The position numbers were made by a program, and so were the translations under genes. Positions 1-64,000 of a DNA stretch of 64,000 bases are shown here, piece after piece. The stretch is taken from contig CAUWGC010000002.1 of the NCBI GenBank assembly GCA_963558405.1, positions 40,852 through 104,851 on the forward strand. Direction: 5' to 3'. This stretch comes from an uncultured Clostridia bacterium (GTDB lineage Bacteria; Bacillota; Clostridia; TANB77; CAG-508). The notes under the pieces were generated by a model. That model did not search any database. It worked only from the letters and a program-made list of their open reading frames with translations, and had not been told where the DNA came from. Numbering within the stretch: position 1 is the stretch's first letter; the number at the start of each line of letters is the position of its first letter.

Positions 1-36
1 ATTTTATTCCAGTCCATCTGTTTCTCCTTTTATTTT

Positions 37-390
37 TTATAATATACATTTCCATTTATCTTCTTTAAATCCAATCAAAACAATATTACCTGATATAAAT
101 ATTGGTCTTTTGATAAGCATTCCGTCACTTGCTAATAATTCTACTTTTTCTTTATCACTCATATTTGATAATTTTTCTTTTAGATTTAGCTCTTTATATT
201 TTAGACCGCTTGTATTAAACCATTTTTTTATATCAAGCTCGCTTTCTTTTATCCACTCTGTTAATTCTTTTACTGTAGGTGTCTCTTCAATTATATGTCT
301 ATCTTCAAATTCTATATTATTTTCTTCTAGCCATTTCTTAGCTTTTTTACAAGTAGAACATTTTGGGTATTCTATAAATAAATTTTTCAT
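37..390 (-). CDS. ArsC/Spx-family thioredoxin-fold protein
   Basis: The N-terminal motif YPKCSTCKKAKKWLEENNIEFEDR gives a CxxC pair in the arrangement typical of the ArsC/Spx/YffB family. The 117-aa length fits. Confidence 0.55.
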   Translation of the reverse strand: MKNLFIEYPKCSTCKKAKKWLEENNIEFEDRHIIEETPTVKELTEWIKESELDIKKWFNTSGLKYKELNLKEKLSNMSDKEKVELLASDGMLIKRPIFISGNIVLIGFKEDKWKCIL

Positions 391-400
391 AACTGACCTC

Positions 401-793
401 CTATAAATTATATTCCCATAAACTTAATTTACCTTTGGCTTCTATTGGTTCATCAAATATTTGTATATCAGTAAGTTGCCATGCATATTTTTCTGTAAAT
501 GTACTTTTAGCATAAATATCATTATTTTCTTTTAAACACATATCTTTAAATTCTTGATTACACTTTATACAATCTACTAATTTGACTTTTCCTAATATTT
601 TTCCCATTATTAATTTTTCTGGAAGATATTTTTTAAGTCTATTGCAAGCTTCTTTATCTATATTTTTTCCTGCATGTATTAATAATTCTCCTCTATATTT
701 TGTTTGCCAACTTCTAAATTCGAATCTTTTATTCCCTTGCATTATTAGTGTTGCCCAAGGTTGTCTAATTGTTAATACTTTCATGTGTATCAA
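401..793 (-). CDS. ASCH domain protein
   Basis: The N-terminal LTIRQPWATLI is the usual ASCH-domain signature. The ORF is 130 aa. Confidence 0.55.
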   Translation of the reverse strand: MIHMKVLTIRQPWATLIMQGNKRFEFRSWQTKYRGELLIHAGKNIDKEACNRLKKYLPEKLIMGKILGKVKLVDCIKCNQEFKDMCLKENNDIYAKSTFTEKYAWQLTDIQIFDEPIEAKGKLSLWEYNL

Positions 794-1019
794 ACTCCTA
801 CACTAAATGTTTTTATTTATTCATTAACTCTAATTTTTACAATATATTTATATCATAAAATAATATTTTCCTCAATGATTTATGTTATTTTTAAATACAT
901 TTCTAAAATATTTTTCTTAATTATCTAGATTATTGGAATGAGAAGTATTATAGGAATGGGGTTGTGAATGGTTCTCAGTTAGTTATGGGATGTTTTGAGG
1001 AATAGTTAATTTACAATTA

Positions 1020-2075
1020 CTAATTTATTATCCATTCACCATTTTTTTTGCCATTTTTTCTTTCTATTATACCCTTTTCTTGCATTTCTGCCATATAAGT
1101 TTTTACAGTTCTTACAGATTTATTAATCTGTCTTGATATTTCTTCTTGAGTAGTTGCTGGATTTATTTTTAATATATTTACTATTGCCTGTTCTTCTAAA
1201 GTGCAATTATTGCCTTTTAAATCATTTTCATTTGCACTTTGAATATTATCTATATGTGTATACCTATTCTTTAATTCATAATTAGCATTTGTTAGCATGT
1301 TATAAAAGAATTTTTGTAAAAATGAAGTATCCTCGAATACATTTTTTTCAAAATTTTTGTAATTAGCTCTTACTAATGAATTTCTAAAATACCATGAATT
1401 TTCTGCAAATACTTCATCATTAATATTAAATCCAAAAGTTCTTAAATATTTTATCATAAACACTGCCGTTGTTCTTGTATTTCCTTCACAAAAAGGATGT
1501 ACTTGCCATATATTTGATGTAAATCTACATAAATGTTTAATAGATTCATCTAAGCTTAAACCTTTATATGAGAAATTTTTTTCTTGTTCAAAATCATATT
1601 CTAGTGCTTCTTTTATAATATCAAATGATGCATATATTACTGTATCTCCATTTAATACCCATTCTTTTTTAATAAAGTTATAATCCCTGTATATTCCTGC
1701 CCCATCAAATATATCTTTAAATAATCTTTTATGAATATTTAATAGTTCTGTTGGCGAAAAATTGAATGCTTTTTCGCTCAATATTTCTGTTATTCTTACT
1801 GCAACTTTATCTGCTTCTTCACTCTCTCTTTCAAAGTTTTTTCTACTTCCTTGAACTTCATAATATTCATCTATTCTTGTTTTTGCTTCTTCAATATCTA
1901 TTGTTCCTTCAATATGCTCTTTAGCAGTTTTAATTAAGTATTTTGAAGGCTTTAATCCATCTACATCTTGCAAACCTATAGCTGTTTCCCATGTTTTAGT
2001 CTTTTCTACTCTATTTGGCTCACCTTGTTTAATATATTCTGATAATTCTAAATTCCAATCTTTTTTTTTATCCAT
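1020..2075 (-). CDS. Fic/Doc-family protein with divergent active-site motif and C-terminal wHTH
   Basis: It has HPFCEGNTRTTAVF in place of the canonical HPFx(D/E)GNGRxxR, with Thr instead of the second Gly and no terminal Arg. The C-terminus is HTH-like (VRTVKTYMAEMQEKGIIER). Confidence 0.7.
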   Translation of the reverse strand: MDKKKDWNLELSEYIKQGEPNRVEKTKTWETAIGLQDVDGLKPSKYLIKTAKEHIEGTIDIEEAKTRIDEYYEVQGSRKNFERESEEADKVAVRITEILSEKAFNFSPTELLNIHKRLFKDIFDGAGIYRDYNFIKKEWVLNGDTVIYASFDIIKEALEYDFEQEKNFSYKGLSLDESIKHLCRFTSNIWQVHPFCEGNTRTTAVFMIKYLRTFGFNINDEVFAENSWYFRNSLVRANYKNFEKNVFEDTSFLQKFFYNMLTNANYELKNRYTHIDNIQSANENDLKGNNCTLEEQAIVNILKINPATTQEEISRQINKSVRTVKTYMAEMQEKGIIERKNGKKNGEWIIN

Positions 2076-2131
2076 TAGAAATACCTCCTACATATATATT
2101 ATATCAATTATCAGATGTATTATCAATATTT

Positions 2132-2154
2132 TAAAGTGCAAATTTTGCACTTTA
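2132..2154. promoter_or_regulatory. 23-bp perfect palindrome (TAAAGTGCAAATTTTGCACTTTA) plus an extra half-site at 2161-2173, upstream of the Fic gene
   Basis: I checked the reverse complement directly. The half-site AAAGTTTGCACTT repeats about 10 bp downstream. This looks like an operator. Confidence 0.45.
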
Positions 2155-2551
2155 AAATATAAAGTTTGCACTTATACTTATTATCATTTTGCAATTTTGC
2201 GTTAATATTCAAATTAAAAAATTTTTTTCAAAATTTTAAAAAAACTTTGGATTTTGAAATGTTTTTTTCAAATTTATGTTACATTTCAAATGAAATTTCA
2301 GGCATTTCTAAAATATTTTGTTATAATTATTTATAAATGTAGATTATTGTTTTATAATTTTATTATAAAAATCTATTGAAGTACTTATTATAGCTACCTC
2401 TTTATCTTCAAATAATTTATATCTATTATTCATCTTTTGTATTAAATCTTCAGTTACAATCTTATCATTAAAATCCTTTCCTGGAGTTCTCGCTACTCTT
2501 TTTTATACTTGGTTTTCTCATTCCAAACTTCATAAGATAATCTCCATTTTA

Positions 2552-3274
2552 CTATGATTTCTTATATTTTTTATATCCCCAGTAAGTTCCTCCACCTAGT
2601 GCTCCTAATGTTATAACTCCTACTAAAGGATTTGAATCTTCTTCGTTATCTGTTATTGTATTATTATTAATATTATTTTTATTTATTGTAGATATCTTTA
2701 CACCATTTTCTATCTTTTGCTCTTCTTTTATATTTATTTTTATTGTATTTGTTTTCCCATTAGAACTACTTGCAGTTATCTCAACTGTTCCGGCTTTTTT
2801 TGCTACAATTTCTCCACTAGAACTAATCGTAGCAATATTATCATCGCTTGACTTCCATGTAATATTCTTCTCTGTTACATTTTCTGGTATTATTGTAGCT
2901 GTTAACTTTTGACTTTCTCCTTCTTTCATACTCGTTATATTTTCATTTATTTTAATATCTGTTGCTACTATTGTAGCTTGTACTGTAGATGTCTCTTTAG
3001 TATTTGATGTACTATTTTGAATTGATGATGAACTAGAAGAATATGGACAAACCCCATTTGTATGTAAATGGGCTGGATATCCCCCACAATGGTAATGATA
3101 ACTTCCTAGTCCACTTTTATTTTTGTTATCTTTATGTCCACCACTTGAATCTGTTCTTCCTGAATGACCATATGCATTAACTCCTATTGATATTATGCTT
3201 AAAGCAATTACTAAAATTGATAATTTTTTTACCTTGTTTTTCCTCATATATATCCCCCTTAAATAGTATATCAA
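2552..3274 (-). CDS. secreted/membrane-anchored protein with YHYH motif and Big_2 (bacterial Ig-like) domain
   Basis: It has an N-terminal signal/TM segment, then YHYHCGGYPAHLH, then a Big_2-like segment (ITWKSSDDNIATISSSGEIVAKKAGTVEITASS), and a C-terminal hydrophobic anchor. Confidence 0.5.
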   Translation of the reverse strand: MIYYLRGIYMRKNKVKKLSILVIALSIISIGVNAYGHSGRTDSSGGHKDNKNKSGLGSYHYHCGGYPAHLHTNGVCPYSSSSSSIQNSTSNTKETSTVQATIVATDIKINENITSMKEGESQKLTATIIPENVTEKNITWKSSDDNIATISSSGEIVAKKAGTVEITASSSNGKTNTIKINIKEEQKIENGVKISTINKNNINNNTITDNEEDSNPLVGVITLGALGGGTYWGYKKYKKS

Positions 3275-3571
3275 CTTTTTATTGCAAAATTTGTCGAACG
3301 TTGCAAGTAAAATATAAATTTCGACAAACTATAACATCTTATTTTTCTATAAGTCTATATTTGCTATCCTATTATAAAATTTTTTTACTATAAGTCAGTT
3401 TTCTACATTATATGACATCCAGTTTGTATTATAATTATGTTGACTTTTTATTGTTTTATTTCTAAGATTTGTTATCATACTTAACTTCAATAAATTATTT
3501 TTAGTCCATAGAAAATATTAATGATTATATTTGTTAGATTCTTCATTAATATTTTCTTTTTCTATTTGGTT

Positions 3572-3588
3572 GACCTTCGGGTTATGAG
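3572..3588. repeat. attL core (17-bp direct repeat)
   Basis: It is identical to 45152-45168. Confidence 0.6.
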
Positions 3589-3647
3589 GAGATAAAGTCA
3601 TAATCTCAAAGCCCTTTATTCTCATAGGTTTGGAGATTTATTTTTTG

Positions 3648-3672
3648 TTTATACCCTTTATTTACCCTTTAT
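3648..3672. repeat. arm-type integrase-binding repeat (TTTATACCCTTTATTTACCCTTTAT)
   Basis: It is identical to 44998-45022 and consists of tandem ACCCTTTAT units. A third CCCTTTAT lies at 3613-3620. Confidence 0.5.
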
Positions 3673-3699
3673 CTTGTTTTATATACCTCTATATGCTTT

Positions 3700-4893
3700 T
3701 TAATCCATTTGTAAATCATCTAAATAAGCTTCTAATCTGTTCATTTGGGATAACTTAACTTGTCCTAATATATGGACATATATGTCTGCTGTTGTACTAT
3801 AACTAGCATGACCTAAAATTTCTTGCAAAACTCTTAAATCTATTCCTGCCTCAATAGATCTTGTTGCAAAAGTATGTCTTAATTCGTGAATTCCTACTTT
3901 TCTAAAATTATGGCTTTCACAAATTTGCTGACAATGTTTTCTTAAATATTCTGAATTTATTGGATTATTACACTTTGTTTTAAATATAAAATCATTTTCG
4001 TTAAATCCATCTCCTAATTCAGCAAGTGTTTCACTTTCATTTATTTTTTCTTCTTTATATTCTTTTAAAATTCTTATTACTTTATCTAGCATAGGAACAA
4101 CTCTATAACTGTTTTCTGTTTTTACATCTGTTACTTTTCGTTCTCTTTTTATCTTATTTAAATCATCATCATAAGTTGTAACTTTTTGAACTCCCCTTCT
4201 TACATAAAGAGCTTTATTTTCAAAATCAATATCTTTCCAAGTAAGTCCACTTAGTTCTCCTGCTCTTAATCCTGTATTTACTAAAACAATATATGCTGTT
4301 CCCATTGTGTGTTCTTTCATAAATCCTTCAAATATCTTTTGTTCCTCTTTAGTCATTATTTTTAGTTCTTTTCTTCTCATAGAAGGTAACTTTAATTTCT
4401 TTGTAGGATTCATTGTCATTAATCTACACATCATTGCATCATCAAAGCACATTTTTAATATGCTATTATAATGTCTTAATGATTTAGGCGATTTTCCTTC
4501 TTTTTGTAATTGACTAATAAATTTTTGTAAATGATATAACTCTATTTTTTGCAACTGCATATTACCTAAATACTCAATTATTTTCTTAGTTTTTTCAACA
4601 TACCCTTGATATGTTCTAGGCGAAATATAAGGCTTTTTATAAATTTTCATCCACTCTTTAATCCATTCTTCGAGTGTAACATTATTATTTTCTATAAAAT
4701 AATTATCATCCTTTTGCCTTCTCATTTCTTGCATTTTTTCTACTACAACTCTTTGAGTTTTCCCATATACAGAAACTTGTTTATTTTTACCATTTACACA
4801 AACTGTTACCCTCCCTTCATAACTATTTCCTCTTTTTCTTATTGTGCCTTCGCCTTTAATTCTTCTTGAAACTTTATCTTTACTCTTACTCAT
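3700..4893 (-). CDS. int: tyrosine site-specific integrase
   Basis: The C-terminal catalytic region reads HELRHTFATRSIEAGIDLRVLQEILGHASYSTTADIYVH. There is an N-terminal SAM-like domain. It sits next to the att core. Confidence 0.9.
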   Translation of the reverse strand: MSKSKDKVSRRIKGEGTIRKRGNSYEGRVTVCVNGKNKQVSVYGKTQRVVVEKMQEMRRQKDDNYFIENNNVTLEEWIKEWMKIYKKPYISPRTYQGYVEKTKKIIEYLGNMQLQKIELYHLQKFISQLQKEGKSPKSLRHYNSILKMCFDDAMMCRLMTMNPTKKLKLPSMRRKELKIMTKEEQKIFEGFMKEHTMGTAYIVLVNTGLRAGELSGLTWKDIDFENKALYVRRGVQKVTTYDDDLNKIKRERKVTDVKTENSYRVVPMLDKVIRILKEYKEEKINESETLAELGDGFNENDFIFKTKCNNPINSEYLRKHCQQICESHNFRKVGIHELRHTFATRSIEAGIDLRVLQEILGHASYSTTADIYVHILGQVKLSQMNRLEAYLDDLQMD

Positions 4894-4986
4894 TATCTCC
4901 CTCCCATAAAAAAGGGACTTATAATAATGGTAATTTAATATTGCTCATCCACTATTATAAATCCTATATCGTTTCAACTCCAAACC

Positions 4987-5172
4987 CTAAACAATAATTC
5001 TTCCTGAATTTTTATCAAACCATTCAATCATCTTAGGCTTGTTTATTACGATTCTTCTTTCAAATTTTATGCAAGGAAAATCTTTTAATTTAGTCAGTTC
5101 TGCCATAAGCTGTTTACTTATTCCTAATATTTCAGAAGCCTCTTGTATATTTATTCCTATTTTTTCATCCAT
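4987..5172 (-). CDS. xis: excisionase / AlpA-like HTH DNA-binding protein
   Basis: It is a 61-aa protein with an HTH (IQEASEILGISKQLMAELTK). It lies immediately upstream of int, in Xis position. Confidence 0.55.
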   Translation of the reverse strand: MDEKIGINIQEASEILGISKQLMAELTKLKDFPCIKFERRIVINKPKMIEWFDKNSGRIIV

Positions 5173-5384
5173 ATAGCAGATCCTCCTTCTTTTAATATTT
5201 CTTCAGCTTTTTTAACTGCCTCTCTTGGAGAATATAATTTCATCACACATTCAATTTCATCATTTAATAATTTTACACTTAAATCATTTGGTGCTACTCC
5301 TAAAGTATTTAAAGCAATAACTGCATAAGCTCTAGCTTGTTTTACAGTAACAGTTTTTACATTATTTAATTTCATTTTTATCAA
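5157..5384 (-). CDS. hypothetical small protein
   Basis: This is a 75-aa ORF between the regulatory region and xis-int. I recognise no motif. Confidence 0.3.
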   Translation of the reverse strand: MIKMKLNNVKTVTVKQARAYAVIALNTLGVAPNDLSVKLLNDEIECVMKLYSPREAVKKAEEILKEGGSAIWMKK

Positions 5385-5718
5385 TTCCTTTCACTTATAA
5401 ATTTTTTAATTAGTTACAAGCGAATTTAGTATCATTCACATAGGAATTGCACCTCTCCGTTTCCACCGAGCGACTCCTCAACTAAATTAAGCCGAGTCGA
5501 AGTATCATTATCACACTAATATAGATCTTCGCCTACATAAACTTACCATCGTTTACTTTTTCCCTCGTTATAGTCGCTATTTACTTTAAATTAACCTTCG
5601 CCTTCTTGGAGCTACCTACATTAGTTAAAGTCTTGTAACTAATATATTCACTTGTCAATGTTCATAGCAAATCTCACTTGCTACTCACATTGGCGAAAAA
5701 AATTTTAAAATGTCCCGA

Positions 5719-5949
5719 TTATTTTAAAAATTTTTTAATTTCTTTTATTGCTTTAAATTTTTCAATATTGTCAAAGACTCTATCTTCAATATATTCCTTA
5801 CATTCTTGATTAAATTTACCTTTTATATATGATTCTTTATTTATCAAAGGCTCAAATAAAATAAGAATCTCAAATTTTGATTTTGTATCTCCATTTACAG
5901 CTTTTTCAATAACATTAAATAATTCTTTATTACTCATCTCAATTTTCAT
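5719..5949 (-). CDS. hypothetical small protein (possible sigma-factor partner/region-2-like)
   Basis: A 76-aa ORF that ends 3 bp from the upstream sigma-like gene, so translation looks coupled. Confidence 0.35.
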   Translation of the reverse strand: MKIEMSNKELFNVIEKAVNGDTKSKFEILILFEPLINKESYIKGKFNQECKEYIEDRVFDNIEKFKAIKEIKKFLK

Positions 5950-5951
5950 TT

Positions 5952-6410
5952 CTATTCTCCTAACATTTTCTTTATTTTAGATTTAATAATACTTTTTTTA
6001 TTTCTAATTGTCTTTTCCGTTAAATTCATTTTATTAGCAATTTCTTTACTGCTATATTCATCAATACTTAATGCTAATATTTTCTTTTCATCTTGTGTTA
6101 AATTATGAATTGCTAATTTTAATTTCTTATTTGTAGTAATATCTTCTAATTCTCTTATTTCTGATATTTTTAAATCTTCAAAAGCAAAAAAAGAGTCGCT
6201 ATCATACAATGACAACGACACATTTCTGTCCACAAAATCAGTAAAAGTAATTTCTTTTACTGCTCCACTATCAACCTTTCTTGCAAAATCAATCGCAGAA
6301 TGTTTTACTACTTTTTTTACATATACTTTAAATGCCCTTACAACATACTCAACTTCACTTTCTGAATATTCTCTAGCACTCATAAAGATTACCTCCGTTC
6401 TAGGACACAC
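5952..6410 (-). CDS. sigma-70 region-4-like HTH protein (ICE regulatory sigma-like factor)
   Basis: The C-terminus LTQDEKKILALSIDEYSSKEIANKMNLTEKTIRNKKSIIKSKIKKML is a sigma-70 r4-type HTH. The true ATG is probably at 6383, where a GGAGG RBS precedes it. Confidence 0.6.
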   Translation of the reverse strand: MCPRTEVIFMSAREYSESEVEYVVRAFKVYVKKVVKHSAIDFARKVDSGAVKEITFTDFVDRNVSLSLYDSDSFFAFEDLKISEIRELEDITTNKKLKLAIHNLTQDEKKILALSIDEYSSKEIANKMNLTEKTIRNKKSIIKSKIKKMLGE

Positions 6411-6673
6411 TAAAGCCCATACAACGGAGGCAATATAAAAACATTACCTGAAAATATTTATTTTATATTATAAGAATTTTCAAAATCCTGTATCTATTCA
6501 TAATAAAAATCTCCTTTTAAACAAATAATCCATAATTGCCAAAGCATATAAAAATTCCATCCTTAGTCTTTTCTTAACACATCAACCTTAGTGTAAAATT
6601 ACATTACCTCGTATTTATGGACTATTTGTCCTGCTTAATATAATAGAACTTTTTAGCAAAATTTCATCAAAAT

Positions 6674-6721
6674 TGCTGAAAGGAACTGAAAAAGTGCTGA
6701 AAAATGCTGAAAAATGCTGAA
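6674..6721 (+). repeat. five direct repeats of (T)GCTGAAA with a 10-11 bp period
   Basis: Units lie at 6674, 6685 (degenerate), 6695, 6705 and 6715. The spacing matches a helical-turn period. They are upstream of the promoter of the Spo0A-like gene. Confidence 0.5.
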
Positions 6722-6726
6722 ATCCT

Positions 6727-6753
6727 TGTCGAATTATAGGAAGTTGTGTCGAT
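6727..6753 (+). promoter_or_regulatory. 0A-box-like sites: TGTCGAA (6727-6733) and TGTCGAT (6747-6753)
   Basis: The first matches the Spo0A box consensus TGNCGAA exactly. Both lie just upstream of the -35 of the Spo0A-like gene. Confidence 0.4.
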
Positions 6754-6757
6754 TAGA

Positions 6758-6786
6758 TTGAAACTTAACATAAAAAATGATATAAT
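6758..6786 (+). promoter_or_regulatory. sigma-A-type promoter: TTGAAA, 17-bp spacer, TATAAT
   Basis: The hexamers read directly from the sequence. The promoter is about 70 bp upstream of the 6855 start codon. Confidence 0.5.
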
Positions 6787-6854
6787 AAAACCCAGTTAGA
6801 TAAGCTAATTGAGAGCTTTTATACACTAATTGTAATTTTAATGGAGGGAATTAA

Positions 6855-7562
6855 ATGATTGAAGTTATGATTGCAGATGATAATACAGCACTTTGTGAAA
6901 GCTGTTTCAAATTTCTAACAAAAGATAAAGAAATAAAAATTGTTTCGTATGCCTTAAATGGCGAAGAAACACTAGAAAAATACTTTGAATTTAAACCTGA
7001 TGTATTATTATTAGACTTAGATATGCCTATAATAAGTGGCATTGATGTTATTAACACATTACATAGGTTTTCTGAAGAAAGATCAAAATGTAATATAATT
7101 GTTGTTTCAGGAAGTTATGAAAAATTAAATCAATTATATAATACAGCACAAGTTTTTAGAGTAATACCTAAACCTGCTAATTTTGATTACATATTAGAAA
7201 CAATAAAAGAAGTACCTTTAAAAAGCCAAGAAATAAACCAAAAAGAATTAAAAGAAATTCTAATAGAATTAAGATTAAATGTTTTCTCTACTAGAGTAAA
7301 ACACCTAATATCAGCAATAAATGTAGCATATAAACACCCTTATTTATTGAACAATATAAAAGACTTATATTCAGAAGTTGCAAAAGAATATAATATAAGT
7401 CCGAAAACAGTTAAATGGAGTATTAGAACTTCAATAGACACTTTAAATCGTTCTCTGTCTATTGATAATCTTTGCTCCGTTTTTTCTTTAAAATTTAGAC
7501 CTGATACAGTAACACCAAAATATTTTATAACTTTACTTGTAGAATATTTTGAGCAAGAATAA
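6855..7562 (+). CDS. Spo0A-family response regulator (REC domain + Spo0A_C DNA-binding domain)
   Basis: The REC domain has ADDN, the phospho-acceptor in LLLDLDMP and the lysine in IPKP. The C-terminal domain aligns with B. subtilis Spo0A_C: ILIEL..AI, LLNNIKDLYSEVAKEYNISPKTVKWSIRTSI, and PKYFITLL against PTNSEFIAMI. Confidence 0.75.
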   Translation: MIEVMIADDNTALCESCFKFLTKDKEIKIVSYALNGEETLEKYFEFKPDVLLLDLDMPIISGIDVINTLHRFSEERSKCNIIVVSGSYEKLNQLYNTAQVFRVIPKPANFDYILETIKEVPLKSQEINQKELKEILIELRLNVFSTRVKHLISAINVAYKHPYLLNNIKDLYSEVAKEYNISPKTVKWSIRTSIDTLNRSLSIDNLCSVFSLKFRPDTVTPKYFITLLVEYFEQE

Positions 7563-7717
7563 AGAGCAGAAGTTAATTTTTCTGCTCTACCTTTTTTTAA
7601 TACGGATTTTCTAATCAAATAAACTTTTTCAGCATTCTCAATTATTTACAAGTTTTATAGCTACTTTATGAATTTAAAATCAAATAAAGTTTAACATCAT
7701 TACAGTATATAATATTT

Positions 7718-8218
7718 TTAATTACAAAAATCTTCTTTACAATACTCTGTTCCAAATTTACTTGGAGTAAAATACTTAACTTCCCCATTATCATTAACAG
7801 AAAAAATATGCAAGCATAGAACTTCTGCTATTTCTTTAGGTATTCTTCTTAGAGCTACTTGAGCAGATTCCCAATATAATCCAAGTCCATATTTATAAGC
7901 ATGATTGATTCCTGAGATTTTTCCATCATCTTTTGAAACCGAATATCTTTTTACATCCATTCTTGTTATTATTTGTCCTAAGGCATTAAGCCATCCTTCT
8001 TTATTAACCGATTTAGCCGATTTTGAATATGATTTACCTTTACATTCAATAAAAAAATATTCACTATTTCTTTTACCACCAACTAATTTAATATCAACTC
8101 CGTGTTTATGCAAATCGCTTTTTTCTACTTTTTCTTCGTGCCAATTACCATTTGGTTTATTTATCATAAATTTAATAATTTGCTCTACAACAAATTCTTC
8201 GGTAATTTTCTCATTCAT
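7718..8218 (-). CDS. hypothetical protein, possible PD-(D/E)xK nuclease fold
   Basis: This 166-aa ORF has a D...(E)xK-like arrangement (HGVDIKLV ... EYFFIECKGKS). It is the last gene of the mod-res operon. Confidence 0.3.
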   Translation of the reverse strand: MNEKITEEFVVEQIIKFMINKPNGNWHEEKVEKSDLHKHGVDIKLVGGKRNSEYFFIECKGKSYSKSAKSVNKEGWLNALGQIITRMDVKRYSVSKDDGKISGINHAYKYGLGLYWESAQVALRRIPKEIAEVLCLHIFSVNDNGEVKYFTPSKFGTEYCKEDFCN

Positions 8219-8246
8219 ATTTTATCTCCTCAACAAATTTTAAATC

Positions 8247-9623
8247 TTATGAATTTTTGTAATCATCCATATATTTTATATCATTTTCTTTGCAAAATTG
8301 AATTGCATCCTTATAAATCTCATCCTCATTATCCTTATTATCGTATAATTTTCTCGGAACAACTATAGACTTTTCAATTATTGCTTTATATTCTTTTTTA
8401 TTAAATAAATTTGCATCATATTCAGGTAACATATAAAAATCTGTTGCTACTTTATTTATAAACATACTCATCTTCTTAGAATAGTACATTGTAATATATA
8501 ATTCTTGTGTATTTTTCATAGGTAAAAGTTTCATAAGTCTTTTAATTGAAAGTACATCAATATTCATATCCAAAATTATTTTATGAAGTTTGTTTATTTC
8601 TTTTTCTTTTTTTACAAGTTCTTCAGCAGAAACATAATCATCCTCATCGTATTCATCAATATCATCATAATATATATCATATTTGCTTAAATCAGTTGTC
8701 TCAGTAATTTTTTCAATAACTCTTTTTGTTTTCTCTACTGGATATGGTGCATTTTCTCTTGTATAATATTGAGCATCTACTACAGTTGCAATTACTATAT
8801 TATCAGCCATATAAACTACAACTTTATCCCCTATTTTAATGTTTGTATCTTCTGACATATAGCAATATGTTTTTCCGTTATTATATTCATCATATTCAAC
8901 AGTTAAGTAATAATATTGTTCCTGTAAAGAATCAGGTATTTCATAATCTTTTCCTTCAATATCACTTTTAGCATCTTTCTTTTTATTATCTTCTTTTTCA
9001 GGGAATATCTGAATTATATAATTATATATCTCTTTTATTTCTTCCTTGTCAAAACATAAATTATAATAATTGGGAGATAATGCCCCATCCTCAAATAAAT
9101 TGATTCTCAAATCTACTAAATTATTAGTATATGTATAAAACTCTAAATCAGGCTCAATAAAACTTATACTTTCATCTTTTTTTAATTTATCATTTATGAA
9201 TTTTTGTAATAAATTTCTAAGTTCCACTACTTCAAATTCTAATAAAAGTTCGCCTTTGTTATTATAATTAAAATATTTATTTGAAATAGAGATTATAACA
9301 TCACACCACCTATCATAAGGATCGTGTTCAAAATCTTTTTTTCTAATAATCTTTAAATAAAAATCTGTATAATCATCAATTTTTAATCTTAAAAAATTAT
9401 TTTGTTCTTTTTTTGCTATTAAAATTTCCAATCGTGGTAAATATTCTTCTTTATTGTATTTATATATAGTTTCAGGAGAAGGGAGCATATATACATCTCT
9501 TTCTTCTAGCTTTCCTTCTTCGTACATTTTAATAGCTTGTATAAGTTCATCTCTTTCTTTATATAATTTTTGTAATGACCATTTCTTCTTTTCATCTATA
9601 TAAACTTCAGGACTTATCATCAT
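8247..9623 (-). CDS. hypothetical protein (acidic, 458 aa), co-operonic with Type III R-M
   Basis: It is a long, uninterrupted ORF lying 21 bp after the upstream gene. I recognise no motif. Confidence 0.45.
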   Translation of the reverse strand: MMISPEVYIDEKKKWSLQKLYKERDELIQAIKMYEEGKLEERDVYMLPSPETIYKYNKEEYLPRLEILIAKKEQNNFLRLKIDDYTDFYLKIIRKKDFEHDPYDRWCDVIISISNKYFNYNNKGELLLEFEVVELRNLLQKFINDKLKKDESISFIEPDLEFYTYTNNLVDLRINLFEDGALSPNYYNLCFDKEEIKEIYNYIIQIFPEKEDNKKKDAKSDIEGKDYEIPDSLQEQYYYLTVEYDEYNNGKTYCYMSEDTNIKIGDKVVVYMADNIVIATVVDAQYYTRENAPYPVEKTKRVIEKITETTDLSKYDIYYDDIDEYDEDDYVSAEELVKKEKEINKLHKIILDMNIDVLSIKRLMKLLPMKNTQELYITMYYSKKMSMFINKVATDFYMLPEYDANLFNKKEYKAIIEKSIVVPRKLYDNKDNEDEIYKDAIQFCKENDIKYMDDYKNS

Positions 9624-9644
9624 AATAACACCTTCTTTATTATC

Positions 9645-10637
9645 TTATACTCCACCTAATAAATTTAATGCAGTTTGTCCTAGAAGGTTTACCACTTCTG
9701 CATAAAACCATCCGTGTTTATCAAAATGATCTGTTAATTTTTGAAAGAAACCTTTTCTTTTATCAATATGTTTAGAATCCTTCATATTTTCTATTATTTC
9801 TTTAGTTTCCTCTAATAATTCCTGTAATACTTTTTTATCATCTTCATTATCGCATTTTTCTTCAATCTCTTGTTCTATTCTTGAAACTGAATTATCTATA
9901 TTTAAATTAGAATTAACAACATCTCCCATAACGAAATTACTATTAGTAGCAGTTAGATTGTTAATATTATATGTATTTGAACTTAATTTACTTAGTCTTT
10001 CGTTATGTTTTTTTTCTCTTTCAAAATATGTTCTTCCTGCTTGTGTTAATATTGCATTATAAACAGTATCACTTGCCCAACTTACTCTTATTAAACCATT
10101 TGAATCTAAAGTTCCTATTATCCCTCTAATAATATCTTTTTCATCATCATTAACTTTTTTCTCTAGGAACTCCGTTATATTACCATTTGAATTTTCTACT
10201 TTTATTATCTCATTTAATAGATTTTTTTCACTATCTGTTAATTCATCAAACAATTCTTCTCTACACCCTTTCTTTTCAAAATATTGCAAAGCTTCAGGAG
10301 TTAATGTTACAAACCACCCTCCATCAATAAAATTATTATAATTTGAGATATATCCATATAATTTTAAATCTTCCATTGTTTCTTTAATACAAAATCTCAT
10401 ATAATTTGGAAACTCCGACATATTTCCATTAACAGAATAATCTTTTTCTTCATTATACTTATTTAAAAAAACATTTAACATTATTTCTGCATTTTTACTT
10501 AAAATATTCATAGATAATCTCTCCTTATTTTGTTGTATCAATATCTCTTTTTGTTTTTTTCTGACAATTTCATCAACTTTTTTATTTAATTCTTTTTCTA
10601 TTTTTTTAGTATCAATTTTTATTTGAAATTTTGCCAT
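9645..10637 (-). CDS. hypothetical protein (330 aa), co-operonic with Type III R-M
   Basis: It starts 15 bp after the res stop. I recognise no motif. Confidence 0.45.
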   Translation of the reverse strand: MAKFQIKIDTKKIEKELNKKVDEIVRKKQKEILIQQNKERLSMNILSKNAEIMLNVFLNKYNEEKDYSVNGNMSEFPNYMRFCIKETMEDLKLYGYISNYNNFIDGGWFVTLTPEALQYFEKKGCREELFDELTDSEKNLLNEIIKVENSNGNITEFLEKKVNDDEKDIIRGIIGTLDSNGLIRVSWASDTVYNAILTQAGRTYFEREKKHNERLSKLSSNTYNINNLTATNSNFVMGDVVNSNLNIDNSVSRIEQEIEEKCDNEDDKKVLQELLEETKEIIENMKDSKHIDKRKGFFQKLTDHFDKHGWFYAEVVNLLGQTALNLLGGV

Positions 10638-10652
10638 TTATTCATCATCCTT

Positions 10653-12884
10653 TTATAGAACATTATTCAAATTAACCCAGTTTTCATCATTCATATCTTC
10701 AATATATTTTTCTGAAAATAGTATTTTAAGTAGTGGCTTTTCTCCCATAATATGTTCTTCTCTAACAAATCCATATTTCAGGTTATTTTTATTACAGTAT
10801 CTTTTTAAAGCCTCATATTTTAAAGGTGTTGGCAACTCATCAACATTTCTACTACTACCATCTTCATTTTCTCCACCTTTAGTTTCAATTATCCAAATAT
10901 CTTCGTTTTTATCTTGTAATATAAAGTCAGGATAAAAAGTATTATATCTATTGGCATCAGTATATATTATAGAAAAAAATTCTTCAGAACTTTCTCCGTT
11001 TTTATATATCCATTTAATATTATTACTTTCTTCAGCATAATCAATCAATAACTTTTCTGGTAATGATAGTTTTTCATTTGATGGATATAGTTCATATACA
11101 TTTTTCTCTAATATTTTTATATCCTTCTTATATTTTTTTACATATTCTTTTTCCGGCAATATTTTAATAATCTTTTGAACAGGAAATTTAAAATCTGTCT
11201 TTTTTATGTTTTTTTCATTTAATTCAAGTTGTCTTGCCTCGCTTTTTATAGCCTCATATATATCATATTTTAATAATTGTTTGTTATTTATGATAAAAGA
11301 AACAAATTCTAATCTATTCAATTTTAACAAACTAAATTTATTAAACATTTTTTTAGAAAATATCTTTTTTAATACTGCTTTTAATCTCGTTTTATCTATT
11401 ATTCCTGATTTTGCACCAATTTCATATATTGCTAAATTTAATTCTTTTTCCATTGACTTTTCTTTAACATTTATTTTTAAAGTAATATCATCTAGTTTTG
11501 AAATATTATCAGCTGAAACAGTTTGTCCTCTTTTTGTTTTAAAAAGAACATCAGTAGATAAATTATATTCATTGGCTTGTAAATTTATTTTATTTTTATC
11601 AATATTATCAGAAAGATTATATTTTTCTTTTAAATAATAATAAATAACTTCGATATCTTCCTTATTTATTCTAGTTCCCACAAGCTCTTTTTTGCATTCC
11701 TTTGTTAGCTTGAAATCATAGTATTTATCCTTTAAATATATTATTTTTTTTCTAACTGTGCTATCTTCAAAAATACTATTTACTCCATTTACAAAATCGC
11801 TATCATAAGTATATAAATATGAAGTGTTTAGAATATCATTTTTATAATGAATACCATTTATTGATCTTCGTATTCTACCAATAGTCTGAATAGTAAAAAT
11901 ATCATTCATATTTTCTCTTAGCTTAACTAATATTTTTGCTCTAGGGCAATCCCAACCTGTTGCAATAGCTTGTTTCATAATTAGTACTGAACTTTTGGAA
12001 TTATACTCAGAAATATCAGATGTATTTTCGTTTTTTTTGCTTAACCAAATTGCTAATTCTCCATTTTTTACAGTAATACCAAGAGTTTCTAAATATTTCT
12101 GTATATCTACATATAATTCCTCTTGATTATTTGGTATTTGTATTAAAATTAAAGGATTTATATTTAGATTTTCATCTAAAAATGCTTTATGTATTTCTGC
12201 TTGTTTTTTTAAAGCTAAATCAATTAAATAATTAGTTGGATTTTCCACTGTATTTTCATCTTTAACATCTTCATTTATTGCAACCATCTTAGTAATTAAA
12301 CCTTCGGAAATCACATCTTCTTCATTTATTTCAATAAGCAGAGAATCTTCTTTTTCTTTAACTGTAGCTGAAATTCCTATTAAAAATTCAGGATCAAATT
12401 TAGCTTTTAAATCATCTGTTTTAATAGTTTTATTATAATGTTGTTCATCAACAATTATAATAAATTTTAATCCTTCAAGCTTAGCCTCATCAATTCGTTC
12501 AAATAAATTATTTTTTTCAGTTTTTGATATGGCATTATTTCCCTTTTTAGTTACCACTTCCCAATTTATAAAACAAGTATCTCCTGCATCGAATCCGTTT
12601 TGTAATACTTCTTTTATTGTTTTAGTATTTCTATTAGGAATATATTGTTCCATTTTACTTTTGGATTGCTCTTCTAAATCTCCAATACCTGGTGTAAACC
12701 AAATAAATATTGCTTTATCATCAATATTTTCTAAGTATTGATTGATAAAATTAACCATAATAATTGTTTTTCCACTTCCTGTTGGAGATTTAATCAATAT
12801 TTCATTACTTTTATTAGTAGAAGTTGCATCTAATAAATCAAGAATACACTTTTTTTGAAATTCTTTTAATATTATTTCTTTCAT
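10653..12884 (-). CDS. res: Type III restriction enzyme Res subunit (SF2 helicase + C-terminal PD-ExK nuclease)
   Basis: It carries motif I SPTGSGKT, motif II IIIVDEQH, motif VI QTIGRIRR, and a C-terminal nuclease motif DFILQD...IWIIETKG. It directly abuts mod. Confidence 0.75.
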   Translation of the reverse strand: MKEIILKEFQKKCILDLLDATSTNKSNEILIKSPTGSGKTIIMVNFINQYLENIDDKAIFIWFTPGIGDLEEQSKSKMEQYIPNRNTKTIKEVLQNGFDAGDTCFINWEVVTKKGNNAISKTEKNNLFERIDEAKLEGLKFIIIVDEQHYNKTIKTDDLKAKFDPEFLIGISATVKEKEDSLLIEINEEDVISEGLITKMVAINEDVKDENTVENPTNYLIDLALKKQAEIHKAFLDENLNINPLILIQIPNNQEELYVDIQKYLETLGITVKNGELAIWLSKKNENTSDISEYNSKSSVLIMKQAIATGWDCPRAKILVKLRENMNDIFTIQTIGRIRRSINGIHYKNDILNTSYLYTYDSDFVNGVNSIFEDSTVRKKIIYLKDKYYDFKLTKECKKELVGTRINKEDIEVIYYYLKEKYNLSDNIDKNKINLQANEYNLSTDVLFKTKRGQTVSADNISKLDDITLKINVKEKSMEKELNLAIYEIGAKSGIIDKTRLKAVLKKIFSKKMFNKFSLLKLNRLEFVSFIINNKQLLKYDIYEAIKSEARQLELNEKNIKKTDFKFPVQKIIKILPEKEYVKKYKKDIKILEKNVYELYPSNEKLSLPEKLLIDYAEESNNIKWIYKNGESSEEFFSIIYTDANRYNTFYPDFILQDKNEDIWIIETKGGENEDGSSRNVDELPTPLKYEALKRYCNKNNLKYGFVREEHIMGEKPLLKILFSEKYIEDMNDENWVNLNNVL

Positions 12885-14534
12885 TTATAACTCCTCAATT
12901 TCGCTCCTGTAATAATACTCAGGCACATATATTATTTTTATATTATTTTCTATAAAACTATTTTCGACCTCTGAATCAAGTAGTATATCGCTAGAAATAT
13001 ATACTTTACTTATATCAGGTAAACTCCAATTTTTTATATCCGATAGGTCATCTTCTTTTAAAATCAATTTTATTTTATTATTTATTCTAATATTATTTTC
13101 CAAAACAACTAATTCTTTTATATTATTTAAAAGTTCATCACTTAATTCAATATCCTCGTTTTGTAAATGATATCGTTTTACATATTCAGTCGTATAATAT
13201 TTTAAATTTGCTGGTATTCCTATATGATCTCCGTACCCTTTAATTACCTTTTCAATTCGCTTATATGTAATTTCTTCACAAATATTATTCTCATTGTTTG
13301 TACATAAAATAAATTTTCTGTTTTTTCCATCTTCCTTATTTTGTTCTAACACAGCCTGAGCTGTTGTTCCACTTCCTGCAAAAAAATCTAAAACAGTTTC
13401 ACTTTTTGTATGTTCTAATAGAAATCTTATTATTTCAACAGGTTTAGGATTAGGAAAAACATCTTTTTTTTCAAAAATTTCCGTTAAGGTTTTAGTAGCA
13501 TCGCCAGTTTCAGCTAAATCATATAAAATACTTCTACTTTTAATAATTTTATATTCATTTCCTGTATAATAAGTTTTTTCGTAAGGTATCCATCTATTGT
13601 TTTTTTCATCTTTATTCCAATAAATTAAATCATTCTTAATTAAATCTTCCATTCTATTTTTTCCAACTCTCCATCGACCATCTTGTCCATCTGGAGCAAT
13701 GGGAAATAATTCATTATTATCAGGATCTAAAATGGAAAAATACATTGTTGGTCTATCTTCTCTATGAGCTGAACTCCCCCACTTTTCTAATTTTGTAATA
13801 TTAAATTTTCCATTCTCATCTTCATATTTATAACTTTCATCTGTCTTTTGAACTTTTTTATCTATCCAATTAAACTTATCAGTTTTTCTGTATCCGAAAA
13901 TATACTCGTGTTCAGTTACAAAGAACTCATCTGTTTGACCTCCACCATATTTTTTTCTCCAAATCAGAGTTCCAATAAAATTATTTTCTCCAAATATATC
14001 ATCACACAATAATTTTAATTGAGCAAACTCATTTTTATCTATACTAATAAAAATAACTCCATCATTTGATAATAGTTTTCTTGCTACATTTAATCGTTTT
14101 GCCATAAAAGAAATCCATTTTGAATGTCTATATCCATCATCTATTCCAATTCTTTTATCATCATATATAAACTCTTTATTTTCTGTATTATATGGCGGAT
14201 CTATATAGATAAAATCAATTTTACTTTTGTGTGTTTTTTCTAATAGATACAAACTATGTAAATTATCGCCTTCAAGTAAAAAGTTAATATTATTATTTTT
14301 ATCTGAACAAATTTCTTTTTCCTCTATTTCTCTAAAAACAGGAATATTTTTTTTCAGTTCTTCATCTACTTTTTCCTCGTGTTCTTCCCAAATAAGTCCA
14401 TATTTTTTACTTTTAAGCTCTTTTTCAATTTCTGTAAGCTTAGCTTTTATTTCTATATCTGTATTTCGTTCTTTTAAAAATTCTAAAGTTTCAATTAAAC
14501 TATCTCTTTTTTGTTGGGATAAATTTGTACTCAT
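12885..14534 (-). CDS. mod: Type III R-M Mod subunit (beta-class N6-adenine DNA methyltransferase)
   Basis: Motif IV IYIDPPYNT comes before motif I FFAGSGTTAQAV. That order is the beta-class one typical of Type III Mod. Confidence 0.8.
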   Translation of the reverse strand: MSTNLSQQKRDSLIETLEFLKERNTDIEIKAKLTEIEKELKSKKYGLIWEEHEEKVDEELKKNIPVFREIEEKEICSDKNNNINFLLEGDNLHSLYLLEKTHKSKIDFIYIDPPYNTENKEFIYDDKRIGIDDGYRHSKWISFMAKRLNVARKLLSNDGVIFISIDKNEFAQLKLLCDDIFGENNFIGTLIWRKKYGGGQTDEFFVTEHEYIFGYRKTDKFNWIDKKVQKTDESYKYEDENGKFNITKLEKWGSSAHREDRPTMYFSILDPDNNELFPIAPDGQDGRWRVGKNRMEDLIKNDLIYWNKDEKNNRWIPYEKTYYTGNEYKIIKSRSILYDLAETGDATKTLTEIFEKKDVFPNPKPVEIIRFLLEHTKSETVLDFFAGSGTTAQAVLEQNKEDGKNRKFILCTNNENNICEEITYKRIEKVIKGYGDHIGIPANLKYYTTEYVKRYHLQNEDIELSDELLNNIKELVVLENNIRINNKIKLILKEDDLSDIKNWSLPDISKVYISSDILLDSEVENSFIENNIKIIYVPEYYYRSEIEEL

Positions 14535-14653
14535 TAAAATTCCTCCATATTCACATACAAAAATTCTATTTTAATTTATATCATAAAATTACTTTTTTCT
14601 CAATATTTTGACAGAAATTTTGGAAATAATAAATACCAGTATAATTACTGGTA

Positions 14654-15403
14654 CTATATGTTATATTCTTCAGATATTTTATTAAATTTTTCTAATAATT
14701 TATTATATTCTTCTCTTGAAACTCCTGTATCTTCCAAGGGTTTACAAAGTTTTAAATCTTCTTCATCCATTTCATCTTCATTTCTATAATATCTGATTAA
14801 ATCTCCTTCAACAATATCAAATTCATAGTTAGTATAAATTTTATCTTTAAGTTCTATATCTAATTTATTTAATAGAATAATATCAGCATCATTTAAGTAT
14901 TTCATTAAGTCTATAAATTCTTTGTTATGGTATTTTTCGCTCCATTCTTCATAGTTAAACCTATACATATATACTTCTTTTCTTACTATATCATAGTCAT
15001 TATCAATATTAAAAAGTTCCTTAATACCTTTTTTTAAAATCTTTCCATTTTCTTCTGATAACCTATTACTTACCACAGCAAGATTTATTATTAAACATAT
15101 ATGATGATATGTTTCACAATCAAATATATCATCTATAATATAATTGACTATTTCAAAACTAAATTCCTTTTCTAGTTTATCCTTTAATATTTTAAATTCT
15201 TTTCTTCTTTTCTCTATATATTTGATTTTACCTTTAGCACTTTCTACTTCATTTGATGAATAACCTTCAAAAAAGTTTTCCATACTAACTATAACTCCTT
15301 TTATATTTATTAATATATCTGTGCTGTATTTATTATTATAGCAAATTTTATTTGTCGAAATCTGTCGAAACTTGTGCATTTTCATTTTTGTAAATACAGG
15401 CAT
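14654..15403 (-). CDS. hypothetical protein
   Basis: The ORF is probably shorter than listed. An AAGGAG RBS precedes the ATG at about 15292 (MENFFEGY...), which would give about 210 aa. Confidence 0.4.
   Translation of the reverse strand: MPVFTKMKMHKFRQISTNKICYNNKYSTDILINIKGVIVSMENFFEGYSSNEVESAKGKIKYIEKRRKEFKILKDKLEKEFSFEIVNYIIDDIFDCETYHHICLIINLAVVSNRLSEENGKILKKGIKELFNIDNDYDIVRKEVYMYRFNYEEWSEKYHNKEFIDLMKYLNDADIILLNKLDIELKDKIYTNYEFDIVEGDLIRYYRNEDEMDEEDLKLCKPLEDTGVSREEYNKLLEKFNKISEEYNI
15352..15369 (+). promoter_or_regulatory. tandem 0A-box-like repeats TGTCGAAATCTGTCGAA
   Basis: Two exact TGTCGAA copies lie 11 bp apart. They are about 20 bp upstream of a TTGTAA...TATAAC promoter for the XRE gene at 15458. 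Confidence 0.4.
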
Positions 15404-15457
15404 TTATAATTATAACAAGTTTTTATTATAAAATCAATAGGTAGAGGAGATGTCTAT

Positions 15458-15718
15458 ATGAATAATACAAGATCAAAAGAGGGCGAATTAAATGTAGTCG
15501 GCTCTAAGATAAAATATTATAGAGAATTAAATAACTTATCTTATCAAAAATTATCAGATAAACTAATGTTATTAGGAATAGATATTCATAAACAAGCAAT
15601 ATATAATATTGAAATAGGTATTAGAACTGTTGTAGATTATGAACTTTGTGGATTTGCAAAATGTTTCAACATAACTGTAAATGATTTAACTGATGATTAT
15701 TTTAAAAACTTAAAATAG
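15458..15718 (+). CDS. XRE-family HTH transcriptional regulator
   Basis: It has an HTH: LSYQKLSDKLMLLGIDIHKQAIYNIEIGIR. Confidence 0.6.
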   Translation: MNNTRSKEGELNVVGSKIKYYRELNNLSYQKLSDKLMLLGIDIHKQAIYNIEIGIRTVVDYELCGFAKCFNITVNDLTDDYFKNLK

Positions 15719-15871
15719 AATGCTAGAGTCTTTTAAATAAGTTTACTCTAGCATTTTACTTTTACTCTTTTTTCAATTTCACAAAATTACTTTTCACGAT
15801 TTTATTTTTTCATAAATAATATTACTTTCTTTTACTCGTATCATAGTCCCCATATATGATACAAAATAATA

Positions 15872-16129
15872 TCATTTTTTATATAGCTTATCAAAAGCTA
15901 TTTTCTCTTGTTCTTCCATAAAGTTGTCTATTACCTTTTTTCTAAAAAGAACTCTCCCACCCACTCTAAAATGAGGTATCTCATTCTTTCTTACTAGCTG
16001 ACCTATAAGCCAATAAGAAATCCCCATATATTTCGCAGTTTCTTCCATAGTTAAGGTAGTTCTTTCTACTTTTTGATAATTCTCTAAATCTGGCATAATC
16101 TCACCTCCTAGCAAAATTATACAAAGCAA
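15872..16129 (-). CDS. excisionase-family (MerR-like HTH_17) DNA-binding protein
   Basis: It contains TMEETAKYMGISYWLIGQLVRKNEIPHFRVGGRVLF. The real start is probably at 16096, where a GGAGGTG RBS precedes the ATG. Confidence 0.5.
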   Translation of the reverse strand: MLCIILLGGEIMPDLENYQKVERTTLTMEETAKYMGISYWLIGQLVRKNEIPHFRVGGRVLFRKKVIDNFMEEQEKIAFDKLYKK

Positions 16130-16157
16130 TTCTTATCAATCCAAAACCCTTTTTTTT
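16116..16157 (-). promoter_or_regulatory. conserved ICE promoter motif copy 1 (AAAAAGGGTTTTGGATTG-N-TATAAT)
   Basis: On the minus strand: extended -35 TTGGAT, 17-bp spacer, TATAAT. The same architecture recurs at four other sites. Confidence 0.5.
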
Positions 16158-16286
16158 AAAAAATTGCAAAAAAAATAAAGGGCAAAAGATTTTACTCTCT
16201 CGCCCTTCATTGTAGTAAAAAATAATTTATATAATATGAATTCATAAATTATCTCTATTATATTTAATTTTTCTTAAAAGTCAACA

Positions 16287-19200
16287 CTAACAACCTGTTC
16301 TAGGAAGTTTTTGTGTTGTTTCTATTTCTTTTAAATAAGTTATTGTTTTCCAATCATCTTTATCTTCTACATAAATATCTTTATAGTTGCCTGATGCTTT
16401 TGTATGATTTACAAATATAAATCCATTTGGTAAATTATCTAACATATCACAATATAATCTAGGTTTTTCAACTTCTTTAAAGTCTGATTTTACTGTTCCA
16501 AATCTGAATTGAAAATCTGTTATAAATTCTCCCTCTTTTAATGTTGCATCTGTAAATTTAACTTCATTATTAACTAATGTACTCAAACCATCTTTTAGCA
16601 TTATATAGTCATCACTTAAATTAGTTTTATACCATACAGAATATGTTAAATCTTCATTCCAAGTTCCTGTATAAATTTTATTTGCTCTTAAAGCATTTGT
16701 AGGTAATGAATCACTCCAAGTGAAATTATCTAATGCTATGTTAGATTTATTATGAATATTTGAAAAATCATAATATATGTTATCTTTATTTTGTGTTTCT
16801 ATAAATCCTTTTTTAGTAACTTCAATATCAATATCTACATTATCATCTTCTACTTTTGCATCTACAATTTCTTGATGTTTTATTATTTCTGCCTCAAATA
16901 TTTCATCTGTAAGTATATAGTAATCAGGGCTTTCTACTTCTTTTAAAGTATATTTTCCTTTTAATAATTCTTTTGTTGTAGCCTCTCCGTTTTTATCTGT
17001 AAGTAAAGTATCTACTAAATTATTATTTTCATCATATACTTCAAATTTTGCATTTTCAAGTCTTGAACCTTTTACATCTCCATTGTATTTATTATCTTCT
17101 TTGCTTACCTTTATTACTCTGATATAGCCTTTTATTAGTTCGTTTTCAAAAGTTAAATTTGTAATTTGATCTTGTGTTAATGTTACTGTTTGCGGTATTT
17201 CATTTAACACATAATTTTCTAATGTTTTTGATTCTTGTACTGTGTATTTTTTATCTATTCTTAATCTTTTACTTGTAGCCTCTCCATTTTCATCTGTAAT
17301 TAAAGTATCTACTAAGTTTTTATCTTCATCATATACTTTGAATTCTACACCTTTTAGCTTAACCTCATTATTGTCTTTGTCAACTTTTATTACTTTGATT
17401 TGACCTTTCTTTAGTTCATTTTTAAAAGTTAAATCTGTAATTTGGTTTTGTGTTAATGTTACTATTTGTGGTATTTCATTTAACACATAATTTTCTAATG
17501 TTTTTGATTCTTGTACTGTGTATTTTTTATCTATTCTTAATCTTTTACTTGTAGCCTCTCCATTTTCATCTGTAATTAAAGTATCTACTAAGTTTTTATC
17601 TTCATCATATACTTTGAATTCTACACCTTTTAATTTTACCTCATTATTATCTTGATCAACTTTTATTACTTTGATTTGACCTTTTTTTAATTCATTTGTA
17701 AAAGTAACTGTTTTAATTTGTTCTGCCTCTAACACTACTGTTTGTGTCGTTTCATTTAATACATAATTTTGTAAAGTTTCTTTTTCTCTAATTGTTAATT
17801 TTGAATAATCTCTTATTGCATATCTTGATGTATAAGCTTCTCCGTTTTCATCTGTTGTTATTGTTTCTAAAACTTTTCCGTTTTCATCTAAAACATCAAA
17901 TTTTACTCCTTGTAGTTTTACTTCTTTATTGTCTAAATCAATTTTTATAACTTTTACTTGACCTTTCTTCAATTCATTTTCAATAGTATTTTCTTCAGTT
18001 GTATTCCATTTAACTTCAACAGTTGTATCTTCTGCAAGATTATACCATTTTCCTGTATTTTTTTCGATTAGTTTATAACTTCCTGTTCTTAGGTTTTTTA
18101 TGCTTATTTCTCCATTAACATCAGTTGTATATGTTCCAATTACTCTTTGAAATTCCTCTGAATATAAATCAAATTGTACATTTCCTAGTGCTATTTTGTG
18201 ATTATCTTTATCTACTTTATATATTTTCAAATTTCCTTTTTTATGATCATTTGTTATATTTTGATTAGTAGATTTGTTATACTCTACATTTACATCAAAA
18301 GTAGCTTTATTTATAACATAATTATCATTTGTAGAAATTTCTTTTAATTTGTAATTGCCCTGATATAGTCCACTAAATGTTGCTATACCATTTAAATTTG
18401 TAGTAGCATTTGCGACTACTGTTCCATCTGCTTTTGTTAATTGAAATGTTACACCTGCGATTGGTTTTGATGTTTCACTATCTGTTTTATTTATTTGTAA
18501 TTTTCCTGTATTAGTTTTAATGTTAAGAGTAGCACGACCAACACCATCTCCAAAAGGATCATAAGTTAGTGCATAGTTTTGAGTACCTTCTGTTCTAGTT
18601 TTACCATAAAATACAGGATATGTTTTACATTTACCTTGCACATTGATTATAGCATTTGAAATATCTTGTACCATTTGAGATTTAGGTATTTTTACATACA
18701 TACTTTCATTTCCATTAAATGAATTTGTTTGGATACCGTTTGAATTAGTTATAATAGTTCCTTGTGGTAAGTTAGCAGTAGCTGTAATTGTATAATTTGT
18801 CATCTCTACTGTACTTGAAACATTTATTTTTTGAGTATAGTAATTCCCATCCTCATATAAATTGCCTGAATTAGATAATGTTATATTAGGATCTGAAGGC
18901 ATTTGACTACCATTTCTTCCTATGTTTACCATATTAACTATTGCATTTTTAATAGCATCGCCTCTAGCATCTGCTCCTTGATTTGCTCCTCTAAATCTAG
19001 TTACTGGATCAAAGTTATATAAAATGCAATATACTGCTTGTTTAGTAGCTTGAAAAGCCTCTAAATCATTTGCAACTCCCAATTCACTTGCTGATTTATA
19101 AGGAAATCCATTTATAATTGTTCTCCATATTCTAACATCTCCTAAAACATCAGTAACACTAGCATTTACATCAACAGTATATCCATCTAGCTCCCCAACA

Positions 19201-19454
19201 CCTGGATGTTCTCTATTTACACAATAAGCAGGATATTCTTTTCCACCTTCACTATATGTAGTATAAGTGGTTGTAATATAATACCAAGCATTTTTTGCCT
19301 CATTCCAATATTGTAAATGGTATTCCACATCTCCTCTATTTTGAATATTTGCTGAACTAATCTCTGTTGCAAATACACTAGGGTTTATTGTAGAAAATAA
19401 TGTTAATACTAACATTAGCATTGCTAAAATTCTTTTACTTTTTACTTTTATCAT
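16287..19454 (-). CDS. cell-surface adhesin with repeated Cna B-type (prealbumin-fold) domains and C-terminal LPRTG
   Basis: It has a signal peptide. Four near-identical ~90-aa repeats follow (KKGQIKVIKVDKDNNEVKLKGVEFKVYDEDKNLVDTLITDENGEATSKRL...), matching the Cna-B pattern. The ORF ends ...KLPRTGC directly at the stop. The N-terminal region has YCVNREHPG and QATKQAVY, which could be a thioester-domain Cys/Gln pair. Confidence 0.7.
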   Translation of the reverse strand: MIKVKSKRILAMLMLVLTLFSTINPSVFATEISSANIQNRGDVEYHLQYWNEAKNAWYYITTTYTTYSEGGKEYPAYCVNREHPGVGELDGYTVDVNASVTDVLGDVRIWRTIINGFPYKSASELGVANDLEAFQATKQAVYCILYNFDPVTRFRGANQGADARGDAIKNAIVNMVNIGRNGSQMPSDPNITLSNSGNLYEDGNYYTQKINVSSTVEMTNYTITATANLPQGTIITNSNGIQTNSFNGNESMYVKIPKSQMVQDISNAIINVQGKCKTYPVFYGKTRTEGTQNYALTYDPFGDGVGRATLNIKTNTGKLQINKTDSETSKPIAGVTFQLTKADGTVVANATTNLNGIATFSGLYQGNYKLKEISTNDNYVINKATFDVNVEYNKSTNQNITNDHKKGNLKIYKVDKDNHKIALGNVQFDLYSEEFQRVIGTYTTDVNGEISIKNLRTGSYKLIEKNTGKWYNLAEDTTVEVKWNTTEENTIENELKKGQVKVIKIDLDNKEVKLQGVKFDVLDENGKVLETITTDENGEAYTSRYAIRDYSKLTIREKETLQNYVLNETTQTVVLEAEQIKTVTFTNELKKGQIKVIKVDQDNNEVKLKGVEFKVYDEDKNLVDTLITDENGEATSKRLRIDKKYTVQESKTLENYVLNEIPQIVTLTQNQITDLTFKNELKKGQIKVIKVDKDNNEVKLKGVEFKVYDEDKNLVDTLITDENGEATSKRLRIDKKYTVQESKTLENYVLNEIPQTVTLTQDQITNLTFENELIKGYIRVIKVSKEDNKYNGDVKGSRLENAKFEVYDENNNLVDTLLTDKNGEATTKELLKGKYTLKEVESPDYYILTDEIFEAEIIKHQEIVDAKVEDDNVDIDIEVTKKGFIETQNKDNIYYDFSNIHNKSNIALDNFTWSDSLPTNALRANKIYTGTWNEDLTYSVWYKTNLSDDYIMLKDGLSTLVNNEVKFTDATLKEGEFITDFQFRFGTVKSDFKEVEKPRLYCDMLDNLPNGFIFVNHTKASGNYKDIYVEDKDDWKTITYLKEIETTQKLPRTGC

Positions 19455-19461
19455 TTTATCA

Positions 19462-19497
19462 ATTCCTTTCCATAAAAAAAGACACTTGAAAAAGTGC
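19462..19497 (-). terminator. intrinsic terminator-like hairpin after the 19509 ORF
   Basis: The hairpin GGCACTTTTTCAAGTGTC is followed by a T-run on the minus strand. Confidence 0.4.
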
Positions 19498-19508
19498 CTA
19501 ATTAAATA

Positions 19509-19700
19509 TTATTCATTATCTTTGTATTCTGAAAATTCAACTCCTTTGAAGTCATTTTCATCTAATACATATTCTTCTTTTTTATATTTTTCTTTTGTTA
19601 TTTCAATTGCTTGTTCAATATTCTCAGCTTCAATTTCAACGACTCTTTGTAGCAATTCCTCAATTTCAATTTTGTAAATTCTTTTCATACTCACTTCCAT
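19509..19700 (-). CDS. hypothetical small acidic protein
   Basis: A 63-aa ORF tightly packed between the neighbouring genes. Confidence 0.3.
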   Translation of the reverse strand: MEVSMKRIYKIEIEELLQRVVEIEAENIEQAIEITKEKYKKEEYVLDENDFKGVEFSEYKDNE

Positions 19701-20399
19701 CTATATTAAATAACATTCTGTTGTTATATATTGTCCATTATTATAATAATCTCTTGCATATATTCTGATTGTTCCAAATTTATATTTAATTTTATCAATT
19801 ACCCTTTGTTCAGTATATGTAAATTGAGAAGTTAATTCAACAATAGAACTATCTACAACAATGTTATATCCATATAATTTCATATCTTCACTTTGATTAT
19901 TATTTATAATATTTTTAATAGAGTTAATCATAGCATCATTAGTTTTATATTCCTCTCCTTTAATTACAAGCTCTTCTTTTACAACTTCTTGCTTAGTTGT
20001 TTCAGGTTGTATTTGTATGGATTCTTCTTTTGTTTGTTGTGGTGTATTGTTATTATTTTTATTTTCTGTACTTTCCTGTTTTACTTCTGCAATAGGTTGT
20101 TCTTGAACAGTTGTAACTTGTGGAGTAGAAATCTTATTTTGTTTTACTTCAGTTATATTACTTTTGGCTGGAGTCTTTTCGATATTTTTTTCTTGTGTTT
20201 GTTCAATTTTTTCATATACAATCATACTTTCATCTGAAGTATATATTTGACTTGTACTTTCCACATTTTCAACTATATTTTGTAGATTATTATTATCAAT
20301 AATTTCATTTTTAGGATTTGTACTTTTATAGGTCATATAATTGGATAATATAGAAGTTCCAAATACAATAAATAAGATTAAAAAAACATATTTTTTCAT
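19701..20399 (-). CDS. membrane-anchored secreted protein (T/Q/E-rich linker)
   Basis: It has an N-terminal TM/signal anchor (FLILFIVFGTSILS) and a low-complexity QTE-rich middle region. Confidence 0.4.
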   Translation of the reverse strand: MKKYVFLILFIVFGTSILSNYMTYKSTNPKNEIIDNNNLQNIVENVESTSQIYTSDESMIVYEKIEQTQEKNIEKTPAKSNITEVKQNKISTPQVTTVQEQPIAEVKQESTENKNNNNTPQQTKEESIQIQPETTKQEVVKEELVIKGEEYKTNDAMINSIKNIINNNQSEDMKLYGYNIVVDSSIVELTSQFTYTEQRVIDKIKYKFGTIRIYARDYYNNGQYITTECYLI

Positions 20400-20421
20400 A
20401 ACAGATCATCTCCTTAATATC

Positions 20422-20461
20422 ATTATAAAACGATTTAAAAGACAATCCAAAACCCTTTTTA
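20422..20461 (-). promoter_or_regulatory. conserved ICE promoter motif copy 2
   Basis: On the minus strand: AAAAAGGGTTTTGGATTGTCTTTT, then N12, then TATAAT, about 22 bp upstream of the start at 20399. Confidence 0.5.
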
Positions 20462-20467
20462 ATATTT

Positions 20468-21112
20468 TTATTGTCCGTAGTCCATACCTTCAGAAGATTC
20501 TATTGCTTGAACACAAAGTCTTTTTTCTTTTTGCCCTGCAACACAAGTAATAAGTGTAATTCTATTATCTTCGGTTTTCTGTAAATATGACCAATCTTCT
20601 TCATCAATTATCTTTTTTACAGTTACTACATATCTTTTAGTACCATAGTTTGTTTGATAATATATTTCACTACCAATTTTTATTTTCTTTAAATTCTTAA
20701 AAAAGTCGCCTTTATTTCCTGAATTATGAGAGGCTAAACCAACATTTCCCTCATAAATAGAAGTAGAAGGAAAATGACCTATTGTTTCAGATAGTGTAGA
20801 TAATTCAACACTTTCTCTGATAGGTACATTATCAAGTAAAATATCAGGAATTGTAAGTGTTCCTATTTCATCATCATAATGAATAATAATCTGCTCAATA
20901 TCCTCAATAGGTGTATCATCTAAATCTATATTATCGCCAACAACTATATTTTCAGCATCTTTATTTGCTTTATATACAGGATATTTAATTACAAAAAAAA
21001 TAACTCCAACAAGAGTTATAATAGCAACTAAAATTATCGCAATTAAAAATTTATTTTCTTTTTCCACTTTTTGCCTCCTAAATTCTAGTTTCAAATATAT
21101 ATTTTTCATCAT
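20468..21112 (-). CDS. srt: sortase (class B-like transpeptidase)
   Basis: It has an N-terminal TM segment, a His motif GLASHNSGNKGDFFKNL, the catalytic-Cys motif RITLITCVAG, and a downstream Arg (KEKRL). Confidence 0.75.
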   Translation of the reverse strand: MMKNIYLKLEFRRQKVEKENKFLIAIILVAIITLVGVIFFVIKYPVYKANKDAENIVVGDNIDLDDTPIEDIEQIIIHYDDEIGTLTIPDILLDNVPIRESVELSTLSETIGHFPSTSIYEGNVGLASHNSGNKGDFFKNLKKIKIGSEIYYQTNYGTKRYVVTVKKIIDEEDWSYLQKTEDNRITLITCVAGQKEKRLCVQAIESSEGMDYGQ

Positions 21113-22163
21113 TAGTATTGACTAACATTTTAATATTTGTATTACCTTTTTTAACAGTTATCATTTTTCCTTGCATTTTATCTGTTAATTTTTTAGAAAA
21201 TTCTAATTTGTATTTATTAGTTGTTTCAAATAATGAATATTTAGTTAAATTGATTATATTATTTCTATTCATTAGTGTTTTACCAACTTTTACATATTCG
21301 CCATCTTTATAGTTATATACTGTTACATTTCTAGTAAAGAAAAATAGAATTACTAATATAATTCCAGTAGTACCTCCTGCAATAGGTAGTAAATTATCCT
21401 CTTTTTCTTCAATAGTTTCAGGTATAGGATCAGACTTTTCTTCTTCAACTTTATTATATTTAACTGTATAAATATATGGACTTTCTACTGTTTTTGTTGC
21501 TGTCCCTGAATATTCAGCAGTTACACTATAGGTATTAGGATAATCAATTCTTTGTTTACCTGCATAGTAACATTTTGCTGTATATAAATTTGCAACTTCA
21601 TATTCGCCAATCATTTTAGTAGTTTCAACTTCCCATTCAACATTTAATAGATTTAAAGTTAATCCATTTTTAACTGTTTGCTTAGGTATAAAATCTAAGT
21701 CATTTCTTTCTAGGTTAGTGTAATTTATTGTTTCTTCTATTAAATCTTCTCTAAAGCCATTGTAGTTCGTTTTAATTTGTATATTTTGAGTGTTTAATAG
21801 ATATTCTCCAATATATCCATCTTTTTCATAACTAATAGTTGTCCCTAATTGATTTATTATACTTTCTAAGTTATTTGTTTTACTTGTTATTTTTTTAGTT
21901 GTAGTTATATCAATAGTATCTGTCATAGATCCTCCTTCAGAAGTATAACTATCAAAAGTATATTTATCTCCAAAAACTTCAATATCTTTTTCTAAATTTT
22001 CTATAAAAGTATTTTGTTCATCTTTTTGTACTAAATATGTTATATAACAATTTAATTTATTATCAGTAACATTTGTGTTATCTAGCGTTACTGCAAAACA
22101 ATTTGTAGCAGTAAGTAAAGTGCAAAAACTACATACTGCAAATATTCTTTTTATTAACTTCAT
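21078..22163 (-). CDS. secreted / membrane protein (possible second sortase-associated surface protein)
   Basis: It has a signal peptide and an internal TM segment (TTGIILVILFFFTRN). It lies just upstream of the sortase gene. Confidence 0.4.
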   Translation of the reverse strand: MKLIKRIFAVCSFCTLLTATNCFAVTLDNTNVTDNKLNCYITYLVQKDEQNTFIENLEKDIEVFGDKYTFDSYTSEGGSMTDTIDITTTKKITSKTNNLESIINQLGTTISYEKDGYIGEYLLNTQNIQIKTNYNGFREDLIEETINYTNLERNDLDFIPKQTVKNGLTLNLLNVEWEVETTKMIGEYEVANLYTAKCYYAGKQRIDYPNTYSVTAEYSGTATKTVESPYIYTVKYNKVEEEKSDPIPETIEEKEDNLLPIAGGTTGIILVILFFFTRNVTVYNYKDGEYVKVGKTLMNRNNIINLTKYSLFETTNKYKLEFSKKLTDKMQGKMITVKKGNTNIKMLVNTNDEKYIFETRI

Positions 22164-22174
22164 TTTTTTACCTC

Positions 22175-22402
22175 CTAAAATATATTTATTATTCCAAATT
22201 TATTAGCAAGATAAGTAGCTCCAATGGAGCATAAAATTATAATGCCTAAATAGAATAAAATATTAAATATTCTTGATAAAATATTAAATAAAAAAAGTAG
22301 TGCCTTTAGAACTGAATTCTGTTCATTGACAACTACTTGTTCTTCGTATTTTTCTTTGATTTTTTGTTTTTTTAAATATTCTTTATATAAATTTTTCCTC
22401 AT
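22175..22402 (-). CDS. small membrane protein
   Basis: A 75-aa ORF with a hydrophobic C-terminal half. Confidence 0.3.
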   Translation of the reverse strand: MRKNLYKEYLKKQKIKEKYEEQVVVNEQNSVLKALLFLFNILSRIFNILFYLGIIILCSIGATYLANKFGIINIF

Positions 22403-23508
22403 TATTTACCTCTTTTCAGAAAACTGAACAAACCTTTATTTTCAACTACTTCAAGTTTATTAGATTTTTCAGAAATGTAATCCTTAAATATTTCGTGATA
22501 TATTCCTGTATTTATACTGCTATTAAAAGTATCTGTTGTAAATTCAGAAAAATATATATGTTTTATATATGATTTTAAAATCTTTCTAAATTTTGCTTTT
22601 TCCTCATTACTAGAAAAATTAAATATATAATTTACTTCAGGTATTTTTTCTAACAAACTTAAAACTCTAAATGTTTCATCTGTTTCCCAAGCCTTAGTAC
22701 CACCAACTATAATTTTTACTTCTTTTGATAAAAAATTATCTAAAATATTTTCATTTAGAATTCCATAATCATATATGTAAAAATCATAGCCATATTGCAT
22801 AGCATCAATTTTATTGTCATTACTATAAAGATCAATACCTTTATAAGAATATAAACCATCTTTTTTTACCACACCATCTAAGGTTTCTATATTTTTAATT
22901 TCATCTTTATCTGTTGCACAAATATAACAAGCATTCATATTAAGACTTTTTAGAAACATTGTTATTAAAATTGCTTGTGTAGTAACTCCTATATGTTTTT
23001 CAGTTCCTGCAACAGCGATATTTACAAATTGTTTTAATGTTTTATATTCTTTCTTTATAATTATTTTGTTTTTCTTTCCACCTTCGATTTTCTGCCTAAA
23101 TCTGACAGCATCTTTATACTGGCACCCTTCATCACTTAAACATTTCTTAAATTGTTCTTTTTGTTCATAATAGGTATTGCTATTTACAAAATTATAAATA
23201 CCTTCATTGAATAGTTTAGCCAATAGATTATTTCCTTCTTGAAATCCTAAAGCAACTATAATAATTCTGATATTATACATACTTTTAATTGCTACAACTG
23301 ATTGCACAATTTCATCTTCTGATTCCTTAGTCGAGGCTATATCAATAATAATCTGCTTGTAATTATTTAAGTTTCTAAGTTCTTGTACTGCAAATCTTTT
23401 AAGACTATCAACACCAGTTAAAACTTGTGGGCTTTCAAATCCATTTTCTTTGCATACCTCATAAATTAACTTTTCATTTTCTCTAGTAATTGCTAAAATC
23501 AATTTCAT
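22402..23508 (-). CDS. hypothetical protein with degenerate ParA/MinD-like P-loop region
   Basis: NIAVAGTEKHIGVTTQAIL resembles a deviant Walker A (IAV..KGGVGKTT) with the GK lost. The N-terminus looks receiver-like. This is the CpaE/TadZ architecture. Confidence 0.3.
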   Translation of the reverse strand: MKLILAITRENEKLIYEVCKENGFESPQVLTGVDSLKRFAVQELRNLNNYKQIIIDIASTKESEDEIVQSVVAIKSMYNIRIIIVALGFQEGNNLLAKLFNEGIYNFVNSNTYYEQKEQFKKCLSDEGCQYKDAVRFRQKIEGGKKNKIIIKKEYKTLKQFVNIAVAGTEKHIGVTTQAILITMFLKSLNMNACYICATDKDEIKNIETLDGVVKKDGLYSYKGIDLYSNDNKIDAMQYGYDFYIYDYGILNENILDNFLSKEVKIIVGGTKAWETDETFRVLSLLEKIPEVNYIFNFSSNEEKAKFRKILKSYIKHIYFSEFTTDTFNSSINTGIYHEIFKDYISEKSNKLEVVENKGLFSFLKRGK

Positions 23509-23555
23509 CAGCTCCTTTCTTAAAATATAAAAAATAGACTGCCATTTCTGACAAT

Positions 23556-24854
23556 CTATAACTCTTGATTATTATTTGGAATTTCTTTTTTACTTTGTAT
23601 CTTTTCTTTTATTTTTCTTTTTTCATCTTTTGTTGGTATATAAAATTCCTTTTTTTTATTTCTATATAATGAATTTTTATACTCTTTCAATTCATTTTGA
23701 ATTACTAATAAATAATATAATGTATTCATAAGCATTATTGTATCAATTTTTTTATAACTATACGATTTACCGTGTGAAATTGGATTCCTTCTTGCCTTTT
23801 TATTTGTATTTATAGAAATTTTATTATTAAACTCAATTTGTTCATATAATAAATTTATATTACTATTTACCATCATAACTATAAAAGAAAAATCTGAATT
23901 ATCTCTTTTTAAGTCTAAATCGTTAATAATTGGCTCAAATAATTTTAACCTAGATGTGCATCCCTTATCAATTAAATAATATGACAAGGAATTGTCAATC
24001 ATTGTTGTTATACCTATACTTGCTAAAGCATAAGATTTACTTTTATATGAAGTAACAATTTGATTAAAAACTTTTCTTTGATTATTGTTAGATAACATAC
24101 CTCTTATATCGTTAATAAGTAATTCTACTTTTGTTTTATTAAAATATCTATTTATATATTGATCAAATTCTTTTTCTGTCTTTACATTTTGTAATATTTC
24201 GTGCAATTCTTCTGTTGTTATTTTATATGGCATAATCCAAAAGAATTCACTCAACTTATCATAATAGTTCATCCAACTTAGTAAACTATCAGGATTATTT
24301 CTTGCCTCCTCTAACGATAAAGATAAAGCCTTAAATGCAGGAGTAATATTTCTATTCATAGCCTCAGCTACTGTGCTAATCAACTGTCTTTGTGTTTCAG
24401 CTATTTGTGAAATAACATTAGATAAAGAGCTTGTAACTACATTCATGATTTTTTCATTACACAAAGATAATTGCTGTTTTGCTATTGTTCCAATCATTGT
24501 AGAAATTCTATCTATTCCCATAGAATTTTTTACTTGTGTCATCATATTTTGATAAGCTGGCATTAGTGATTGTATCTGATTTTTATACATATTTGAATTT
24601 ATTGTATTTATTATTTGTTCATTGCTAGAAAGTATTTTAGGCTTTGCAAGTTCTATCTTATTTGAAATATCCATCATTCTTATTGAATTTGTTGCTTGTT
24701 CTATTGCTTTGTTATACTGAGGACTAATTACTTGTAACTGTTTTTTATATTTTTCTAACACTTTTTCACTACTTTTTATTTTTGTTTTTGAATCTTCTTC
24801 TATTTCTTTCTTCTTTTTTTCTTCATCCATATTACCACCATCTGAAAAATCCAA
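23556..24854 (-). CDS. hypothetical protein (coiled-coil rich, 432 aa)
   Basis: It is a long ORF with no motif I recognise. Confidence 0.4.
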   Translation of the reverse strand: MDFSDGGNMDEEKKKKEIEEDSKTKIKSSEKVLEKYKKQLQVISPQYNKAIEQATNSIRMMDISNKIELAKPKILSSNEQIINTINSNMYKNQIQSLMPAYQNMMTQVKNSMGIDRISTMIGTIAKQQLSLCNEKIMNVVTSSLSNVISQIAETQRQLISTVAEAMNRNITPAFKALSLSLEEARNNPDSLLSWMNYYDKLSEFFWIMPYKITTEELHEILQNVKTEKEFDQYINRYFNKTKVELLINDIRGMLSNNNQRKVFNQIVTSYKSKSYALASIGITTMIDNSLSYYLIDKGCTSRLKLFEPIINDLDLKRDNSDFSFIVMMVNSNINLLYEQIEFNNKISINTNKKARRNPISHGKSYSYKKIDTIMLMNTLYYLLVIQNELKEYKNSLYRNKKKEFYIPTKDEKRKIKEKIQSKKEIPNNNQEL

Positions 24855-24899
24855 TTATTTTTTTAACATTATAGCAAAAAAGTGTGTATTTTTCAATAT

Positions 24900-25469
24900 T
24901 TACACTTCATTTCCCCACGAATCCCAACCATCTGCTGTCTGTCTTGCAAACAATTCAATTCTAGGTAAATCCCCTACAAGTTCAATTATTCTTTCTCTAA
25001 CAACCTCAGGTTTTTTACTATGTTCTTCAATATGAGTATCTACTATTTGAAATACTTTATTTGATTTTCTTTTTATAGTCCCTCTCGTACCTATTAAGCA
25101 GATTTCTGAATTTGCTCTAGTCCAATGTCCCATACCGAAAAACCAAGTATCACTTTTTTTATTTCTTTTGATCCAATTAAAACCACAAGTTTTATACTTA
25201 AATCCCCATTCTTTCATAACTCTTAAACCCTCTAAAAGACAAGGAAATGTTACCCATAAAAAAAGGATACAATCTTTATTTGAAATATTTTTGATTGTAT
25301 CTTTCATATTCACTATATCTTCAATATTCATTGTAGGATAATGCTTTTCAGCTGTTCCTGTGCCATCTCTCCAAGTTTTGTATTTCCAAGGAGGATCAGC
25401 ATAAATTATATTGTATTTTTTATCAGTATTATATATATCTGTTACCAATTCATACCTCCTTATTTCCAT
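24900..25469 (-). CDS. MT-A70 family N6-adenine DNA methyltransferase (orphan)
   Basis: The catalytic motif NIIYADPPWKY is present. The ORF is 189 aa. Confidence 0.75.
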   Translation of the reverse strand: MEIRRYELVTDIYNTDKKYNIIYADPPWKYKTWRDGTGTAEKHYPTMNIEDIVNMKDTIKNISNKDCILFLWVTFPCLLEGLRVMKEWGFKYKTCGFNWIKRNKKSDTWFFGMGHWTRANSEICLIGTRGTIKRKSNKVFQIVDTHIEEHSKKPEVVRERIIELVGDLPRIELFARQTADGWDSWGNEV

Positions 25470-26178
25470 ATAAATATTCTCTAGGATTTATATAATCCAC
25501 ATTTTTCGACATTCTTATTTCAAAGTGTAAATGCGATCCTGTACTATATCCTGGATTTGGATCACGATTAGGATCTCCTCCCTGAATACCAATTACTGTA
25601 CCTTGCTGAATTTCTTGACCTTCAATAGCATCGATTCTAGCTAAGTGAGCATATAAAGTATAATAAGTTATTCCATTTTCGGTTATATGTTGTATTTCTA
25701 CACAATTTCCATAGCCTGTTTTGACACCTGCAAATACAACAGTCCCTTTTTCAACAGTTGTAATATTTGAGTGCCAAGCTCCTGCTAAATCTATTCCTGT
25801 ATGAAAACTTTGCTTTCCAGTTACAGGATGAATTCTTACTCCAAATTCACTTGTAACAGTTGCATTTTGAACAGGCATAGGGAATGTTCCGTTATATTCT
25901 AACTCTCCAATAGTTACAGTAGGAGCATAGGTATCGTGCATTTCAACTAATGAATAGTACGAACTGTCTGAAGTCTGCCCATCATCTCCAAAGCCAAAGA
26001 AACTTTTAATTTTATCAATAGTGGATGTTATTGCAAAAACAGGAATTAAAATTATTAAAGTTATAACAACAATAGTAATAATAATTCCTATAATTAGTCT
26101 TTGTCTTTTTTCTTCATCTGTTATTTGACTAATAACAGCTTGTGCGATAATCTTTGCTGTATGTGGATCTACTGCCAT
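25450..26178 (-). CDS. M23 (LytM) peptidase-family cell-wall hydrolase of conjugation apparatus
   Basis: It has an N-terminal TM segment and the motifs FHTGIDLAG (HxxxD) and GSHLHFEI (HxH). Confidence 0.75.
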   Translation of the reverse strand: MAVDPHTAKIIAQAVISQITDEEKRQRLIIGIIITIVVITLIILIPVFAITSTIDKIKSFFGFGDDGQTSDSSYYSLVEMHDTYAPTVTIGELEYNGTFPMPVQNATVTSEFGVRIHPVTGKQSFHTGIDLAGAWHSNITTVEKGTVVFAGVKTGYGNCVEIQHITENGITYYTLYAHLARIDAIEGQEIQQGTVIGIQGGDPNRDPNPGYSTGSHLHFEIRMSKNVDYINPREYLYGNKEV

Positions 26179-28010
26179 TAACGACCACCACCTTTACCAA
26201 AATACTCAAACTCAATAGGGAATATATCAAACCTTACGAATATTCTGTTTGAGCCAATGATAAATAGTGCTAAACCTCTTTTCTTTTTATATAAGAATTC
26301 TGCTTGTGCCTCACTTAATTTAAAAAGTTCAGTAGATTCTTCTAAGTTCTGTCCATCAGTACCCATAAGAATTTTATATGTTGCCATATCAAGTATTGCT
26401 TGTCCATACATCTTTACTGAGCCATCTAAAAAATCAACAATAGAATGAGAAATAATAACTAGGCTACCTTCATATTTTCTACATCTCTTAGCAACATTTC
26501 TTAAAAATATCAATGTTTGTGGAACTTCAGGATCTATAAGCAAATAAGCCTCATCGCATACAAGCATTGTTTTTTCAGTTTTATCTTTGCTCATTATTTC
26601 CCAACAGTAAGTTAATATATTGAAATACTGAGCTTTTTTAATTCTATCTGAAGCATTTTGAAGATTAAAAGTATCAAAACATACAACTTTTGCTATATCA
26701 TTTACTGAAGTATAACCATTAAATAGTCCTTTTTCAGCTCCTATACTAATTCCTCTTAATAAACTTTTTAATGTGGCAAATACTTTTTGTTTATCTTTTT
26801 CTTTTTCAGTATTTGCTTTTTCTTCAAGTAAATTATATAAATCTGTCATAATAGGAAATTTATTATTAGGAATACCTGTTATATCTGTATCCCAAGTTAT
26901 ACCAAATTTTTGATATAATTCTTCTAAAACTTCTTCTAAATATGCTACTTGTATTGAATTAAGTTCAGGATATAAAAGTTTAAAGAAAGTCCTTAAAGTT
27001 TGAAAATGTAAAGCCATAGCTCCCATTCCTTTTCCTTCATCTTTATAACCAATTTCTTCTTCATTTTCATCATCAAGTGGAACTGCTTTTATTTGTAAAG
27101 GGTTTATAATTCCACCTTTGCCACTTCCTATGTCAATCCATTTCTCGCCTAATTTTTCTGTCATTTGCTTATATTCTCTTTCAGGATCTATCAAAATTAT
27201 TTTAGTATCTGTCATATATTCATTTAAAATCAAATGCTTAGCAACAGTAGATTTTCCAACTCCTGCTGTTCCCATAATTACAAAGTTTGAGTTTGTTCTA
27301 TCTCCTCCCCTTTTCCAAGGATCAAGTATTACAATTCCACCTTTTGTATCTCGTGCAAAATAATATTTGTTTCCATCATTAAATCCTGAACTAGAAAATG
27401 GAAGTCCACCTATCCAAGAACTTTCTAGCATATTTCTATCAGCAATTTCTTTAATTACTGGATCTGTAATAGCAAAAGGCGACATTAACTTAAATGAGTT
27501 TCTACTCAAATTAGTTAATAATCGCCCTTTCATTTGCATAGTTGCTAGTTTAGTTAAAACAGCTTTTGATCTTTGTTTTAATTCTTCCATATCTTCAGCA
27601 ATAACCATTATTGCAATAGTAACATATACAACAGTTTCTCCGTTTAGGTCTATCTTTTCAATAAGTTCTCTAGCATCGTTTATTTCTCTTTCTGTTCTTT
27701 GCCTTAATATTTCATCTTTAATACTATCGTACTGAATTTCATTCTGCCTAATACCTTTACTTATATTCTGCATTAGGGTATCTTTTTCAGTAGGAGATAT
27801 GTTTAATGAACATACCGTATTAGGAATATTTGCAATACTTTCTAGCCATCCTACTCTTACTTTTTGAGGATATTTTGTTATTGCATATACCCTACCTAAA
27901 TAATCTCCAACTCTAAAATAATTCTTTTTATATTCAATACCTCCAATAGGACTAAGAATATTAAGCAAAGTATGATTCTCAATTATTCTTTCTATTTCTT
28001 TTTTCTTCAA
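26178..28010 (-). CDS. VirB4/TrsE-type conjugative ATPase
   Basis: It is 610 aa with Walker A FVIMGTAGVGKST and Walker B MLVCDEAYLLID. Confidence 0.85.
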   Translation of the reverse strand: MKKKEIERIIENHTLLNILSPIGGIEYKKNYFRVGDYLGRVYAITKYPQKVRVGWLESIANIPNTVCSLNISPTEKDTLMQNISKGIRQNEIQYDSIKDEILRQRTEREINDARELIEKIDLNGETVVYVTIAIMVIAEDMEELKQRSKAVLTKLATMQMKGRLLTNLSRNSFKLMSPFAITDPVIKEIADRNMLESSWIGGLPFSSSGFNDGNKYYFARDTKGGIVILDPWKRGGDRTNSNFVIMGTAGVGKSTVAKHLILNEYMTDTKIILIDPEREYKQMTEKLGEKWIDIGSGKGGIINPLQIKAVPLDDENEEEIGYKDEGKGMGAMALHFQTLRTFFKLLYPELNSIQVAYLEEVLEELYQKFGITWDTDITGIPNNKFPIMTDLYNLLEEKANTEKEKDKQKVFATLKSLLRGISIGAEKGLFNGYTSVNDIAKVVCFDTFNLQNASDRIKKAQYFNILTYCWEIMSKDKTEKTMLVCDEAYLLIDPEVPQTLIFLRNVAKRCRKYEGSLVIISHSIVDFLDGSVKMYGQAILDMATYKILMGTDGQNLEESTELFKLSEAQAEFLYKKKRGLALFIIGSNRIFVRFDIFPIEFEYFGKGGGR

Positions 28011-28011
28011 T

Positions 28012-28677
28012 TTAAGCCTCCTTCAGCATTACAACTTTATCCTCAATATCAGTATCTTCTCTATGAGCATAATTCATATTTAAAAAGCTATTACATAACT
28101 GTATTAGAGAAGGCTCATCAAGGATTTCTGTTTTAATGCTACATCTCTCAAATTTATTGCTTAAATCTAAACACCTTTTTAATAAATCTTTTTCTGAATT
28201 ATCATCGTGCTTAGCATTTATCATTAAAAAAGATTGCCTCTCAACGATTTCTCCGTTCAAAGACAACCTTTGTACTTCTTTTAAATGTGTTTTTAATAAT
28301 CTTTTTTGAATTGCATTATCTGTTGTATTTATAATCTCTGTTAAATATTCCTGTAATGGAGATATATCAACAGCTCTAGCAATATTAAAATATTTCATTT
28401 CTCCTTGTTCTGAAGAAAGTTCAGCAGATAATTCATTTATTAAATTTTGCTTTTCTCTTTCAGTAAGTAATTGAGTATTTATTGAATATATTTTTAATCC
28501 TGCAATTACATTGCCATCTCTTGTATAAATATAATTATTTCTAATATCTAAAATACCAACTTCTTCATTACAAGTATTGTCTTTTGATTTTTTACCAAAT
28601 ATATTAAGTATTTTTCCCAACATTTCCCCTCCATTTATTATAATATTTATATCTATATTGTTTTTGTGTATTAGCAA
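28012..28677 (-). CDS. conjugation-associated hypothetical protein
   Basis: It lies in the T4SS gene block. The start is probably at the later Met (MLGKIL...). Confidence 0.4.
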   Translation of the reverse strand: MLIHKNNIDINIIINGGEMLGKILNIFGKKSKDNTCNEEVGILDIRNNYIYTRDGNVIAGLKIYSINTQLLTEREKQNLINELSAELSSEQGEMKYFNIARAVDISPLQEYLTEIINTTDNAIQKRLLKTHLKEVQRLSLNGEIVERQSFLMINAKHDDNSEKDLLKRCLDLSNKFERCSIKTEILDEPSLIQLCNSFLNMNYAHREDTDIEDKVVMLKEA

Positions 28678-28948
28678 AGTCTATTAAAAACTTTATTTGC
28701 TTTGTTACACACAAATTATTTTCATCTTTAGCAGTTGCTATAATTGTTCCTGCAACTCCTATGAATTCAATTACCACAGGCAATAAGAAACTACCCTTTA
28801 ATTTGTAAATAATTAAGCTAATAGGAAGTAAACAAGCAAAAACAATTATTGTAGATATTAGTTCTTTTACACCATATCCTTTAAAAAATTCCATTCTAGT
28901 TTTTACATTAGAAGGAATATAAAGTTTATAATCATTTTCATTATCCAT
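28604..28948 (-). CDS. small membrane protein (VirB3-like position)
   Basis: A 114-aa ORF with two TM segments, immediately upstream of the VirB4 block. Confidence 0.35.
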   Translation of the reverse strand: MDNENDYKLYIPSNVKTRMEFFKGYGVKELISTIIVFACLLPISLIIYKLKGSFLLPVVIEFIGVAGTIIATAKDENNLCVTKQIKFLIDFANTQKQYRYKYYNKWRGNVGKNT

Positions 28949-28950
28949 CT

Positions 28951-29166
28951 TTAACCTCCATAATATTTTTTTACTAAATCTAAAATTACAAATATCAATT
29001 CTGATATTATTCCAAAAACTATGGTATTTCTTATTTTTCTTTTATATGAGCCTTGTGCATCTTCATCATAAATCATTTTAGTTAAGCAAAATACCACTCG
29101 GAATATAACTCCAAGTGGTATAACTACAACTTTTAACAAATTTATTATTTCATTTAAAGTATCCAT
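28951..29166 (-). CDS. small membrane protein
   Basis: A 71-aa hydrophobic ORF. Confidence 0.3.
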   Translation of the reverse strand: MDTLNEIINLLKVVVIPLGVIFRVVFCLTKMIYDEDAQGSYKRKIRNTIVFGIISELIFVILDLVKKYYGG

Positions 29167-29169
29167 AAA

Positions 29170-30027
29170 TTACCCTTTCTTTAATGTACTAAGTTTTCTC
29201 TTAATTTGAGAAGAAAGTTCCATAGTTTTACTTGTAGTAACTATTACATTACTAATTCCACCAGTTCCACCACCAAGCATAAACTCTTGTAAGAACTTAG
29301 GTGTTTTAATCGCCATTATTATCGCAGCGATTCCAAATAACATTTTTACATTCATTATCAGTATTATTGCGATTTTGCATAATATAATTTGTACTAAAAC
29401 AGTCAAAATACTTTTTATTAGTTTTTCTGAATAAGATTTAAAAACTCCTCCATCAGGATTTACTAAACCTACACAAGCTAGAGGAAAACCTAATTTTAAT
29501 ACAAACATTTCTAAGGATCTCATTAAAAATTGTATATATAGAACAAATAATAGTATTAAAGCAATTAAGGCTACTATTGCCGTAAATAAGCCTGAAGTTG
29601 CAATATTAGCAATAGCTGTCGTAAGTGATACATTATTAGCCATATTCATAGCCGTTAAAATAGATTCTCCAAATGACTTAGCAATTTGAATTACCCAATC
29701 ATATAGAATAGAAAAGCTAATTGCTACAACTATTGCTCTTATAAAGTAAACAATATAAGTAAGTGGAGGTGTATCAGCCTCTCCATCTGTCCATAATATA
29801 TACATATCAAAACCTTTTTTCAAAAACTTTAATACTATTAAGGATATTGCCAAACTTAAAATAAGTGCTTTTAGCCCAGAAAAGTCAACTACTGTACTTC
29901 CAAAATTAGAAGATATATAGTTTTCTGAATTAAAGCACATATCAATAAGTCCATTAAATGCAGAGTTTATAACATTATCAGCACCACCAATAATACTGGT
30001 AATTAAGCCAGTTAAAATTGATTCCAA
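29170..30027 (-). CDS. polytopic membrane protein (VirB6/TrbL-like)
   Basis: It is 285 aa with five or more TM segments, in the T4SS block. Confidence 0.5.
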   Translation of the reverse strand: MESILTGLITSIIGGADNVINSAFNGLIDMCFNSENYISSNFGSTVVDFSGLKALILSLAISLIVLKFLKKGFDMYILWTDGEADTPPLTYIVYFIRAIVVAISFSILYDWVIQIAKSFGESILTAMNMANNVSLTTAIANIATSGLFTAIVALIALILLFVLYIQFLMRSLEMFVLKLGFPLACVGLVNPDGGVFKSYSEKLIKSILTVLVQIILCKIAIILIMNVKMLFGIAAIIMAIKTPKFLQEFMLGGGTGGISNVIVTTSKTMELSSQIKRKLSTLKKG

Positions 30028-30038
30028 AACGTACCTCC

Positions 30039-30407
30039 TTATCTATAATATCCAATTATTAAGTTTATAAGTCCACTAGCAACAACTACACCAACACAGC
30101 AAATTATTGCTACCTTTATTCTTGAATCCCATCTCTTGCCATCCATTTCATCACTTGATGATTTTCTAAGCAAGTAATAGCCAACTAATAATACTGTTAA
30201 AACAGGAGCAAGTATTAAGAGCCAGTTAGTTAAATCTGTTATTAAATTTTGTGTACCTGTTGCAATTTGACTGTCTTGAACTCCTGCAAAACAAGTGCTT
30301 GTTGCACAAATAAGACTTGTTGTAACAAGTCCTGCTTTTCCTATTCTTTTTGAATATTTTTTTAATTTTTCTTTTATCTTTTCCTTCATACATAAATTCT
30401 CCTTCAT
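30039..30407 (-). CDS. small membrane protein (possible VirB2-like pilin)
   Basis: It has a signal-like N-terminus and two hydrophobic segments. The ORF is 122 aa. Confidence 0.3.
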   Translation of the reverse strand: MKENLCMKEKIKEKLKKYSKRIGKAGLVTTSLICATSTCFAGVQDSQIATGTQNLITDLTNWLLILAPVLTVLLVGYYLLRKSSSDEMDGKRWDSRIKVAIICCVGVVVASGLINLIIGYYR

Positions 30408-30414
30408 TGATTTT

Positions 30415-32217
30415 TTATTTATACGAATTCCAAATCCCCCATAGTTTTATATCTTCAATATCTTTTACATTTCTTTGACTTTCTCTTTCAAATCTTAATT
30501 TTCTGTTATGCTCTTGATTTCCCATTCCAAATAAACTATTAAATTTCCATTTTGAAATATCAGGAAGTTTAGTAATAATAGGAAATAGTCCTGTTTGAAT
30601 AACCAAAACATAAGGTCTTTCAATTCTAAGTATTTCATCTTCAGTCAATAAACTTCTACTAATTAAATTTATTGATTCAGAATTACTGCCATTTTGATAT
30701 TTACTATAACTACTTGATCTACTGTAACTGGAAGTAGTATAAGTTCCAAGTTTTTTTGAAATTATACTAGCTGTTTCATTACTAGCAGTTTTCAAATATA
30801 TCCAAGTTTGACAGTTATCTCTAATATTTTCAGCCACTTCACGACCATATTTATTTTCTAGTTGTGAAAATGATTGTAAAAATAAATTAAATCTTATTTT
30901 TCTACCACCTGCAACTGTAAGCATATTACTAAAAGCAGGAATAGTAGTAAAGTTTCCAAACTCATCTAAAATATAATTTACTCTTGTCTTTAATTCGCCT
31001 CCTCGTTCATCAGCACTTTCAACAAGTGAAACATAGTTCTGATATACAAAAAGTGAGGCTAAAGGATAGTAAGTAGTTTTTTCATCAGGAAGAATAATAT
31101 AAGTAACTGTTTTTTCTTCCCCTGCTTGTTTTAAACTAAAATCACTTTTACAAGTCATTCCATAAATGCTTTTACTTGTAAAAAGTCTTAAAGTAGTAAG
31201 AGCTGAAGTAAAAAAAGAGCCTCTTGTTTTTTCAGGTGCAATTCTTGCAATATTAAATATTGTACTTGCAGGATGCTCAGGTGCGAGATTTTCAATGTAT
31301 TTATTTATTGGCATCTGTTGTCCTGTTGTTTTGCACATTTCTGAAATAAAAGAGTAAACATTAGTTAAATTTTGATATTCAGGGTGTTCTTTATTATCAA
31401 AAACAACACTCATAATTGCTCCTGCAATTACTGACATTTCTCCATCTCTCCAAATTTTCTCCATCTTAGTATCTTCATTTCCAACTAAACTTTGTGTTAT
31501 ATCCCAAGCATATTCTTCAGCTTTTCTAAAATCATCTCTATTTACTGCATCAATTACAGGTTGTAGAAAGTTATATCTTGTACTTTTAGTAGGATTCTTA
31601 AAGTCTAAGGTTATAATTTTATACCCTAGTTCTTCTAAAAATTTTGAAGTATAGTGATATATTTCAGCTTTAGGATCTGAAATAATCATACTTTCTCCTG
31701 CTAATCCAAGATTACCAACAGTTTGTAAAACAATACTTCTAGTTTTACCACTTCTAGTAGCTCCAACAACTAAACTGTGTATATTGTCATCAATGTAGTA
31801 AATATTTTCACTATTTTTATTTTTCTCATAGCCAACAATAATACCTCCTGAATTAAAAGTATTATTACTATCACTTAAAGTATTACATTTAAAAGTCTTT
31901 CTGAATTCTTTTTTTGTAAGCCATCTAGCTGTTCCGTGCTGTCCTTGTCCCATTATTTCAGGTGTCTTTAATTTATCTGTAATACTAACTGTTCCACTTT
32001 GAAAAACCTTCTTACTTCCAAAACCAAAAAGCATAATAATTACAACTTCAACAAGTAAATAGACAAGAAAAAATAGTAGTAATAATTGCTTATCAACTAC
32101 TATTTGTGAAATTTCTATTTTAGCAAGTTTTGTATGAATTGTGGCACTCAAATATATGCTTAATGGAATATTAAGCATTGATAATATTGCTATAATTCCA
32201 AGTTTCTTTTTATTCAT
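30415..32217 (-). CDS. VirD4/TraG-type type IV coupling protein
   Basis: It has an N-terminal TM domain, Walker A LVVGATRSGKTRS, and the 600-aa size usual for this family. Confidence 0.85.
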   Translation of the reverse strand: MNKKKLGIIAILSMLNIPLSIYLSATIHTKLAKIEISQIVVDKQLLLLFFLVYLLVEVVIIMLFGFGSKKVFQSGTVSITDKLKTPEIMGQGQHGTARWLTKKEFRKTFKCNTLSDSNNTFNSGGIIVGYEKNKNSENIYYIDDNIHSLVVGATRSGKTRSIVLQTVGNLGLAGESMIISDPKAEIYHYTSKFLEELGYKIITLDFKNPTKSTRYNFLQPVIDAVNRDDFRKAEEYAWDITQSLVGNEDTKMEKIWRDGEMSVIAGAIMSVVFDNKEHPEYQNLTNVYSFISEMCKTTGQQMPINKYIENLAPEHPASTIFNIARIAPEKTRGSFFTSALTTLRLFTSKSIYGMTCKSDFSLKQAGEEKTVTYIILPDEKTTYYPLASLFVYQNYVSLVESADERGGELKTRVNYILDEFGNFTTIPAFSNMLTVAGGRKIRFNLFLQSFSQLENKYGREVAENIRDNCQTWIYLKTASNETASIISKKLGTYTTSSYSRSSSYSKYQNGSNSESINLISRSLLTEDEILRIERPYVLVIQTGLFPIITKLPDISKWKFNSLFGMGNQEHNRKLRFERESQRNVKDIEDIKLWGIWNSYK

Positions 32218-32569
32218 TTTCTAGCTCATCTCCTTGTTCTAAGTTATTTTCTAATTCAAATTCAACAGTATATGCTTTTATCTGTTCTTCTGTTAAATCT
32301 TTAAAGTCTTGATGTTTTTCATCATTTCCTGTAATAATAAAATTCCCTCTAATATTTAAACCATCAATCGTTCTATTTATAGGAAGTAACTTTTTAAAAG
32401 CCTCCTCATCATAAACAATAAGAACATCTTTATATTTAATAACTTCTATATTTTGATTTCCGATTATTCTTCTTAGTGTATTAAGTCTATTAGGAATTCT
32501 TTTTAATTCAGGATTTTTAGCATTTTCAACTATGAGAACTAACATATTCTGTTTTTCAATAATTACCAC
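32210..32569 (-). CDS. hypothetical protein
   Basis: A 119-aa ORF between the relaxase and the T4CP. Confidence 0.4.
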   Translation of the reverse strand: MVIIEKQNMLVLIVENAKNPELKRIPNRLNTLRRIIGNQNIEVIKYKDVLIVYDEEAFKKLLPINRTIDGLNIRGNFIITGNDEKHQDFKDLTEEQIKAYTVEFELENNLEQGDELENE

Positions 32570-32572
32570 CTC

Positions 32573-33511
32573 CTAGAATTCCATTTCATCTAATTCTTCT
32601 GTGCTATAATGCATCTCAATAGCAAGTTGCTTTTTAGCACTTTCATTTAATCCAGTTAAGGTAGTTGTATCTTCAGCTTGTTTATTTCTACTTAATTGTT
32701 CAATAATGTCTACAATGTTAGAATGAATACTTTTATAAGTAACCTTCTCTTGCTTAACACCTTTAATATTTTTTCTTGCCTTTTCCTTAAAGTAAAGTTC
32801 CATATTTTCTCTTAAATACTTTTCTTTATGGAGCTTTTTATCACTACATTTATAACCAGTAGGAGTCGTATAAATAATGCTTAATTTTTCTTTACTCCAA
32901 TTCACTTTATAACCTAGTTTGTTCATACCTGTAAAGAATTCATACTTATTGTTTGATTTTTCCATAACAGAATCTATATCTTTTGTTAATAATTCTTTCC
33001 AACTAATACCTTTAATCCTTGCTTGATATTCATTTATTTTTATATCATCAACTTTAGATTTTTGCTCTGTTATAGCAAGTCCATATTCTTTGCAAATTTG
33101 ATTTGATAAATCTTTAATTTTTTGCAAGTCTTGTTTGCTTTGGTGGAACTTTAATCCATTTTCAAAATTCACAGTATTTAAAACTATATGATTATGTATG
33201 TGTTCTCTATCAATATGTGTAGCAACTACTACTTGAAAGCCTTTAAAATATTCAGCCATTCTAACTCCTATTTCGTGAGCCTGTTCGTATGTTGGTTTAT
33301 CAGTAGGAGAAAATGATTGAACAAAGTGTATTTTTTCTCTACCAGTTAGCTTTTTATACATCTTCTTAACTGTCATCATTTCTTCGTAAGCAGTTTCAGG
33401 TATGCAATCTTTACCTGAAATTAGCTTTTTATCTGTTTTTTCTTCTTTGCATATATAATTTAGAGTCTTTTTTAAACTGACTTTGTTGTTAATAAATTTA
33501 ATGATTGCCAT
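32573..33511 (-). CDS. MOB-P type relaxase (MobA/MobL family)
   Basis: The three-His motif HIDREHIHNHIVLN is present, along with an N-terminal Tyr region. The ORF ends ...ELDEMEF. Confidence 0.85.
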   Translation of the reverse strand: MAIIKFINNKVSLKKTLNYICKEEKTDKKLISGKDCIPETAYEEMMTVKKMYKKLTGREKIHFVQSFSPTDKPTYEQAHEIGVRMAEYFKGFQVVVATHIDREHIHNHIVLNTVNFENGLKFHQSKQDLQKIKDLSNQICKEYGLAITEQKSKVDDIKINEYQARIKGISWKELLTKDIDSVMEKSNNKYEFFTGMNKLGYKVNWSKEKLSIIYTTPTGYKCSDKKLHKEKYLRENMELYFKEKARKNIKGVKQEKVTYKSIHSNIVDIIEQLSRNKQAEDTTTLTGLNESAKKQLAIEMHYSTEELDEMEF

Positions 33512-33780
33512 AATTTTTGTAACTCCTTTTTTGTACCTTCTAAATCAACACAAGTAATAATTTTGCTATTAGCAAGTCTTGTTAATTGATTGATATTATT
33601 TCCAATTCTTCTAAGTTCTGTTATCATTTCAGGTAATTCATTTATAACTATAATCTTATTGCCAGTAGAACTTTTAATTATAAATTCTGAAATACTTTGA
33701 TTAGCTTGTTTGCTCTTTAAAGTTATAGTCATTTTTTCTTCAGGAGTTACCCTAATTTCAATTCTCTCTGTTTTCTTCAA
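33472..33780 (-). CDS. mobC: MobC-family relaxosome accessory protein
   Basis: LRRIGNNINQLTRLAN matches the MobC GNNLNQ signature. Confidence 0.7.
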   Translation of the reverse strand: MKKTERIEIRVTPEEKMTITLKSKQANQSISEFIIKSSTGNKIIVINELPEMITELRRIGNNINQLTRLANSKIITCVDLEGTKKELQKLWQSLNLLTTKSV

Positions 33781-33844
33781 TATATCTCCTTCCTTGTGCT
33801 AATAAAACTTATGTGGTGTAACCACTTGATCAAAAAAAGGTACT

Positions 33845-33885
33845 TTTTGCTCCCTTTGTACTGACAAAGGGGAATCTTGCTATAC
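33845..33885 (-). promoter_or_regulatory. candidate oriT (inverted repeat + nic-like core)
   Basis: The IR CCCTTTGT-actg-ACAAAGGG is followed by GAATCTTGCTATAC. ATCTTGC resembles the MOB-P nic core ATCCTG|C. It sits between parB-like and mobC. Confidence 0.45.
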
Positions 33886-34773
33886 ATCGCTGTCGCTCCT
33901 AAAATAGTCATCTAATAATTTCTTAATTAAAATACTGAATTCTTTATCTGAATTAAATCGGTCTTTATATTCATTAAATACTTGCCTATTTAATTTTCCA
34001 GTAAATTTTTCTTCTTTAACTTTTTCATTTTTTAGTATTTTTAAAACTATTTCATAAGTAATATTGTTTCGTTTTAATCTAAGTTTTTGTGCTTGAACAA
34101 GTGTTAATTTTATTTGTTCATCATCTAATGCTTGATTTATAATTTCTTGTTCTTCTTTAGATAAGTAAGAAATTTCAACTCCTGCCATAAAATTTATTTG
34201 TTCTAAATTCACTTTATTTTGTAAGGGCTTAATTAGTTCTGTAAGTCTTATATATCTATAAATTTGAGCTAAACTTGTATTATTCTCATCGTGAGAATTT
34301 TCCATTAACTCATTGATATTACTTATGTTAGGGTTGTTTTTTAATATTTCTAATTTCATTTTGTAAGCATATCCTTTTTCAACAGGAAGTATTTTATCTC
34401 TATTACAAAGATTAGTATCTATCATAATTAAGGTAGCTTTATCATCATCACAATCCACAATTTGAGCTGGAATTGTTGATAAGTGTAGTTCTTTTGAACA
34501 TTCTACTCGGTTATGTCCTGAAATAATTTCATATTTTTCATTAGCTATTTTTCTAACAATAATAGGTACTAAAACTCCGTTTTCTTTAATACTTTCTAAT
34601 ACTTCTTGTTTTTTAGTTTCATCATACATTGAAAAAGGTTGCCTTTTTCTAAAAGCAACCAATTTGCTCAATTCAATATTTATAATATTATTACTATTTT
34701 CAACTTTCTTTGTTTCGTTCTTTTCAGGTGTTTTATCTACCACAAACTTTTTTCTTGCATCTTCTATACTCAA
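33880..34773 (-). CDS. ParB-like nuclease domain protein
   Basis: VPIIVRKIANEKYEIISGHNRVECSKEL matches the ParB/Srx N-terminal motif. Confidence 0.65.
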   Translation of the reverse strand: MSIEDARKKFVVDKTPEKNETKKVENSNNIINIELSKLVAFRKRQPFSMYDETKKQEVLESIKENGVLVPIIVRKIANEKYEIISGHNRVECSKELHLSTIPAQIVDCDDDKATLIMIDTNLCNRDKILPVEKGYAYKMKLEILKNNPNISNINELMENSHDENNTSLAQIYRYIRLTELIKPLQNKVNLEQINFMAGVEISYLSKEEQEIINQALDDEQIKLTLVQAQKLRLKRNNITYEIVLKILKNEKVKEEKFTGKLNRQVFNEYKDRFNSDKEFSILIKKLLDDYFRSDSDV

Positions 34774-34784
34774 AATAATTCCTC

Positions 34785-35066
34785 CTATTCAAGTTCTATA
34801 TCAGATTCCATAGAATTAGGTTTTACATATAAGTCTTGGACTTCTTCATAATGTAAATTTTCAAATTCTTTATCTGTTAAAAAGTCTTTACCCTCTAATA
34901 TATCTTTATTTGTTACAAGTGATCCAATGTTATTAACTAACACTCCTCTTTCGATTTGGTATCCATTGTCAATTTTTGAATCTCTTATATCATAATAGAA
35001 TAAATTAGGATTTCTTTCTTCAATAGGTGGCTTTTCGTGTAGCCATTGTATTTTTAAACCTTCCAT
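34785..35066 (-). CDS. hypothetical protein
   Basis: A 93-aa ORF with an acidic C-terminus. Confidence 0.35.
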   Translation of the reverse strand: MEGLKIQWLHEKPPIEERNPNLFYYDIRDSKIDNGYQIERGVLVNNIGSLVTNKDILEGKDFLTDKEFENLHYEEVQDLYVKPNSMESDIELE

Positions 35067-35067
35067 T

Positions 35068-35487
35068 TTACATCTCCATTTCTTCCTCGTATTCCAAATC
35101 TTTATTAAATTGTCCTATCTTATTTACTGCCTCAAAAATATCTGTATTTGAGTCTATTTGTAAATAAGGAATAGTGTTTTTTAAATTATTATAAACCGTA
35201 AAAGATCCATTTATAGGATCTAAAATAATTGCATAAAAAGAAACATTTTTTGATTTTAAATCTCTGCTTGTTTCATTCCATACAATTTCATCATCATCTG
35301 AAATATTTTCTTTAGAAAAATATATCATTTCTTCTAATTTCTTCAGTATAGTAGGATTTCTAAATATATTATCTTCAGGAAGTTCAGAATAATTATTTAC
35401 AATATAATTGTATAAATAACTTTCATCAGAAAAGGCTTGTAGCATATTTAAGTTTTTACCTTTTATAAATAATTGTATATTTTTCAA
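35068..35487 (-). CDS. hypothetical protein (ends EEEMEM)
   Basis: A 139-aa ORF. Confidence 0.4.
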   Translation of the reverse strand: MKNIQLFIKGKNLNMLQAFSDESYLYNYIVNNYSELPEDNIFRNPTILKKLEEMIYFSKENISDDDEIVWNETSRDLKSKNVSFYAIILDPINGSFTVYNNLKNTIPYLQIDSNTDIFEAVNKIGQFNKDLEYEEEMEM

Positions 35488-35526
35488 GTTTTACCTCCTA
35501 AAAAAGAGTTAGTATAAACTAACCCC

Positions 35527-35820
35527 TTAACTAATACATTCAATTAACAAATTGATTCCATCTTTAAACCCTTGTTTATAATATTTGTCTAAAGTTGCAC
35601 TTTCTCTTTTTAACATATCTTCTAAAGTTAAATCTAAATATTTGTCAATTTTATTTCTCAATCTTTGATTATAGATTTTATCAATAAGTTCTCTTAATTT
35701 TTCTTCGTTACCATCTTTTTGTATTTCGTAGCTAACCTCTTTTTCTAATTCACTTCTGTTAGCTAGAACTCCTTGCTCTCTATCCCAATAGATTGATTCT
35801 AAAAGTGTTTCTTTTGGCAT
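35527..35820 (-). CDS. hypothetical protein
   Basis: A 97-aa ORF. A GGAGG RBS and conserved promoter copy 3 lie upstream. Confidence 0.4.
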   Translation of the reverse strand: MPKETLLESIYWDREQGVLANRSELEKEVSYEIQKDGNEEKLRELIDKIYNQRLRNKIDKYLDLTLEDMLKRESATLDKYYKQGFKDGINLLIECIS

Positions 35821-35844
35821 ATAATTTTACCTCCTTGTCAATGA

Positions 35845-35883
35845 ATTATATAATGATATAAAATTAAATCCAAAACCCTTTTA
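35845..35883 (-). promoter_or_regulatory. conserved ICE promoter motif copy 3
   Basis: On the minus strand: AAAAGGGTTTTGGATTTAATTTTATATCATTATATAAT. Confidence 0.5.
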
Positions 35884-35893
35884 GAAAAATTTT

Positions 35894-36385
35894 TTAAAAT
35901 TCCATTTCATCTGTTTCTTCCATTGCTGAATCATCAATCTCTTGCTTTTCCTCTTGATTTTCTTCTTTTCTATATTTTTCGACATCATTTGCAAGTTGTG
36001 TACATAGTTCTTCTTCTAACCTATCTATTTTCTTTCCTAGCATTTCTTTTGGCATACCAACTTTTTCCTCATTATAATCTGTACTTAAAAATAATGTTTT
36101 AAAATTATATATCTTTGTTCGTAATGGATAATTTCCCAATGTATAATAATCTTGCATAATCTTTTTATATGGTATTATACTTTTATGATTTCCTCTTAAT
36201 TCATTCCCTTCTTGAAGTATTTTTATGATTTCTTTATCTAATCCTTTTTGACCTTCTCTATTATAAATATCTGTTAGCCAAGTATATTTACTAGAATAAA
36301 AAGGAGCAGTATCATTACTACTTTTGTGGCTTAGATACACTCCATCTTTTTTTATTGTAATTCTATTTATTAGCTCTCTACTCAT
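35894..36385 (-). CDS. hypothetical protein with C-terminal EETDEMEF tail
   Basis: A 163-aa ORF. Its C-terminal eight residues are identical to those of the ArdA-like protein. Confidence 0.45.
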   Translation of the reverse strand: MSRELINRITIKKDGVYLSHKSSNDTAPFYSSKYTWLTDIYNREGQKGLDKEIIKILQEGNELRGNHKSIIPYKKIMQDYYTLGNYPLRTKIYNFKTLFLSTDYNEEKVGMPKEMLGKKIDRLEEELCTQLANDVEKYRKEENQEEKQEIDDSAMEETDEMEF

Positions 36386-36999
36386 TAAAATTCCATCTCC
36401 TCTCCATTTTCTATTTGTGCCTCTAATTCTTGAATTTTATTATTTAAAGTTTCAACTTCTCCTTTTAATTTTAAATTTTCTTCTATTAGTAATCCTTTAT
36501 CTATTGCATTAGTTCTTGGATCTTCAAAGTCATTATTTATAGCCTTTATTTTACCCATACTCAAATATTGACTTTCTCCAACTATAATATGATCTGTTAG
36601 TTGAATATTAAATGCTTTTAACATTTTACCTGTAATATTTGTTATATGTTTATCAGGTTTACTTGGCTCTAAATCATTTGAAGGATGATTATGTACTAAT
36701 ATCACTTTTTCACTTGCTGTTATTAAAGCTGTTCTAACAATATATTTACTATCTACATATATTTCATTACATTTACCAACTCCAATTAAACTTATATTTC
36801 TAACATTATTTCTTGAATCTAATCCTATAAATAATAAATGCTCTTGAACAGCATCTTTTATTTCTTGTACTTCTTTTAATTTATATACATCATCTGAACT
36901 TGCTACTTTCATAATATCTCTTTCTTCTACTGGAGGCTTTTTTTGTATTTCTATTTCTAACCCCATACTTTTAAAACTCCATTTCATCTGTTTCTTCAA
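36385..36999 (-). CDS. RadC-like JAB domain protein (DUF2466)
   Basis: The JAB motif reads VILVHNHPSNDLEPSKPDKHITNIT. The ORF ends GEEMEF. Confidence 0.8.
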   Translation of the reverse strand: MKKQMKWSFKSMGLEIEIQKKPPVEERDIMKVASSDDVYKLKEVQEIKDAVQEHLLFIGLDSRNNVRNISLIGVGKCNEIYVDSKYIVRTALITASEKVILVHNHPSNDLEPSKPDKHITNITGKMLKAFNIQLTDHIIVGESQYLSMGKIKAINNDFEDPRTNAIDKGLLIEENLKLKGEVETLNNKIQELEAQIENGEEMEF

Positions 37000-37969
37000 T
37001 TTCTTCTAAGATAATTGTTCTATCTTCTAAATCTTTCTTAATATCTTCAATTTGACTTTCTTCAACAGATTTAAAATCTCCATTTTCGTAATCATCTCCA
37101 ATAATAAAACAGTTTCCTGCAATATAATCATAGTCAAATTGTAGATTAGGTTTTAAATTTGTAATTTTACCTTCTTCATTACATATAAGAAGTAAATCAT
37201 CTTTATAAGGCACAACTTCAATTAGTCCTCCAACTAATTTTTGTTTTGCCTCTAAGGTATCTTCAATTTCCATAACAATAGGATCTTTTCCCACTTCTTT
37301 ATAGACAATTCTCAACTTTTTTTCTTCAGATTCTTCTTCATCGTATCCTAGTTCTTCTTTTATTTCTTCTAAAGAATAATAATGTAAATCAATATCTCCA
37401 CAAGCTCCATTTTCAAGATAACCATTTTCATATAAACTAACATCATCATCCATACCATATTTTTCGTAGTCAAAACAATCAGTAACATAGTATTTTTCTA
37501 ATATTTCATCTAAGCCATTCCATATAGCTTTAGACATTCCATATTTTTCTTCGTTAGAAAGATTTTCTGAATTTTCTTCATAAGGATAAAAAGGTATATT
37601 ATCTTCTTGTAGCATAACATTTATTATTTCTTCTATATCATCTGTACCTTGATATTCAATATAAGCTTCAACAGCCTCCATATTATTTACTTTTTCAGAT
37701 GCCATTGCTAATAAATTAAGCATATTCAAATTACTATATTCACTAACTTTTATTGGTAAATCAGTTTCATAATCATTTATCATATATTCTTCATAACATA
37801 CACCATCTTCAGTGAGTGCTTTTTCAACTTCTTCTTGTGTTAATTGAAGTCCCACTTTTTCTCTTAAAAAAGTATCTAATTCTTTTTTAGAAACAGGAAG
37901 TTCTAACCATTCGCCAACAAGTTCTCCTTCGTTATATTTTCCTAAGTTTCCAATCCAAACATTAAGCAT
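36971..37969 (-). CDS. ardA: ArdA-like anti-restriction protein (double length, acidic C-terminal extension)
   Basis: The N-terminal VWIGNLGKYNEGELVGEWLELP is the ArdA signature. The protein is highly acidic and ends EETDEMEF. Confidence 0.65.
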   Translation of the reverse strand: MLNVWIGNLGKYNEGELVGEWLELPVSKKELDTFLREKVGLQLTQEEVEKALTEDGVCYEEYMINDYETDLPIKVSEYSNLNMLNLLAMASEKVNNMEAVEAYIEYQGTDDIEEIINVMLQEDNIPFYPYEENSENLSNEEKYGMSKAIWNGLDEILEKYYVTDCFDYEKYGMDDDVSLYENGYLENGACGDIDLHYYSLEEIKEELGYDEEESEEKKLRIVYKEVGKDPIVMEIEDTLEAKQKLVGGLIEVVPYKDDLLLICNEEGKITNLKPNLQFDYDYIAGNCFIIGDDYENGDFKSVEESQIEDIKKDLEDRTIILEEIEETDEMEF

Positions 37970-38013
37970 ATATACTCCTTCCTAAAAAAGAGCTAGTAAT
38001 ACTAACTCAATTT

Positions 38014-38343
38014 TTATATTTTTTGTAAAATATCTTTCATTAGAACTTCATCAACTAAACCATCTATCATTTGCTGATATTTAGCAAGTATAGTTATTTC
38101 GTGTGTATTAGGAGCTTCATATTTTTCTTTAATTTGTTTTTCTACTTGCTCTTTCAACTCTAAAATGTACTTTTCTCGCTCAAATATCTTAATTTCAAGT
38201 TTTCCTGTAAGCTCTAACTCTTGTTTTCTATATGGATAATTTTTTTCCATATTTGCTAAGATCATTTCTCCATACTTTCCAAAAATCATTTCAATTCCCT
38301 TCCTTCCATAATAAATTTTACAATACACCATAGGCTTATACAA
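38014..38343 (-). CDS. hypothetical protein
   Basis: A 109-aa ORF. Confidence 0.35.
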   Translation of the reverse strand: MYKPMVYCKIYYGRKGIEMIFGKYGEMILANMEKNYPYRKQELELTGKLEIKIFEREKYILELKEQVEKQIKEKYEAPNTHEITILAKYQQMIDGLVDEVLMKDILQKI

Positions 38344-38498
38344 AACCTAGAAACAAAAAAGAGATGTTAAGAACTTTCGCTCTTTTGCATCTCTCATACT
38401 TGTTTCATTATACTTATTATACTACTTATTTTTGATATTTCAACCTAGTCTTTTTTGTGTACTCTTTTTTGTGTGTACTTTTTTGTCTAGTATTTTTG

Positions 38499-38993
38499 TT
38501 AAACTTTTTTATCCTTTGATTTTAACTTTTCTATCTCCATATTATCTTCTAGTTCATTTAACCTTTCAAATTCATTTATCAATGTATTTATTGGAATATT
38601 CAAATCTAGTATAGGTTTTAGCATTTTTTCTAATTCATTTATCTTCTTATCTTTTTCTTTTACTTGATATTCAAGTTGTTTTGTGTATTCATCTATTTTG
38701 TCATCATTTATTAAATATGTTTTTTCTTTTTCAAATTTTATTCCATTTACTTCGCAACTTTTATCCCAATTAGGATTTTGATATTGTTTACTTTCTTCAT
38801 TAAAATTTATTCTATGTTGTAATAATAATGTTCTTAATAAAAACTCTGTATCACGATTCACTTCATCAAATGCAGTTTCTGTAGCAATAAATACTAGGTC
38901 TTTATACATATTTCTCAAAACATCTATACTTAAATCTTCTATCGGTTGTTCCATATAATTATTATAATTTTTCTTAAAATCATCCCAAAGCAT
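38499..38993 (-). CDS. hypothetical protein
   Basis: A 164-aa ORF. Confidence 0.4.
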   Translation of the reverse strand: MLWDDFKKNYNNYMEQPIEDLSIDVLRNMYKDLVFIATETAFDEVNRDTEFLLRTLLLQHRINFNEESKQYQNPNWDKSCEVNGIKFEKEKTYLINDDKIDEYTKQLEYQVKEKDKKINELEKMLKPILDLNIPINTLINEFERLNELEDNMEIEKLKSKDKKV

Positions 38994-38994
38994 A

Positions 38995-39549
38995 TTACTT
39001 TTCTCCTTCCTTTAATTTTTCTTCATAATATACAAAAATATCATCAATTTTCCTATCTCCAAAACATCTTTTATAATCTTCTTGTTCGTTTTCTTTCCAC
39101 CATTCAAATTTCTCTTTTATTTTATTTCTTACCTTTGTAGTATCTATGTTAGAATTCTTTTCTATAGCTAACAAAACATTTATACTATCCCAACCACTAA
39201 TTGAGACATCAAAGTATCTTATTGCTTCATAACCAAATTCATCTTTAGTTTCTTCTATTTTTCTATCATAAGAAATATATAAGTAGTCATCCTTAAATAA
39301 ATGATTTTCCTTTACATATTCATAATATAAATCTTTTACTCCTGAAGTTTTAACAAAACCTGTCAAATACCATATCGTTTTACTTCTAAATTTAATGTAA
39401 TCCTTTGGTAGATCTTTCTCTTTAATTTTGGTAGGATGCCATCCTAATGAATATAAATACTCGTTTTTTTCATCAATTGGTCTCCAAGTTTTTCTATCAA
39501 ATTTTCCTTTTGAATACCAATATGAATTTATCTTTTTCATCTTTATCAC
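38995..39549 (-). CDS. hypothetical protein
   Basis: A 184-aa ORF that overlaps the downstream metallophosphoesterase gene by 4 bp. Confidence 0.4.
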   Translation of the reverse strand: MIKMKKINSYWYSKGKFDRKTWRPIDEKNEYLYSLGWHPTKIKEKDLPKDYIKFRSKTIWYLTGFVKTSGVKDLYYEYVKENHLFKDDYLYISYDRKIEETKDEFGYEAIRYFDVSISGWDSINVLLAIEKNSNIDTTKVRNKIKEKFEWWKENEQEDYKRCFGDRKIDDIFVYYEEKLKEGEK

Positions 39550-40388
39550 CCCTTAAACATATATAAGTCATTATAGTTTGTGTCGGTATCTATTATTGCA
39601 TAAAACATATCTTTATTACCTCTTTCTGTTTGCCCTGTTTGTATGCAAATTGTCCCATTCAATTCATTTTTCCAAATTCCTGTAACTCTATAAGATTCGT
39701 GAATATGACCGTGTAAAGACATATAAGCATTACTTTTTTCTAAGAAATTAGTTATTGCTTTTGAGCCTACTTGTCGTTTATCCATACATACATCTAGTCC
39801 TATTCCAAATGGTGGATTATGAAATACATAAATAACCTTTTTTCCTTCTGTTGCTTTAGGTAAATGTTCTAAGACATTTTCCATTTTTTCTATATTATTT
39901 CTATATTCTTTCCATTCATCAACAGATAACATATTTCTACATTTTTCGACATATATTATTCTTGATAATTGAAACTGCATTTCTAAATTTTTCTCAATTA
40001 CGACTCTATCTTTACAGCCAAAAGGATGGTCTAATACTTTAGATAATCCTATAAATGAATTATTTTCAATATCTACCTTTTTATTATCTATATTAAATAC
40101 ATTATCAAATTTGCTACACTCATTTTCAAATATTTCATCTAATTGTTCTAAATCATCATTTCCTAATATACAAATACATTTAATATTATTTTTTTTCAAT
40201 TCGGTAAAATAATTATCGAAAAATTGCTCTATAAATATTTTTTGTTCATTATATCTATCGCTACAATTTTTAGGTAATAGATCTCCTCCAAATACTAAAT
40301 ATTCTACTTTTTGTTTTATTGTCTCTTCTAATAATTTTTTGTATTTATATTCATCTCCGTGAATATCACTGGCATATATAAATTTCAT
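39546..40388 (-). CDS. calcineurin-like metallophosphoesterase
   Basis: The family motifs are present: DIHGD, GGDL, GNDD and HGHIH. Confidence 0.7.
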   Translation of the reverse strand: MKFIYASDIHGDEYKYKKLLEETIKQKVEYLVFGGDLLPKNCSDRYNEQKIFIEQFFDNYFTELKKNNIKCICILGNDDLEQLDEIFENECSKFDNVFNIDNKKVDIENNSFIGLSKVLDHPFGCKDRVVIEKNLEMQFQLSRIIYVEKCRNMLSVDEWKEYRNNIEKMENVLEHLPKATEGKKVIYVFHNPPFGIGLDVCMDKRQVGSKAITNFLEKSNAYMSLHGHIHESYRVTGIWKNELNGTICIQTGQTERGNKDMFYAIIDTDTNYNDLYMFKG

Positions 40389-40579
40389 TATTCTCCTCCC
40401 TTCGATCTTTTGTTTTTATACCATTCTCTTATTGCACTACCTAAAGCCACTTTCTCCTTACCATAATTTTCACTTGGAAAATCTGATAAGTTATAAATAA
40501 TTAGTGCTGTCGGTACACTACACTTTCTTAATTTTGCAAACTCAGTCGGTGTATAAAAAATATTATCATTTAGTTCCAT
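40388..40579 (-). CDS. hypothetical small protein
   Basis: A 63-aa ORF. Confidence 0.3.
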   Translation of the reverse strand: MELNDNIFYTPTEFAKLRKCSVPTALIIYNLSDFPSENYGKEKVALGSAIREWYKNKRSKGGE

Positions 40580-40594
40580 TTTTAACTCCTGTTT

Positions 40595-40924
40595 TTAAAT
40601 GTTTAGCATATTCATTGATTCAAAATAAATATATGCCTCTTTAAAACCTAATTTAAAGGATTCTTTTAATTCAATAACATCAAGTTCTCCTTGTAATTCA
40701 AGAATCTCCAAAATTGCTTTCTGTTCAGCATTATTTAATTCTACATTCTCTTTTTCTTCTAAGAATTTAATTACATTTGGGTATTTTTCTTTTAAATTAC
40801 ATATCTTCTGATTTAATTTCTTATATTCTTTCTTTTGTAAAACATTCAATACTTTGTGCTTATCAAAATATTCCCAGAAATCATCAGAATATGTGTCAAA
40901 AAAACCTTCTTCAAAATTTTCCAT
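40595..40924 (-). CDS. hypothetical protein
   Basis: A 109-aa ORF with conserved promoter copy 4 upstream. Confidence 0.4.
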   Translation of the reverse strand: MENFEEGFFDTYSDDFWEYFDKHKVLNVLQKKEYKKLNQKICNLKEKYPNVIKFLEEKENVELNNAEQKAILEILELQGELDVIELKESFKLGFKEAYIYFESMNMLNI

Positions 40925-40951
40925 TTAATATCCCTCCTATCCTATTTTTGC

Positions 40952-40990
40952 ATTATATAGAATAAAAAAAGACAATCCCAAACCTTTTTA
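40952..40990 (-). promoter_or_regulatory. conserved ICE promoter motif copy 4
   Basis: On the minus strand: AAAAAGGTTTGGGATTGTCTTTTTTTATTCTATATAAT. Confidence 0.5.
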
Positions 40991-41088
40991 TAAAAAAATT
41001 AAAAATGTGCCACTTTATACAGCGACACATCTTTATATTATATACAAATTCCTTCATTTTCAAGTATTTAATTATTTTTATTTTAATT

Positions 41089-41343
41089 TTAATTTATTTC
41101 ATCTATCACTTCCTCATTTAAAATTTTCTTTAAAAGTTCTAATTTGGTTTCAGCTTTTATTCTTAACTCTTTTTCTCGTTCATACATTTCTTTACTAATA
41201 GAATCTCCACCTACTTTTATTTTGTATTGTCCTCCCTCAGTTTTTATATACTCGACTTCTTTATTATATAGTAATTGTAATGCAACATTATAACCTATCT
41301 TCCTTCGTTTCATAAACTCACTTAAACTAATCCATTCTTCCAT
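41089..41343 (-). CDS. small HTH DNA-binding protein
   Basis: It contains LSEFMKRRKIGYNVALQLLYNKE. The ORF is 84 aa. Confidence 0.4.
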   Translation of the reverse strand: MEEWISLSEFMKRRKIGYNVALQLLYNKEVEYIKTEGGQYKIKVGGDSISKEMYEREKELRIKAETKLELLKKILNEEVIDEIN

Positions 41344-41688
41344 TTAATTCACTTCTTTCTCACTAGGTATCTTATTAACAAAACATCCTATATTTAATTT
41401 TTTCATCTTGGATATTTCTTCATCTAACTGTCTTTCAGTAGTAATTCCATATTTTCTTAATTCCTTTACAATGACTTTATTATTTGTAAGAATGTATTTT
41501 AAATCAATATCCCTTGTATCTTGTTGTTGTCCTACAAATTCTAAGAACTTGCTTTTAATGATAACATAGTTCCATTTGCCTGTTTTTGATTGAATAGCTG
41601 TCCCAAAATCAAACCTTCCCTGTCTTAAACCTGCTCTTATAAATTCAGGATTTTTATTTATTATTTTTCCTGCCTCTATAGGAGTCAT
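41344..41688 (-). CDS. hypothetical protein
   Basis: A 114-aa ORF with conserved promoter copy 5 upstream. Confidence 0.4.
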   Translation of the reverse strand: MTPIEAGKIINKNPEFIRAGLRQGRFDFGTAIQSKTGKWNYVIIKSKFLEFVGQQQDTRDIDLKYILTNNKVIVKELRKYGITTERQLDEEISKMKKLNIGCFVNKIPSEKEVN

Positions 41689-41763
41689 TGTTTCAACTTT
41701 TTCTATTTACATTCCCCCCTTTACTATAAAAATTTAATGTGTGTCGTTCCGCAAACTAATAAC

Positions 41764-41803
41764 ATTATAAAATAATTTAAAAGACAATCCCAAACCCTTT
41801 TTA
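41764..41803 (-). promoter_or_regulatory. conserved ICE promoter motif copy 5
   Basis: On the minus strand: AAAAAGGGTTTGGGATTGTCTTTTAAATTATTTTATAAT. Confidence 0.5.
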
Positions 41804-41845
41804 TAAAAAATTTACAAAAAAAAATAAAGCTAGTACAATAATGCA

Positions 41846-42394
41846 CTAGCTAACTTGTTTTAATAAAAATTCATATAATTCTTTAGTTGTTTTTAATATT
41901 AAATCAGCTCTAACAAAACAAGGTTTCTCATTGTAGTTATTTCCCTTTCCATCGTTAGAATATCTTAGTTTACAACCATCATCATCTATTATATTTAATA
42001 CCTCTATTAACATATCAAAATCAGTATTACTTATATTTACCTCGTTTTTTAATTCTTTCCATAATTCCTTTAATTTATGTATTTTCTTAATTTTTCCTTG
42101 TTTACTATTTAATACTGCTTTAATAGATAGTTCTATTGTATGCCTACACAAAAATAAAAAAGGCATACACATTTGATTTGTTCTAAATACTTTTATTTTT
42201 TCATCAGGATTATTTTCACTACGAAAGAACACATATAAACATTCTGCTGAATGTAAATAAGCATCTATTATCTCTCTTTCTGCTGTTTTATTTCTAAGTT
42301 CTTCTTTAAAAAAAGGAGAAAGAGAAATACAATCCCATTTATAAACTTCTTCTGTAAGTCCATTAAATTTATATCTTATATATTTATTTTCCAT
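41846..42394 (-). CDS. hypothetical protein
   Basis: A 182-aa ORF. Confidence 0.4.
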   Translation of the reverse strand: MENKYIRYKFNGLTEEVYKWDCISLSPFFKEELRNKTAEREIIDAYLHSAECLYVFFRSENNPDEKIKVFRTNQMCMPFLFLCRHTIELSIKAVLNSKQGKIKKIHKLKELWKELKNEVNISNTDFDMLIEVLNIIDDDGCKLRYSNDGKGNNYNEKPCFVRADLILKTTKELYEFLLKQVS

Positions 42395-42411
42395 ATTGAA
42401 AACTCCTGTTA

Positions 42412-42639
42412 CTACAAAGTATTGTAATATTCTTCTAATTCTTTTCTTTCTTTTTGAGTTAAACTATCATATACATTGTCTATTTCTGTATCTGCAATAT
42501 TGTGTTCATCTAAAAATGCTTTATGTTTTAAATCCCAATATTTTCTTTTTATATTTTTTATATTTATATCTTTAATTGCATCAATTTCTTTAGGATTCAT
42601 TGCACAATTATATTTTTCTAAAAACTCATCTAAATTCAT
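42412..42639 (-). CDS. hypothetical small protein
   Basis: A 75-aa ORF. Confidence 0.3.
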   Translation of the reverse strand: MNLDEFLEKYNCAMNPKEIDAIKDINIKNIKRKYWDLKHKAFLDEHNIADTEIDNVYDSLTQKERKELEEYYNTL

Positions 42640-42703
42640 TTTACTTCAACTCACTTTCAAATTGTTTGTAGTGATATTATACCATATCTTTAATAAAATA
42701 GCA

Positions 42704-43147
42704 TTAAGTATTAAGAATATTCTTATTTATCAAATTATTAAAAGTTGCTAGTATTCCTATTTCAAAATAGATGTCATTTATATAAGTTCTAACTGTTGTT
42801 TTAGAAACATATAATTCATCTGCAATAATATCTTCAGGGATATTACCAAAAAACTTGTATTCAACAACTTTCAATTTTGTTTTATCACATTTTCTTAACT
42901 CCTGAAGAATATTATCAATTAGTTCTTTCCATTCTTTATATTCTTTTATTTTGCTGTCTATACTAATATTCTTTATAACTTGTGATTCTACTTTTCTATT
43001 TATTTTATTTTTACTTCTTATTGAAGAATTTATATCTCTGCCTTCAGTAGTATCTTTCTCTAATTCTAGTTCATTTATTAGCCTATCATAAATTGGATAT
43101 TCATATAATTTTTTTCTAATTATCTTCTTTACTTTTTTTGTAACCAT
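42704..43147 (-). CDS. sigma-70 region-4-like / ArpU-family transcriptional regulator
   Basis: ADELYVSKTTVRTYINDIYFEI reads as an r4-type HTH. A GGAGG RBS precedes the start. Confidence 0.45.
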   Translation of the reverse strand: MVTKKVKKIIRKKLYEYPIYDRLINELELEKDTTEGRDINSSIRSKNKINRKVESQVIKNISIDSKIKEYKEWKELIDNILQELRKCDKTKLKVVEYKFFGNIPEDIIADELYVSKTTVRTYINDIYFEIGILATFNNLINKNILNT

Positions 43148-43160
43148 CTTTTCCTCCTAA

Positions 43161-43189
43161 AATAAAAAATCACAACCTTTTAAGTTGTG
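43161..43189 (-). terminator. terminator-like hairpin immediately after repA stop
   Basis: A CACAAC...GTTGTG stem is followed by a T-run on the minus strand. Confidence 0.35.
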
Positions 43190-43957
43190 TTACATATCTA
43201 AATCCATTTCATCTTCTTCAGTATTTTCTGAAGCAAAATTATTATTTTCATATAAACTATCAAAAAATTCTTTAGGATATTCTCTTTGATCATAATTAGC
43301 AAAACTTTTCTTTTTAGTAACTTTTTTATCTTGTCTTGATTCTAATTCATCAACTCTTAATATTACCCATCTTTTAATTGTTGCAAAATCGCTTTTATAT
43401 TCCACTCCTTTTGATCTCTTATATAAAGAAAGTTCTTCTATACATTTATTAGCTTTAGTTTCTCCGTATTCATTAACTAAATCAGTATATTCGTAATTAT
43501 ATAAATACACATTATCTAAAAATTTTTCTTTGCTAACTGTGTGTGTATTTATATTATTATATTTTATATTATTATCTTCTACTTTTTCATCACTACCCTG
43601 GTGATTATTTAATACATAGGGGTAGTGATTTTTTGATAGATAGGGTATATCATTTGGATATATCTTTCGCTGAATAATCTCTTGCTGTTCATTTCTAATA
43701 ATATCTATAACTAAATAATTATATTTTCTTAAATTCGTAATCCATCTTGAAACAGTTTTATGATCTACTCCTAGTTTTTCTCCCAAATACTTATTACTCG
43801 CATAACAATATCCTTCTTTATTTGAAAGAGCAGTAATAAGAGCATATAACAATTTTTCATTTGGTTTTAACTCATTATTAAATAAAACTGTTGCAGGAAT
43901 TACAGCAAAATATCCTATTCTATTTATTTCATTCTGTGTATCCACTTCTCCTATCAC
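43190..43957 (-). CDS. replication initiator (Firmicute RepA_N family)
   Basis: The N-terminus YFAVIPATVLFNNELKPNEKLLYALITALSNKEGYCYASNKYLGEKLGV matches the RepA_N pattern. The ORF ends EEDEMDLDM. Confidence 0.55.
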   Translation of the reverse strand: MIGEVDTQNEINRIGYFAVIPATVLFNNELKPNEKLLYALITALSNKEGYCYASNKYLGEKLGVDHKTVSRWITNLRKYNYLVIDIIRNEQQEIIQRKIYPNDIPYLSKNHYPYVLNNHQGSDEKVEDNNIKYNNINTHTVSKEKFLDNVYLYNYEYTDLVNEYGETKANKCIEELSLYKRSKGVEYKSDFATIKRWVILRVDELESRQDKKVTKKKSFANYDQREYPKEFFDSLYENNNFASENTEEDEMDLDM

Positions 43958-44068
43958 TTTCCTTTCCTGCTACTATACAAGCATATAAAATTAAAATTAA
44001 ACTTAAATTTGCTCCTACAAATAATCCTATTATTAATCCTATCAAAAACATAATTTACACCTCCATAT

Positions 44069-44485
44069 TCAAGCCAAATTTCTTATTTGGGCATTTTTAT
44101 ACACGAACTCAATTAACTTGTCCTTTATTATTTTTTGTTTCTTAAAATTGAATTTAAGAGTTTCCTCAATTTCATCTTTAGACTTATTTTTTAAATATTT
44201 TAGATTTATAAAATCGTAGTATTTAGGATATTTTTGCATTAAAAAAGCAAGTACCTTTTTTATCAGTACCTGCCATCTCTTAAATTCTAATATTTTTCTA
44301 TTTTCTATTATTTTAATTACCTGATTTTCTAAAGTATTGTTACATACCGTTATGCCTTTTCTCCAAGCATTTCCGCTTACATTAACACTACTTATCAAAC
44401 CATCTTTTATCTCATCAATCATTTCATCTATATTATTATAATTATACAAATAAAATTCTACTTTTTTATACTCTTGTTTTGTCAT
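44069..44485 (-). CDS. hypothetical protein (possible ArpU/RinA-like regulator)
   Basis: A 138-aa ORF in the regulatory module. The assignment is weak. Confidence 0.3.
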   Translation of the reverse strand: MTKQEYKKVEFYLYNYNNIDEMIDEIKDGLISSVNVSGNAWRKGITVCNNTLENQVIKIIENRKILEFKRWQVLIKKVLAFLMQKYPKYYDFINLKYLKNKSKDEIEETLKFNFKKQKIIKDKLIEFVYKNAQIRNLA

Positions 44486-44939
44486 CTCCCTGTCCTCCTT
44501 GAAGTAATTTTTTTAATTCAAGGACAAAGAATTCTGCATCTATCTCATTATAATTATTTTCTTCAAAATCTAAGATTACATCAACAATATATTTATCGTT
44601 GTAATCTTCTATGTTTCTTATTATTTTTCCTAAGTCCCTTTTATTATACATTAGCAATATTGTGCTTTTATTATAAAGTTTATCTTGTGCATTAAGTATA
44701 GCAATTTCTAATTCTTCTAGCAATTCTTCAAATAATACAGAAGTATTAGTTACTTCTTCTAGTGAAGTTCCAACATCCGTAGCTAATCTAAGCCACTCTA
44801 TAAAGTAAAAATCTTCAACAAATTCATCGTACTTTTCATTCATTTCTTCTATTTTATTATAAATACATTTTAATCTTGCTATTTTATTTATTTCATTTAC
44901 TAAATCTAAAATTTTCTCTTTTTCCATAAAAACCTCCAA
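44466..44939 (-). CDS. hypothetical protein
   Basis: A 157-aa ORF. Confidence 0.4.
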   Translation of the reverse strand: MEVFMEKEKILDLVNEINKIARLKCIYNKIEEMNEKYDEFVEDFYFIEWLRLATDVGTSLEEVTNTSVLFEELLEELEIAILNAQDKLYNKSTILLMYNKRDLGKIIRNIEDYNDKYIVDVILDFEENNYNEIDAEFFVLELKKLLQGGQGDDKTRV

Positions 44940-44997
44940 AAAAACAACTTCAGCGATTGCTGAAGTTATTGATATTTCAATATTAAATTACATTATT

Positions 44998-45022
44998 TTA
45001 TACCCTTTATTTACCCTTTATG
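44998..45022. repeat. arm-type repeat at right end of ICE (identical to 3648-3672)
   Basis: It reads TTTATACCCTTTATTTACCCTTTAT. TTTTAATGCT direct repeats lie at 45040-45070. Confidence 0.5.
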
Positions 45023-45082
45023 AAACAAATTTTAATGCTTTTTAACGGTTTTTAATGCTCTTAAATGGATTTTTCAGAGAAA

Positions 45083-45115
45083 TAAAAAATCCTCTGTAAC
45101 TAGCTTTAACAGAGG
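45083..45115 (-). terminator. rho-independent terminator of tRNA-fMet
   Basis: The hairpin CCTCTGTTAAAGCTAGTTACAGAGG is followed by ATTTTTTATTT on the minus strand. Confidence 0.55.
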
Positions 45116-45123
45116 TATTTCAA

Positions 45124-45199
45124 TGGTTGCGGGGGATAGACTCGAACTATCGACCTTCGGGTTATGAGCCCGACGAGCTGCCAACTGCTCCACCCCGCG
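45124..45199 (-). tRNA. initiator tRNA-fMet (anticodon CAT)
   Basis: The reverse complement CGCGGGGTGGAGCAGTTGGCAGCTCGTCGGGCTCATAACCCGAAGGTCGATAGTTCGAGTCTATCCCCCGCAACCA is nearly identical to E. coli tRNA-fMet. It has the C1:A72 mismatch, the GGG/CCC anticodon stem, and an encoded CCA. Confidence 0.9.
45152..45168. repeat. attR core inside the tRNA anticodon loop, 3' anticodon stem and variable region
   Basis: It is identical to 3572-3588. Confidence 0.6.
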
Positions 45200-45372
45200 A
45201 TGTTCTTATATAGTATAACTCTTATTTATACCATTGTCAACCCTTTACAAATTATTTGTAAAAAAATTTGAATTTTATAATTTTATTTTAGATAGGCAGT
45301 ATTAGAAAATTCTGCCTATCGTTTTTCTCTTTCTATATTATTATATGCTTTTATCAAAAGAATATTCCTATT

Positions 45373-45993
45373 TTAAACACAAATATTATTTTTTATACTT
45401 TCATATTTATTTTCGCCTATTCCACTTACGTTTTTTATATCTTCTATTGTTTTAAAATCTCCATTTTGCTTACGATATTCTATAATTTTGCTTGCAGTGG
45501 ATGGGCCTATTCCTGTTAATGTTTCTAATTCAGTTTGCGTTGCTGTATTTATATTTATTTTTCCTTCTTTATCTTGCTCCTCCTCTTCCTTAATTACACC
45601 ATCTCCGCTTCCTTCCATAATATATTCCTCTTCTTCATCTAAAATGCTAGGAATATATATTTTCTGACCATCTTTTAGTACATATGCAAGATTTAGTTTT
45701 GATAATTCAGCTTCCAAAGTAGCTCCTCCTGCTGCTTCTATTGCATCTGCTATTCTTGCACCTTCTTCCAATTCTACTATTCCTTCTTCTTCTACATAAC
45801 CCGTAACATGAACTTTGATTTTATTTGTTTTTTCTTTTACTTCGTTTTGAGAAATTTCTTCTGTTTGTTGTAAATTAACTATTGAATATTCTGTTTCTCC
45901 TATTCTCTTATATAGGAATATTCCTATTACAACAAGAATAACAATAATACAAATTCCAATAATAATTTTTTGCATTTTAGTTAATTCTATCAT
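45373..45993 (-). CDS. comEA: competence protein ComEA (SLBB + tandem helix-hairpin-helix)
   Basis: It has an N-terminal TM segment and two HhH motifs: LETLTGIGPSTASKIIEYR and IEDIKNVSGIGENKYESI. Confidence 0.8.
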   Translation of the reverse strand: MIELTKMQKIIIGICIIVILVVIGIFLYKRIGETEYSIVNLQQTEEISQNEVKEKTNKIKVHVTGYVEEEGIVELEEGARIADAIEAAGGATLEAELSKLNLAYVLKDGQKIYIPSILDEEEEYIMEGSGDGVIKEEEEQDKEGKININTATQTELETLTGIGPSTASKIIEYRKQNGDFKTIEDIKNVSGIGENKYESIKNNICV

Positions 45994-46100
45994 ATATACT
46001 TCCTCCTTATTTATTAAATTTTTGTTAAAATCAATAAAATACCATTGAAATTCTGTTTTTTTTACGATATCATAGAAAGGATTTTTTTAAGGAGCCAAAA

Positions 46101-47348
46101 ATGAAAACAAAAAAGATTTTATTATTTTTATTAATTATATATTTTTTATGCATAAATATATGTACTGTTCAGGCTGTTGAAAAGCCTAATATTTATTCTC
46201 CAGCTTATCTTTTAATGGATGCCAATTCCGGAAAAATTCTTTATGAAAAAAATATGGAAGAAAAAAGATATCCTGCCAGTACCACTAAAATAATGACTGC
46301 TATTTTAGCTTTAGAAAATTGTGATTTATCTGAAGAAGCAAAAGTAAGTTATAATGCTGTTTATTCTATTCCAAGTGGATATTCTACTGCTAATTTACAG
46401 GTAGGAGAAGTTTTTACAATAGAACAAATGCTATATGCCTTACTTCTTCCTTCTGCAAATGACGCAGCTGTTGTAATAGCAGAACATATTTCAGGATCTG
46501 TAGAAGAATTTTCTAATTTAATGAATTCTAAAGCAAAAGAATTAGGTTGTACAAATACGCACTTTGTAAATCCAAATGGCATTCAAAATGAAAATCATTA
46601 TTCTACTGCTCATGATTTAGCAATAATTGGACGATATGCAATGCAAAATGAAACTTTTAGAAATATGGTAAAAACCACTTCTTATACACTACCAGCTACA
46701 GAAAAATATAATAAATTTGATAGAAAATTCGTAAATACAAATGATTTAATTCGTTTTAGTTTAAAAGATACTCCTGGAAATTATTATTATCCTTACGCTA
46801 CAGGTATTAAAACCGGATTTACTTCAGCTGCTATGAATTGTATTGTGGCTAGTGCAGAAAAAGATGGTGCTGAATTTATAGTTGTTATATTAGGAGCTGG
46901 TCAAACAGATTCTGGAGATAGTGAAAGATATTTAGATTGTATTTCTTTGTTCAATTATGGTTTTGATTCTTACACATCAAAAGTATTAAAAAAAGAAAAT
47001 GAGATATTACAGCAAATTAAAATTTCAGGTGCTACAATGGAAACTAAAAATGTTGATGTTTTAGTTAAAGAAGAAATTAAAGTATTAATTCCAACAAATG
47101 AAGATGTAGAGAATATAGAGCCAACTATTACATTTCAAGATAATTTGAAAGCGCCTTTATCTAAAGGAACAACTGTAGGAAAAATCACTTATACTATTGA
47201 TGGAACAGAATATTCTAGCAGTCTTATTTTAGCTGATAATGTTGAAAAATCTTCATTTCTTGTTATTTTGTTCCGAATTGTTCTTATTATATTTATTTTA
47301 TATTTAGTAGTAATTATATTAAAATCATTTGATGAAAAAAAGAAATAA
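46101..47348 (+). CDS. D-alanyl-D-alanine carboxypeptidase (PBP5-type, DacA/DacB-like)
   Basis: It has a signal peptide, the motifs ASTTK (SxxK), SAND (SxN) and KTG, and a C-terminal membrane anchor. Confidence 0.85.
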   Translation: MKTKKILLFLLIIYFLCINICTVQAVEKPNIYSPAYLLMDANSGKILYEKNMEEKRYPASTTKIMTAILALENCDLSEEAKVSYNAVYSIPSGYSTANLQVGEVFTIEQMLYALLLPSANDAAVVIAEHISGSVEEFSNLMNSKAKELGCTNTHFVNPNGIQNENHYSTAHDLAIIGRYAMQNETFRNMVKTTSYTLPATEKYNKFDRKFVNTNDLIRFSLKDTPGNYYYPYATGIKTGFTSAAMNCIVASAEKDGAEFIVVILGAGQTDSGDSERYLDCISLFNYGFDSYTSKVLKKENEILQQIKISGATMETKNVDVLVKEEIKVLIPTNEDVENIEPTITFQDNLKAPLSKGTTVGKITYTIDGTEYSSSLILADNVEKSSFLVILFRIVLIIFILYLVVIILKSFDEKKK

Positions 47349-47440
47349 AATATTAAGATAAAAATAATATTGAAATAAAATAATTAATAAAAATTATAGA
47401 AGCTAATTTAGAAAAAACTCTAAATTAGCTTCTGATTTTT

Positions 47441-48787
47441 CTATTTATAGTCTTTCCCTATTATAATTGTAAAATCTACATTAGAATTATTTTCTCCAGT
47501 TGATATACTTCCTCTTCCTATTGCGTCTTTGATTTTATCTTCTATGGTAGTAGATTTGTTAGTTCTATTAATAATAGTTGTTTTAGAAGTAGTACTTGTA
47601 TTTCCTGATTTTGTTACTTTATATCCTAGTTCTTCTAATTTTTCTGTTACCTCAGTTAATGCTTTTTTACTTCCAGAACCATTTAAAACTTCTAATTTAA
47701 TAGTATCATTATTAGACTCTTGGCTTGTTCCTTCTTGAGTATTTGTTGTATTTCCAGAAATAGAATTTCCGTCTTCTTTATTTTCTTCTTCTGTTCCAAA
47801 TAATCTTTGAACTACCTCTTTTGTTCCTTCTTCATCTGGTGAAAAGAACCAAAGTCCATTAAATTTTTCTGATACACCTGGTATATCTTCACTATATAAA
47901 TTATCTGTGTTAAATTCTACTGCATAAGGAATATAATCTTTTAATGTGTTAAAATCTAAGTTTGTATTTACATTTGAGTTTACAATATCTATTAATCCAT
48001 TAATTTTGAAAATATTTTCTACTTTCATTGTTTGTTGTATTGCTGCTTTTATAAATTCTCTTTGTGTTCTCATTCTACCGTAGTCGCCTTCTCCATATGA
48101 TGCAGGATAAGTTGTTCCATCTTGATTTTTTCTAAATCTTAATAATTGCTCTGTTTTATTTCCATTAATTAATTGATATCCAGGGTCTAAATTAATAAAT
48201 AAATCTTGTGTATAATCTCTATACCACATTTTTATTGGAACATCAAACCATACTCCTCCAATATAGTCTACTACTTCTGTAATTGCTTTAGAATCAATTG
48301 CTACATAATATTTAATATCTAATCCTGTAAGTTCATTAATTTCTTTTAAAGCTTTTTCTGGTGATATCTGATATACAGAATTAATTTTATCATATGTATC
48401 TGCGTTTGACTTACTATCACCTATAAAGGTATCTCTTGGAATAGATAATAAAGATGCTTTTTGATTTTTAGGATTATATGAGCAAACCATAATAGAATCT
48501 GTAAGTTCCATTTCATCACTTTTTCCTAATACTAAACAATAAAGTGGTGGCAAATTTTTTCTAGTTTCTTCATCATGTCCAACTGCAGTTGCTAAAAATC
48601 CAGAAACTCCTCCTCCATTTTTCTTCATTTTATAAGCAAAAACTCCTGCTCCTATTAAACACAAAATAATAATTACAAGAAGCACTATCCTAAAAATTTT
48701 CCAGCCTTTTGACTTTTTCTTTTTCTTCTTTTTTGATTGTTTTGTTTCTACTTCTATTTCTATGTTTTCTTCTTTTTTTGGTTTCAC
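47441..48787 (-). CDS. LytR-CpsA-Psr (LCP) family cell-envelope phosphotransferase
   Basis: It has an N-terminal TM segment and the LCP core region (ELTDSIMVCSYNPKNQKASLLSIPRDTF). Confidence 0.8.
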   Translation of the reverse strand: MKPKKEENIEIEVETKQSKKKKKKKSKGWKIFRIVLLVIIILCLIGAGVFAYKMKKNGGGVSGFLATAVGHDEETRKNLPPLYCLVLGKSDEMELTDSIMVCSYNPKNQKASLLSIPRDTFIGDSKSNADTYDKINSVYQISPEKALKEINELTGLDIKYYVAIDSKAITEVVDYIGGVWFDVPIKMWYRDYTQDLFINLDPGYQLINGNKTEQLLRFRKNQDGTTYPASYGEGDYGRMRTQREFIKAAIQQTMKVENIFKINGLIDIVNSNVNTNLDFNTLKDYIPYAVEFNTDNLYSEDIPGVSEKFNGLWFFSPDEEGTKEVVQRLFGTEEENKEDGNSISGNTTNTQEGTSQESNNDTIKLEVLNGSGSKKALTEVTEKLEELGYKVTKSGNTSTTSKTTIINRTNKSTTIEDKIKDAIGRGSISTGENNSNVDFTIIIGKDYK

Positions 48788-48935
48788 CTTTTGGTCACTC
48801 CTTATAAAAAATTATAAGATAACTATATTTATTATATAAAAATTGACAAATAAATATAGCATGTTCTGACTGAACATGCTATAAGTATAACAAACTAAAT
48901 TTAAAATATCAATATATTAATAATAATTTAATAAA

Positions 48936-49595
48936 TTAAAATAACATTTTAACTAAAACATTATTTTCATACATTACATTTCCTATTATAGATTGTTTTA
49001 TCGGTTTTGTAATGTTGTTTGCATTTACTAATGGAGCTACTACAGAAATTATTCCTAATGCTAAATATACTAAGAATAAACCTTTTAATAATCCAAATAA
49101 AACTCCTCCTAATTTATTAAATTGTTTTAAAATTGGTAATTTAGCTATTAAATCTGAAAATACTTTTAATATCACTAAAATAATATTTGCAATTAAAAAT
49201 AATACTATAAATGTTCCTGCATTAATAATTGTTATAGAAATACTTTGTGCAAATTCTTCTGCTAATGCTTCCTTAGTTTTATCAGCAGCATTTTCTATAT
49301 TTTTATTAATATATTCTACAATAGCTTCTGTTGTTAAGCTGTTTGCTTCTTCTTCATTTGATGTTTCTTCTATTTGTGCTTTACTGTTTTCTTTAATAGA
49401 TTGTGCTATTTGTTCATCCCAATTTGTATTTTTTACAATAAAAGTTCCTACTGGTTTATACAATACCAATGCAATTATAATTGCTACAAAAAATGATATT
49501 ATTTTAAAAGCAACTCCTATTAATCCTTTGCGGTATCCTCCCCAAATACAAAGTCCAATAATAGCTACAATTATAAGATCTACTAAAATATTCAT
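48936..49595 (-). CDS. cvpA: CvpA-family membrane protein
   Basis: The N-terminus MNILVDLIIVAIIGLCIWGGYRKGLIG and four TM segments fit the family. Confidence 0.65.
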   Translation of the reverse strand: MNILVDLIIVAIIGLCIWGGYRKGLIGVAFKIISFFVAIIIALVLYKPVGTFIVKNTNWDEQIAQSIKENSKAQIEETSNEEEANSLTTEAIVEYINKNIENAADKTKEALAEEFAQSISITIINAGTFIVLFLIANIILVILKVFSDLIAKLPILKQFNKLGGVLFGLLKGLFLVYLALGIISVVAPLVNANNITKPIKQSIIGNVMYENNVLVKMLF

Positions 49596-49607
49596 TTTAT
49601 TTACCTC

Positions 49608-50798
49608 CTATATTCCAAATACTTCTATTTTATCTCTGTATACAACTCCTGCAATACTATTTCCTATAACAACATCTCTTACTTCTTGAGTTGAAATATA
49701 TTTTTTGATTAGCCATCCATTTGTGTTTATAAAATGTATTTCTGTTCCAAGGTGAATTGCAACTGTATTGTGATGTGTAAATACTTCTTTTGGAACTCTA
49801 TCTATTTTATAAACATTTTCTTTTTTATTATTTGTATTAATCATTACAATATTAGCACTTGATTTAAATAGACTTTCTTTTATTTCTTCTACTTTAAGAA
49901 CATATCCATCTAAATCTATATCCATTACTATTATTTTTTCATCTTGTAATTTAAATAATTCTTCTCTTGTTTGATTTTGCAAATATGAAATTCCTGTATC
50001 ATACATGCATAATAATGAATTTTTATCTGTATATTTTATATCTAATATTAAGTTATTTTCTTCTGCAGAATATGTATAATACATTGAATTTTCTGGATCT
50101 GTTTGTGCTTTTTCTAAATTCATAATTTTAATATTAGATTGAATTAAACTACCTAAAGTATTTACTTCTGCATATGCCAAATATTTATTGTCATTAGAAA
50201 TAGCAACATCAATTGCTTTTGTTTGGGATAAATATTTAGTTGGAAGATCTTTTCCTTCTTTAGTGTAACTTACAATTACAGTTTTATATGTAGTTCCTGT
50301 TAATATTACAGAAACATATCCATTTTTATTTACACTTATTCTTGAAATTTCACCCTCTACATCTTTTTCCCAAACAATATTTTTTTCATCTATTAGATAT
50401 AACTTTTTTCCATTTTTTTCAGCAATAACTAAAAAACGACCTTCGGAATCATAGATTGGATTACTTACTTGTATTTTTAATTCTCCTTCATTTTTCCCAG
50501 AAGAATTATATAATGTAAGAATATTTCTATTTAATACTGTTACATATTTATCATAAGCATAAATACTAGAATTTGACTCTCCATCTATTTCTATTATATT
50601 TGCATTATTTTCTTCTATCTTCTTTCTAAAAATATTAATGTCCATAAATTCTCTAAATTGCAAATTTGAAATATAAAGAGCTGAAACAGTTCCTACTAAT
50701 ATTAATATTACTAATATACATGTTACTGTAATTACTTTTTTCTTATTTACTTGTCTATTTTTTTTATTACCTTTTCCTTCACTATAGTAATCAATCAT
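49608..50798 (-). CDS. membrane-anchored hypothetical protein
   Basis: It has an N-terminal signal anchor and a large extracytoplasmic domain. Confidence 0.4.
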   Translation of the reverse strand: MIDYYSEGKGNKKNRQVNKKKVITVTCILVILILVGTVSALYISNLQFREFMDINIFRKKIEENNANIIEIDGESNSSIYAYDKYVTVLNRNILTLYNSSGKNEGELKIQVSNPIYDSEGRFLVIAEKNGKKLYLIDEKNIVWEKDVEGEISRISVNKNGYVSVILTGTTYKTVIVSYTKEGKDLPTKYLSQTKAIDVAISNDNKYLAYAEVNTLGSLIQSNIKIMNLEKAQTDPENSMYYTYSAEENNLILDIKYTDKNSLLCMYDTGISYLQNQTREELFKLQDEKIIVMDIDLDGYVLKVEEIKESLFKSSANIVMINTNNKKENVYKIDRVPKEVFTHHNTVAIHLGTEIHFINTNGWLIKKYISTQEVRDVVIGNSIAGVVYRDKIEVFGI

Positions 50799-50872
50799 TT
50801 AATTACTCCTTTTTTACTACTTCTTCTTTTATATCAATTTTTTAGTTTTTTTTCAATAGAAAACTTCAAATT

Positions 50873-51916
50873 TTAATATACTTTTTGTTTATATAACGAA
50901 GAACAAAATAAAAATAGAATTTGTATAATTCCTAAATATCCAAAAATAGGATATAATACATTAACTAAATTAGAAAATCCTAAATGAGCTACAAACACAC
51001 TGCTTATACATAAAAAAACATTTTTTAGAAAATATTTTTCATTTTCTTTTTCTCCATCTTTTAAAAAGCTATATCCTGTACATATTGCGGATGTAAAAAT
51101 AGCAGCAACTATAACAAATCCATAAATATATGGATATATTTTTCCACATAAATTTGCTACGTATATAATAGGTATTTCTATGCTATCAATTAGTATATCT
51201 ATCTTAGTAAGAGTTACTAAGATACTAAAACTCATAATACCTAATATTATTGTACATACTATTGCTGTTTCAAAAATATGTGATTTCTTTACTATATATT
51301 CTTTTAAAGGAATTAAAATAGGTATTAACAATATACTATTATAACTACTATACAATATAGCACTTATAATCCAATTAGTACTGCTTTCAATTTTTAGCAT
51401 TTTAATTTTGTCTATTATATTTATTTCAAATGTTTTTATTCCTAATATTAAAATAAATACTATTAAAATAGGTACTATAATAACATTAGCATTTATTATT
51501 CCTTTAATATCCTTGCAAAAAATAAAAAAAGAAGTTAAAGCTATAATTAAACTTCCTAATATAATAGGAAGCTTAAATTCCTGTTTAAAATATGTACTAA
51601 ATCCAGATACCATTACATAAAAACTTATTAATATAAAAGATTTAATAATCAAGTTTAGTACAATTATCAACTTGGATTTTCGATTTTTCTTTGTAATATG
51701 CACTAAAAAATCTTGATAGCTATTAATTGGATATTTTTGCAATATTATTAATGTTTTTGTAATTATAAGCCCTGTTAAAATTGAAGATAATAAAACAGCT
51801 TTTATAGATTCTTCTCCATATCTTCCAAAAAAGCTATATATTTCTTTTCCAGATGCAAAGCCTGCTCCTATCAAGCTTCCTATAATAACAAAAGTAATTT
51901 TTGCAACATTTTTCAA
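50873..51916 (-). CDS. polytopic membrane protein (YkvI-like putative transporter)
   Basis: It has about 10 TM segments and a GAGFASGKE motif. Confidence 0.4.
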   Translation of the reverse strand: MKNVAKITFVIIGSLIGAGFASGKEIYSFFGRYGEESIKAVLLSSILTGLIITKTLIILQKYPINSYQDFLVHITKKNRKSKLIIVLNLIIKSFILISFYVMVSGFSTYFKQEFKLPIILGSLIIALTSFFIFCKDIKGIINANVIIVPILIVFILILGIKTFEINIIDKIKMLKIESSTNWIISAILYSSYNSILLIPILIPLKEYIVKKSHIFETAIVCTIILGIMSFSILVTLTKIDILIDSIEIPIIYVANLCGKIYPYIYGFVIVAAIFTSAICTGYSFLKDGEKENEKYFLKNVFLCISSVFVAHLGFSNLVNVLYPIFGYLGIIQILFLFCSSLYKQKVY

Positions 51917-51966
51917 AGTAAAGCCCCCTTTTCATTTTTATGAAAAGGGGTGCTAAAATATTCTTT

Positions 51967-53421
51967 TTATCTCTTTCTTCTTCTAATTTGCCATACAACA
52001 ATTCCTATTAATACAATCACAGCTGGTACTGTAAAAATAATAATACGAATTATATTATCTTGTTGTTGTGTTGCTGTATAAGTAACTGTACCTGTATTTT
52101 TACGAATTGTAATAGCATCTTCTCTTTGATTTAAATATGCAATAGAATTTAAAACTAAATCTTTATTATTATATACCAAAACAGAATTGATATATTGTTC
52201 TCCTGATACTATTCTAGAATCACTTGCAAATACTGCATTAGAATATACAATCATAGTAGAATTTGTATTGTCATCTATTTTTTTAATAATTTCTGCTCCT
52301 AATGTAAATTCTCCTTGTTCATCTGTATCATTTAATTCATCTGAACCATCTGTTAAATCTGTTCTAAAATAAGATGTAGAACTACTTGTTAAAATAGTAT
52401 TTATTGTTAATCCTAATTCTTCTTTTTTGTTTTCATCTGGCATATTAATTTTAGTTGCATCCATCATCATTATTCCACCATCAGATTCTAGATTTCTTGT
52501 AATACTAGTTGTAGAAATAATATTAGGTTTTATAAATTCAGGATTTTGAAAAGCCATTTTACTACTGTCTGTTTCTTTAATAATACCATTTGCAAAGCTA
52601 ATACCATACAAATCTAGTACTTTTTGTACATTTGGTAGTTCTTTTCCTGTTAAATTTGGATCATTTAACCATAATATTTTTCCACCTTTATTAATATAAT
52701 TCATTATTTTTTCTGTTTCTATATCAGAAAAATCTTTACTTGGTGATGCAATTATTAAAACATCACAATCTTCTGGCATTTCTTTTGCAAGTAAGTCTAA
52801 AGAATTAATAGTGTTTATATCATTTTCAATATATGCCCCTAATATTAACATTGTTTTTTGACCTGTATAATCTAAAGCATATTCTCCATGATTTGTTAAG
52901 AAATATATATTTGGTTTTTCATCAATAGTTGTTTCTAAAATACCATTTGTTAGTTTTTGTTCTGTAACATCAATACTTTCACCGGTATTATAATCAAATG
53001 TATAAAAATCTGATGTTGTTAATATTTTTTCTTTGTCTGAAGATTGTATTACTACTGCTTGTGTATCTGTTGTTAATCCATATTTTTCTTGTAAATCTGG
53101 TCTACTTGCAGTATCTATTATTTCTACTTTTACCTTATCATTTATTTTTTGATATTGCTTTGATAAATCAACGATGGAATTATCTTCGTTAAATCCAAAG
53201 AAATATATTGTAACATCTTTTTTTACATTTTTAACTTGTTCTTTTGATTCATCTGATAAAGAATATAACTTTTGCTCTGTAATATCAATTGAAGTAAGAT
53301 TTAAACTTCTTACCCACAAATTTAGGGCAATAAAAATAGCAATACAAATAAAAATTAATAATATAGTCATTGCCGTTTTACTTAACCAATTTCTTTTTAT
53401 TTTTTCAATAAATGTTTTCAA
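51967..53421 (-). CDS. GldG-like ABC-transporter auxiliary protein
   Basis: It has N- and C-terminal TM anchors and sits downstream of the ABC-2 permease/ATPase pair. Confidence 0.55.
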   Translation of the reverse strand: MKTFIEKIKRNWLSKTAMTILLIFICIAIFIALNLWVRSLNLTSIDITEQKLYSLSDESKEQVKNVKKDVTIYFFGFNEDNSIVDLSKQYQKINDKVKVEIIDTASRPDLQEKYGLTTDTQAVVIQSSDKEKILTTSDFYTFDYNTGESIDVTEQKLTNGILETTIDEKPNIYFLTNHGEYALDYTGQKTMLILGAYIENDINTINSLDLLAKEMPEDCDVLIIASPSKDFSDIETEKIMNYINKGGKILWLNDPNLTGKELPNVQKVLDLYGISFANGIIKETDSSKMAFQNPEFIKPNIISTTSITRNLESDGGIMMMDATKINMPDENKKEELGLTINTILTSSSTSYFRTDLTDGSDELNDTDEQGEFTLGAEIIKKIDDNTNSTMIVYSNAVFASDSRIVSGEQYINSVLVYNNKDLVLNSIAYLNQREDAITIRKNTGTVTYTATQQQDNIIRIIIFTVPAVIVLIGIVVWQIRRRKR

Positions 53422-53439
53422 TTTTATTTCTCCTTTCTT

Positions 53440-54120
53440 TTATTTTACTGTTTTTCTTCTTTGCAAAACTATAATTGTTAAAATAATAAATAGCAAAGTA
53501 AAGGATATATAAGTAACCAATTCATCTAAGGCAATAACTCCTGATGGAAATTTATCAAACATATTTATAAGAGAAAAAGGTGCTAATGTTTGACTTAAAC
53601 TAGGTATAAACCATGTTAAAATAAAAAATCCAATTGTAATTACTCCTGCAATAATTTGGTTTTCTGTTAAACTAGAAGCAAACATTCCAAAAGAAATATA
53701 TGCCATTGCTAATAATAAAAATCCAAACATTGTTACAAGCGCAGTTACTATTTGTGGTTTACCAAAATACATTAATATTCCAAAATACATAAAAGTAAAT
53801 AATTCTGTTATAAATACAATAATTACAGCTGAAATAAATTTACCAAGTACAATACTTGTAACGCTTCTTGGAGATGTTATAAGTAACTGTTCTGTTCCAG
53901 ATTTTCTTTCCTCAGCAAACATTCTCATTGTTAAAATAGGAATAACAAATGTTAAGATTGTAGAAGCTGAGTAAAATAAATATTCAAAGTTTGTACTTCT
54001 ATATTGAATGATATCAATATAAAAGAAAATACTACACATTGCTAAAAATAATCCAATGAATATGTATCCTATTGGTGATAAAAAATAAGATTTTACTTCT
54101 TTTTTTACAACTGCCCACAT
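53440..54120 (-). CDS. ABC-2 family permease
   Basis: It has six TM segments and shares a 1-bp stop/start overlap with the ATPase gene. Confidence 0.65.
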   Translation of the reverse strand: MWAVVKKEVKSYFLSPIGYIFIGLFLAMCSIFFYIDIIQYRSTNFEYLFYSASTILTFVIPILTMRMFAEERKSGTEQLLITSPRSVTSIVLGKFISAVIIVFITELFTFMYFGILMYFGKPQIVTALVTMFGFLLLAMAYISFGMFASSLTENQIIAGVITIGFFILTWFIPSLSQTLAPFSLINMFDKFPSGVIALDELVTYISFTLLFIILTIIVLQRRKTVK

Positions 54121-55133
54121 TACTTACCTTCCTCCTTTTTATCTTCTATTTTTTTCTTTTTATTTTTTGAATTTTCTTTAACTTCTTCATTAACTGTTTC
54201 TGTTTGACTTATCAATTTCATAAAAGCATCTTCTAATGTAGCTTCTGTTTTCTTTAATTCAAATATTGTTATTCCTGCTTTTGCAAATTCTTCAAAAATA
54301 TCTTTTCTTATATCTTTATCATTATCACAAGTAATCATATATTGTTTTGTTCCATCTTCTAAGTCTTTTATTAATTTTATTTCTTTGATATTTTCAATAG
54401 TCTCTTTCATACTATCTATTTTGTTTTCTTTATCTTCTACTGTAACCAATATAGAATTTGCTTCTTCTACTTTATTTTCTAAATTTTCTGGTGAGTCAAT
54501 AGCTACTATTTTTCCTTTATTTATTATAATTACTTTTTCACAAATTTGGCTTACTTCTGACAAAATATGAGAACTTAAAATAACTGTATGTTCCTTTCCT
54601 AATGATTTTATCATAGTTCTAATTTCTGTAATTTGTTTTGGATCTAATCCTACTGTAGGTTCGTCTAAAATTAATACTTTTGGATTTCCTACCAAACTTC
54701 CAGCTAAGCTTACTCTTTGCTTATAACCTCTTGAAAGATTTTTTATTATTTTATTTTGTACATCTTCTAATCCTGTTTTTTTAATAATATCTTCCACATT
54801 TTGTTTTCTTTCTTTTCTAGGAATCATTTTTAATTCTGCCATATAGTTTAAAAATTCCCTTGGTGTTAAATCTAAATATAAAGGTGTGCTTTCTGGCATA
54901 TAACCTATATATTTTTTAGCTTTTTTAGGTTTTTTTAAAACATCCACATTATTTATTAAAATTTCTCCTTCTGTTTGTTCTATAAAACCTGTAATCATAT
55001 TCATTGTAGTACTTTTTCCGGCTCCATTTGGTCCTAATAAACCTACAATTTGACCTTCACCGATTTCAAAACTAATGTTATCTACAGCAATAAAATTGCC
55101 ATATTTTTTTGTAACATTCTTTAGTTCAATCAA
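54120..55133 (-). CDS. ABC transporter ATP-binding protein
   Basis: It has Walker A GLLGPNGAGKST, the signature LSRGYKQRVSLAG, and Walker B ILILDEPT. Confidence 0.85.
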   Translation of the reverse strand: MIELKNVTKKYGNFIAVDNISFEIGEGQIVGLLGPNGAGKSTTMNMITGFIEQTEGEILINNVDVLKKPKKAKKYIGYMPESTPLYLDLTPREFLNYMAELKMIPRKERKQNVEDIIKKTGLEDVQNKIIKNLSRGYKQRVSLAGSLVGNPKVLILDEPTVGLDPKQITEIRTMIKSLGKEHTVILSSHILSEVSQICEKVIIINKGKIVAIDSPENLENKVEEANSILVTVEDKENKIDSMKETIENIKEIKLIKDLEDGTKQYMITCDNDKDIRKDIFEEFAKAGITIFELKKTEATLEDAFMKLISQTETVNEEVKENSKNKKKKIEDKKEEGK

Positions 55134-55343
55134 GTAAATCTCCTCCTTATTTAATTTTGCTATGACAATATTAACATCTCATTTTAATATTTTCAACTAA
55201 ATCTTGCAGAATTTACACAAAATTCACAAAGTATTATATCCGTAAGATTTTCGACTTTATTTTTATATTTTAAATACACTTATTTTTGTACTATTTTTTT
55301 ATGATTAGAATACCTATTAAAAAAAGAAAGGTAGGACATTTAA

Positions 55344-55967
55344 ATGGAATATATATATCCTTTTTCAATAGCTTTTTTGTTTATTTTTCTTTCTGAACTT
55401 GGAGATAAAACTCAACTTCTAGTATTATCATTTTCAACTAAAACAAGTATAAAAGTCATTTTAACTGGGGTTGCTATTGGCTCATTCTTTAGTCATGGTG
55501 TTGCTATTTTATTTGGAAGTAGTCTTGGAAATATTGGTAACGAATTTTTTAAACAAACTTTACAATTAATTACTTATATTTCTTTTATTGTATTTGGTAT
55601 TTTGAGCTTTCTTCCTTCTAAAGAAGAACCTCAAAAAAATTCTCCTAAAGGTTTTTTATTTAAATTATCACATCAGAAATTAAATTATATAATTATGATT
55701 GCCTTTAGTATTGCTATTGGAGAGTTAGGAGATAAAACATTTTTAGCATCTATGGGACTTGGAATACAATATTCATATTCTAAGTTTTTCCTTATTATAG
55801 GAGCTGTTTTAGGCATGGTTTTTAGCAATTTTTTAGCAATTATATTAGGAAAACTTCTTTCTAAAAAAATCTCTGCAAAGTCAATGAACTTTTTATCCGG
55901 TATTTTGTTCCTAAGTTTTGGAATTTTGGGTATATTATGTTTTTTGTTTGAAGTATTGAGTTTTTAA
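55344..55967 (+). CDS. GDT1/UPF0016 (TMEM165) family cation transporter
   Basis: The duplicated motifs E-LGDKTQL and ELGDKTFL are present. Confidence 0.7.
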   Translation: MEYIYPFSIAFLFIFLSELGDKTQLLVLSFSTKTSIKVILTGVAIGSFFSHGVAILFGSSLGNIGNEFFKQTLQLITYISFIVFGILSFLPSKEEPQKNSPKGFLFKLSHQKLNYIIMIAFSIAIGELGDKTFLASMGLGIQYSYSKFFLIIGAVLGMVFSNFLAIILGKLLSKKISAKSMNFLSGILFLSFGILGILCFLFEVLSF

Positions 55968-56014
55968 AAAATTTCCGTTATAATAGTGTAAAAATAAAAA
56001 ATGAGGTAATTATT

Positions 56015-56305
56015 ATGAACAGTAAACAAAGAGCATATTTAAGAGGACTTGCAAATACAATAGAACCAATTTTTCAAATTGGTAAATCTGGAATTTCTTC
56101 TAATTTAATAAAACAATTATCAGATGCATTAGAAGCCAGAGAATTAATTAAAATATCTGTATTAGAAACAGCCCCACTTTCTGTAAAAGATTTAGCAAAT
56201 GAAGTTGCAAAACAAACTGATTCTATTTTAGTACAGACAGTTGGAAGTAAAATCACATTATATAAAGCTAGAAAAAAAGACTCTAAAATAATACTTCCAA
56301 ATTAA
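56015..56305 (+). CDS. yhbY: YhbY-family RNA-binding (CRM domain) ribosome assembly protein
   Basis: SKQRAYLRGLANTIEPIFQIGKSGIS, with a GKSG loop, in a 96-aa ORF. Confidence 0.75.
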   Translation: MNSKQRAYLRGLANTIEPIFQIGKSGISSNLIKQLSDALEARELIKISVLETAPLSVKDLANEVAKQTDSILVQTVGSKITLYKARKKDSKIILPN

Positions 56306-56435
56306 TATAAAAAGAAAACTATTAAAAGCATCATTTGATAGTTTTCTTTTTATATTATTATCAATTTTCAATGTTTTTTCTTTTTTAGTGTTGACATTAC
56401 TTTGTTTTTATGGTATCATAATTATCGTTGAATAT

Positions 56436-56512
<77 letters not shown>

Positions 56513-56514
56513 AA

Positions 56515-56543
56515 ACATCTACTTTTTGAGTAGATGTTTTTTT
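56515..56543 (+). terminator. rho-independent terminator after tRNA-Arg
   Basis: The stem ACATCTACT-ttttg-AGTAGATGT is followed by TTTTTT. Confidence 0.6.
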
Positions 56544-56708
56544 ATTGCATTGTAAACTTGATAAGTATTTTTACAAATAAAAAAGAACTAGTAGAGAGAC
56601 ACTAGTTCTTTAGTTCATTCACTTTAACAAAAGAGAAAAGGAGTGAGCTAGACAGTTTAATGACGTCTCATTACTTATCTAGCTCAGAAGGTATATAAAC
56701 GCCTTTTC

Positions 56709-56921
56709 TTATTTTTCTATACGATATAAATCTTTTTCTTCTATATTTAGTGCTTTAGCAATACGAATAATAACAGAAAGAGTTGGTTCTTTTTCTTGTT
56801 TTTCAATATAATTTAAATGAGATTTTGATATTCCAGTCATTTTAGCTAATTGTTCCAAAGAAATATTTCTTTCTTTACGTATGTCCTTTAATAAAATTTT
56901 AACGCGCATCCTTACCACCAA
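56709..56921 (-). CDS. XRE-family HTH transcriptional regulator
   Basis: ISLEQLAKMTGISKSHLNYIEKQEK is an XRE-type HTH. Confidence 0.6.
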   Translation of the reverse strand: MVVRMRVKILLKDIRKERNISLEQLAKMTGISKSHLNYIEKQEKEPTLSVIIRIAKALNIEEKDLYRIEK

Positions 56922-57169
56922 ATATAGTATGTTCTATTTTGTATATACCATACATTTTGTTCACTTTGGTGGAATTATTTAAATTTTTTGTCGAAAAATG
57001 TAGTATTAATGCACTTTTTAGCTTATGGTTTATATTTTTTCTTTTATTTTAAACTATAGTTATATTTGTATTTAGGTTGTAACTCTTTAATATATAATTG
57101 TTTTATTTTTTTACTATTAAAATTTAAAAAGTGTCTTAAAAAATTAATATTTAAGACACTTTTTATTAT

Positions 57170-58573
57170 TTAATTTTCCCAAAAACATTTATATGCCATG
57201 TATGCAGTATAGACGTCAAATTTGCTTGTAACTTCATATGGAGCATGCATTGATAATACTGGAACTCCACAATCTATAACATCTATTCCCTTGTTTGCTA
57301 AAATATATGCAATAGTTCCTCCGCCTCCGACATCTACTTTTCCTAGTTCAGATATTTTGTATGGAACATTATTTTTTTCAAAAATATTTCTTACTTTTGC
57401 AACAAATTCAGCATTTGCATCAGAAGCTCCTGACTTTCCTCTTCCTCCTGTATATTTATTAAGTCCTATTCCTTGTCCTAAATATGCTGCATTATTTTTT
57501 TCTGATACATGGGCATAAATAGGGTCTAACCCAGCATCCACATCTGCTGATAACATTTCTGAATTAATAAATACTTTATCCAATAAATTTGGTCTATTTA
57601 TACCCAATTTATTTAATAATTCTGAAATAAATGTATCAAATACATGTGATTCCATTCCTGTATTTCCTACACTACCGATTTCTTCTTTATCAGATAATAT
57701 ACAAACAGAAGTAATTTTTGGATTTTCTATATTAAATAATGCTGTTAGTGCTGTGTAACTACATACTTTATCATCTTGACCATATCCTGCAATCATACTT
57801 CTATCTAGTCCTAGTGTACGTGCTCTAAATGCTGGAACCAACTCTAATTCTGAACTATTAAAATCAGCTTCTGTTATTCCATATTTTTGATTTAGTATTG
57901 CTAATATATTTAATTTTATTTTTTCTGAAACTTTACTTTCATCATATGGCATACTACCAATTAATAAATTTAAGTCTTCACCTGAGATAGCTTCTTTTAA
58001 CTTCTTTTCCATTTGTTCTTGTGCTAAATGTGGTAATAAATCAGTTATAGTAAAAATTGGATCATCTTCCGCTTCTCCTATACTAATATTTATTTTTTCA
58101 CCATTTGATTTTACAATTACACCATGGATAGCAAGAGGAATAGTTGTCCATTGATATTTTTTAATTCCTCCATAATAGTGAGTTTTAAAATAAGCAAAAC
58201 CACTATCCTCATATAATGGATTTGGTTTTAAATCCAATCTTGGAGAATCAACATGTGCTCCTATAATTTTCATTCCATTTTCTATAGATTCTGTTCCAAT
58301 TACAGCTAAATACATGCTTTTTTCTTTATTTATATAATACACTTTATCTCCAGGTTTTAATTCTTCATATGAATAAATATCCTTAAACCCTCTTAACTCC
58401 GCTTCTATTTTTGCATTAGCAACAAATTCTCTCTCTGTTTTTGAGCGATTTAAAAAATCCATGTATCCTTCACAATAGTTAAAAATCTCTTTTTTCTTTT
58501 CCTCTTCTATTCCTTCCCATCCACTTTTTTCTTTTCTAAATAATTGATTTTTCAAATTTTCTGTATCTTGCAT
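57170..58573 (-). CDS. M18-family aminopeptidase
   Basis: It has the HVDSP motif (IGAHVDSPRLDLKPN) at the 467-aa size typical of the family. Confidence 0.75.
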   Translation of the reverse strand: MQDTENLKNQLFRKEKSGWEGIEEEKKKEIFNYCEGYMDFLNRSKTEREFVANAKIEAELRGFKDIYSYEELKPGDKVYYINKEKSMYLAVIGTESIENGMKIIGAHVDSPRLDLKPNPLYEDSGFAYFKTHYYGGIKKYQWTTIPLAIHGVIVKSNGEKINISIGEAEDDPIFTITDLLPHLAQEQMEKKLKEAISGEDLNLLIGSMPYDESKVSEKIKLNILAILNQKYGITEADFNSSELELVPAFRARTLGLDRSMIAGYGQDDKVCSYTALTALFNIENPKITSVCILSDKEEIGSVGNTGMESHVFDTFISELLNKLGINRPNLLDKVFINSEMLSADVDAGLDPIYAHVSEKNNAAYLGQGIGLNKYTGGRGKSGASDANAEFVAKVRNIFEKNNVPYKISELGKVDVGGGGTIAYILANKGIDVIDCGVPVLSMHAPYEVTSKFDVYTAYMAYKCFWEN

Positions 58574-58785
58574 TTTTTACCTCCTTTAATTTATTATATC
58601 CATTATCTTTTATTATATTAATTCATCTTTTTAAAATAGTCAATGAAATTATAATTTTTTATTAATAATACTGTATTTTTTGAATATTATATTTTATCTG
58701 AAATTTATAAAATTAGTTGTAATTTATATGTCGAATATGGTATAACTAAAGAAGATTATTACTTAATTTAAAGAGGAGAATATAC

Positions 58786-60564
58786 ATGAAAAAAGAGACT
58801 AATCAAGAAAATTTAGAAACAAATGAGATTGATAACAATAATATTAGCTCTGTTGAAAATAAAACAAATGATTCTAAATTAGATATAATTAAAGAAAATG
58901 ATAGTAAGCAAGATAGTAATACAGAAAATGTAGTTAATTCAAAAGAAGTAATAGTAAATGAACTTAATTCCAACGAATTTGAGCCAGAACAAAAATATAA
59001 AGCCAAAAATACTGAATCTATTAAAAAAATAACTTTTTGTATAAGCTTATCTCTTTGTATTATTTTAGGTATATTTTTATTACTTTCTACAATATTTGCT
59101 TTATTAAATATAAATAATAACAAAATTATATCTGGAATATATATTAATGATATTAATGTATCTGGTTTAACTAAAGAAGAGGGAAAAGAAGCTGTTTCTA
59201 CAGCTATTACAAATAATCTTTCTTTAAATATAAAAATTTATGATGGAGATTATGAAACTTCTTTTTTAGCTGAACAAATAAGTGCAACTTTTGACATTGA
59301 TAATGCTATTAATTATGCATATAGTATTGGAAGAAGTGGTAATTTTATTCAAAATAATTATACTATTCTTTCTGCTTTACTTGAAACAGTCCATATTGAA
59401 CCTGTATTAAAGTATGATGAAGAAGCATTAAATTCTATTGTTTCTAGTATTGCTGAAAAATTGCCAAACAAAATGATAGAACCTAGTTATTATATAGAAG
59501 ATTCTAACTTAATTATTACTAAAGGGCACTCTGGTAATATTGTAGATGAAGAACAATTAAAAATTCTTTTAATAAACACTATAAAAAATACATCATCTAC
59601 TAATAAAGAAATTAAAATTCCTGTTAACTATGTTGAGTGTAAAGCAATTGATATTGATTCTATATACAAAGAAGTAAAAAAGGACCCTAAGGATGCATAC
59701 TATACAAATGATCCATTTGTTGTATATCCTCATGTAAACGGTGTTGATTTTGCAATTTCTTTAAAAGAAGCTAAAAAGTTATTACAAGAAGAAAAAGAAG
59801 AATATGTAATTCCTTTAAAATCAATTACCCCTTCTGTAACAACTAATCAAATTGGAACAGAAGCATTTCCCGATTTACTTTCATCATTTAAAACAAGTTA
59901 CTATGAAAGTAATGTAAATCGTACTACCAATTTAAAACTGTCAGCTGGAAAAATAAACGGTACTGTTCTACTTCCTGGTGAAGTATTTTCTTATAATCAA
60001 GTAGTTGGAAAAAGAACTATTGAAGCTGGTTATAAAGATGCTGCTGTCTTTCAAGGAGGAAAAGTAGTAGATGGTCTTGGTGGTGGAATTTGTCAAATTT
60101 CTTCTACCCTTTATGATGCAGTTGTACTTGCAAACCTAGAAATTGTAGAAAGAACAAATCATGGCTTTGTAACTTCTTATTTAAAATCTGGTCGTGATGC
60201 TACTGTTGTTTATGGAGCAATTGATTTTAAATTTAAAAACAATAGAAAATATCCTATTAAAATTGTTTCTTCTGTATCAAATGGAATTGCAGAATTTAAA
60301 ATTTTTGGAAAAAAAGAAGAAGTTGAATATGATGTAGAAATTGTAACAAAAACTATTTCATCTATTCCATTTAAAGTAAGATACGTAAATGATCCTACTT
60401 TGCCTGTAGGAAAAACAAAGGTTTTACAAGGTGGTTCTAATGGATGTAAAGTAGAAGCTTATAAGGTATTAAAACTAAATGGTCAAACTGTTTCTACTAC
60501 ACTACTTTCCCGTGATACATATAATGCAATGGAAAAAATAATTGCTAAAGGAACTAAAAAATAA
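58786..60564 (+). CDS. VanW-family protein with N-terminal TM and C-terminal G5-like domain
   Basis: The VanW core includes GGGICQISSTLY. It has an N-terminal TM segment, and the C-terminus reads TKVLQGGSNGCKVEAYKV. Confidence 0.7.
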   Translation: MKKETNQENLETNEIDNNNISSVENKTNDSKLDIIKENDSKQDSNTENVVNSKEVIVNELNSNEFEPEQKYKAKNTESIKKITFCISLSLCIILGIFLLLSTIFALLNINNNKIISGIYINDINVSGLTKEEGKEAVSTAITNNLSLNIKIYDGDYETSFLAEQISATFDIDNAINYAYSIGRSGNFIQNNYTILSALLETVHIEPVLKYDEEALNSIVSSIAEKLPNKMIEPSYYIEDSNLIITKGHSGNIVDEEQLKILLINTIKNTSSTNKEIKIPVNYVECKAIDIDSIYKEVKKDPKDAYYTNDPFVVYPHVNGVDFAISLKEAKKLLQEEKEEYVIPLKSITPSVTTNQIGTEAFPDLLSSFKTSYYESNVNRTTNLKLSAGKINGTVLLPGEVFSYNQVVGKRTIEAGYKDAAVFQGGKVVDGLGGGICQISSTLYDAVVLANLEIVERTNHGFVTSYLKSGRDATVVYGAIDFKFKNNRKYPIKIVSSVSNGIAEFKIFGKKEEVEYDVEIVTKTISSIPFKVRYVNDPTLPVGKTKVLQGGSNGCKVEAYKVLKLNGQTVSTTLLSRDTYNAMEKIIAKGTKK

Positions 60565-60619
60565 AGTTTATTATTATATTTATTATATTTTATAAAATCA
60601 AAAGAAAGAAGGAATAATT

Positions 60620-61575
60620 ATGTATGATGAACAAAAGAAATTAGAAGAATTAAACGGTTTTAAAGATTTACGTATAGTTGATAATTTTTATCAAACATCT
60701 AGCTTTTTCCCAATGCCAACAACAGAAATTGGAACATTAAATGAGTCTGGTAAAACTAATTTAGGTTCTTATTCTCTTTGCTTTCCTTACTATATTGCTG
60801 GTAAAGATTACTATGCAATGATTCTTTGTTGCCGAAATAGTTCTAATACTGCAAAAAATATTTTAAGAACAAAAAATGCACTATTAACTTTATTCAAGAC
60901 AAAAGAAAGTATTTTAAAGAAGCTGTTAGATTAGGCTATCCTGGTGAAACTACAGAAGAGAAAATGAAAGATTGTATTTTTACTTTAGTAGATGGAAAAA
61001 GTGCAAGAGAAAATCCAAACGAGGCTTACCCTAAGATAGTAAAAGAAGCATTTCAAGTTTTTGAATGTACATGGATGAATCAATTAGATGGAGCTGAAAA
61101 CGATACTGTACAAGAGGAATATTTACCTCCTTATCATGATTTTAATGGTATAACAAGTCAATATGGTGCACACTTTATTTTAAAAATAGATCATATTTTA
61201 ATTAAGCAAAAATATTATGATTCTATTCTTAATGGTGTATCTGCAAGTGCTTTTCCAAGTGTTCCTGTAGACTATGGATATAGAGATAATAAAAATTTTT
61301 GGTATACACGATTTAAAAGACCAATTGCAGAACCAATACCAGCTAGTAAAGGTATTAGCTTAGATACAGTAAAATATGCTGCATCTCGTATTGATACAGA
61401 AGTAAAATTTACAGATGAAGCTTGTCAAAAATTAATAAAAGTTCCAAGAGTATTTTTAAATACAGTATTAAAGGGTTGCGTTTCTTGGGCAAAAGAAAAT
61501 AATGTTACATTAATTACAGAAAAAGAAATGGAAATTATACAAGATAAACGTAATAAAGAAAAAAAGTATGGATAA
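60620..61575 (+). pseudogene. flavin-reductase-like (split-barrel) gene apparently split by a frameshift
   Basis: ORF1 (60620-60934) has an N-terminal split-barrel-like segment (PMPTTEIGTLNESGKTNLGSYSLCFPYY). ORF2 (60964-61575) has a C-terminal-like segment (VFECTW...GAHFILKIDHIL). ORF2's frame stays open upstream to 60847 with no ATG, overlapping the end of ORF1. Confidence 0.35.
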
Positions 61576-61730
61576 AATAAATATGGATATTAAAAATAAT
61601 TTGGACTACATAGCACATTAATAAAAGCAAACAAAAAAGCTATAAAATAAAGTTATACTTTTCATAGTATAACTTTATTTTATATTTTTTTATAATTATT
61701 GCTGGTCGAGGTGAAGAAAAAATAAAATAT

Positions 61731-62411
61731 CTATTTCTTATATCCAAACCTCTCCATTCTCTCTTCTTCTCTAGTAGATAATTCTTTTAGCCATTCAGCT
61801 AAACCATTACTATCATTATTTCGTAAAAATTCGAAATACTTTACCCTATCCTCTTTTGCTATTACAACAGGTGGCAAGTCATTTTTTAGTAATTCATAAT
61901 TTATAAGCAATCTACCTGTTCTTCCATTTCCATCTTCAAAAGGATGTATTTTTTCAAAATCAATATGATATTTTGCAATTTTAGTAAATATATCTTGTTC
62001 ATCATGATTATAGTTATGTATATAATACATTATTAAATTTGGTACTTTTTCAGGCTCTGGTGGAATATGTTCACTACCTTTAATAAATATTTGTGCAGTT
62101 CTGTAACCTTCAGTATCTTTAATATCTCTATTTATCGTTTCATTTAATTTTTTAATAAATCTCTCATCAAATTCTTCATTATTTTGTAAATTTTTAAAAA
62201 CTAATTCTAATGCTTTTTTATGATTTATAGCCTCATATATTTCCCTTGGCTCTTTTCCTTCAATTTTAAAGCTATTGTCGTTGTATAGAATAGCATATGT
62301 TTCAGCATAAGTAAGTGTACTTCCTTCAATAGCATTTGAATGATAAGTACTTCTTGTAATTAAATCTTCTAAATAACTTTTATTATTTAAAATAAATTCT
62401 AAAATTGACAT
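61731..62411 (-). CDS. fic: Fic-family AMPylase-type protein (class II, canonical motifs)
   Basis: The inhibitory motif SNAIEGS and the active site HPFEDGNGRTGR are both present. Confidence 0.8.
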   Translation of the reverse strand: MSILEFILNNKSYLEDLITRSTYHSNAIEGSTLTYAETYAILYNDNSFKIEGKEPREIYEAINHKKALELVFKNLQNNEEFDERFIKKLNETINRDIKDTEGYRTAQIFIKGSEHIPPEPEKVPNLIMYYIHNYNHDEQDIFTKIAKYHIDFEKIHPFEDGNGRTGRLLINYELLKNDLPPVVIAKEDRVKYFEFLRNNDSNGLAEWLKELSTREEERMERFGYKK

Positions 62412-62601
62412 GAATTTCTCCTATAATATAAAATAAAAGAACTGTCTTAAGCAACAGTCCTTTTTTATGGTCGAGGCGACTACCTCGAAAAAACACATAT
62501 CTATTGCAATTACTGCATTTTCTTAATCAAACATAATTCTTGAAATTTGACCTTGAAATTTTCTAGTAATTTTTTATCTATTCAATTAACTTCAATTTTG
62601 C

Positions 62602-63933
62602 TTACATCTCACTTATTCCATCTGTTACATAATTTATATATTTTTCTTTCTCTTTTCTTTGATAAAAGTTAAAAACTTTTCCATATTCATTAATGGTTGT
62701 CTGAATATCATGATGTCCCATTAATGTTTGAAGTACAGGTAGAGAAATTCCTGCTTCGATACATCTTGTTGCAAAAGTATGTCTTAACCTGTGTGAACTA
62801 AATTCTTTCCAATAACTTAGTCCAATTTCTTTTGCAACTCTTTTTAAATAACTATTTACACTACTTTCTAAAATAAGTGAGCCGTTTTCTTGACAGAATA
62901 ATAATTTTTCTTTGTTATTTTCATTAGCTTCTGCATTTGCAATAGCCTCTATAACATTATTTTTGAAAACATCATTAATCTGAACAAGTCTAGCACCGTC
63001 TTTTGTTTGAGATAAGGCAGAATCATGTATGTATGGTTTATGATTTTCATCATGTGTTAGTATTTTACTAACAGAAATGGTATTACTATGAATATCAACA
63101 TCTGAAGTATTTAATGCTAATGTTTCTCCTAACCTCATTCCAGTGTACAATTCAATCAAGACAAGATTTCTATATGGATGAGTATCGGTAATTAGATATT
63201 GTTTAAATCTTTTTTCTTCATCAAATGTCATTGGATTAACTTGTTTTGTAGCAATTTTACTTTGAGTTTTCTCAATTTTATTAAATCCTCTAAAAAAGTT
63301 CTTTTTAATATAATCATTTTCTTCAGCATAATCATAGATTCTTACTAACATTCCATAATCTTTTTTTATTATAGAATTTGACTTATCTCTTTCATCTTCC
63401 AAGAAACTTTCAATACTTTCTTTTTTTACTTTCTCAATAGGAATATTGGAAAACTCATATGAATTTATTCTTTTCAATGTACTCATATTTGTTCTATATG
63501 CATTTGTTCCAATTTTGCCTCTGGATTTTTTTATTTCTTCCATTTGGCAACCTAAGCTATATATTGTTACCATTGTTTTTTGAACAATATTTTTAGGTAA
63601 TCCATTTCTTTTTACATCATCTTTAAATTGATAAAGCTTATATAGTGCCTCGTCTTCAGTCTTTCCAGTAAAAGTTTTTTTAATTTCTTTTCCTGTTTGT
63701 GGACTTCTACCTAAATTTAATATTGCTTTTGAACATGAAGAAATATAGAAAATATCACATTCTGTAGCATTTGCACAATTTTTACATATAGAGCATTTTG
63801 AAAGTTTTTTTCTATTGCTACAAATTGACCTATCTTTACAATTCTTACAAGTTGGACAGATAGGTAAAGAATTTACTTTCTTTTTTGTTTTTATTGTGTA
63901 TGTTCCAACTGTAATTCCTTTTGAGTGTTGCAT
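62602..63933 (-). CDS. tyrosine integrase with N-terminal Cys-rich (double CxxC) domain
   Basis: The C-terminus reads RLRHTFATRCIEAGISLPVLQTLMGHHDIQTTINEYGKV. The N-terminus is CPTCKNCKDRSICSNRKKLSKCSICKNCANATEC. Confidence 0.85.
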   Translation of the reverse strand: MQHSKGITVGTYTIKTKKKVNSLPICPTCKNCKDRSICSNRKKLSKCSICKNCANATECDIFYISSCSKAILNLGRSPQTGKEIKKTFTGKTEDEALYKLYQFKDDVKRNGLPKNIVQKTMVTIYSLGCQMEEIKKSRGKIGTNAYRTNMSTLKRINSYEFSNIPIEKVKKESIESFLEDERDKSNSIIKKDYGMLVRIYDYAEENDYIKKNFFRGFNKIEKTQSKIATKQVNPMTFDEEKRFKQYLITDTHPYRNLVLIELYTGMRLGETLALNTSDVDIHSNTISVSKILTHDENHKPYIHDSALSQTKDGARLVQINDVFKNNVIEAIANAEANENNKEKLLFCQENGSLILESSVNSYLKRVAKEIGLSYWKEFSSHRLRHTFATRCIEAGISLPVLQTLMGHHDIQTTINEYGKVFNFYQRKEKEKYINYVTDGISEM

Positions 63934-64000
63934 TTAGTACCTCCTTATTCTAGGAAGAACTACCCTGCTTTACTCTTGTACCATAAAATCTATGGTTATC

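Follow-up and report, generated by a model that had tools for sequence, protein, structure and literature searches.

The window analysed here, a 64,000-nt stretch of DNA, contains an ICE in which one promoter-like sequence recurs ahead of several operons. This recurrence raises the question of whether the sites form a single regulatory set and, if so, what reads them.

Architecture of the ICE

The ICE (3572-45168; 41.6 kb) is inserted in a tRNA-Met gene and is bounded by two copies of a 17-bp attachment core, GACCTTCGGGTTATGAG, the left one at 3572-3588 (strand unspecified) and the right one at 45152-45168, inside tRNA-Met (45124-45199). Arm repeats of 25 bp lie at both ends (3648-3672 and 44997-45021) and hold two AAAGGGTA units each. 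The element combines a Tn916-like recombination/regulation end with a Tn1549-like MobA-relaxase/VirD4/VirB4 transfer module. The DNA containing it has a G+C content of 26%, and the gene strand carries ~13% G. Only two ICE genes lie on the plus strand, both encoding DNA-binding proteins with their own promoters: a Spo0A-like response regulator (6855-7562), which is kept in related elements, and an XRE-like ORF (15458-15718). The divergent promoter region of the response regulator itself contains five TTCAGCA-type repeats at intervals of 10-11 bp, four of them exact and one a variant, as well as 0A boxes.

A Conserved Box at the Heads of Seven Operons

A sequence-only reading had described five near-identical minus-strand sites, all of which exist and match AARGGTTTKGGATT-N16-TATAAT with 0 mismatches. 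Its count was too low, as two degenerate sites, 5' of int and of the TnpV-like/ardA operon, bring the number to seven. The box is a 14-16-bp sequence, an A-tract followed by GG(G)TTT(T/G)GGA(T), that extends from about -44 to -29 and sits where a canonical -35 would, with only TTG or TGG kept of TTGACA. The -35 hexamers of the box sites agree with TTGACA at three to four of six positions; the host tRNA-Met promoter in the window reads TTGACA-17-TATACT. The box-to-TATAAT register is fixed by a 16-bp spacer. The earlier consensus placed TGTC before an N12 spacer; TGTC is present in just three of the five copies and is not kept in orthologous sites, and the spacer is N16.

All seven sites lie inside the ICE on the gene strand, 19-75 nt 5' of start codons with ribosome-binding sites. 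P1 (16116-16155, minus strand; 37.2 bits, exact over 16116-16151) precedes a Xis-like HTH_17 gene (15872-16096), whose ATG is 19 nt away, and has a terminator at 16174-16211 directly upstream. P2 (20422-20461, minus strand; 33.1 bits, exact over 20422-20457) begins ~10 nt past the sortase stop codon and heads an operon of a 232-aa gene (19701-20399), a DpnD/PcfM-like gene (19509-19700), and a TED (thioester)/SpaA adhesin gene (16287-19454). P3 (35845-35884, minus strand; 31.8 bits, exact over 35845-35880) precedes a long operon that starts with a 97-aa gene (35527-35820) and continues through the ParB, MobC/NikA, relaxase, VirD4, TrbL, VirB4, M23 peptidase, and sortase genes. The proposed coordinate expression of a sortase-adhesin module from this site would fit the adhesin, whose gene follows P2, but not the sortase gene (20468-21112), which lies upstream of P2 in the P3 operon. 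PtnpV (38315-38354, minus strand; 20.8 bits) has a degenerate box, CTAGGTTTTGTATA-N16-TAAAAT, and heads a TnpV-like gene (true ATG 38287-38289), ardA (36971-37969), and radC (36385-36999).

P4 (40952-40991, minus strand; 30.2 bits, exact over 40952-40987) follows a terminator (41000-41035) and heads genes for DUF6664 (40595-40924), a metallophosphatase (39546-40388), and three further products. P5 (41764-41803, minus strand; 34.0 bits, exact over 41764-41799) also follows a terminator (41828-41851) and is separated by a 75-nt leader from two small genes of unknown function (41344-41688 and 41089-41343) in a cargo hot spot. Pint (4954-4993, minus strand; TAGGGTTTGGAGTT-N16-TATAAT; 27.1 bits) begins at the xis stop codon, 60 nt 5' of the int ATG (int, 3700-4893). 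At the five exact sites the end of TATAAT is 19, 22, 24, 27, or 75 nt from the start codon, and the ribosome-binding sites are of the GGAGG type. Terminator hairpins directly precede four of the seven sites, so those operons need a promoter of their own. The promoter anatomy described earlier is borne out by the TATAAT, the fixed register, the placement on the gene strand, and these terminators.

The motif is far more frequent than the composition of the window predicts. Dinucleotide-preserving shuffles gave a mean of 0.12 matches to AARGGTTTKGGATT-N16-TATAAT, against five observed, a count reached in 0 of 100 shuffles. A weight matrix built from related loci and elements only, with the window sites left out, scored the seven sites at 20.8-37.2 bits, the next best position in the window at 13.8, and the shuffle maxima at 9.6-15.1. 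A generic sigma-70 consensus scan was uninformative in this 26% G+C window (151 found, 156 expected).

Conservation and Specificity

Related elements of gut Clostridia carry the box at the equivalent gene junctions. P1 has orthologues in five related loci (L030, L037, L051, L007, and L029) with differing spacers, the P2 alignment comprises seven distinct orthologous upstream regions, and the P3 spacers vary freely across seventeen. P5-type sites with the leader core TTTGCGGcACGACACA are also found in L010, L019, and L085, and the Pint register is kept in L045 (TAGGGTTTGGTATC) and L082-L084 (TAAGGTTTGGTCTT). A motif-independent sample consisted of loci fetched through their proteins (L057-L067, L071-L073, L082-L085, and L087). 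Among loci obtained in this way, the P3 box is found in L057, L059, L061, L064, L067, and L085, and the P4 box in all those that carry DUF6664. PtnpV is orthologous in 19 distinct regions chosen without the motif, with variants that include GGGTTTGGAAAA-...-TATAAT.

Over 63 distinct orthologous sites, G-39, G-38, T-36, T-35, G-33, A-31, and TATAAT are conserved at 95-100%, whereas the spacer (-28 to -15) holds about 0 bits. The G residues give the strongest signal of the box despite their scarcity on this strand, and conservation reaches 5' of the -35 hexamer, in agreement with the earlier claim that it goes beyond the two hexamers. Because the spacers diverge between orthologues but the box does not, common descent is not enough to account for the pattern.

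A matrix made from the window's own sites matched 477 kb of protein-fetched loci at the equivalent junctions only. The box is missing from the window's 22 kb of host DNA, from host promoters in the window and in the 477 kb of related loci, and from viral contigs and cargo DNA. A search of 185,579 species' genomes with the exact motif returned 56 matches, with ICE gene homologues at 33 of the loci; the rest are single chance matches in unrelated taxa. The motif is specific to this ICE family and is not a common host intergenic repeat, the possibility that the sequence-only reading had set against itself.

Candidate Readers of the Box

Small proteins whose helix-turn-helix is of the sigma region-4 type are the likeliest to read the box, the candidates being two RinA/ArpU-like paralogues and an Orf7/Orf8-like pair. 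Sigma-r4-like and ArpU-like proteins are indeed encoded by the element, as had been proposed, but the RinA/ArpU-like proteins are two rather than one and their matches fall under curated cut-offs. The 147-aa protein (42704-43147, minus strand) scores 27.4 bits against TIGR01636 (cut-off 31.9) and 24.4 against TIGR01637 (cut-off 43.1), and matches phrog_36 with E = 3e-9. Its AlphaFold model (pLDDT 85.6) has a helical hairpin at the N terminus and a helix-turn-helix at the C terminus; the PDB structures that match the latter best are of ECF sigma region 4, at a Foldseek probability of 0.85-0.98 but with E >0.6, which is not significant. The 138-aa paralogue (44069-44485, minus strand; 28% identical) matches TIGR01636 (E = 4e-3) and phrog_36 (E = 1.6e-5). 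The Orf7-like protein (5952-6410, minus strand; 143 aa in public gene calls and 143-152 aa overall) contains a sigma-70 region 4 (Sigma70_r4_2, E = 2.5e-7; TIGR02937, 42.7 bits where the cut-off is 42.9), and the N-terminal half of its structure model, one long helix and a disordered stretch, is of low confidence (pLDDT 60). Its partner is an Orf8-like HTH_16 protein (5719-5949, minus strand; PF12645, E = 2e-11), in an arrangement kept in L082-L084.

All box-positive lineages sampled at the right end have a homologue of the 138-aa protein. Most of these homologues retain the C-terminal ...YKNAKxRNL, which varies in L017 and L031, is truncated in L071, and is replaced in the three box-negative lineages; the match with box presence is a correlation only. 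The box is unchanged in L085 and L067, though the 147-aa homologue there is 33-50% identical with a different predicted recognition helix, and in L034, where the same is true of the Orf7-like protein (39% identical). With the box constant despite these diverged homologues, co-variation singles out no reader.

Both RinA-like genes belong to the right-end operon, which lacks the box. The replication-initiator module (43190-43957) is in this operon too and is therefore not under the shared promoter, contrary to what had been suggested. No promoter is evident for the operon except a weak 9/12 consensus match overlapping the arm repeat.

Comparison with Known Systems

Elements in which many promoters share a box at the -35 have been described before (PMC4344509, PMC4207636), as have RinA-type activators (PMC3152322, PMC3753634). 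In the SXT/R391 SetCD and IncC AcaCD systems, as here, a single box lies by or over a poor -35 at many promoters of one conjugative element, with int, xis, and transfer operon promoters among the targets; there, one element-encoded factor runs the element as one regulon (PMC4344509, PMC4207636). SetCD promoters have a poor -10, however, whereas the ICE sites have a consensus TATAAT (PMC4344509, PMC4207636). The present host is also Gram-positive, the box sequence is unrelated, and the ICE is known from sequence alone; none of its scanned ORFs gave a match to an FlhC/FlhD-type activator. The phage late activators RinA, ArpU, and Ltr resemble the ICE paralogues in being mobile-element-encoded proteins of ~140 aa with a sigma region 4-like C terminus, encoded beside replication genes, and they switch on phage late functions (PMC3152322, PMC3753634). 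The phages have one promoter upstream of terS, in contrast to the seven candidate promoters and two paralogues here, and RinA binding is reported to need sequence >155 bp upstream of the start site, not a -35 box (PMC3152322, PMC3753634). A tblastn search of the RinA/ArpU-like proteins against 50,697 phage records gave no homologue.

At the middle promoters of phage T4, a MotA box replaces the -35 at a fixed distance from a sigma-70 -10, in what is termed sigma appropriation. The ICE sites likewise pair a good primary-sigma -10 with an element-specific box in place of the -35. The box centre is at about -36 here and at -30 in T4, and the ICE has no MotA or AsiA homologue; the analogy is one of mechanism only.

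Regulation of Tn916 involves Porf7, canT (an antiterminator RNA), and T1 (an insulator terminator) (PMC11658703). The ICE has the same order at one end (orf7-like, orf8-like, an RNA region, xis, int) and transfer genes that are all co-oriented (PMC11658703). A structured RNA region (z = -4.0) occupies the place of canT, and a terminator just inside the far end (44943-44970, minus strand) matches T1 in placement (PMC11658703); L057-type elements have a terminator of different sequence at the equivalent place. The ICE differs from Tn916 in its seven candidate internal promoters and its MobA/VirD4/VirB4-type transfer module. A tblastn search of its Orf7-like protein against PLSDB plasmids gave no match.

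Proposed Explanation and Alternatives

The explanation that we favor, as probable rather than secure, is that the seven sites are co-oriented, co-regulated ICE promoters in which the -10 is of the housekeeping-sigma type and a factor-binding box covers the -35. The TATAAT would be read by host RNA polymerase carrying the primary sigma, and an element-encoded DNA-binding protein on the box would recruit or release the polymerase, by class II activation or as a -35 surrogate. Genes for anti-restriction, DNA processing, type IV secretion, and the adhesin would be switched on jointly with int, a second Xis-like gene, and part of the cargo. The right-end operon lies behind its insulating terminator and, if Tn916 is a guide, may be expressed only after excision, when transcription from the orf7 promoter could continue across the joined ends; the box promoters would then form a second, late tier. 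With a Tn916-like processive antiterminator, if the element has one, internal promoters would not be strictly needed, which counts against the factor model, as do the sub-cut-off RinA/ArpU matches and the non-significant Foldseek E-values.

Ordinary strong constitutive promoters for the primary sigma, with an UP element for the alpha subunit, a minimal -35 TTG, and TATAAT, spread as a cassette by duplication or recombination, would be an unlikely but serious alternative. The likeness of the copies would then stem from that spread within the element and not from a dedicated regulator. The T-run at -50 to -47 and the A-run at -44 to -41, with purines after it, are similar to the UP-element consensus, and the fit of these A/T tracts between -50 and -40 to an UP element weighs against the factor model; TTG, kept at 17- or 18-bp spacing, could with a perfect -10 suffice for the primary sigma alone. 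P1, P4, and P5 also have a longer upstream block in common, TTTTTGCAATTTTTT(A)TAAAAA, and the spacers of P2, P4, and P5 are mutually alike. Yet the most conserved positions, G-39, G-38, G-33, and T-37 to T-35, are ones that both an UP element and the -35 consensus leave free, the box is missing from host promoters, and it is retained where orthologue spacers diverge freely. An always-on relaxase and type IV secretion system would moreover be expected to be harmful in an integrated element (PMC11658703).

We consider it distinctly unlikely that an alternative sigma encoded by the element, the ECF-type Orf7-like protein (possibly with Orf8), replaces the primary sigma and uses the box as its -35. 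The near-threshold match to sigma70-ECF TIGR02937 (model positions 50-165), matches to phage sigma-factor PHROGs, the strict box-to--10 register, and a left-end module kept in relatives are consistent with such a role. The -10, however, is a perfect primary-sigma TATAAT at five of the window's seven sites and in the majority of orthologues and is not of ECF type; the protein is short, has no region-2 domain by Pfam, and is poorly modelled in its N-terminal half; and the box in L034 is the same despite the altered recognition helix. The sigma-specific extended -35 proposed from sequence is less likely than a housekeeping-sigma -10 with a factor-binding box; the observation itself is confirmed, and its interpretation supported in part.

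Very unlikely, in our judgment, is an operator at which a maintenance repressor from the opposite strand, the Spo0A-like or the XRE-like protein, blocks the -35 during integration. Operators typically overlap the -35, relatives retain the response regulator, and the sole two plus-strand genes recall the orf9 layout of Tn916; but the box is non-palindromic where an XRE dimer would need a palindrome, the repeats and 0A boxes at its own promoter are the more obvious target of the response regulator, and a weak -35 beside a perfect -10 is commoner in activated promoters than in repressed ones. That the box is a recombination or architectural site (for an integrase or excisionase, for example) beside chance TATAAT-like sequences is scarcely credible, since the likeness of the AAAGGGTA units to its 5' half means little when AAAGGG alone is expected ~14 times by chance in the window (a base-composition estimate), and the 16-bp register, gene-strand orientation, and distance of 19-75 nt to start codons at seven operon heads are promoter traits.

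With a factor-binding box over the -35 as the favored reading, the arrangement can be set beside Tn916, which shows why transfer genes must be silent during integration (PMC11658703). The shared box suggests that one element-encoded switch governs the excision, DNA-processing, mating-pore, and adhesin genes together.

Architecture of the Element and Its Seven Candidate Box Promoters

The ICE spans 41.6 kb and is bordered by a 17-bp direct repeat, GACCTTCGGGTTATGAG, at 3572–3588 and 45152–45168; the right copy is the anticodon arm of tRNA-Met (45124–45199), the 3′ part of which is supplied by the ICE. All of its genes lie on the minus strand, two excepted. The left end comprises int (3700–4893), xis (4987–5172), and the pair formed by an Orf8-like HTH_16 gene (5719–5949) and an Orf7-like sigma region-4 gene (5952–6410), with a divergent gene for a Spo0A-like response regulator on the plus strand (6855–7562). 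After the response regulator come a restriction-modification/immunity block, an Xis-like HTH_17 gene, a thioester/SpaA adhesin, and a sortase. Next in line is the transfer module, which encodes M23 peptidase, VirB4, TrbL, VirD4, a MobA-type relaxase, MobC/NikA, and ParB, and beyond it lie ArdA, RadC, a TnpV-like gene, DUF6664, a metallophosphatase, and then cargo that includes a HEPN protein. The right-end operon, which has no box, encodes a 157-aa protein, a 138-aa RinA-like protein (44069–44485), a replication initiator (HTH_36), and a 147-aa RinA/ArpU-like protein (42704–43147). A 25-bp repeat, ATAAAGGGTAAATAAAGGGTATAAA on the minus strand, is present 60–130 bp inside both ICE ends (3648–3672 and 44997–45021) and is kept in related elements; the two copies are probably arm-type sites for the integrase or excisionase.

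The five promoter regions that the sequence-only reading had located on the minus strand are all present at their positions: P1 (16116–16155), P2 (20422–20461), P3 (35845–35884), P4 (40952–40991), and P5 (41764–41803). The pattern AARGGTTTKGGATT-N16-TATAAT fits 5 of 5 with 0 mismatches, against a chance expectation of 0.12 matches per window in dinucleotide-preserving shuffles, none of which reached the observed number. A generic sigma-70 scan of the window gave 151 sites versus 156 expected; such a scan is useless in DNA of this composition (25.9% G+C), and the specificity is therefore carried wholly by the G-rich box. The TGTC that follows GGATT had been counted as part of the motif; only three of the five copies have it, and a reading of TTGTC as a Spo0A 0A box (TGTCGAA) is rejected for this lack of conservation.

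The number of copies proved to be seven rather than five when the window was scanned with a weight matrix built from related elements only, the window's own sites being excluded. The seven places score 20.8–37.2 bits, compared with 13.8 for the next best place and maxima of 9.6–15.1 in ten shuffles. The additional sites are Pint (4954–4993; TAGGGTTTGGAGTT-N16-TATAAT), which begins at the stop codon of xis with int 60 nt downstream, and PtnpV (38315–38354; CTAGGTTTTGTATA-N16-TAAAAT), which lies upstream of the real ATG (38287–38289) of the first gene in the ardA-radC group, the TnpV-like gene. A terminator hairpin directly precedes P1, PtnpV, P4, and P5, and the stop codon of the preceding gene is only a few bases before P2 and P3. 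The sortase gene sits upstream of P2, which is thus assigned to the adhesin group and not to the sortase.

Upstream of three box promoters, a sigma-70-type promoter has, no more than ∼35–80 nt beyond it, a terminator hairpin whose end lies just short of the box promoter. These promoter-hairpin units (minus strand, 38350–38443, 16174–16284, and 41000–41063) could be small RNAs or occlusion units. Two of their promoters are near-consensus (TTGAAA-16-TATAAT at 38443–38416 and TTGACT-16-TATAAT at 16284–16257) and the third is weaker, a 9-of-12 match (TTGAAA-17-TAATAT at 41063–41035); the unit upstream of PtnpV is kept in all relatives. The 75-nt leader of P5 (41689–41763, minus strand) has a conserved core, TTTGCGGaACGACACA, common to the related loci L010, L019, and L085, and carries a strong ribosome-binding site followed by an ATG-TAA start-stop mini-ORF just upstream of the first gene.

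A Probable Two-Part Promoter with the Box at the −35 Position

As in promoters of the primary sigma factor, the −10 element is TATAAT or close to it: six sites have the exact hexamer, and PtnpV has TAAAAT. The −35 position retains only TTG or TGG of TTGACA: at spacings of 16–18 bp the hexamers are TTGGAT (17 bp, 3 of 6) and TTGGGA (18 bp, 4 of 6) and do not amount to a −35 element of that class. The host tRNA-Met promoter in the same window is TTGACA-17-TATACT. When 63 distinct orthologous sites are aligned on the −10, G-39, G-38, T-36, T-35, G-33, A-31, and TATAAT are 95–100% conserved, figures that lean somewhat toward the motif because anchoring demanded a GGKTTK core and a −10-like hexamer. 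The alignment also reveals an A-tract from −44 to −41 and a T-tract from −50 to −47, and the spacer from −28 to −15 is essentially without information. As judged from this alignment, the pattern is one of purifying selection on a two-part promoter and not of recent duplication. The conserved box extends from −44 to −29, the zone in which class II activators and −35 surrogates work.

The main rival explanation, under which the primary sigma would drive the sites strongly and constitutively with the help of an UP element, agrees with the −10 hexamers and leaves unexplained both the invariant G residues and the need for silent transfer genes in the integrated state. On sequence grounds, the feature is best read as an element-wide promoter regulon defined by the box at −35. 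Promoters of ECF sigma factors have a −35 of GGAAC type and a −10 of CGT type; direct reading of the sites, with TATAAT as the −10 and a box that has no AAC core, does not place them in this class. Among the SigH, SigF/G, SigE/K, SigB, TcdR-type, and ECF consensus sequences, none matches the invariant box positions.

The 5′ half of the box was also likened to the AAAGGGTA arm repeats and to the AAAGGGTTGACA of the host tRNA-Met promoter, a resemblance that is not significant on its own. This tRNA-Met promoter (45212–45250, minus strand; AAAGGGTTGACA-17-TATACT) has AAAGGGTT in common with the box, with its GGG 2 bp closer to the −10, and the likeness is probably a coincidence.

Conservation of the Box in Related Elements

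When one genome from each of 185,579 species was scanned for the exact pattern, 56 loci were returned. Thirty-three of these are contigs of 24–30% G+C, mostly labeled uncultured Clostridia, in which homologues of the ICE genes are present and the box occupies equivalent gene junctions; the remainder are single matches in unrelated taxa, and a scan of viral contigs with the motif gave 0 matches. Since these loci had been chosen via the motif, a second set was fetched via proteins, namely homologues of the 147-aa protein at 88, 50, 49, 43, and 33% identity and of the Orf7-like protein at 68%. In the protein-fetched loci, the box is found upstream of DUF6664, a 97-aa gene, the TnpV-like gene, int, and some cargo genes, and is missing from host flanks and most cargo. 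It is retained down to 33% identity of the 147-aa homologue, in L085, the most divergent box-positive element, where the surviving core is GGGTTTGGA. In a clade whose 147-aa homologue is ∼30% identical (L068–L078), the box is missing from the 10-kb flanks, which end short of the transfer genes and the left end; the one junction sampled there, downstream of a large helicase gene, has an extended −10.

The interval 41089–42700, from the 147-aa gene to DUF6664, is a cargo hot spot that holds the HEPN gene in the window's copy. Its loads differ among close relatives (L057–L066, 10450–17500), and the genes found there in relatives include ABC transporters, TetR and GntR regulators, reverse transcriptases, ECF sigmas, and a beta-lactamase; in several relatives, defense genes, among them Thoeris ThsA/ThsB, AbiA-like reverse transcriptase/HEPN, and HamA, are located upstream of the operon at the right end. 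A leader, (T)ACAATTTGAAAGTGAG, at 42650–42665 (minus strand) recurs directly before start codons at cargo junctions (L071, ∼10470; L074, ∼18290; L075, ∼19770; L077, ∼10470–10510), and in the distant clade the unit AATTACAAT is repeated, three times in L077. This leader may be a recombination or translation signal of the cargo cassettes.

Candidate Readers of the Box

The ICE is predicted to encode several small proteins with a helix-turn-helix of sigma region-4 type. Both RinA-like proteins score below the curated cut-offs of phage transcription-activator families, the 147-aa protein for TIGR01636 (27.4 versus 31.9) and TIGR01637 (24.4 versus 43.1) and the 138-aa protein for TIGR01636 (17.2 versus 31.9), and both match PHROG phrog_36 (E 3e-9 and 1.6e-5, respectively). 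The AlphaFold model of the 147-aa protein (pLDDT 85.6) consists of a helical hairpin and a C-terminal domain, and Foldseek matches it best to region 4 of SigL, SigD, and sigma-E, the −35-binding domain of ECF sigmas, at a probability of 0.85–0.98 and nonsignificant E values of 0.6–3. The Orf7-like protein falls just short of the ECF-sigma superfamily cut-off, and its structure model (pLDDT 60), poor in the N-terminal half, is too poor to judge a region-2 domain. Searches of PLSDB plasmids and INPHARED phages by tblastn with the Orf7-like and both RinA-like proteins gave no match, and Pfam and NCBIfam scans of ∼60 of the larger ICE ORFs detected no FlhC/FlhD domain.

Co-variation of box and protein was assessed in elements with a 147-aa homologue that is 50, 49, 43, 33, or ∼30% identical. 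The box is constant where this homologue is 33–50% identical and has a different predicted recognition helix, and it is also constant in L034, where the Orf7-like protein is 39% identical. As the predicted recognition helices of both RinA-like paralogues vary among box-positive lineages, no reader is assignable. The C-terminal ...YKNAKxRNL of the 138-aa protein is kept in most box-positive lineages examined (variants in L017 and L031; truncated in L071) and altered in three box-negative lineages, a correlation that could equally be plain phylogeny.

Spo0A-Type Features at the Left End and Beyond

Between the divergently oriented orf7-like and Spo0A-like genes (6660–6790), the minus strand carries a tandem series of TTCAGCA-type repeats, four exact and one variant, at a spacing of ∼10–11 bp. 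A perfect 0A box, TGTCGAA (6727–6733), is followed ∼15–20 bp downstream by TGTCGAT, which lies just before a promoter, TTGAAA-17-TGnTATAAT (6758–6786); L082–L084 keep both the repeats and the 0A box. The response regulator itself (6855–7562, plus strand) has receiver and Spo0A_C domains, is 75% identical in L034, and is present in L082–L084. At base-contacting residues, the recognition helix predicted for the protein, PKTVKWSIRTSID, departs from the Spo0A signature, and canonical 0A boxes are therefore perhaps not read. Two further perfect TGTCGAA boxes, 10 bp apart (15353–15369), lie ∼90 bp upstream of an 86-aa ORF (15458–15718, plus strand) with a near-threshold HTH_3 (XRE) match (E 1.7e-4), a candidate maintenance repressor wired to Spo0A.

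Comparison with Known Systems and a Proposed Cascade

The analysis as a whole confirms and extends the observation of the sequence-only reading, the interpretation of which is partly supported. In the SXT/R391 ICEs, SetCD binds to a 19-bp box at the −35 position of the promoters of int, xis, and transfer operons (PMC4344509). The present element resembles the SetCD/AcaCD type in that one box adjoins or overlies the −35 at seven candidate promoters, among them Pint, that of the Xis-like gene, and those from which the DNA-processing/type IV secretion and adhesin operons start; in contrast to that type, no FlhC/FlhD-like activator was found among the ICE ORFs scanned. RinA-type proteins activate phage late operons (PMC3152322, PMC3753634). 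The RinA/ArpU (Ltr) phage system differs in having a single late promoter and its gene upstream of terS, as opposed to an ICE context with seven candidate targets, and no phage homologue of the ICE proteins was found by tblastn.

Tn916 has no internal promoter for its transfer genes, which are read from Porf7 only once the element is circularized, by read-through that passes an insulating terminator with the aid of canT RNA (PMC11658703). As in Tn916, orf7-like and orf8-like genes are followed by xis and int in the same orientation as the transfer genes, and a terminator (44943–44970) lies just inside the right end. Before the first right-end gene there is no evident promoter save a weak 9-of-12 consensus match that overlaps the arm repeat. 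The segment 5385–5720 (minus strand), between the orf8-like gene and a 75-aa ORF/xis, folds with −81.8 kcal/mol (z = −4.0 versus shuffles) and contains a match to Rfam pemK RF02913 at 5438–5511 (minus strand; 51 bits, gathering score 34.8); this structured RNA is at the position of the canT antiterminator RNA, the likeness being one of position. The ICE differs from Tn916 in its seven candidate internal promoters, the latter being reported to have none (PMC11658703).

We prefer a cascade as the model because the end architecture is the same as in Tn916, and we infer every step beyond the sequence features themselves. Induction of the orf7 promoter would lead to excision, transcription would then read through into the right-end operon across the joined ends, and the RinA-like proteins would act on the seven box promoters. 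In its fullest form, the cascade would constitute a two-tier, phage-like program in an ICE of the Tn916/Tn1549 superfamily, and we think it improbable that all parts of this form hold jointly. A RinA/ArpU-like pair with sigma region-4-type domains, whose genes sit at the far end past an insulating terminator, would not be produced until after excision, by orf7-promoter transcription across the joined ends aided by the structured RNA at the canT position. The pair would recognize (A)nGG(G)TTTKGGA, a −35 surrogate box not described before, at each of the seven promoters, and would thereby turn on int together with anti-restriction and DNA-processing functions, the mating pore, and the adhesin, with the ICE-encoded Spo0A-like response regulator at the top of the cascade.

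To our knowledge, the timing of transfer in Gram-positive conjugative elements is known in detail for only a few models, ICEBs1, Tn916, pLS20, and pCF10 among them. A seven-promoter regulon with one short box offers a direct experimental handle, requiring one reporter and a handful of candidate regulators, and a weight matrix could serve to annotate such transfer regulons across metagenomes. Clostridia of the human and animal gut commonly carry elements of this family, as individual regulator variants occur on 87 to 204 contigs, and its cargo hot spot carries defense and resistance-type genes. If the RinA-like pair is the reader, phage late-gene activators would be linked to the control of conjugation.

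Follow-up and report, generated by a model that had tools for sequence, protein, structure and literature searches.

The stretch of DNA analysed here (the window, 64,000 nucleotides) carries part of an uncultured gut Clostridium in which an ICE of ~41.6 kb is integrated at tRNA-Met. The host is a walled bacterium, and the host flank of the ICE codes for peptidoglycan enzymes. The conjugation genes of the element comprise those for a relaxase, T4CP, VirB4, a TrbL-type protein, an M23 hydrolase and PcfM. Within this conjugation module lies the gene of a large adhesin (Table 1), the last member of a conserved block with the order p368-p75-p361-sortase-p232-PcfM-adhesin that is syntenic in related ICEs: a sortase homologue was found 3-4 kb upstream in 70 of 82 loci, inside the p368-p75-p361-sortase-p232-adhesin block. 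The adhesin and sortase block forms the edge of the module and adjoins a variable region of defence genes. An earlier reading made from the sequence alone had called these genes ICE cargo. They are indeed ICE-borne, but the cargo label calls for adjustment, since throughout the ICE family the block belongs to the conserved conjugation module. In a more distant ICE type, the pairing of the same sortase with a TED-SpaA adhesin recurs. The two further secreted or membrane proteins noticed beside the sortase, p232 and p361, are both present, and the position of p232 between sortase and adhesin is conserved in related ICEs. No family match was obtained for p232 or p368.

Table 1 Features of the adhesin and sortase block (positions in the window)
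Feature	Position	Strand	Basis
Terminator-like hairpin with T-run, ~75 nt past the adhesin stop	16174-16211	-	
Adhesin gene, 1055 aa: signal peptide, class II TED, six SpaA/CnaB-type domains, pilin-like C-terminal domain, LPRTGC-stop	16287-19454	-	
Minimal sorting signal LPRTG (16293-16307) and Cys1055 (16290-16292); stop TAG 16287-16289	16290-16307	-	
C-terminal beta-sandwich domain, pilin/CnaA-like, aa 871-1049	16308-16844	-	Alignment A1, AF2, Foldseek, residue mapping
Stalk, six SpaA (PF17802) CnaB-type domains, aa 317-870	16845-18506	-	Pfam, pairwise identity
Class II thioester domain, aa ~30-305	18540-19367	-	Pfam TED, PDB sequence matches, conserved C78/Q292
Signal peptide, aa 1-29, ...SVFA/TE	19368-19454	-	Sequence, hydropathy
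DpnD/PcfM-like small protein	19509-19700	-	
p232: hydrophobic anchor or signal at the N-terminus, then a low-complexity linker and a small conserved domain at the C-terminus	19701-20399	-	
ICE-encoded sortase: N-terminal TM segment, catalytic H129, C190 (TLITC), R198	20468-21112	-	Pfam, hydropathy, conservation
p361: signal peptide, ~215-aa all-beta ectodomain, TM aa 256-278, ~80-aa cytoplasmic beta domain	21078-22163	-	
p75: small membrane protein of the conserved block	22175-22402	-	
p368: first gene of the conserved block	22402-23508	-	

The adhesin starts with a Sec signal peptide (MIKVKSKRILAMLMLVLTLFSTINPSVFA, followed by TE), and its only hydrophobic segment in the hydropathy analysis, aa 9-30, belongs to this peptide. 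The region behind it had been proposed as a possible thioester domain, and this is supported: Pfam TED (PF08341) matched aa 75-176 with 32.8 bits (gathering score 22), and a phmmer search against PDB sequences retrieved the class II domains 6FWY (E 6e-10) and 6FWV (E 2.5e-7). The predicted thioester pair consists of Cys78 (19221-19223) and Gln292 (18579-18581), each invariant in 32 of 32 family members. Cys78 sits in Y77-C78-V79-N80, corresponding to the [YFL]C-phi-zeta motif, and Gln292 in the context TQNYA. This assignment is based on conservation and on the spacing of 214 residues, the reference spacings being 195, 204 and 171 (PMC6194298). The earlier reading had thus placed the predicted Cys correctly in YCVNREHPG but had sought the Gln in QATKQAVY, which corresponds to the accessory TQXX-phi-W helix motif. 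At this site (ATKQAVY, aa 136-142) the adhesin has T137-K138-Q139-A140-V141-Y142, with Lys for the motif Gln and Tyr for Trp; distant relatives retain ATQFAVW. The TQXX-phi-W residues are not essential to thioester bond formation (PMC6194298).

Six stretches of the adhesin matched Pfam PF17802 (SpaA, CnaB-type fold; E 5e-93), and every stalk domain has a Lys in its first strand and an Asn or Asp near its end. The CnaB-type fold had been recognized from the sequence, as four near-identical repeats; there are six domains, of which only the fourth and fifth (aa 592-683 and 684-775) are near-identical (93%, remaining pairs 21-55%), and a 276-nt tandem repeat at 17110-17779 underlies these two. The C-terminal domain was modelled by AF2 with a pLDDT of 89.7, and Foldseek gave weak matches to CppA, BcpA, SpaD and EbpC. 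Its invariant residues K881, E976 and N1016 suggest an isopeptide triad.

The sortase matched Pfam PF04203 with 69.7 bits (cutoff 26.6), and its His-Cys-Arg triad H129/C190/R198 is invariant in 71 of 71 homologues. Together with the conserved synteny, this bears out the proposal that a cognate sortase is encoded ~1 kb upstream of the adhesin. The sortase ORF as annotated and the end of the p361 gene overlap; translation probably begins at codon 16 (21067), which would yield a protein of 199 aa. We assign no class to the enzyme, as its NCBIfam scores are below all class cutoffs (class C 62.9 vs 160, SrtD 58.4 vs 140, class D 51.4 vs 165, class E 48.2 vs 160), which counts against the explanation favoured below. 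The nearest solved sortases belong to classes D and A, the best relative being 2KW8, with 4D70 among the top matches; they are distant (E 1e-12 to 1e-7).

The adhesin ends ...ETTQKLPRTGC followed by TAG, LPRTG being aa 1050-1054. As the sequence-only reading had described, there is neither a membrane segment nor a positively charged tail: the protein terminates with ...LPRTGC, no hydrophobic segment follows the motif in the C-terminus or in any downstream frame, and the +1 frame past the stop gives LLVLTFKKN and a further stop. That reading had considered a truncation or frameshift on the one hand and an unusual anchoring mode on the other. We regard it as hardly credible that a local truncation, frameshift or sequencing error removed the normal tail from a decaying or mis-assembled copy, even though the out-of-frame LLVLTFKKN faintly resembles a tail remnant and a few close relatives, with C-terminal domains 83-91% identical, carry full tails. 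Of 82 related loci in other species-level genomes, 69 end with LPxTG plus one residue plus stop and only three with a hydrophobic and charged tail. Among another 142 sequences, each representing a 50%-identity cluster, 113 ended likewise (669 cluster representatives at E ≤ 1e-3 in all), down to ~35% identity. The relatives with compared ends are metagenome assemblies of uncultured bacteria, which tells against the explanation favoured below; as these assemblies are independent and drawn from many studies, an artefact in most of them is implausible. Homology between the DNA of the adhesin and that of the tailed close relatives ends exactly after the Gly codon, which is explained by neither a point mutation nor a 1-nt indel. 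Nothing tail-like is encoded downstream in the DNA of the other minimal-type relatives, a terminator-like hairpin follows the stop here, and the rest of the adhesin ORF is intact, with its functional residues conserved. We therefore rejected a truncated or frameshifted signal. The same stop directly after LPxTG-X in most orthologues, an outcome foreseen as speaking against truncation, makes the unusual anchoring mode the main point now raised by the tail-less adhesin.

In alignment A1 (mean column identity 55%), the motif shows no variation at L, P and T and at least 90% conservation at G; the linker just upstream is variable. The residue after the motif (X2) varies between C, K, F, Y, I, V, M, W, E, N and S, and the stop codon behind it is mostly TAA or TAG. 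These comparisons identify LPRTG plus one residue, at the level of sequence, as a conserved minimal sortase recognition signal and not the end of a broken gene. We found no earlier description of such a natural LPxTG plus one residue signal in the literature.

Sorting signals have three parts, and the hydrophobic segment and the charged tail are thought to be needed to hold the substrate at the membrane for the sortase. When both were removed in work on the protein A sorting signal, the protein was reportedly released into the medium. Since the classical model predicts such release, it leaves the retention of the adhesin unexplained, and this counts against sortase attachment. The LPxTG-X end might then not serve covalent attachment at all: the adhesin would be set free, or kept in place by non-covalent contacts as has been proposed for TIEpLS20, with the sortase acting on some other substrate or just trimming the end. 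A sub-clade with LPxTR, which suits known sortase specificity poorly, suggests that some lineages can do without the Gly, and TIEpLS20, the only conjugation TED adhesin that has been tested, works without sortase or LPXTG (PMC8092201). We nevertheless consider this explanation improbable. Without recognition by a sortase, it is difficult to account for sequences that have diverged so far and yet strictly preserve L, P and T and a single residue behind the G. The catalytic residues of the sortase are strictly conserved, and the window codes for no further substrate of the LPxTG type; near the related loci, there were none except two xPxTG proteins (L014 and L051).

A somewhat less remote, though still unlikely, alternative is that the sortase is a protein-protein ligase as in pilus assembly, joining Thr1053 to a lysine or the N-terminus of p361, p232, a T4SS component or another copy of the adhesin. 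With a tethered partner, whose TM segment replaces the tail, the adhesin would need no membrane tail of its own. The highest NCBIfam score of the sortase is to class C (pilus) sortases, and the adhesin, with its pilin-like C-terminal domain, weakly matches the pilin models GramPos_pilinD1 and SpaH/EbpB. Both p361 and p232 combine a membrane anchor with domains exposed at the surface and are in strict synteny with the sortase, whose ORF runs into that of p361, and three lysines of the p361 ectodomain (K161, K203 and K224) are invariant. However, that class C score is far under its cutoff and the nearest solved sortases are of other classes; no [YFW]PK (YPK-type) pilin motif was found in the adhesin or in any module protein, the sortase has no DP[WFY] lid, and p361 is without known family or recognisable fold relative. 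Furthermore, one sortase subfamily accompanies tail-less and fully tailed close relatives alike, pointing to wall anchoring as the ancestral reaction.

On balance, we favour, with some reserve, the joint explanation that the protein is an intact fibrillar adhesin of the conjugation module, exported by Sec and of the class II thioester (TIE) type, and a real sortase substrate that lacks only the membrane-retention part of the sorting signal and is attached by the ICE sortase. Sortases require LPX1TGX2, known as their minimal substrate in vitro, and do not accept Gly with a free carboxylate (PMC9126251). The minimal signal would thus keep what the enzyme needs chemically, LPX1TG with the Gly carboxyl blocked by X2, while the two parts by which a substrate usually stays in the membrane, the hydrophobic segment and the charged tail, would be gone. 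S. aureus SrtA builds exogenous soluble LPETG peptides into the wall (PMC4723074). After export and folding of the adhesin, the membrane-anchored ICE sortase (H129/C190/R198) would cut between Thr1053 and Gly1054, free a Gly-Cys dipeptide and pass the adhesin to an amine, most likely of a peptidoglycan precursor or cross-bridge, alternatively of a module partner. To judge from the sequences, the wall or a partner protein is probably what the sortase links the adhesin to. The stalk would hold the thioester domain (Cys78-Gln292) outward for covalent binding of recipient-cell or host surfaces, stabilising mating pairs. With its own sortase, the ICE would not depend on the sorting pathway of its host. 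The role of the adhesin is probably mating-pair or host adhesion.

A bolder proposal, which we consider doubtful, is that the family represents a second, tail-independent sortase route: an exported, soluble, folded adhesin would be captured after translocation by the element-encoded sortase, possibly in trans between neighbouring donor cells, and ligated, either to the wall or to a membrane partner associated with the T4SS, for instance p361. With the thioester, the tether would be covalent at both ends, from donor envelope to recipient surface.

If the favoured explanation is true, a large natural family with LPX1TGX2 only, encoded beside its own sortase, means that retention is possible otherwise, whether through capture after export, through a partner protein or through some property of the C-terminal domain. 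Given that these ICEs are widespread in uncultured human and animal gut Clostridia, the adhesin/sortase pair probably helps to determine how genes flow within the gut microbiome. Natural enzymes evolved on minimal soluble substrates may also be of use in sortase-based protein ligation. The engineered substrates used there (LPETG-X, LPETGG tags) likewise consist of LPX1TG plus at least one residue (PMC9126251); they are soluble, accepted in vitro and, when added from outside, built into staphylococcal walls (PMC4723074). Those are lab constructs, whereas the adhesin belongs to a natural, widely conserved family.

Class II TIE proteins (BaTIE 6FWV, EfmTIE86 6FWY, SaTIE; PMC6194298) share with the adhesin a signal peptide, a class II TED, a CnaB-type isopeptide stalk and a C-terminal LPXTG, and the Gln lies ~200 residues downstream of the Cys in all (C78-Q292 here, C71-Q266 in BaTIE, C88-Q292 in EfmTIE86; PMC6194298). 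In contrast to these proteins, the adhesin has TKQAVY in place of TQXX-phi-W and a pilin-like C-terminal domain added before the motif; in BaTIE, LPATG is followed by a transmembrane segment (PMC6194298), whereas the adhesin stops one residue past the Gly.

The class II TED adhesin TIEpLS20, gene 34 of B. subtilis plasmid pLS20, is required for efficient pLS20 mating in liquid (PMC8092201), and by analogy a donor-recipient attachment role would fit this precedent. Both adhesins are encoded in a Gram-positive conjugation operon and lack a canonical sorting signal with a membrane segment. Unlike the conserved LPxTG-X and dedicated sortase found here, TIEpLS20 has no LPXTG, pLS20 encodes no sortase and the host sortases are dispensable (PMC8092201), which counts against a need for sortase. 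How Gram-positive conjugation adhesins attach to the donor is a question raised by pLS20, for which the present family offers a defined system.

Canonical LPXTG proteins, including T4SS adhesins such as PrgB of pCF10, have a Sec signal, LPXTG, a His-Cys-Arg sortase and, probably, a mating-pair adhesin role in common with our system (PMC12857230), but the hydrophobic domain and charged tail are conservedly absent here, and a TED takes the place of the polymer adhesin domain. A few relatives carry the canonical hydrophobic and charged tail, one of them on a C. perfringens plasmid, pSXP-169_2 (NZ_CP143494.1). The C-terminal domain of this 2040-aa adhesin is homologous (44% identity over 146 aa), and the adhesin adjoins a T4SS cluster with its own 'class D sortase'; it differs in its N-terminal region and ends with a canonical signal, in which LPHTGG precedes a hydrophobic stretch and a KKR-rich tail.

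The adhesin gene is an intact open reading frame whose product ends in LPRTGC directly before the TAG stop codon, and hydropathy analysis found no hydrophobic segment other than the N-terminal signal peptide, in agreement with what had been noticed from the sequence alone. The Pfam search proposed at that stage identified a thioester domain (TED, residues 75-176) above the gathering score and six SpaA-type domains of the CnaB fold, which form a stalk spanning residues 317-870. The stalk had been described as four near-identical repeats, which was an overstatement: near-identity is restricted to domains 4 and 5 (93%, corresponding to a 276-nt tandem repeat), and the remaining pairs share 21-55% identity. 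Metagenome assemblies break the adhesin gene inside near-identical SpaA repeats, e.g. in two related loci (L001, 9575-10001; L002, 9503-10001), which leaves many homologues in databases as N-terminally truncated fragments of 240-410 aa. The final ~180 aa are predicted to form a separate beta-sandwich (AF2 model, pLDDT 89.7). Foldseek matched this model only weakly (TM ≤ 0.4) to pilin/CnaA-like structures, the Gram-positive pilins CppA, BcpA, SpaD and EbpC, partly because the model takes in part of the preceding SpaA domain. Residues K881, E976 and N1016 are invariant in the alignment of relatives, and they look like an isopeptide triad. A terminator-like hairpin lies 75 nt past the stop codon. 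A near-consensus promoter-like site directly follows the stop codon, ahead of the Xis-like HTH gene.

Coordinates of the adhesin region and of the integrative conjugative element (ICE)
Feature	Position	Strand	Remark
17-bp direct repeat GACCTTCGGGTTATGAG	3572-3588		just outside integrase gene
17-bp direct repeat GACCTTCGGGTTATGAG	45152-45168		inside tRNA-Met
Orphan Spo0A-like response regulator	6855-7562	+	accessory ICE gene
WapI-like immunity-family protein	8247-9623	-	accessory ICE gene
Type III restriction-modification pair	10653-14534	-	accessory ICE genes
Xis-like HTH gene	15872-16129
Promoter-like site	16257-16284	-	TTGACT, 16-nt spacer, TATAAT; 11/12 matches
Adhesin ORF	16287-19454	-	1055 aa, C-terminus ...ETTQKLPRTGC, then TAG
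TED helper motif ATKQAVY	19029-19049	-	residues 136-142 of adhesin
p232	19701-20399	-	membrane-anchored
Sortase	20468-21112	-	214 aa as listed
p361	21078-22163	-	bitopic
p75	22175-22402	-
p368	22402-23508	-
Small ORF	30039-30407	-	between coupling protein and TrbL-type gene
ArdA-DUF3846 fusion	36971-37969	-	accessory ICE gene
tRNA-Met	45124-45199

The sequence-only reading had offered two explanations for the missing hydrophobic and basic tail, a truncated or frameshifted sorting signal and an unusual mode of anchoring. To compare related proteins, we used the C-terminal 237 aa of the adhesin as a query; 69 proteins with 35-93% identity were returned, most of them ending in LP[RK]TG and a single further residue. 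A scan of species-representative genomes gave 80 loci, every one from uncultured gut Clostridia-type MAGs. Over 82 loci, the protein ends at LPxTG plus one residue (LPxTG+1) in 69, carries a full hydrophobic and basic tail in three, has three extra residues in two, and ends in LPxTR followed by 0-8 residues in six. When the C-terminal domain was used in an exhaustive HMMER search, 669 representatives of clusters at 50% identity were found; among the 142 newly examined, 113 ended in LPxTG+1 and about three had a tail. Protein lengths went up to 2775 aa. The motif's L, P and T do not vary in the alignment and its G is at least 90% conserved, the linker ahead of the motif is variable, and the final residue varies freely. 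Cluster look-ups in databases gave no informative name for the family, the sole one being 'hypothetical protein' of a Clostridia bacterium.

Translation of the window and 12 relatives past the stop codon revealed no contiguous hydrophobic and basic tail in any of the three frames, and a frameshift or readthrough was rejected; the hydrophobic windows in these frames are AT-rich noise. Recoding of the stop codon is also unlikely, since TAA is the commonest stop among the 69 LPxTG+1 loci (TAA 39, TAG 29, TGA 1). The explanation by truncation or frameshift is thus refuted, and the stop shared by the orthologs is the outcome that had been named in advance as counting against it. DNA homology between the window and its close tailed relatives ends exactly after the Gly codon; therefore, the tail was exchanged as a block and not lost by point mutation. 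Searched against plasmids, the 6.7-kb region had no nucleotide match, and the protein-mode search had a single match, a C. perfringens plasmid (NZ_CP143494.1). Its 2040-aa adhesin has a canonical LPHTGG with a hydrophobic stretch and a KKR-rich tail and adjoins an annotated class D sortase and a T4SS. This ORF spans the start of the circular record, and the distributed gene table omits it; the plasmid carries relaxase, VirD4, VirB4 and PrgI-family genes, yet its assigned type is 'non-mobilizable'.

The strand of the adhesin carries, in order going upstream from it, a PcfM/DpnD-like gene, p232, the sortase, p361, p75 and p368. A homologue of the window sortase lies 3-4 kb upstream of the adhesin in 70 of the 82 loci, inside the block p368-p75-p361-sortase-p232-adhesin, and its His129, Cys190 and Arg198 are invariant (71/71). 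The same subfamily serves tailed and tail-less relatives, and a second ICE type (ArdA, DUF3801, TrbL_2) has the same pairing of sortase and TED-SpaA adhesin, the latter ending in LPxTG+1. The enzyme scored under every NCBIfam class cutoff and was left unclassified; the closest relatives of known structure are distant, with 2KW8 and 4D70, which we take to be class D enzymes, as the best. The listed ORF starts with ATG at 21112 and overlaps the end of the p361 gene. Since most homologues have about 199 aa and begin opposite codon 16, position 21067 is the probable true start.

The true sortase recognition motif is LPX1TGX2, and sortases do not accept a Gly whose carboxylate is free (PMC9126251); the end of this family is therefore the shortest sequence usable by a sortase. 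S. aureus SrtA builds externally added soluble LPETG peptides into the wall (PMC4723074), so a sortase capturing a substrate without a membrane tether is chemically and topologically feasible. Based on this chemistry and on the conservation and synteny of the family, LPxTG+1 probably acts as a functional minimal sorting signal, with cleavage, an acceptor and a means of retention inferred along with it; the idea of unusual anchoring is upheld to this extent. The strict conservation of the motif is difficult to square with a released adhesin on which it has no function. Alternatively, the sortase could act as a protein-protein ligase that, as in pilus assembly, joins the adhesin to p361 or p232. 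This would neatly account for the missing tail, but both a pilin motif and a sortase lid are absent, and p361, which consists of a signal peptide, an ectodomain, a TM segment and a cytoplasmic domain, has a confidently modelled ectodomain (pLDDT ~95, long beta-strands) with no fold relative: no significant structural neighbour was found in the PDB, and no Pfam or NCBIfam family matched. The predicted structure thus gives no functional lead, and none of the more than 110 p361 homologues is named. The LLPIAGG ahead of its TM segment was considered as an internal LPxAG sorting motif and rejected, since it is not kept in homologues (IIPIASG, VLPVVGG or none).

The window encodes no other LPxTG-type protein. 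The only two further candidate sorting signals near related loci belong to small ORFs (L014, from ~16141; L051, from ~11061), which close with NPKTG or NPQTG, a hydrophobic stretch and a basic tail; minimal LPxTG-X adhesins and canonical signals built on another motif are thus found side by side. The sub-clade with LPxTR (loci L028, L031, L033, L036, L040 and L069; proteins P0016, P0019-P0021, P0026, P0035, P0038 and P0047), in which 0-17 non-hydrophobic residues follow the motif and the sortases are 59-68% identical to that of the window, is a poor match to known sortase specificity. The searchable open-access literature, where absence is not proof, yielded no account of a natural LPXTG-X-stop signal. 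A functional minimal sorting signal would challenge the assumed need for the membrane-retention part, and this is directly testable.

The proposed thioester N-terminus stands as a domain, with a different Gln. Besides the Pfam match, the region is closest to the class II TED structures 6FWY and 6FWV. In class II TEDs, the bond-forming Gln lies about 170-205 residues past the Cys, and TQXX-phi-W is an accessory helix motif whose Gln and Trp are not essential (Miller et al. 2018, PMC6194298). C78 and Q292, 214 residues apart, are both invariant in 32 family members, and this invariance and spacing point to Cys78-Gln292 as the predicted thioester pair. The Gln of QATKQAVY, suggested earlier, is accordingly dismissed, as is a loss of the thioester through the Lys at the Gln position of the helper motif. 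This Lys occurs throughout the window's clade, and distant relatives keep ATQFAVW. The closest functional precedent is the class II TED adhesin of the pLS20 conjugation operon, which is needed for efficient mating in liquid (PMC8092201); it has no sorting signal and is sortase-independent, its attachment being an open question (PMC8092201). We infer that the window protein is a sortase-dependent conjugation adhesin of the TIE type, i.e. a TED adhesin with an isopeptide stalk.

The ICE comprises about 41.6 kb bounded by the 17-bp direct repeat, whose copies are probably the attL/attR cores. It encodes a tyrosine integrase, the Xis-like HTH protein, type III restriction-modification, an MT-A70 methylase, an M23 hydrolase, VirB4, a TrbL-type protein, a coupling protein, a MobA/VirD2-type relaxase, ParB and ArdA. 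The GC content is about 25%. Genes for a PBP5-type carboxypeptidase, an LCP protein and a VanW/PG-binding protein lie in the chromosomal flank, and therefore the host has a peptidoglycan wall. In related ICEs, the corresponding place after the adhesin is taken by McrBC/Dcm or BREX. The small ORF next to the coupling protein gene gave weak TrbC/VirB2 and T4SS_pilin matches, both below the Pfam gathering score; a VirB2-like protein would be unusual in a Gram-positive ICE.

What the first reader, a model, noticed from the sequence alone, without database searches (positions are those of the whole stretch)
32573..37969. Shared C-terminal acidic tail ending in DEMEF on the relaxase, ArdA, RadC-like and a hypothetical protein: candidate translocation or recruitment signal
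Four distinct proteins in the transfer region end almost identically. The relaxase ends …ELDEMEF, the ArdA-like protein …EETDEMEF, the 163-aa ORF (35894-36385) …EETDEMEF, and RadC-like …NGEEMEF. The last two EETDEMEF tails are conserved at DNA level (GAAGAAACAGATGAAATGGAxTTT). Weaker versions occur on ORF 35068 (…EEEMEM) and RepA_N (…EDEMDLDM). The relaxase is the obligate T4SS substrate. ArdA is classically transferred early to protect incoming DNA. A common C-terminal tag on exactly these proteins fits a secretion signal recognised by the VirD4 coupling protein, in the manner of the Glu-rich E-block of Dot/Icm substrates. Alternatively it could mimic the acidic-Phe SSB C-terminal tip (DDDIPF) to dock on SSB-interacting partners.
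Basis: seen in the sequence. Interest (0 to 1): 0.8.

Follow-up and report, generated by a model that had tools for sequence, protein, structure and literature searches.

The report
Shared acidic C-terminal tag on conjugation proteins
In a gut-bacterial conjugative element, the DNA-transfer enzyme (relaxase) and several unrelated anti-defence and establishment proteins all end in the same short acidic tag (…D/E-D/E-Met-Glu-Phe), which is conserved across related elements and is most likely an address label that brings these proteins to the DNA-transfer machine.

Summary
Four of 81 window ORFs end in EMEF (expected 0.0006; no internal EMEF). In 78 related loci the generalised tail, E-rich-[DE][DE]-M-E-[FMIL]-COOH, ends the relaxase, ArdA-DUF3846 (22/23), RadC (13/13), the ORF139 family (21/26), a DUF1281_C protein (6/6), some Rep-like HTH and integrase proteins, and unrelated Mob_Pre relaxases. 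It never ends a T4SS machinery protein. The tail persists while the adjacent linkers diverge. The downstream Shine-Dalgarno sequence does not explain it. Relaxases of mobilizable modules that lack a coupling protein also keep it (31/40). The wider relaxase family shows other tail "dialects". In an unrelated gut element family (80 loci) the MobL relaxase, an amidoligase, a GGACT protein and co-resident MOBP relaxases share a different tail (G-Φ-x-M-x-M/L), and the acidic one is absent.

Best reading (confidence about 0.5): an element-family-specific docking peptide read by the VirD4-type coupling protein, marking the relaxase and early-acting proteins as cargo. This is inference; no binding or transfer was tested. 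SSB-tip mimicry is not supported. The identical ArdA/ORF163 tails probably arose by cassette recombination. I found no prior description.

The parts
32573..33511 (-). MOBP/Q-type relaxase (PF03432), 312 aa. The tail ...EELDEMEF is encoded at 32576-32599.
   Evidence: 120 homologues at 50-99% identity almost all end in [DE][DE]-Phi-[DE]-Phi-COOH. The SD of the next gene lies after the stop codon (TAG-GAGGTGG), so it does not constrain the tail codons.
36971..37969 (-). ArdA (antirestriction) + DUF3846 fusion, 332 aa. The tail EETDEMEF is encoded at 36974-36997.
   Evidence: Pfam. Tail present in 22/23 family members in related loci. Nearly all of 120 homologues at 67% identity or more end in ...EMEF...DMEF or ...EEMEEF.
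36385..36966 (-). RadC-like JAB-domain protein (193 aa from the ATG at 36966; the ORF extends to 36999). The tail ...NGEEMEF is encoded at 36388-36408.
   Evidence: Pfam. Start as called in four metagenome contigs. 13/13 family members carry the tail, while the preceding 10-25 residues are only about 25% identical.
35894..36385 (-). ORF163, no family assignment. The tail EETDEMEF is encoded at 35897-35920 and forms a direct repeat of the ArdA tail codons.
   Evidence: No Pfam or PHROG hit. The identical protein is indexed in 152 blocks of the collection; the four places shown have the same gene context. The gene is followed by an intergenic promoter-like region, not by a coupled gene.
35068..35487 (-). 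ORF139 family protein ending in the tail variant ...EEEMEM.
   Evidence: 21/26 family members match the strict motif. Here the codon GAG at -2 also supplies the SD of the next gene.
43190..43957 (-). HTH_36 (Rep-like) protein ending in the related tail ...EDEMDLDM.
   Evidence: Pfam. 7/18 family members carry ...EMDLDM or ...DDMEF.
30415..32217 (-). VirD4-type coupling protein (T4CP), the candidate receptor for the tail. Its own C-terminus is a conserved ...KLWGIWNxY[RK].
   Evidence: Pfam PF02534, PF12696, PF10412. Never carries the tail. C-terminus conserved in 28/30 loci. The receptor role is inferred, not tested.
32210..32569 (-). Standalone DUF3846 protein between the relaxase and the T4CP, with its stop overlapping the T4CP start. 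It ends in an acidic near-tail (...GDELENE) that lacks the terminal hydrophobic residue.
   Evidence: Pfam. Family tails. Homologous to the DUF3846 half of the ArdA fusion. AF2 pLDDT 80 with a disordered tail. Its role is unknown; it could be an adaptor.
33472..33780 (-). MobC/NikA-like RHH relaxosome accessory protein, an alternative candidate receptor.
   Evidence: Pfam. Has no tail.
35845..35873 (-). Promoter-like TTGGAT-N17-TATAAT that follows the last tailed cassette and precedes O97 (35527-35820).
   Evidence: Read from the sequence. The same junction follows ArdA (L001), RadC (L004) and DUF1281_C (L015).

Best explanation
The tail is a short linear docking motif: an acidic run, then Met, Glu and a hydrophobic residue carrying the free C-terminal carboxylate. 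It sits at the end of a flexible linker. It addresses the relaxase, and a set of proteins that act early in a new host (antirestriction ArdA, RadC, a DUF1281_C protein, a Rep-like HTH protein, some integrases, ORF139, ORF163), to the conjugative transfer machinery.

The most likely reader of the tag is the element's VirD4-type coupling protein. In that case tagged proteins are recruited in the donor and probably co-translocated into the recipient with, or ahead of, the DNA. Small mobilizable elements that borrow the machinery put the same tag on their relaxases.

The tag differs between element families ('dialects'), as expected for a peptide-receptor pair that co-evolves. New cargo genes appear to acquire the tag by recombination within the tail-coding microhomology at a cassette slot downstream of ArdA.

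Shown: existence, position specificity, conservation under divergence, family distribution, co-variation of dialects, and absence of an SD-based explanation. Inferred: that the motif binds something, that the binder is the T4CP, and that the tagged proteins are transferred.
For: 1. Non-random and position-specific. The strict motif ends 106/1655 ORFs in the window plus 78 related loci, against 3.7e-4 per internal position.
2. Family-specific. It occurs on the relaxase, ArdA-DUF3846 22/23, RadC 13/13, ORF139 family 21/26, DUF1281_C 6/6, and some HTH_36, integrase, Mob_Pre-relaxase and MBL-fold proteins. It occurs on none of the T4CP, VirB4, VirB6-like, MobC or ParB_N families.
3. Selection acts on the peptide. 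Residue-class identity of the last 5 residues is 0.92-1.0 for the relaxase, ArdA, RadC and DUF1281_C families (0.77 for the ORF139 family), against 0.25-0.60 identity in the adjacent 10-25 residues. Codons vary synonymously.
4. The long (mobilizable-type) relaxases have C-terminal halves that do not match the window relaxase (tblastn matches stop at about residue 240-250), yet 31/40 still end in acidic-Phi tails. None of the 40 loci has a T4CP within up to 10 kb, so the tag must be read in trans. A conjugative locus (L018) and a mobilizable locus (L067) come from the same MAG.
5. Dialects and co-variation. 150 relaxase-family representatives show at least 3 recurrent C-terminal patterns. In set B (80 loci, 1493 ORFs) the MobL relaxase (53/81), an amidoligase (58/60), a GGACT protein (50/60) and MOBP relaxases (7/7) share G-Phi-x-M-x-[ML]-COOH, while the acidic tail is found in 2/1493. 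In set A the reverse holds.
6. Both sets have a VirD4-type T4CP (29% identical) but different RHH accessory proteins. No DUF3846 was found among the ten set B proteins scanned.
7. Tagged accessory genes lie just upstream of the relaxosome genes and are transcribed towards the presumed oriT, which is the leading-region arrangement (orientation logic from established knowledge).
8. Chemical precedent. The F TraD acidic tail ends in a Phe whose side chain and carboxylate are read by a pocket in TraM, in a plasmid-specific way (PMC3159463). Conjugative T4SSs are known to translocate plasmid-encoded maintenance proteins (PMC8406263).
Against: - No binding or translocation data exist, and complex modelling could not be run with the tools available.
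- Dialect is confounded with host clade. Set A hosts are low-GC uncultured Clostridia; set B hosts are a different group (L075 is from Eubacterium sp. OM08-24 and the related dialect-3 loci from Ruminococcus). A host receptor would give the same co-variation.
- Leading-region genes are normally expressed in the recipient, so protein transfer is not strictly needed.
- The standalone DUF3846 next to the T4CP has an almost-tail, and the ArdA fusion carries DUF3846 right before the tail. The recognition unit may therefore be more complex.
- Known VirB/D4-type signals are positively charged, not acidic.
- pCF10 and Tn916 show no shared tail, so this is not a general Gram-positive rule.
Confidence: 0.5

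Rival explanations
1. The tag docks on a relaxosome or adaptor protein of the element rather than on the T4CP itself. Candidates are the RHH protein MobC (by analogy with TraM, which reads TraD's acidic-Phe tail), the ParB_N protein, or the standalone DUF3846. This would assemble the tagged proteins on the oriT complex.
For: The TraM-TraD precedent involves an RHH accessory protein. MobC recruits MOBP relaxases to oriT in Tn1549-type ICEs and Bacillota IMEs (PMC12857230). MobC sequences also differ between dialect groups. DUF3846 is conserved and translationally coupled to the T4CP, and is fused to ArdA directly before the tail.
Against: In set B the same dialect is shared by relaxases that use unrelated accessory proteins: the RHH f1 with MobL, and MobC with the MOBP relaxase. 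No DUF3846 was found among the set B proteins scanned. Tagged Mob_Pre relaxases and integrases have no obvious reason to bind another element's MobC.
Confidence: 0.2
2. The tag binds a host protein. It could mimic the SSB C-terminal tip and so reach SSB-partner proteins on incoming ssDNA, or it could be a degron or adaptor tag that limits the lifetime of early-acting proteins.
For: An acidic run followed by Phi-x-Phi-COOH resembles SSB-Ct (DDD[IL]PF), and several carriers act on DNA. Dialect correlates with host clade as well as with element family.
Against: The SSB found in a related locus keeps ...DDLPF. The tails never have Pro at -2 and tolerate M/L/I/V at -1. No evident chromosomal host protein in the 3148 ORFs surveyed carries either dialect; the carriers are mobile-element-type proteins or unannotated ORFs. 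ArdA is a DNA mimic that targets restriction enzymes, so it has no known need for SSB partners (established knowledge). Acidic C-termini are not typical ClpXP, Lon or FtsH degrons (own knowledge).
Confidence: 0.15
3. There is no protein-level function. The similarity is a by-product of DNA-level constraints, either the Shine-Dalgarno sequence of the coupled downstream gene or a recombination site used for cassette shuffling and recent 3' duplication.
For: GGAG within the tail codons serves as the SD for the next gene in the ORF139 family and in the window's ArdA and RadC. The ArdA and ORF163 tails form an 8-codon direct repeat flanking the RadC-ORF163 insert, and the tail-promoter junction is conserved whichever cassette is last.
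Against: In the relaxase and in most ArdA, RadC and DUF1281_C genes, the SD lies after the stop codon or the gene is followed by an intergenic region. The amino-acid class is conserved through synonymous and conservative codon changes. The tail occurs on relaxases with unrelated C-terminal halves, on integrases and on Mob_Pre relaxases, in quite different DNA contexts. A second dialect behaves the same way.
Confidence: 0.05

Closest known systems
F-plasmid TraD C-terminal tail bound by TraM (relaxosome-coupling protein docking)
   Same: A highly acidic, disordered extreme C-terminus ends in Phe. The Phe side chain and the free carboxylate are read by a hydrophobic pocket lined with basic residues. 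The contact is plasmid-specific and links the relaxosome to the T4CP (PMC3159463).
   Different: The polarity is reversed. In F the tail is on the T4CP and the pocket is on the RHH protein TraM. Here the tail is on the relaxase and on many accessory proteins, and the T4CP ends in an aromatic and basic ...KLWGIWNxYR. The system here is Gram-positive. The receptor is unidentified.
C-terminal translocation signals of VirB/VirD4-type and conjugative T4SS substrates (Arg-rich or positively charged tails; F/pED208 'conjutome' substrates)
   Same: The signals are located at the C-terminus. They are proposed to be recognised by the VirD4 coupling protein. They are shared by relaxases and non-relaxase proteins, and plasmid maintenance and anti-SOS proteins are co-transferred with DNA (PMC8406263, PMC11288057).
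   Different: Those signals are positively charged or hydrophobic, loosely defined, and sometimes internal. The tail here is a discrete, strongly acidic 5-8-residue motif with a fixed Met-Glu-Phi-COOH ending.
Legionella Dot/Icm E-block (Glu-rich C-terminal signal)
   Same: A Glu-rich C-terminal region with a hydrophobic residue close to the end, present on many otherwise unrelated substrates (own knowledge).
   Different: It belongs to a type IVB system in which acidic peptides are bound by DotM in the DotL coupling complex (own knowledge). No DotM or IcmSW homologues were noticed here. The E-block is a compositional bias at about -10 to -17, not a fixed terminal motif.
SSB C-terminal tip (DDD[IL]PF); also the acidic Phe-ending tails of T7 gp2.5 and gp4
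   Same: An acidic run with a hydrophobic residue, then x-Phe-COOH, used as a hub-docking peptide. In T7 several proteins share the tail to reach one partner (own knowledge).
   Different: Pro at -2 is absent from the tails here, and the terminal residue is variable. The true SSB in a related locus retains ...DDLPF. The carriers are not OB-fold proteins.
Polyvalent proteins of conjugative elements (Iyer et al. 2017, PMC5512222)
   Same: The functional repertoire overlaps (ArdA, RadC, ArdC-N/SNF2, ParB-like, LPD domains), and that paper proposes these proteins are delivered with the DNA through the conjugation apparatus.
   Different: In that case the activities are fused into one giant polypeptide. 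Here they are separate small proteins, each with its own tag. That paper does not mention DUF3846, and I found no mention of a terminal tag in the passages I read.

Membership tests
T4SS C-terminal translocation signal, VirB/VirD4 type | Located in the last ~20-50 residues of the substrate, in an unstructured region | tested here: met
   The motif is at the extreme C-terminus. AF2 gives pLDDT below 50 for the tails, although the model is poor overall.
T4SS C-terminal translocation signal, VirB/VirD4 type | Net positive charge or an Arg-rich consensus | tested here: not met
   The tails are strongly acidic: D/E at -8 to -4 and at -2.
T4SS C-terminal translocation signal, VirB/VirD4 type | T4CP-dependent transfer of a reporter fused to the signal | not testable with these tools
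   Needs a Cre or beta-lactamase fusion assay in a donor that carries the element.
T4SS C-terminal translocation signal, VirB/VirD4 type | Present on the relaxase and other substrates but not on machinery components; encoded alongside a VirD4-type T4CP | tested here: met
Dot/Icm E-block signal | Glu-rich stretch near the C-terminus with a hydrophobic residue at about -3/-4 | tested here: met
   E-rich at -8 to -4 and Met at -3. Here, however, it is a fixed motif and not a compositional bias.
Dot/Icm E-block signal | Type IVB system with a DotL-DotM-IcmSW coupling complex | tested here: not met
   Pfam shows a VirD4-type T4CP and a VirB4-like ATPase typical of Gram-positive T4SSs. No Dot/Icm components appeared among the proteins scanned.
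SSB C-terminal tip | Consensus D-D-D-[IL]-P-F-COOH | tested here: not met
   Position -2 is E in 51 and D in 5 of 56 tails, never P. Position -1 is F, M, I, L, V or Y. The SSB at L034:472-903 ends ...SSDDLPF.
SSB C-terminal tip | Carried by an OB-fold ssDNA-binding protein | tested here: not met
   The carriers are a relaxase, ArdA, RadC, HTH, integrase and others.
TraD-TraM type acidic-Phe docking tail | Acidic tail ending in Phe with a free carboxylate | tested here: met
TraD-TraM type acidic-Phe docking tail | The tail is on the coupling protein | tested here: not met
   The T4CP ends ...KLWGIWNxY[RK]. The tail is on the relaxase and accessory proteins.
TraD-TraM type acidic-Phe docking tail | The receptor is the tetramerisation domain of an RHH relaxosome protein | not testable with these tools
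   An RHH MobC is present, but binding could not be modelled because chimeric or complex inputs are not accepted.

The most novel reading that the evidence does not exclude
Gram-positive (clostridial) conjugative elements use short, element-family-specific C-terminal 'zip codes' (for example ...DDMEF or ...GFVMSM) that define the protein cargo of their T4SS. Under this reading:
- The relaxase, antirestriction and other establishment proteins, and even integrases are injected as proteins.
- Mobilizable elements parasitise a helper by copying its code.
- New cargo is recruited by recombination within the tail-coding microhomology at a cassette slot.
This would give a sequence-readable predictor of T4SS cargo and of helper-hitchhiker compatibility.
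Probability: 0.35. Interest if true: 0.9.

Novelty: new variant of a known kind. Interest (0 to 1): 0.78.

Why it matters
How Gram-positive coupling proteins recognise their substrates is almost undefined experimentally (2025 review, PMC12857230). Protein co-transfer during conjugation has so far been shown mainly for Gram-negative plasmids, with poorly defined signals.

A discrete 5-8-residue tag found on the relaxase and on antirestriction and establishment proteins, with family-specific dialects, would make several questions directly testable:
- Which residues dock on the coupling protein?
- Are anti-defence proteins delivered as proteins before the DNA is expressed?
- Which mobilizable elements can use which helper?

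It would also allow cargo to be predicted from sequence in uncultured gut bacteria. A minimal tag might also be useful for engineering protein delivery between bacteria.

Tried and rejected
- Shine-Dalgarno or translational-coupling artefact. It holds for the ORF139 family and partly for the window's ArdA and RadC. It is rejected as a general cause.
- Recent 3' duplication. It is accepted only for the origin of the ORF163/ArdA pair.
- SSB-tip mimicry. Rejected on sequence grounds.
- Near-identical plasmids in PLSDB: none. The closest plasmid relaxases are about 40% identical. One C. perfringens plasmid relaxase ends ...EREFEM.
- AlphaFold of ArdA-DUF3846: too poor over DUF3846 to use (pLDDT 60).
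- Pfam does not model any of the tails.
- Literature searches for the motif strings, DUF3846, Gram-positive T4SS signals and protein translocation found no prior description.
- pCF10 and its Tn916 insert show no shared tail, so the phenomenon is not universal.


Full report
**1. Observation**

The region lies in a low-GC (about 25%) Gram-positive integrative conjugative element. On the minus strand the gene order is: TnpV-like > ArdA+DUF3846 > RadC > ORF163 > O97 > ORF139 > O93 (weak LPD28 hit) > ParB_N > MobC/NikA > relaxase (PF03432) > standalone DUF3846 > VirD4-type T4CP > VirB6-like > VirB4 and further T4SS genes.

Exactly four of 81 ORFs end in EMEF: the relaxase, ORF163, RadC and ArdA. 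Weaker versions occur on ORF139 (EEEMEM) and on an HTH_36 protein (EDEMDLDM). The expected number of C-terminal EMEF is 0.0006 (Poisson P = 5e-15). EMEF never occurs internally in any window ORF, and no shuffle reproduced a shared C-terminal 4-mer.

**2. It is not a coding-sequence artefact**

For ORF139, and for the window's ArdA and RadC, the tail codons contain the GGAG used as the SD for the next, tightly coupled gene. The relaxase has its downstream SD after its stop codon (TAG-GAGGTGG), and ORF163 is followed by a 73-nt intergenic region.

Across related loci, most ArdA, RadC and DUF1281_C genes have the next SD after the stop codon or are followed by an intergenic promoter. The tail is still retained, with synonymous variation such as GAA/GAG, TTT/TTC, GAT/GAC and TTA/CTA.

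**3. Conservation and distribution**

120 relaxase homologues at 50-99% identity nearly all end in [DE][DE]-Phi-[DE]-Phi-COOH, for example EMEF, DMEL, DMEM, EIEM, ELEM and EWEI. 120 ArdA-DUF3846 homologues at 67% identity or more end in ...EMEF...DMEF or ...EEMEEF.

In 78 related loci from gut Clostridia MAGs, the strict motif ends 106 of 1655 ORFs, against 3.7e-4 per internal position. By family:

| Family | Members with the tail |
|---|---|
| Relaxase | 37/79 strict; most others have acidic-Phi variants |
| ArdA-DUF3846 | 22/23 |
| RadC | 13/13 (relaxed motif) |
| ORF139 family | 21/26 |
| DUF1281_C protein | 6/6 |
| HTH_36 | 7/18 |
| Tyrosine integrase next to MobC-relaxase | 3 |
| Mob_Pre (MOBV) relaxases | 3 |
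| MBL-fold protein | 1 |
| Standalone DUF3846 | 2/34 |
| T4CP, VirB4, VirB6-like, MobC, ParB_N and other machinery families | 0 |

The position-frequency summary over 56 distinct (family, tail) pairs from 16 families is: E-rich at -8 to -6, D/E at -5 and -4, M at -3 (44/56), E at -2 (51/56), and F21/M17/I7/L6 at -1. Within families, residue-class identity of the last five residues is 0.92-1.0 for the relaxase, ArdA, RadC and DUF1281_C families and 0.77 for the ORF139 family. The preceding 10-25 residues are only 0.25-0.60 identical. This is the signature of a short linear motif under purifying selection at the end of a variable linker.

**4. Mobilizable elements**

Relaxases longer than 320 aa match the window relaxase only over the N-terminal domain (about residues 1-240). 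They sit in small Int-MobC-relaxase modules. None of these 40 loci has a T4CP homologue within the flanks, and 26 of them have at least 5 kb on both sides. Even so, 31 of 40 end in acidic-Phi tails such as FDWFEDEEEM, NWFEEEEEI and EDEWEM.

By contrast, 29 of the 30 short-relaxase loci with enough downstream sequence encode the T4CP. One MAG (CASVZF01) carries both a conjugative locus (L018) and a mobilizable one (L067). The tail must therefore be readable in trans, as expected for a signal aimed at a helper's machinery.

**5. Dialects and co-variation**

A profile search of the relaxase family against 1.84 billion cluster representatives returned 150 diverse members, whose C-termini fall into recurrent patterns:
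- Phi-[DE]-Phi-COOH, as here.
- Phi-[DE]-Phi-[DE]-R-COOH (...GLDWER, ...GFER, ...DFDMER).
- G-Phi-x-M-[SG]-[MG]-M-COOH (...HGPVMGGM, ...HGFKMSM).

I predicted that accessory proteins should share the dialect of their element. In L075 (Eubacterium sp.), an amidoligase, a GGACT/AIG2 protein and a MobL relaxase end in ...SGFVMSM...GMGGMTL and ...AQGLKM. I then fetched 80 metagenomic loci around MobL homologues (set B, 1493 ORFs). This dialect ends the MobL relaxase in 53/81 cases, the amidoligase in 58/60, the GGACT protein in 50/60, and co-resident 458-aa MOBP relaxases in 7/7. The acidic tail occurs in 2/1493 ORFs, and no machinery protein carries either tail.

In set A the third dialect occurs only in the Ruminococcus/Eubacterium loci L074-L078. 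Set B uses a VirD4-type T4CP that is 29% identical to the window's, together with a different RHH accessory protein. No DUF3846 was found among the ten set B proteins scanned. In both sets the tagged accessory genes sit directly upstream of the relaxosome genes.

**6. How the tag spreads**

Between ArdA and O97 there is a slot holding 0-2 cassettes (RadC, DUF1281_C, ORF163), and every cassette is tagged. Whichever gene is last, its ...GATGAnATGGAATTyTAA end is joined to the same promoter-like sequence (TTGGAT-N17-TATAAT), RBS and O97 start.

In the window, the last eight codons of ArdA and ORF163 are 23/24 identical and flank the RadC-ORF163 insert. In L001, ArdA abuts the promoter directly. 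Recombination within the tail-coding microhomology is the simplest origin. ORF163 itself is a real recurrent gene: the identical protein is indexed in 152 blocks of the collection, and the four places shown have the same gene context.

**7. Interpretation**

The best-supported reading is a docking peptide that addresses the relaxase and early-acting proteins to the transfer machinery. The VirD4-type T4CP is the most parsimonious receptor. It is the component that both element families and the T4CP-less hitchhikers must use, whereas the RHH proteins differ and DUF3846 was not found in set B.

The chemistry has a precedent in conjugation. TraD's acidic tail ends in a Phe whose side chain and carboxylate are bound by TraM in a plasmid-specific manner (PMC3159463), although there the tail is on the T4CP. 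Transfer of plasmid-encoded maintenance and anti-SOS proteins through conjugative T4SSs is established for F-like plasmids (PMC8406263, PMC11288057). The same functional repertoire (ArdA, RadC, ArdC-N/SNF2, ParB-like) has been proposed to be delivered with the DNA as polyvalent proteins (PMC5512222).

Three things remain inferred: that the peptide binds anything, that the binder is the T4CP, and that the tagged proteins enter recipients.

**8. Caveats and rivals**

- Dialect is confounded with host clade, so a host receptor cannot be excluded.
- SSB-tip mimicry is disfavoured. A true SSB in a related locus keeps ...DDLPF, and the tails lack Pro at -2. No evident chromosomal host protein among the 3148 ORFs surveyed carries either tail.
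- A relaxosome protein (MobC) or DUF3846 could be the direct receptor or an adaptor. The standalone DUF3846 ends in a near-tail without the terminal hydrophobic residue (...EEME...ELENE). Its fold gave no functional lead.
- pCF10 and Tn916 show no shared tail, so the phenomenon is restricted to certain families.

**9. Novelty**

I found no description of this tag, of DUF3846 function, or of any discrete substrate signal for Gram-positive T4SSs. A 2025 review states that evidence on relaxosome-T4CP recognition in Gram-positive systems is limited. Pfam does not model the tails.

I rate it a new variant of a known kind. C-terminal T4SS recruitment peptides and acidic-Phe docking tails are known. 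What is new is the acidic charge, the carriers, the discreteness of the motif and the dialect structure.

Noticed in passing
window 30415-32217 (-), C-terminus: The VirD4-type T4CP has its own conserved aromatic and basic C-terminus, ...KLWGIWN[LVMSY]Y[RK]-COOH, in 28/30 related loci. It may be an interaction motif in its own right.
   Followed up: partly
[not shown]
   Followed up: partly
relaxase-family representatives P0241-P0388: Two further recurrent C-terminal 'dialects' appear in this relaxase family: Phi-[DE]-Phi-[DE]-R-COOH (...GLDWER...GFER...DDRSR) and G-Phi-x-M-[SG]-[MG]-M-COOH (...HGPVMGGM...HGFKMSM). The first was not examined for co-variation with accessory proteins.
   Followed up: partly
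L082-L161, e.g. L083:7277-8848: In a MobL-relaxase ICE family from human gut, an Amidoligase_2 protein and a GGACT/AIG2-like protein sit immediately upstream of the RHH-MobL genes. They carry the same G-Phi-x-M-x-[ML] tail as the relaxase. Their role in conjugation is unknown.
   Followed up: partly
window 35821-35893 (-) and 35897-35920 / 36974-36997: A cassette slot lies downstream of ArdA. A conserved promoter-like TTGGAT-N17-TATAAT follows whichever tailed gene is last. A near-identical 24-nt direct repeat (the ArdA and ORF163 tail codons) flanks the RadC-ORF163 insert.
   Followed up: yes
window 33828-33871: Two short inverted repeats (GATCAAAAA/TTTTTGCTC and CCCTTTGT/ACAAAGGG) lie in the ~100-nt gap between ParB_N and MobC. 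This is a candidate oriT.
   Followed up: no
window 16287-19454 (-): A 1055-aa surface protein with a thioester domain (TED) and six SpaA-type domains ends ...KLPRTGC directly at the stop codon. It lacks the usual hydrophobic segment and basic tail after an LPXTG sorting motif, so it may be truncated or unusual.
   Followed up: no
window 10653-14534 (-), 41846-42394 (-), 1020-2075 (-), 8247-9623 (-): Cargo or defence-like genes on the element: an N6/N4 DNA methylase plus a ResIII/SNF2 helicase pair, a HEPN-domain protein, a Fic/DOC+wHTH protein, and a protein with a WapI-like immunity domain.
   Followed up: no
window 3700-4893 (-) and 45373-45993 (-): A tyrosine integrase at one side and a ComEA-like (SLBB+HHH) gene at the other suggest element boundaries near 3.7 kb and 45 kb. 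A second integrase lies at 62602-63933.
   Followed up: no
L028:655-6651: A 1998-aa polyvalent-type protein (ArdC-N + SNF2 helicase) occupies the ArdA position in a related element. It ends in an acidic aromatic stretch, ...EEFEWEEEVYE.
   Followed up: no
L081 (C. perfringens plasmid NZ_CP120690) 1121-2209: A relaxase from a cultured C. perfringens 13.7-kb plasmid, about 35% identical to the window relaxase, ends ...DNEREFEM. This is a possible entry point for experiments in a tractable host.
   Followed up: no
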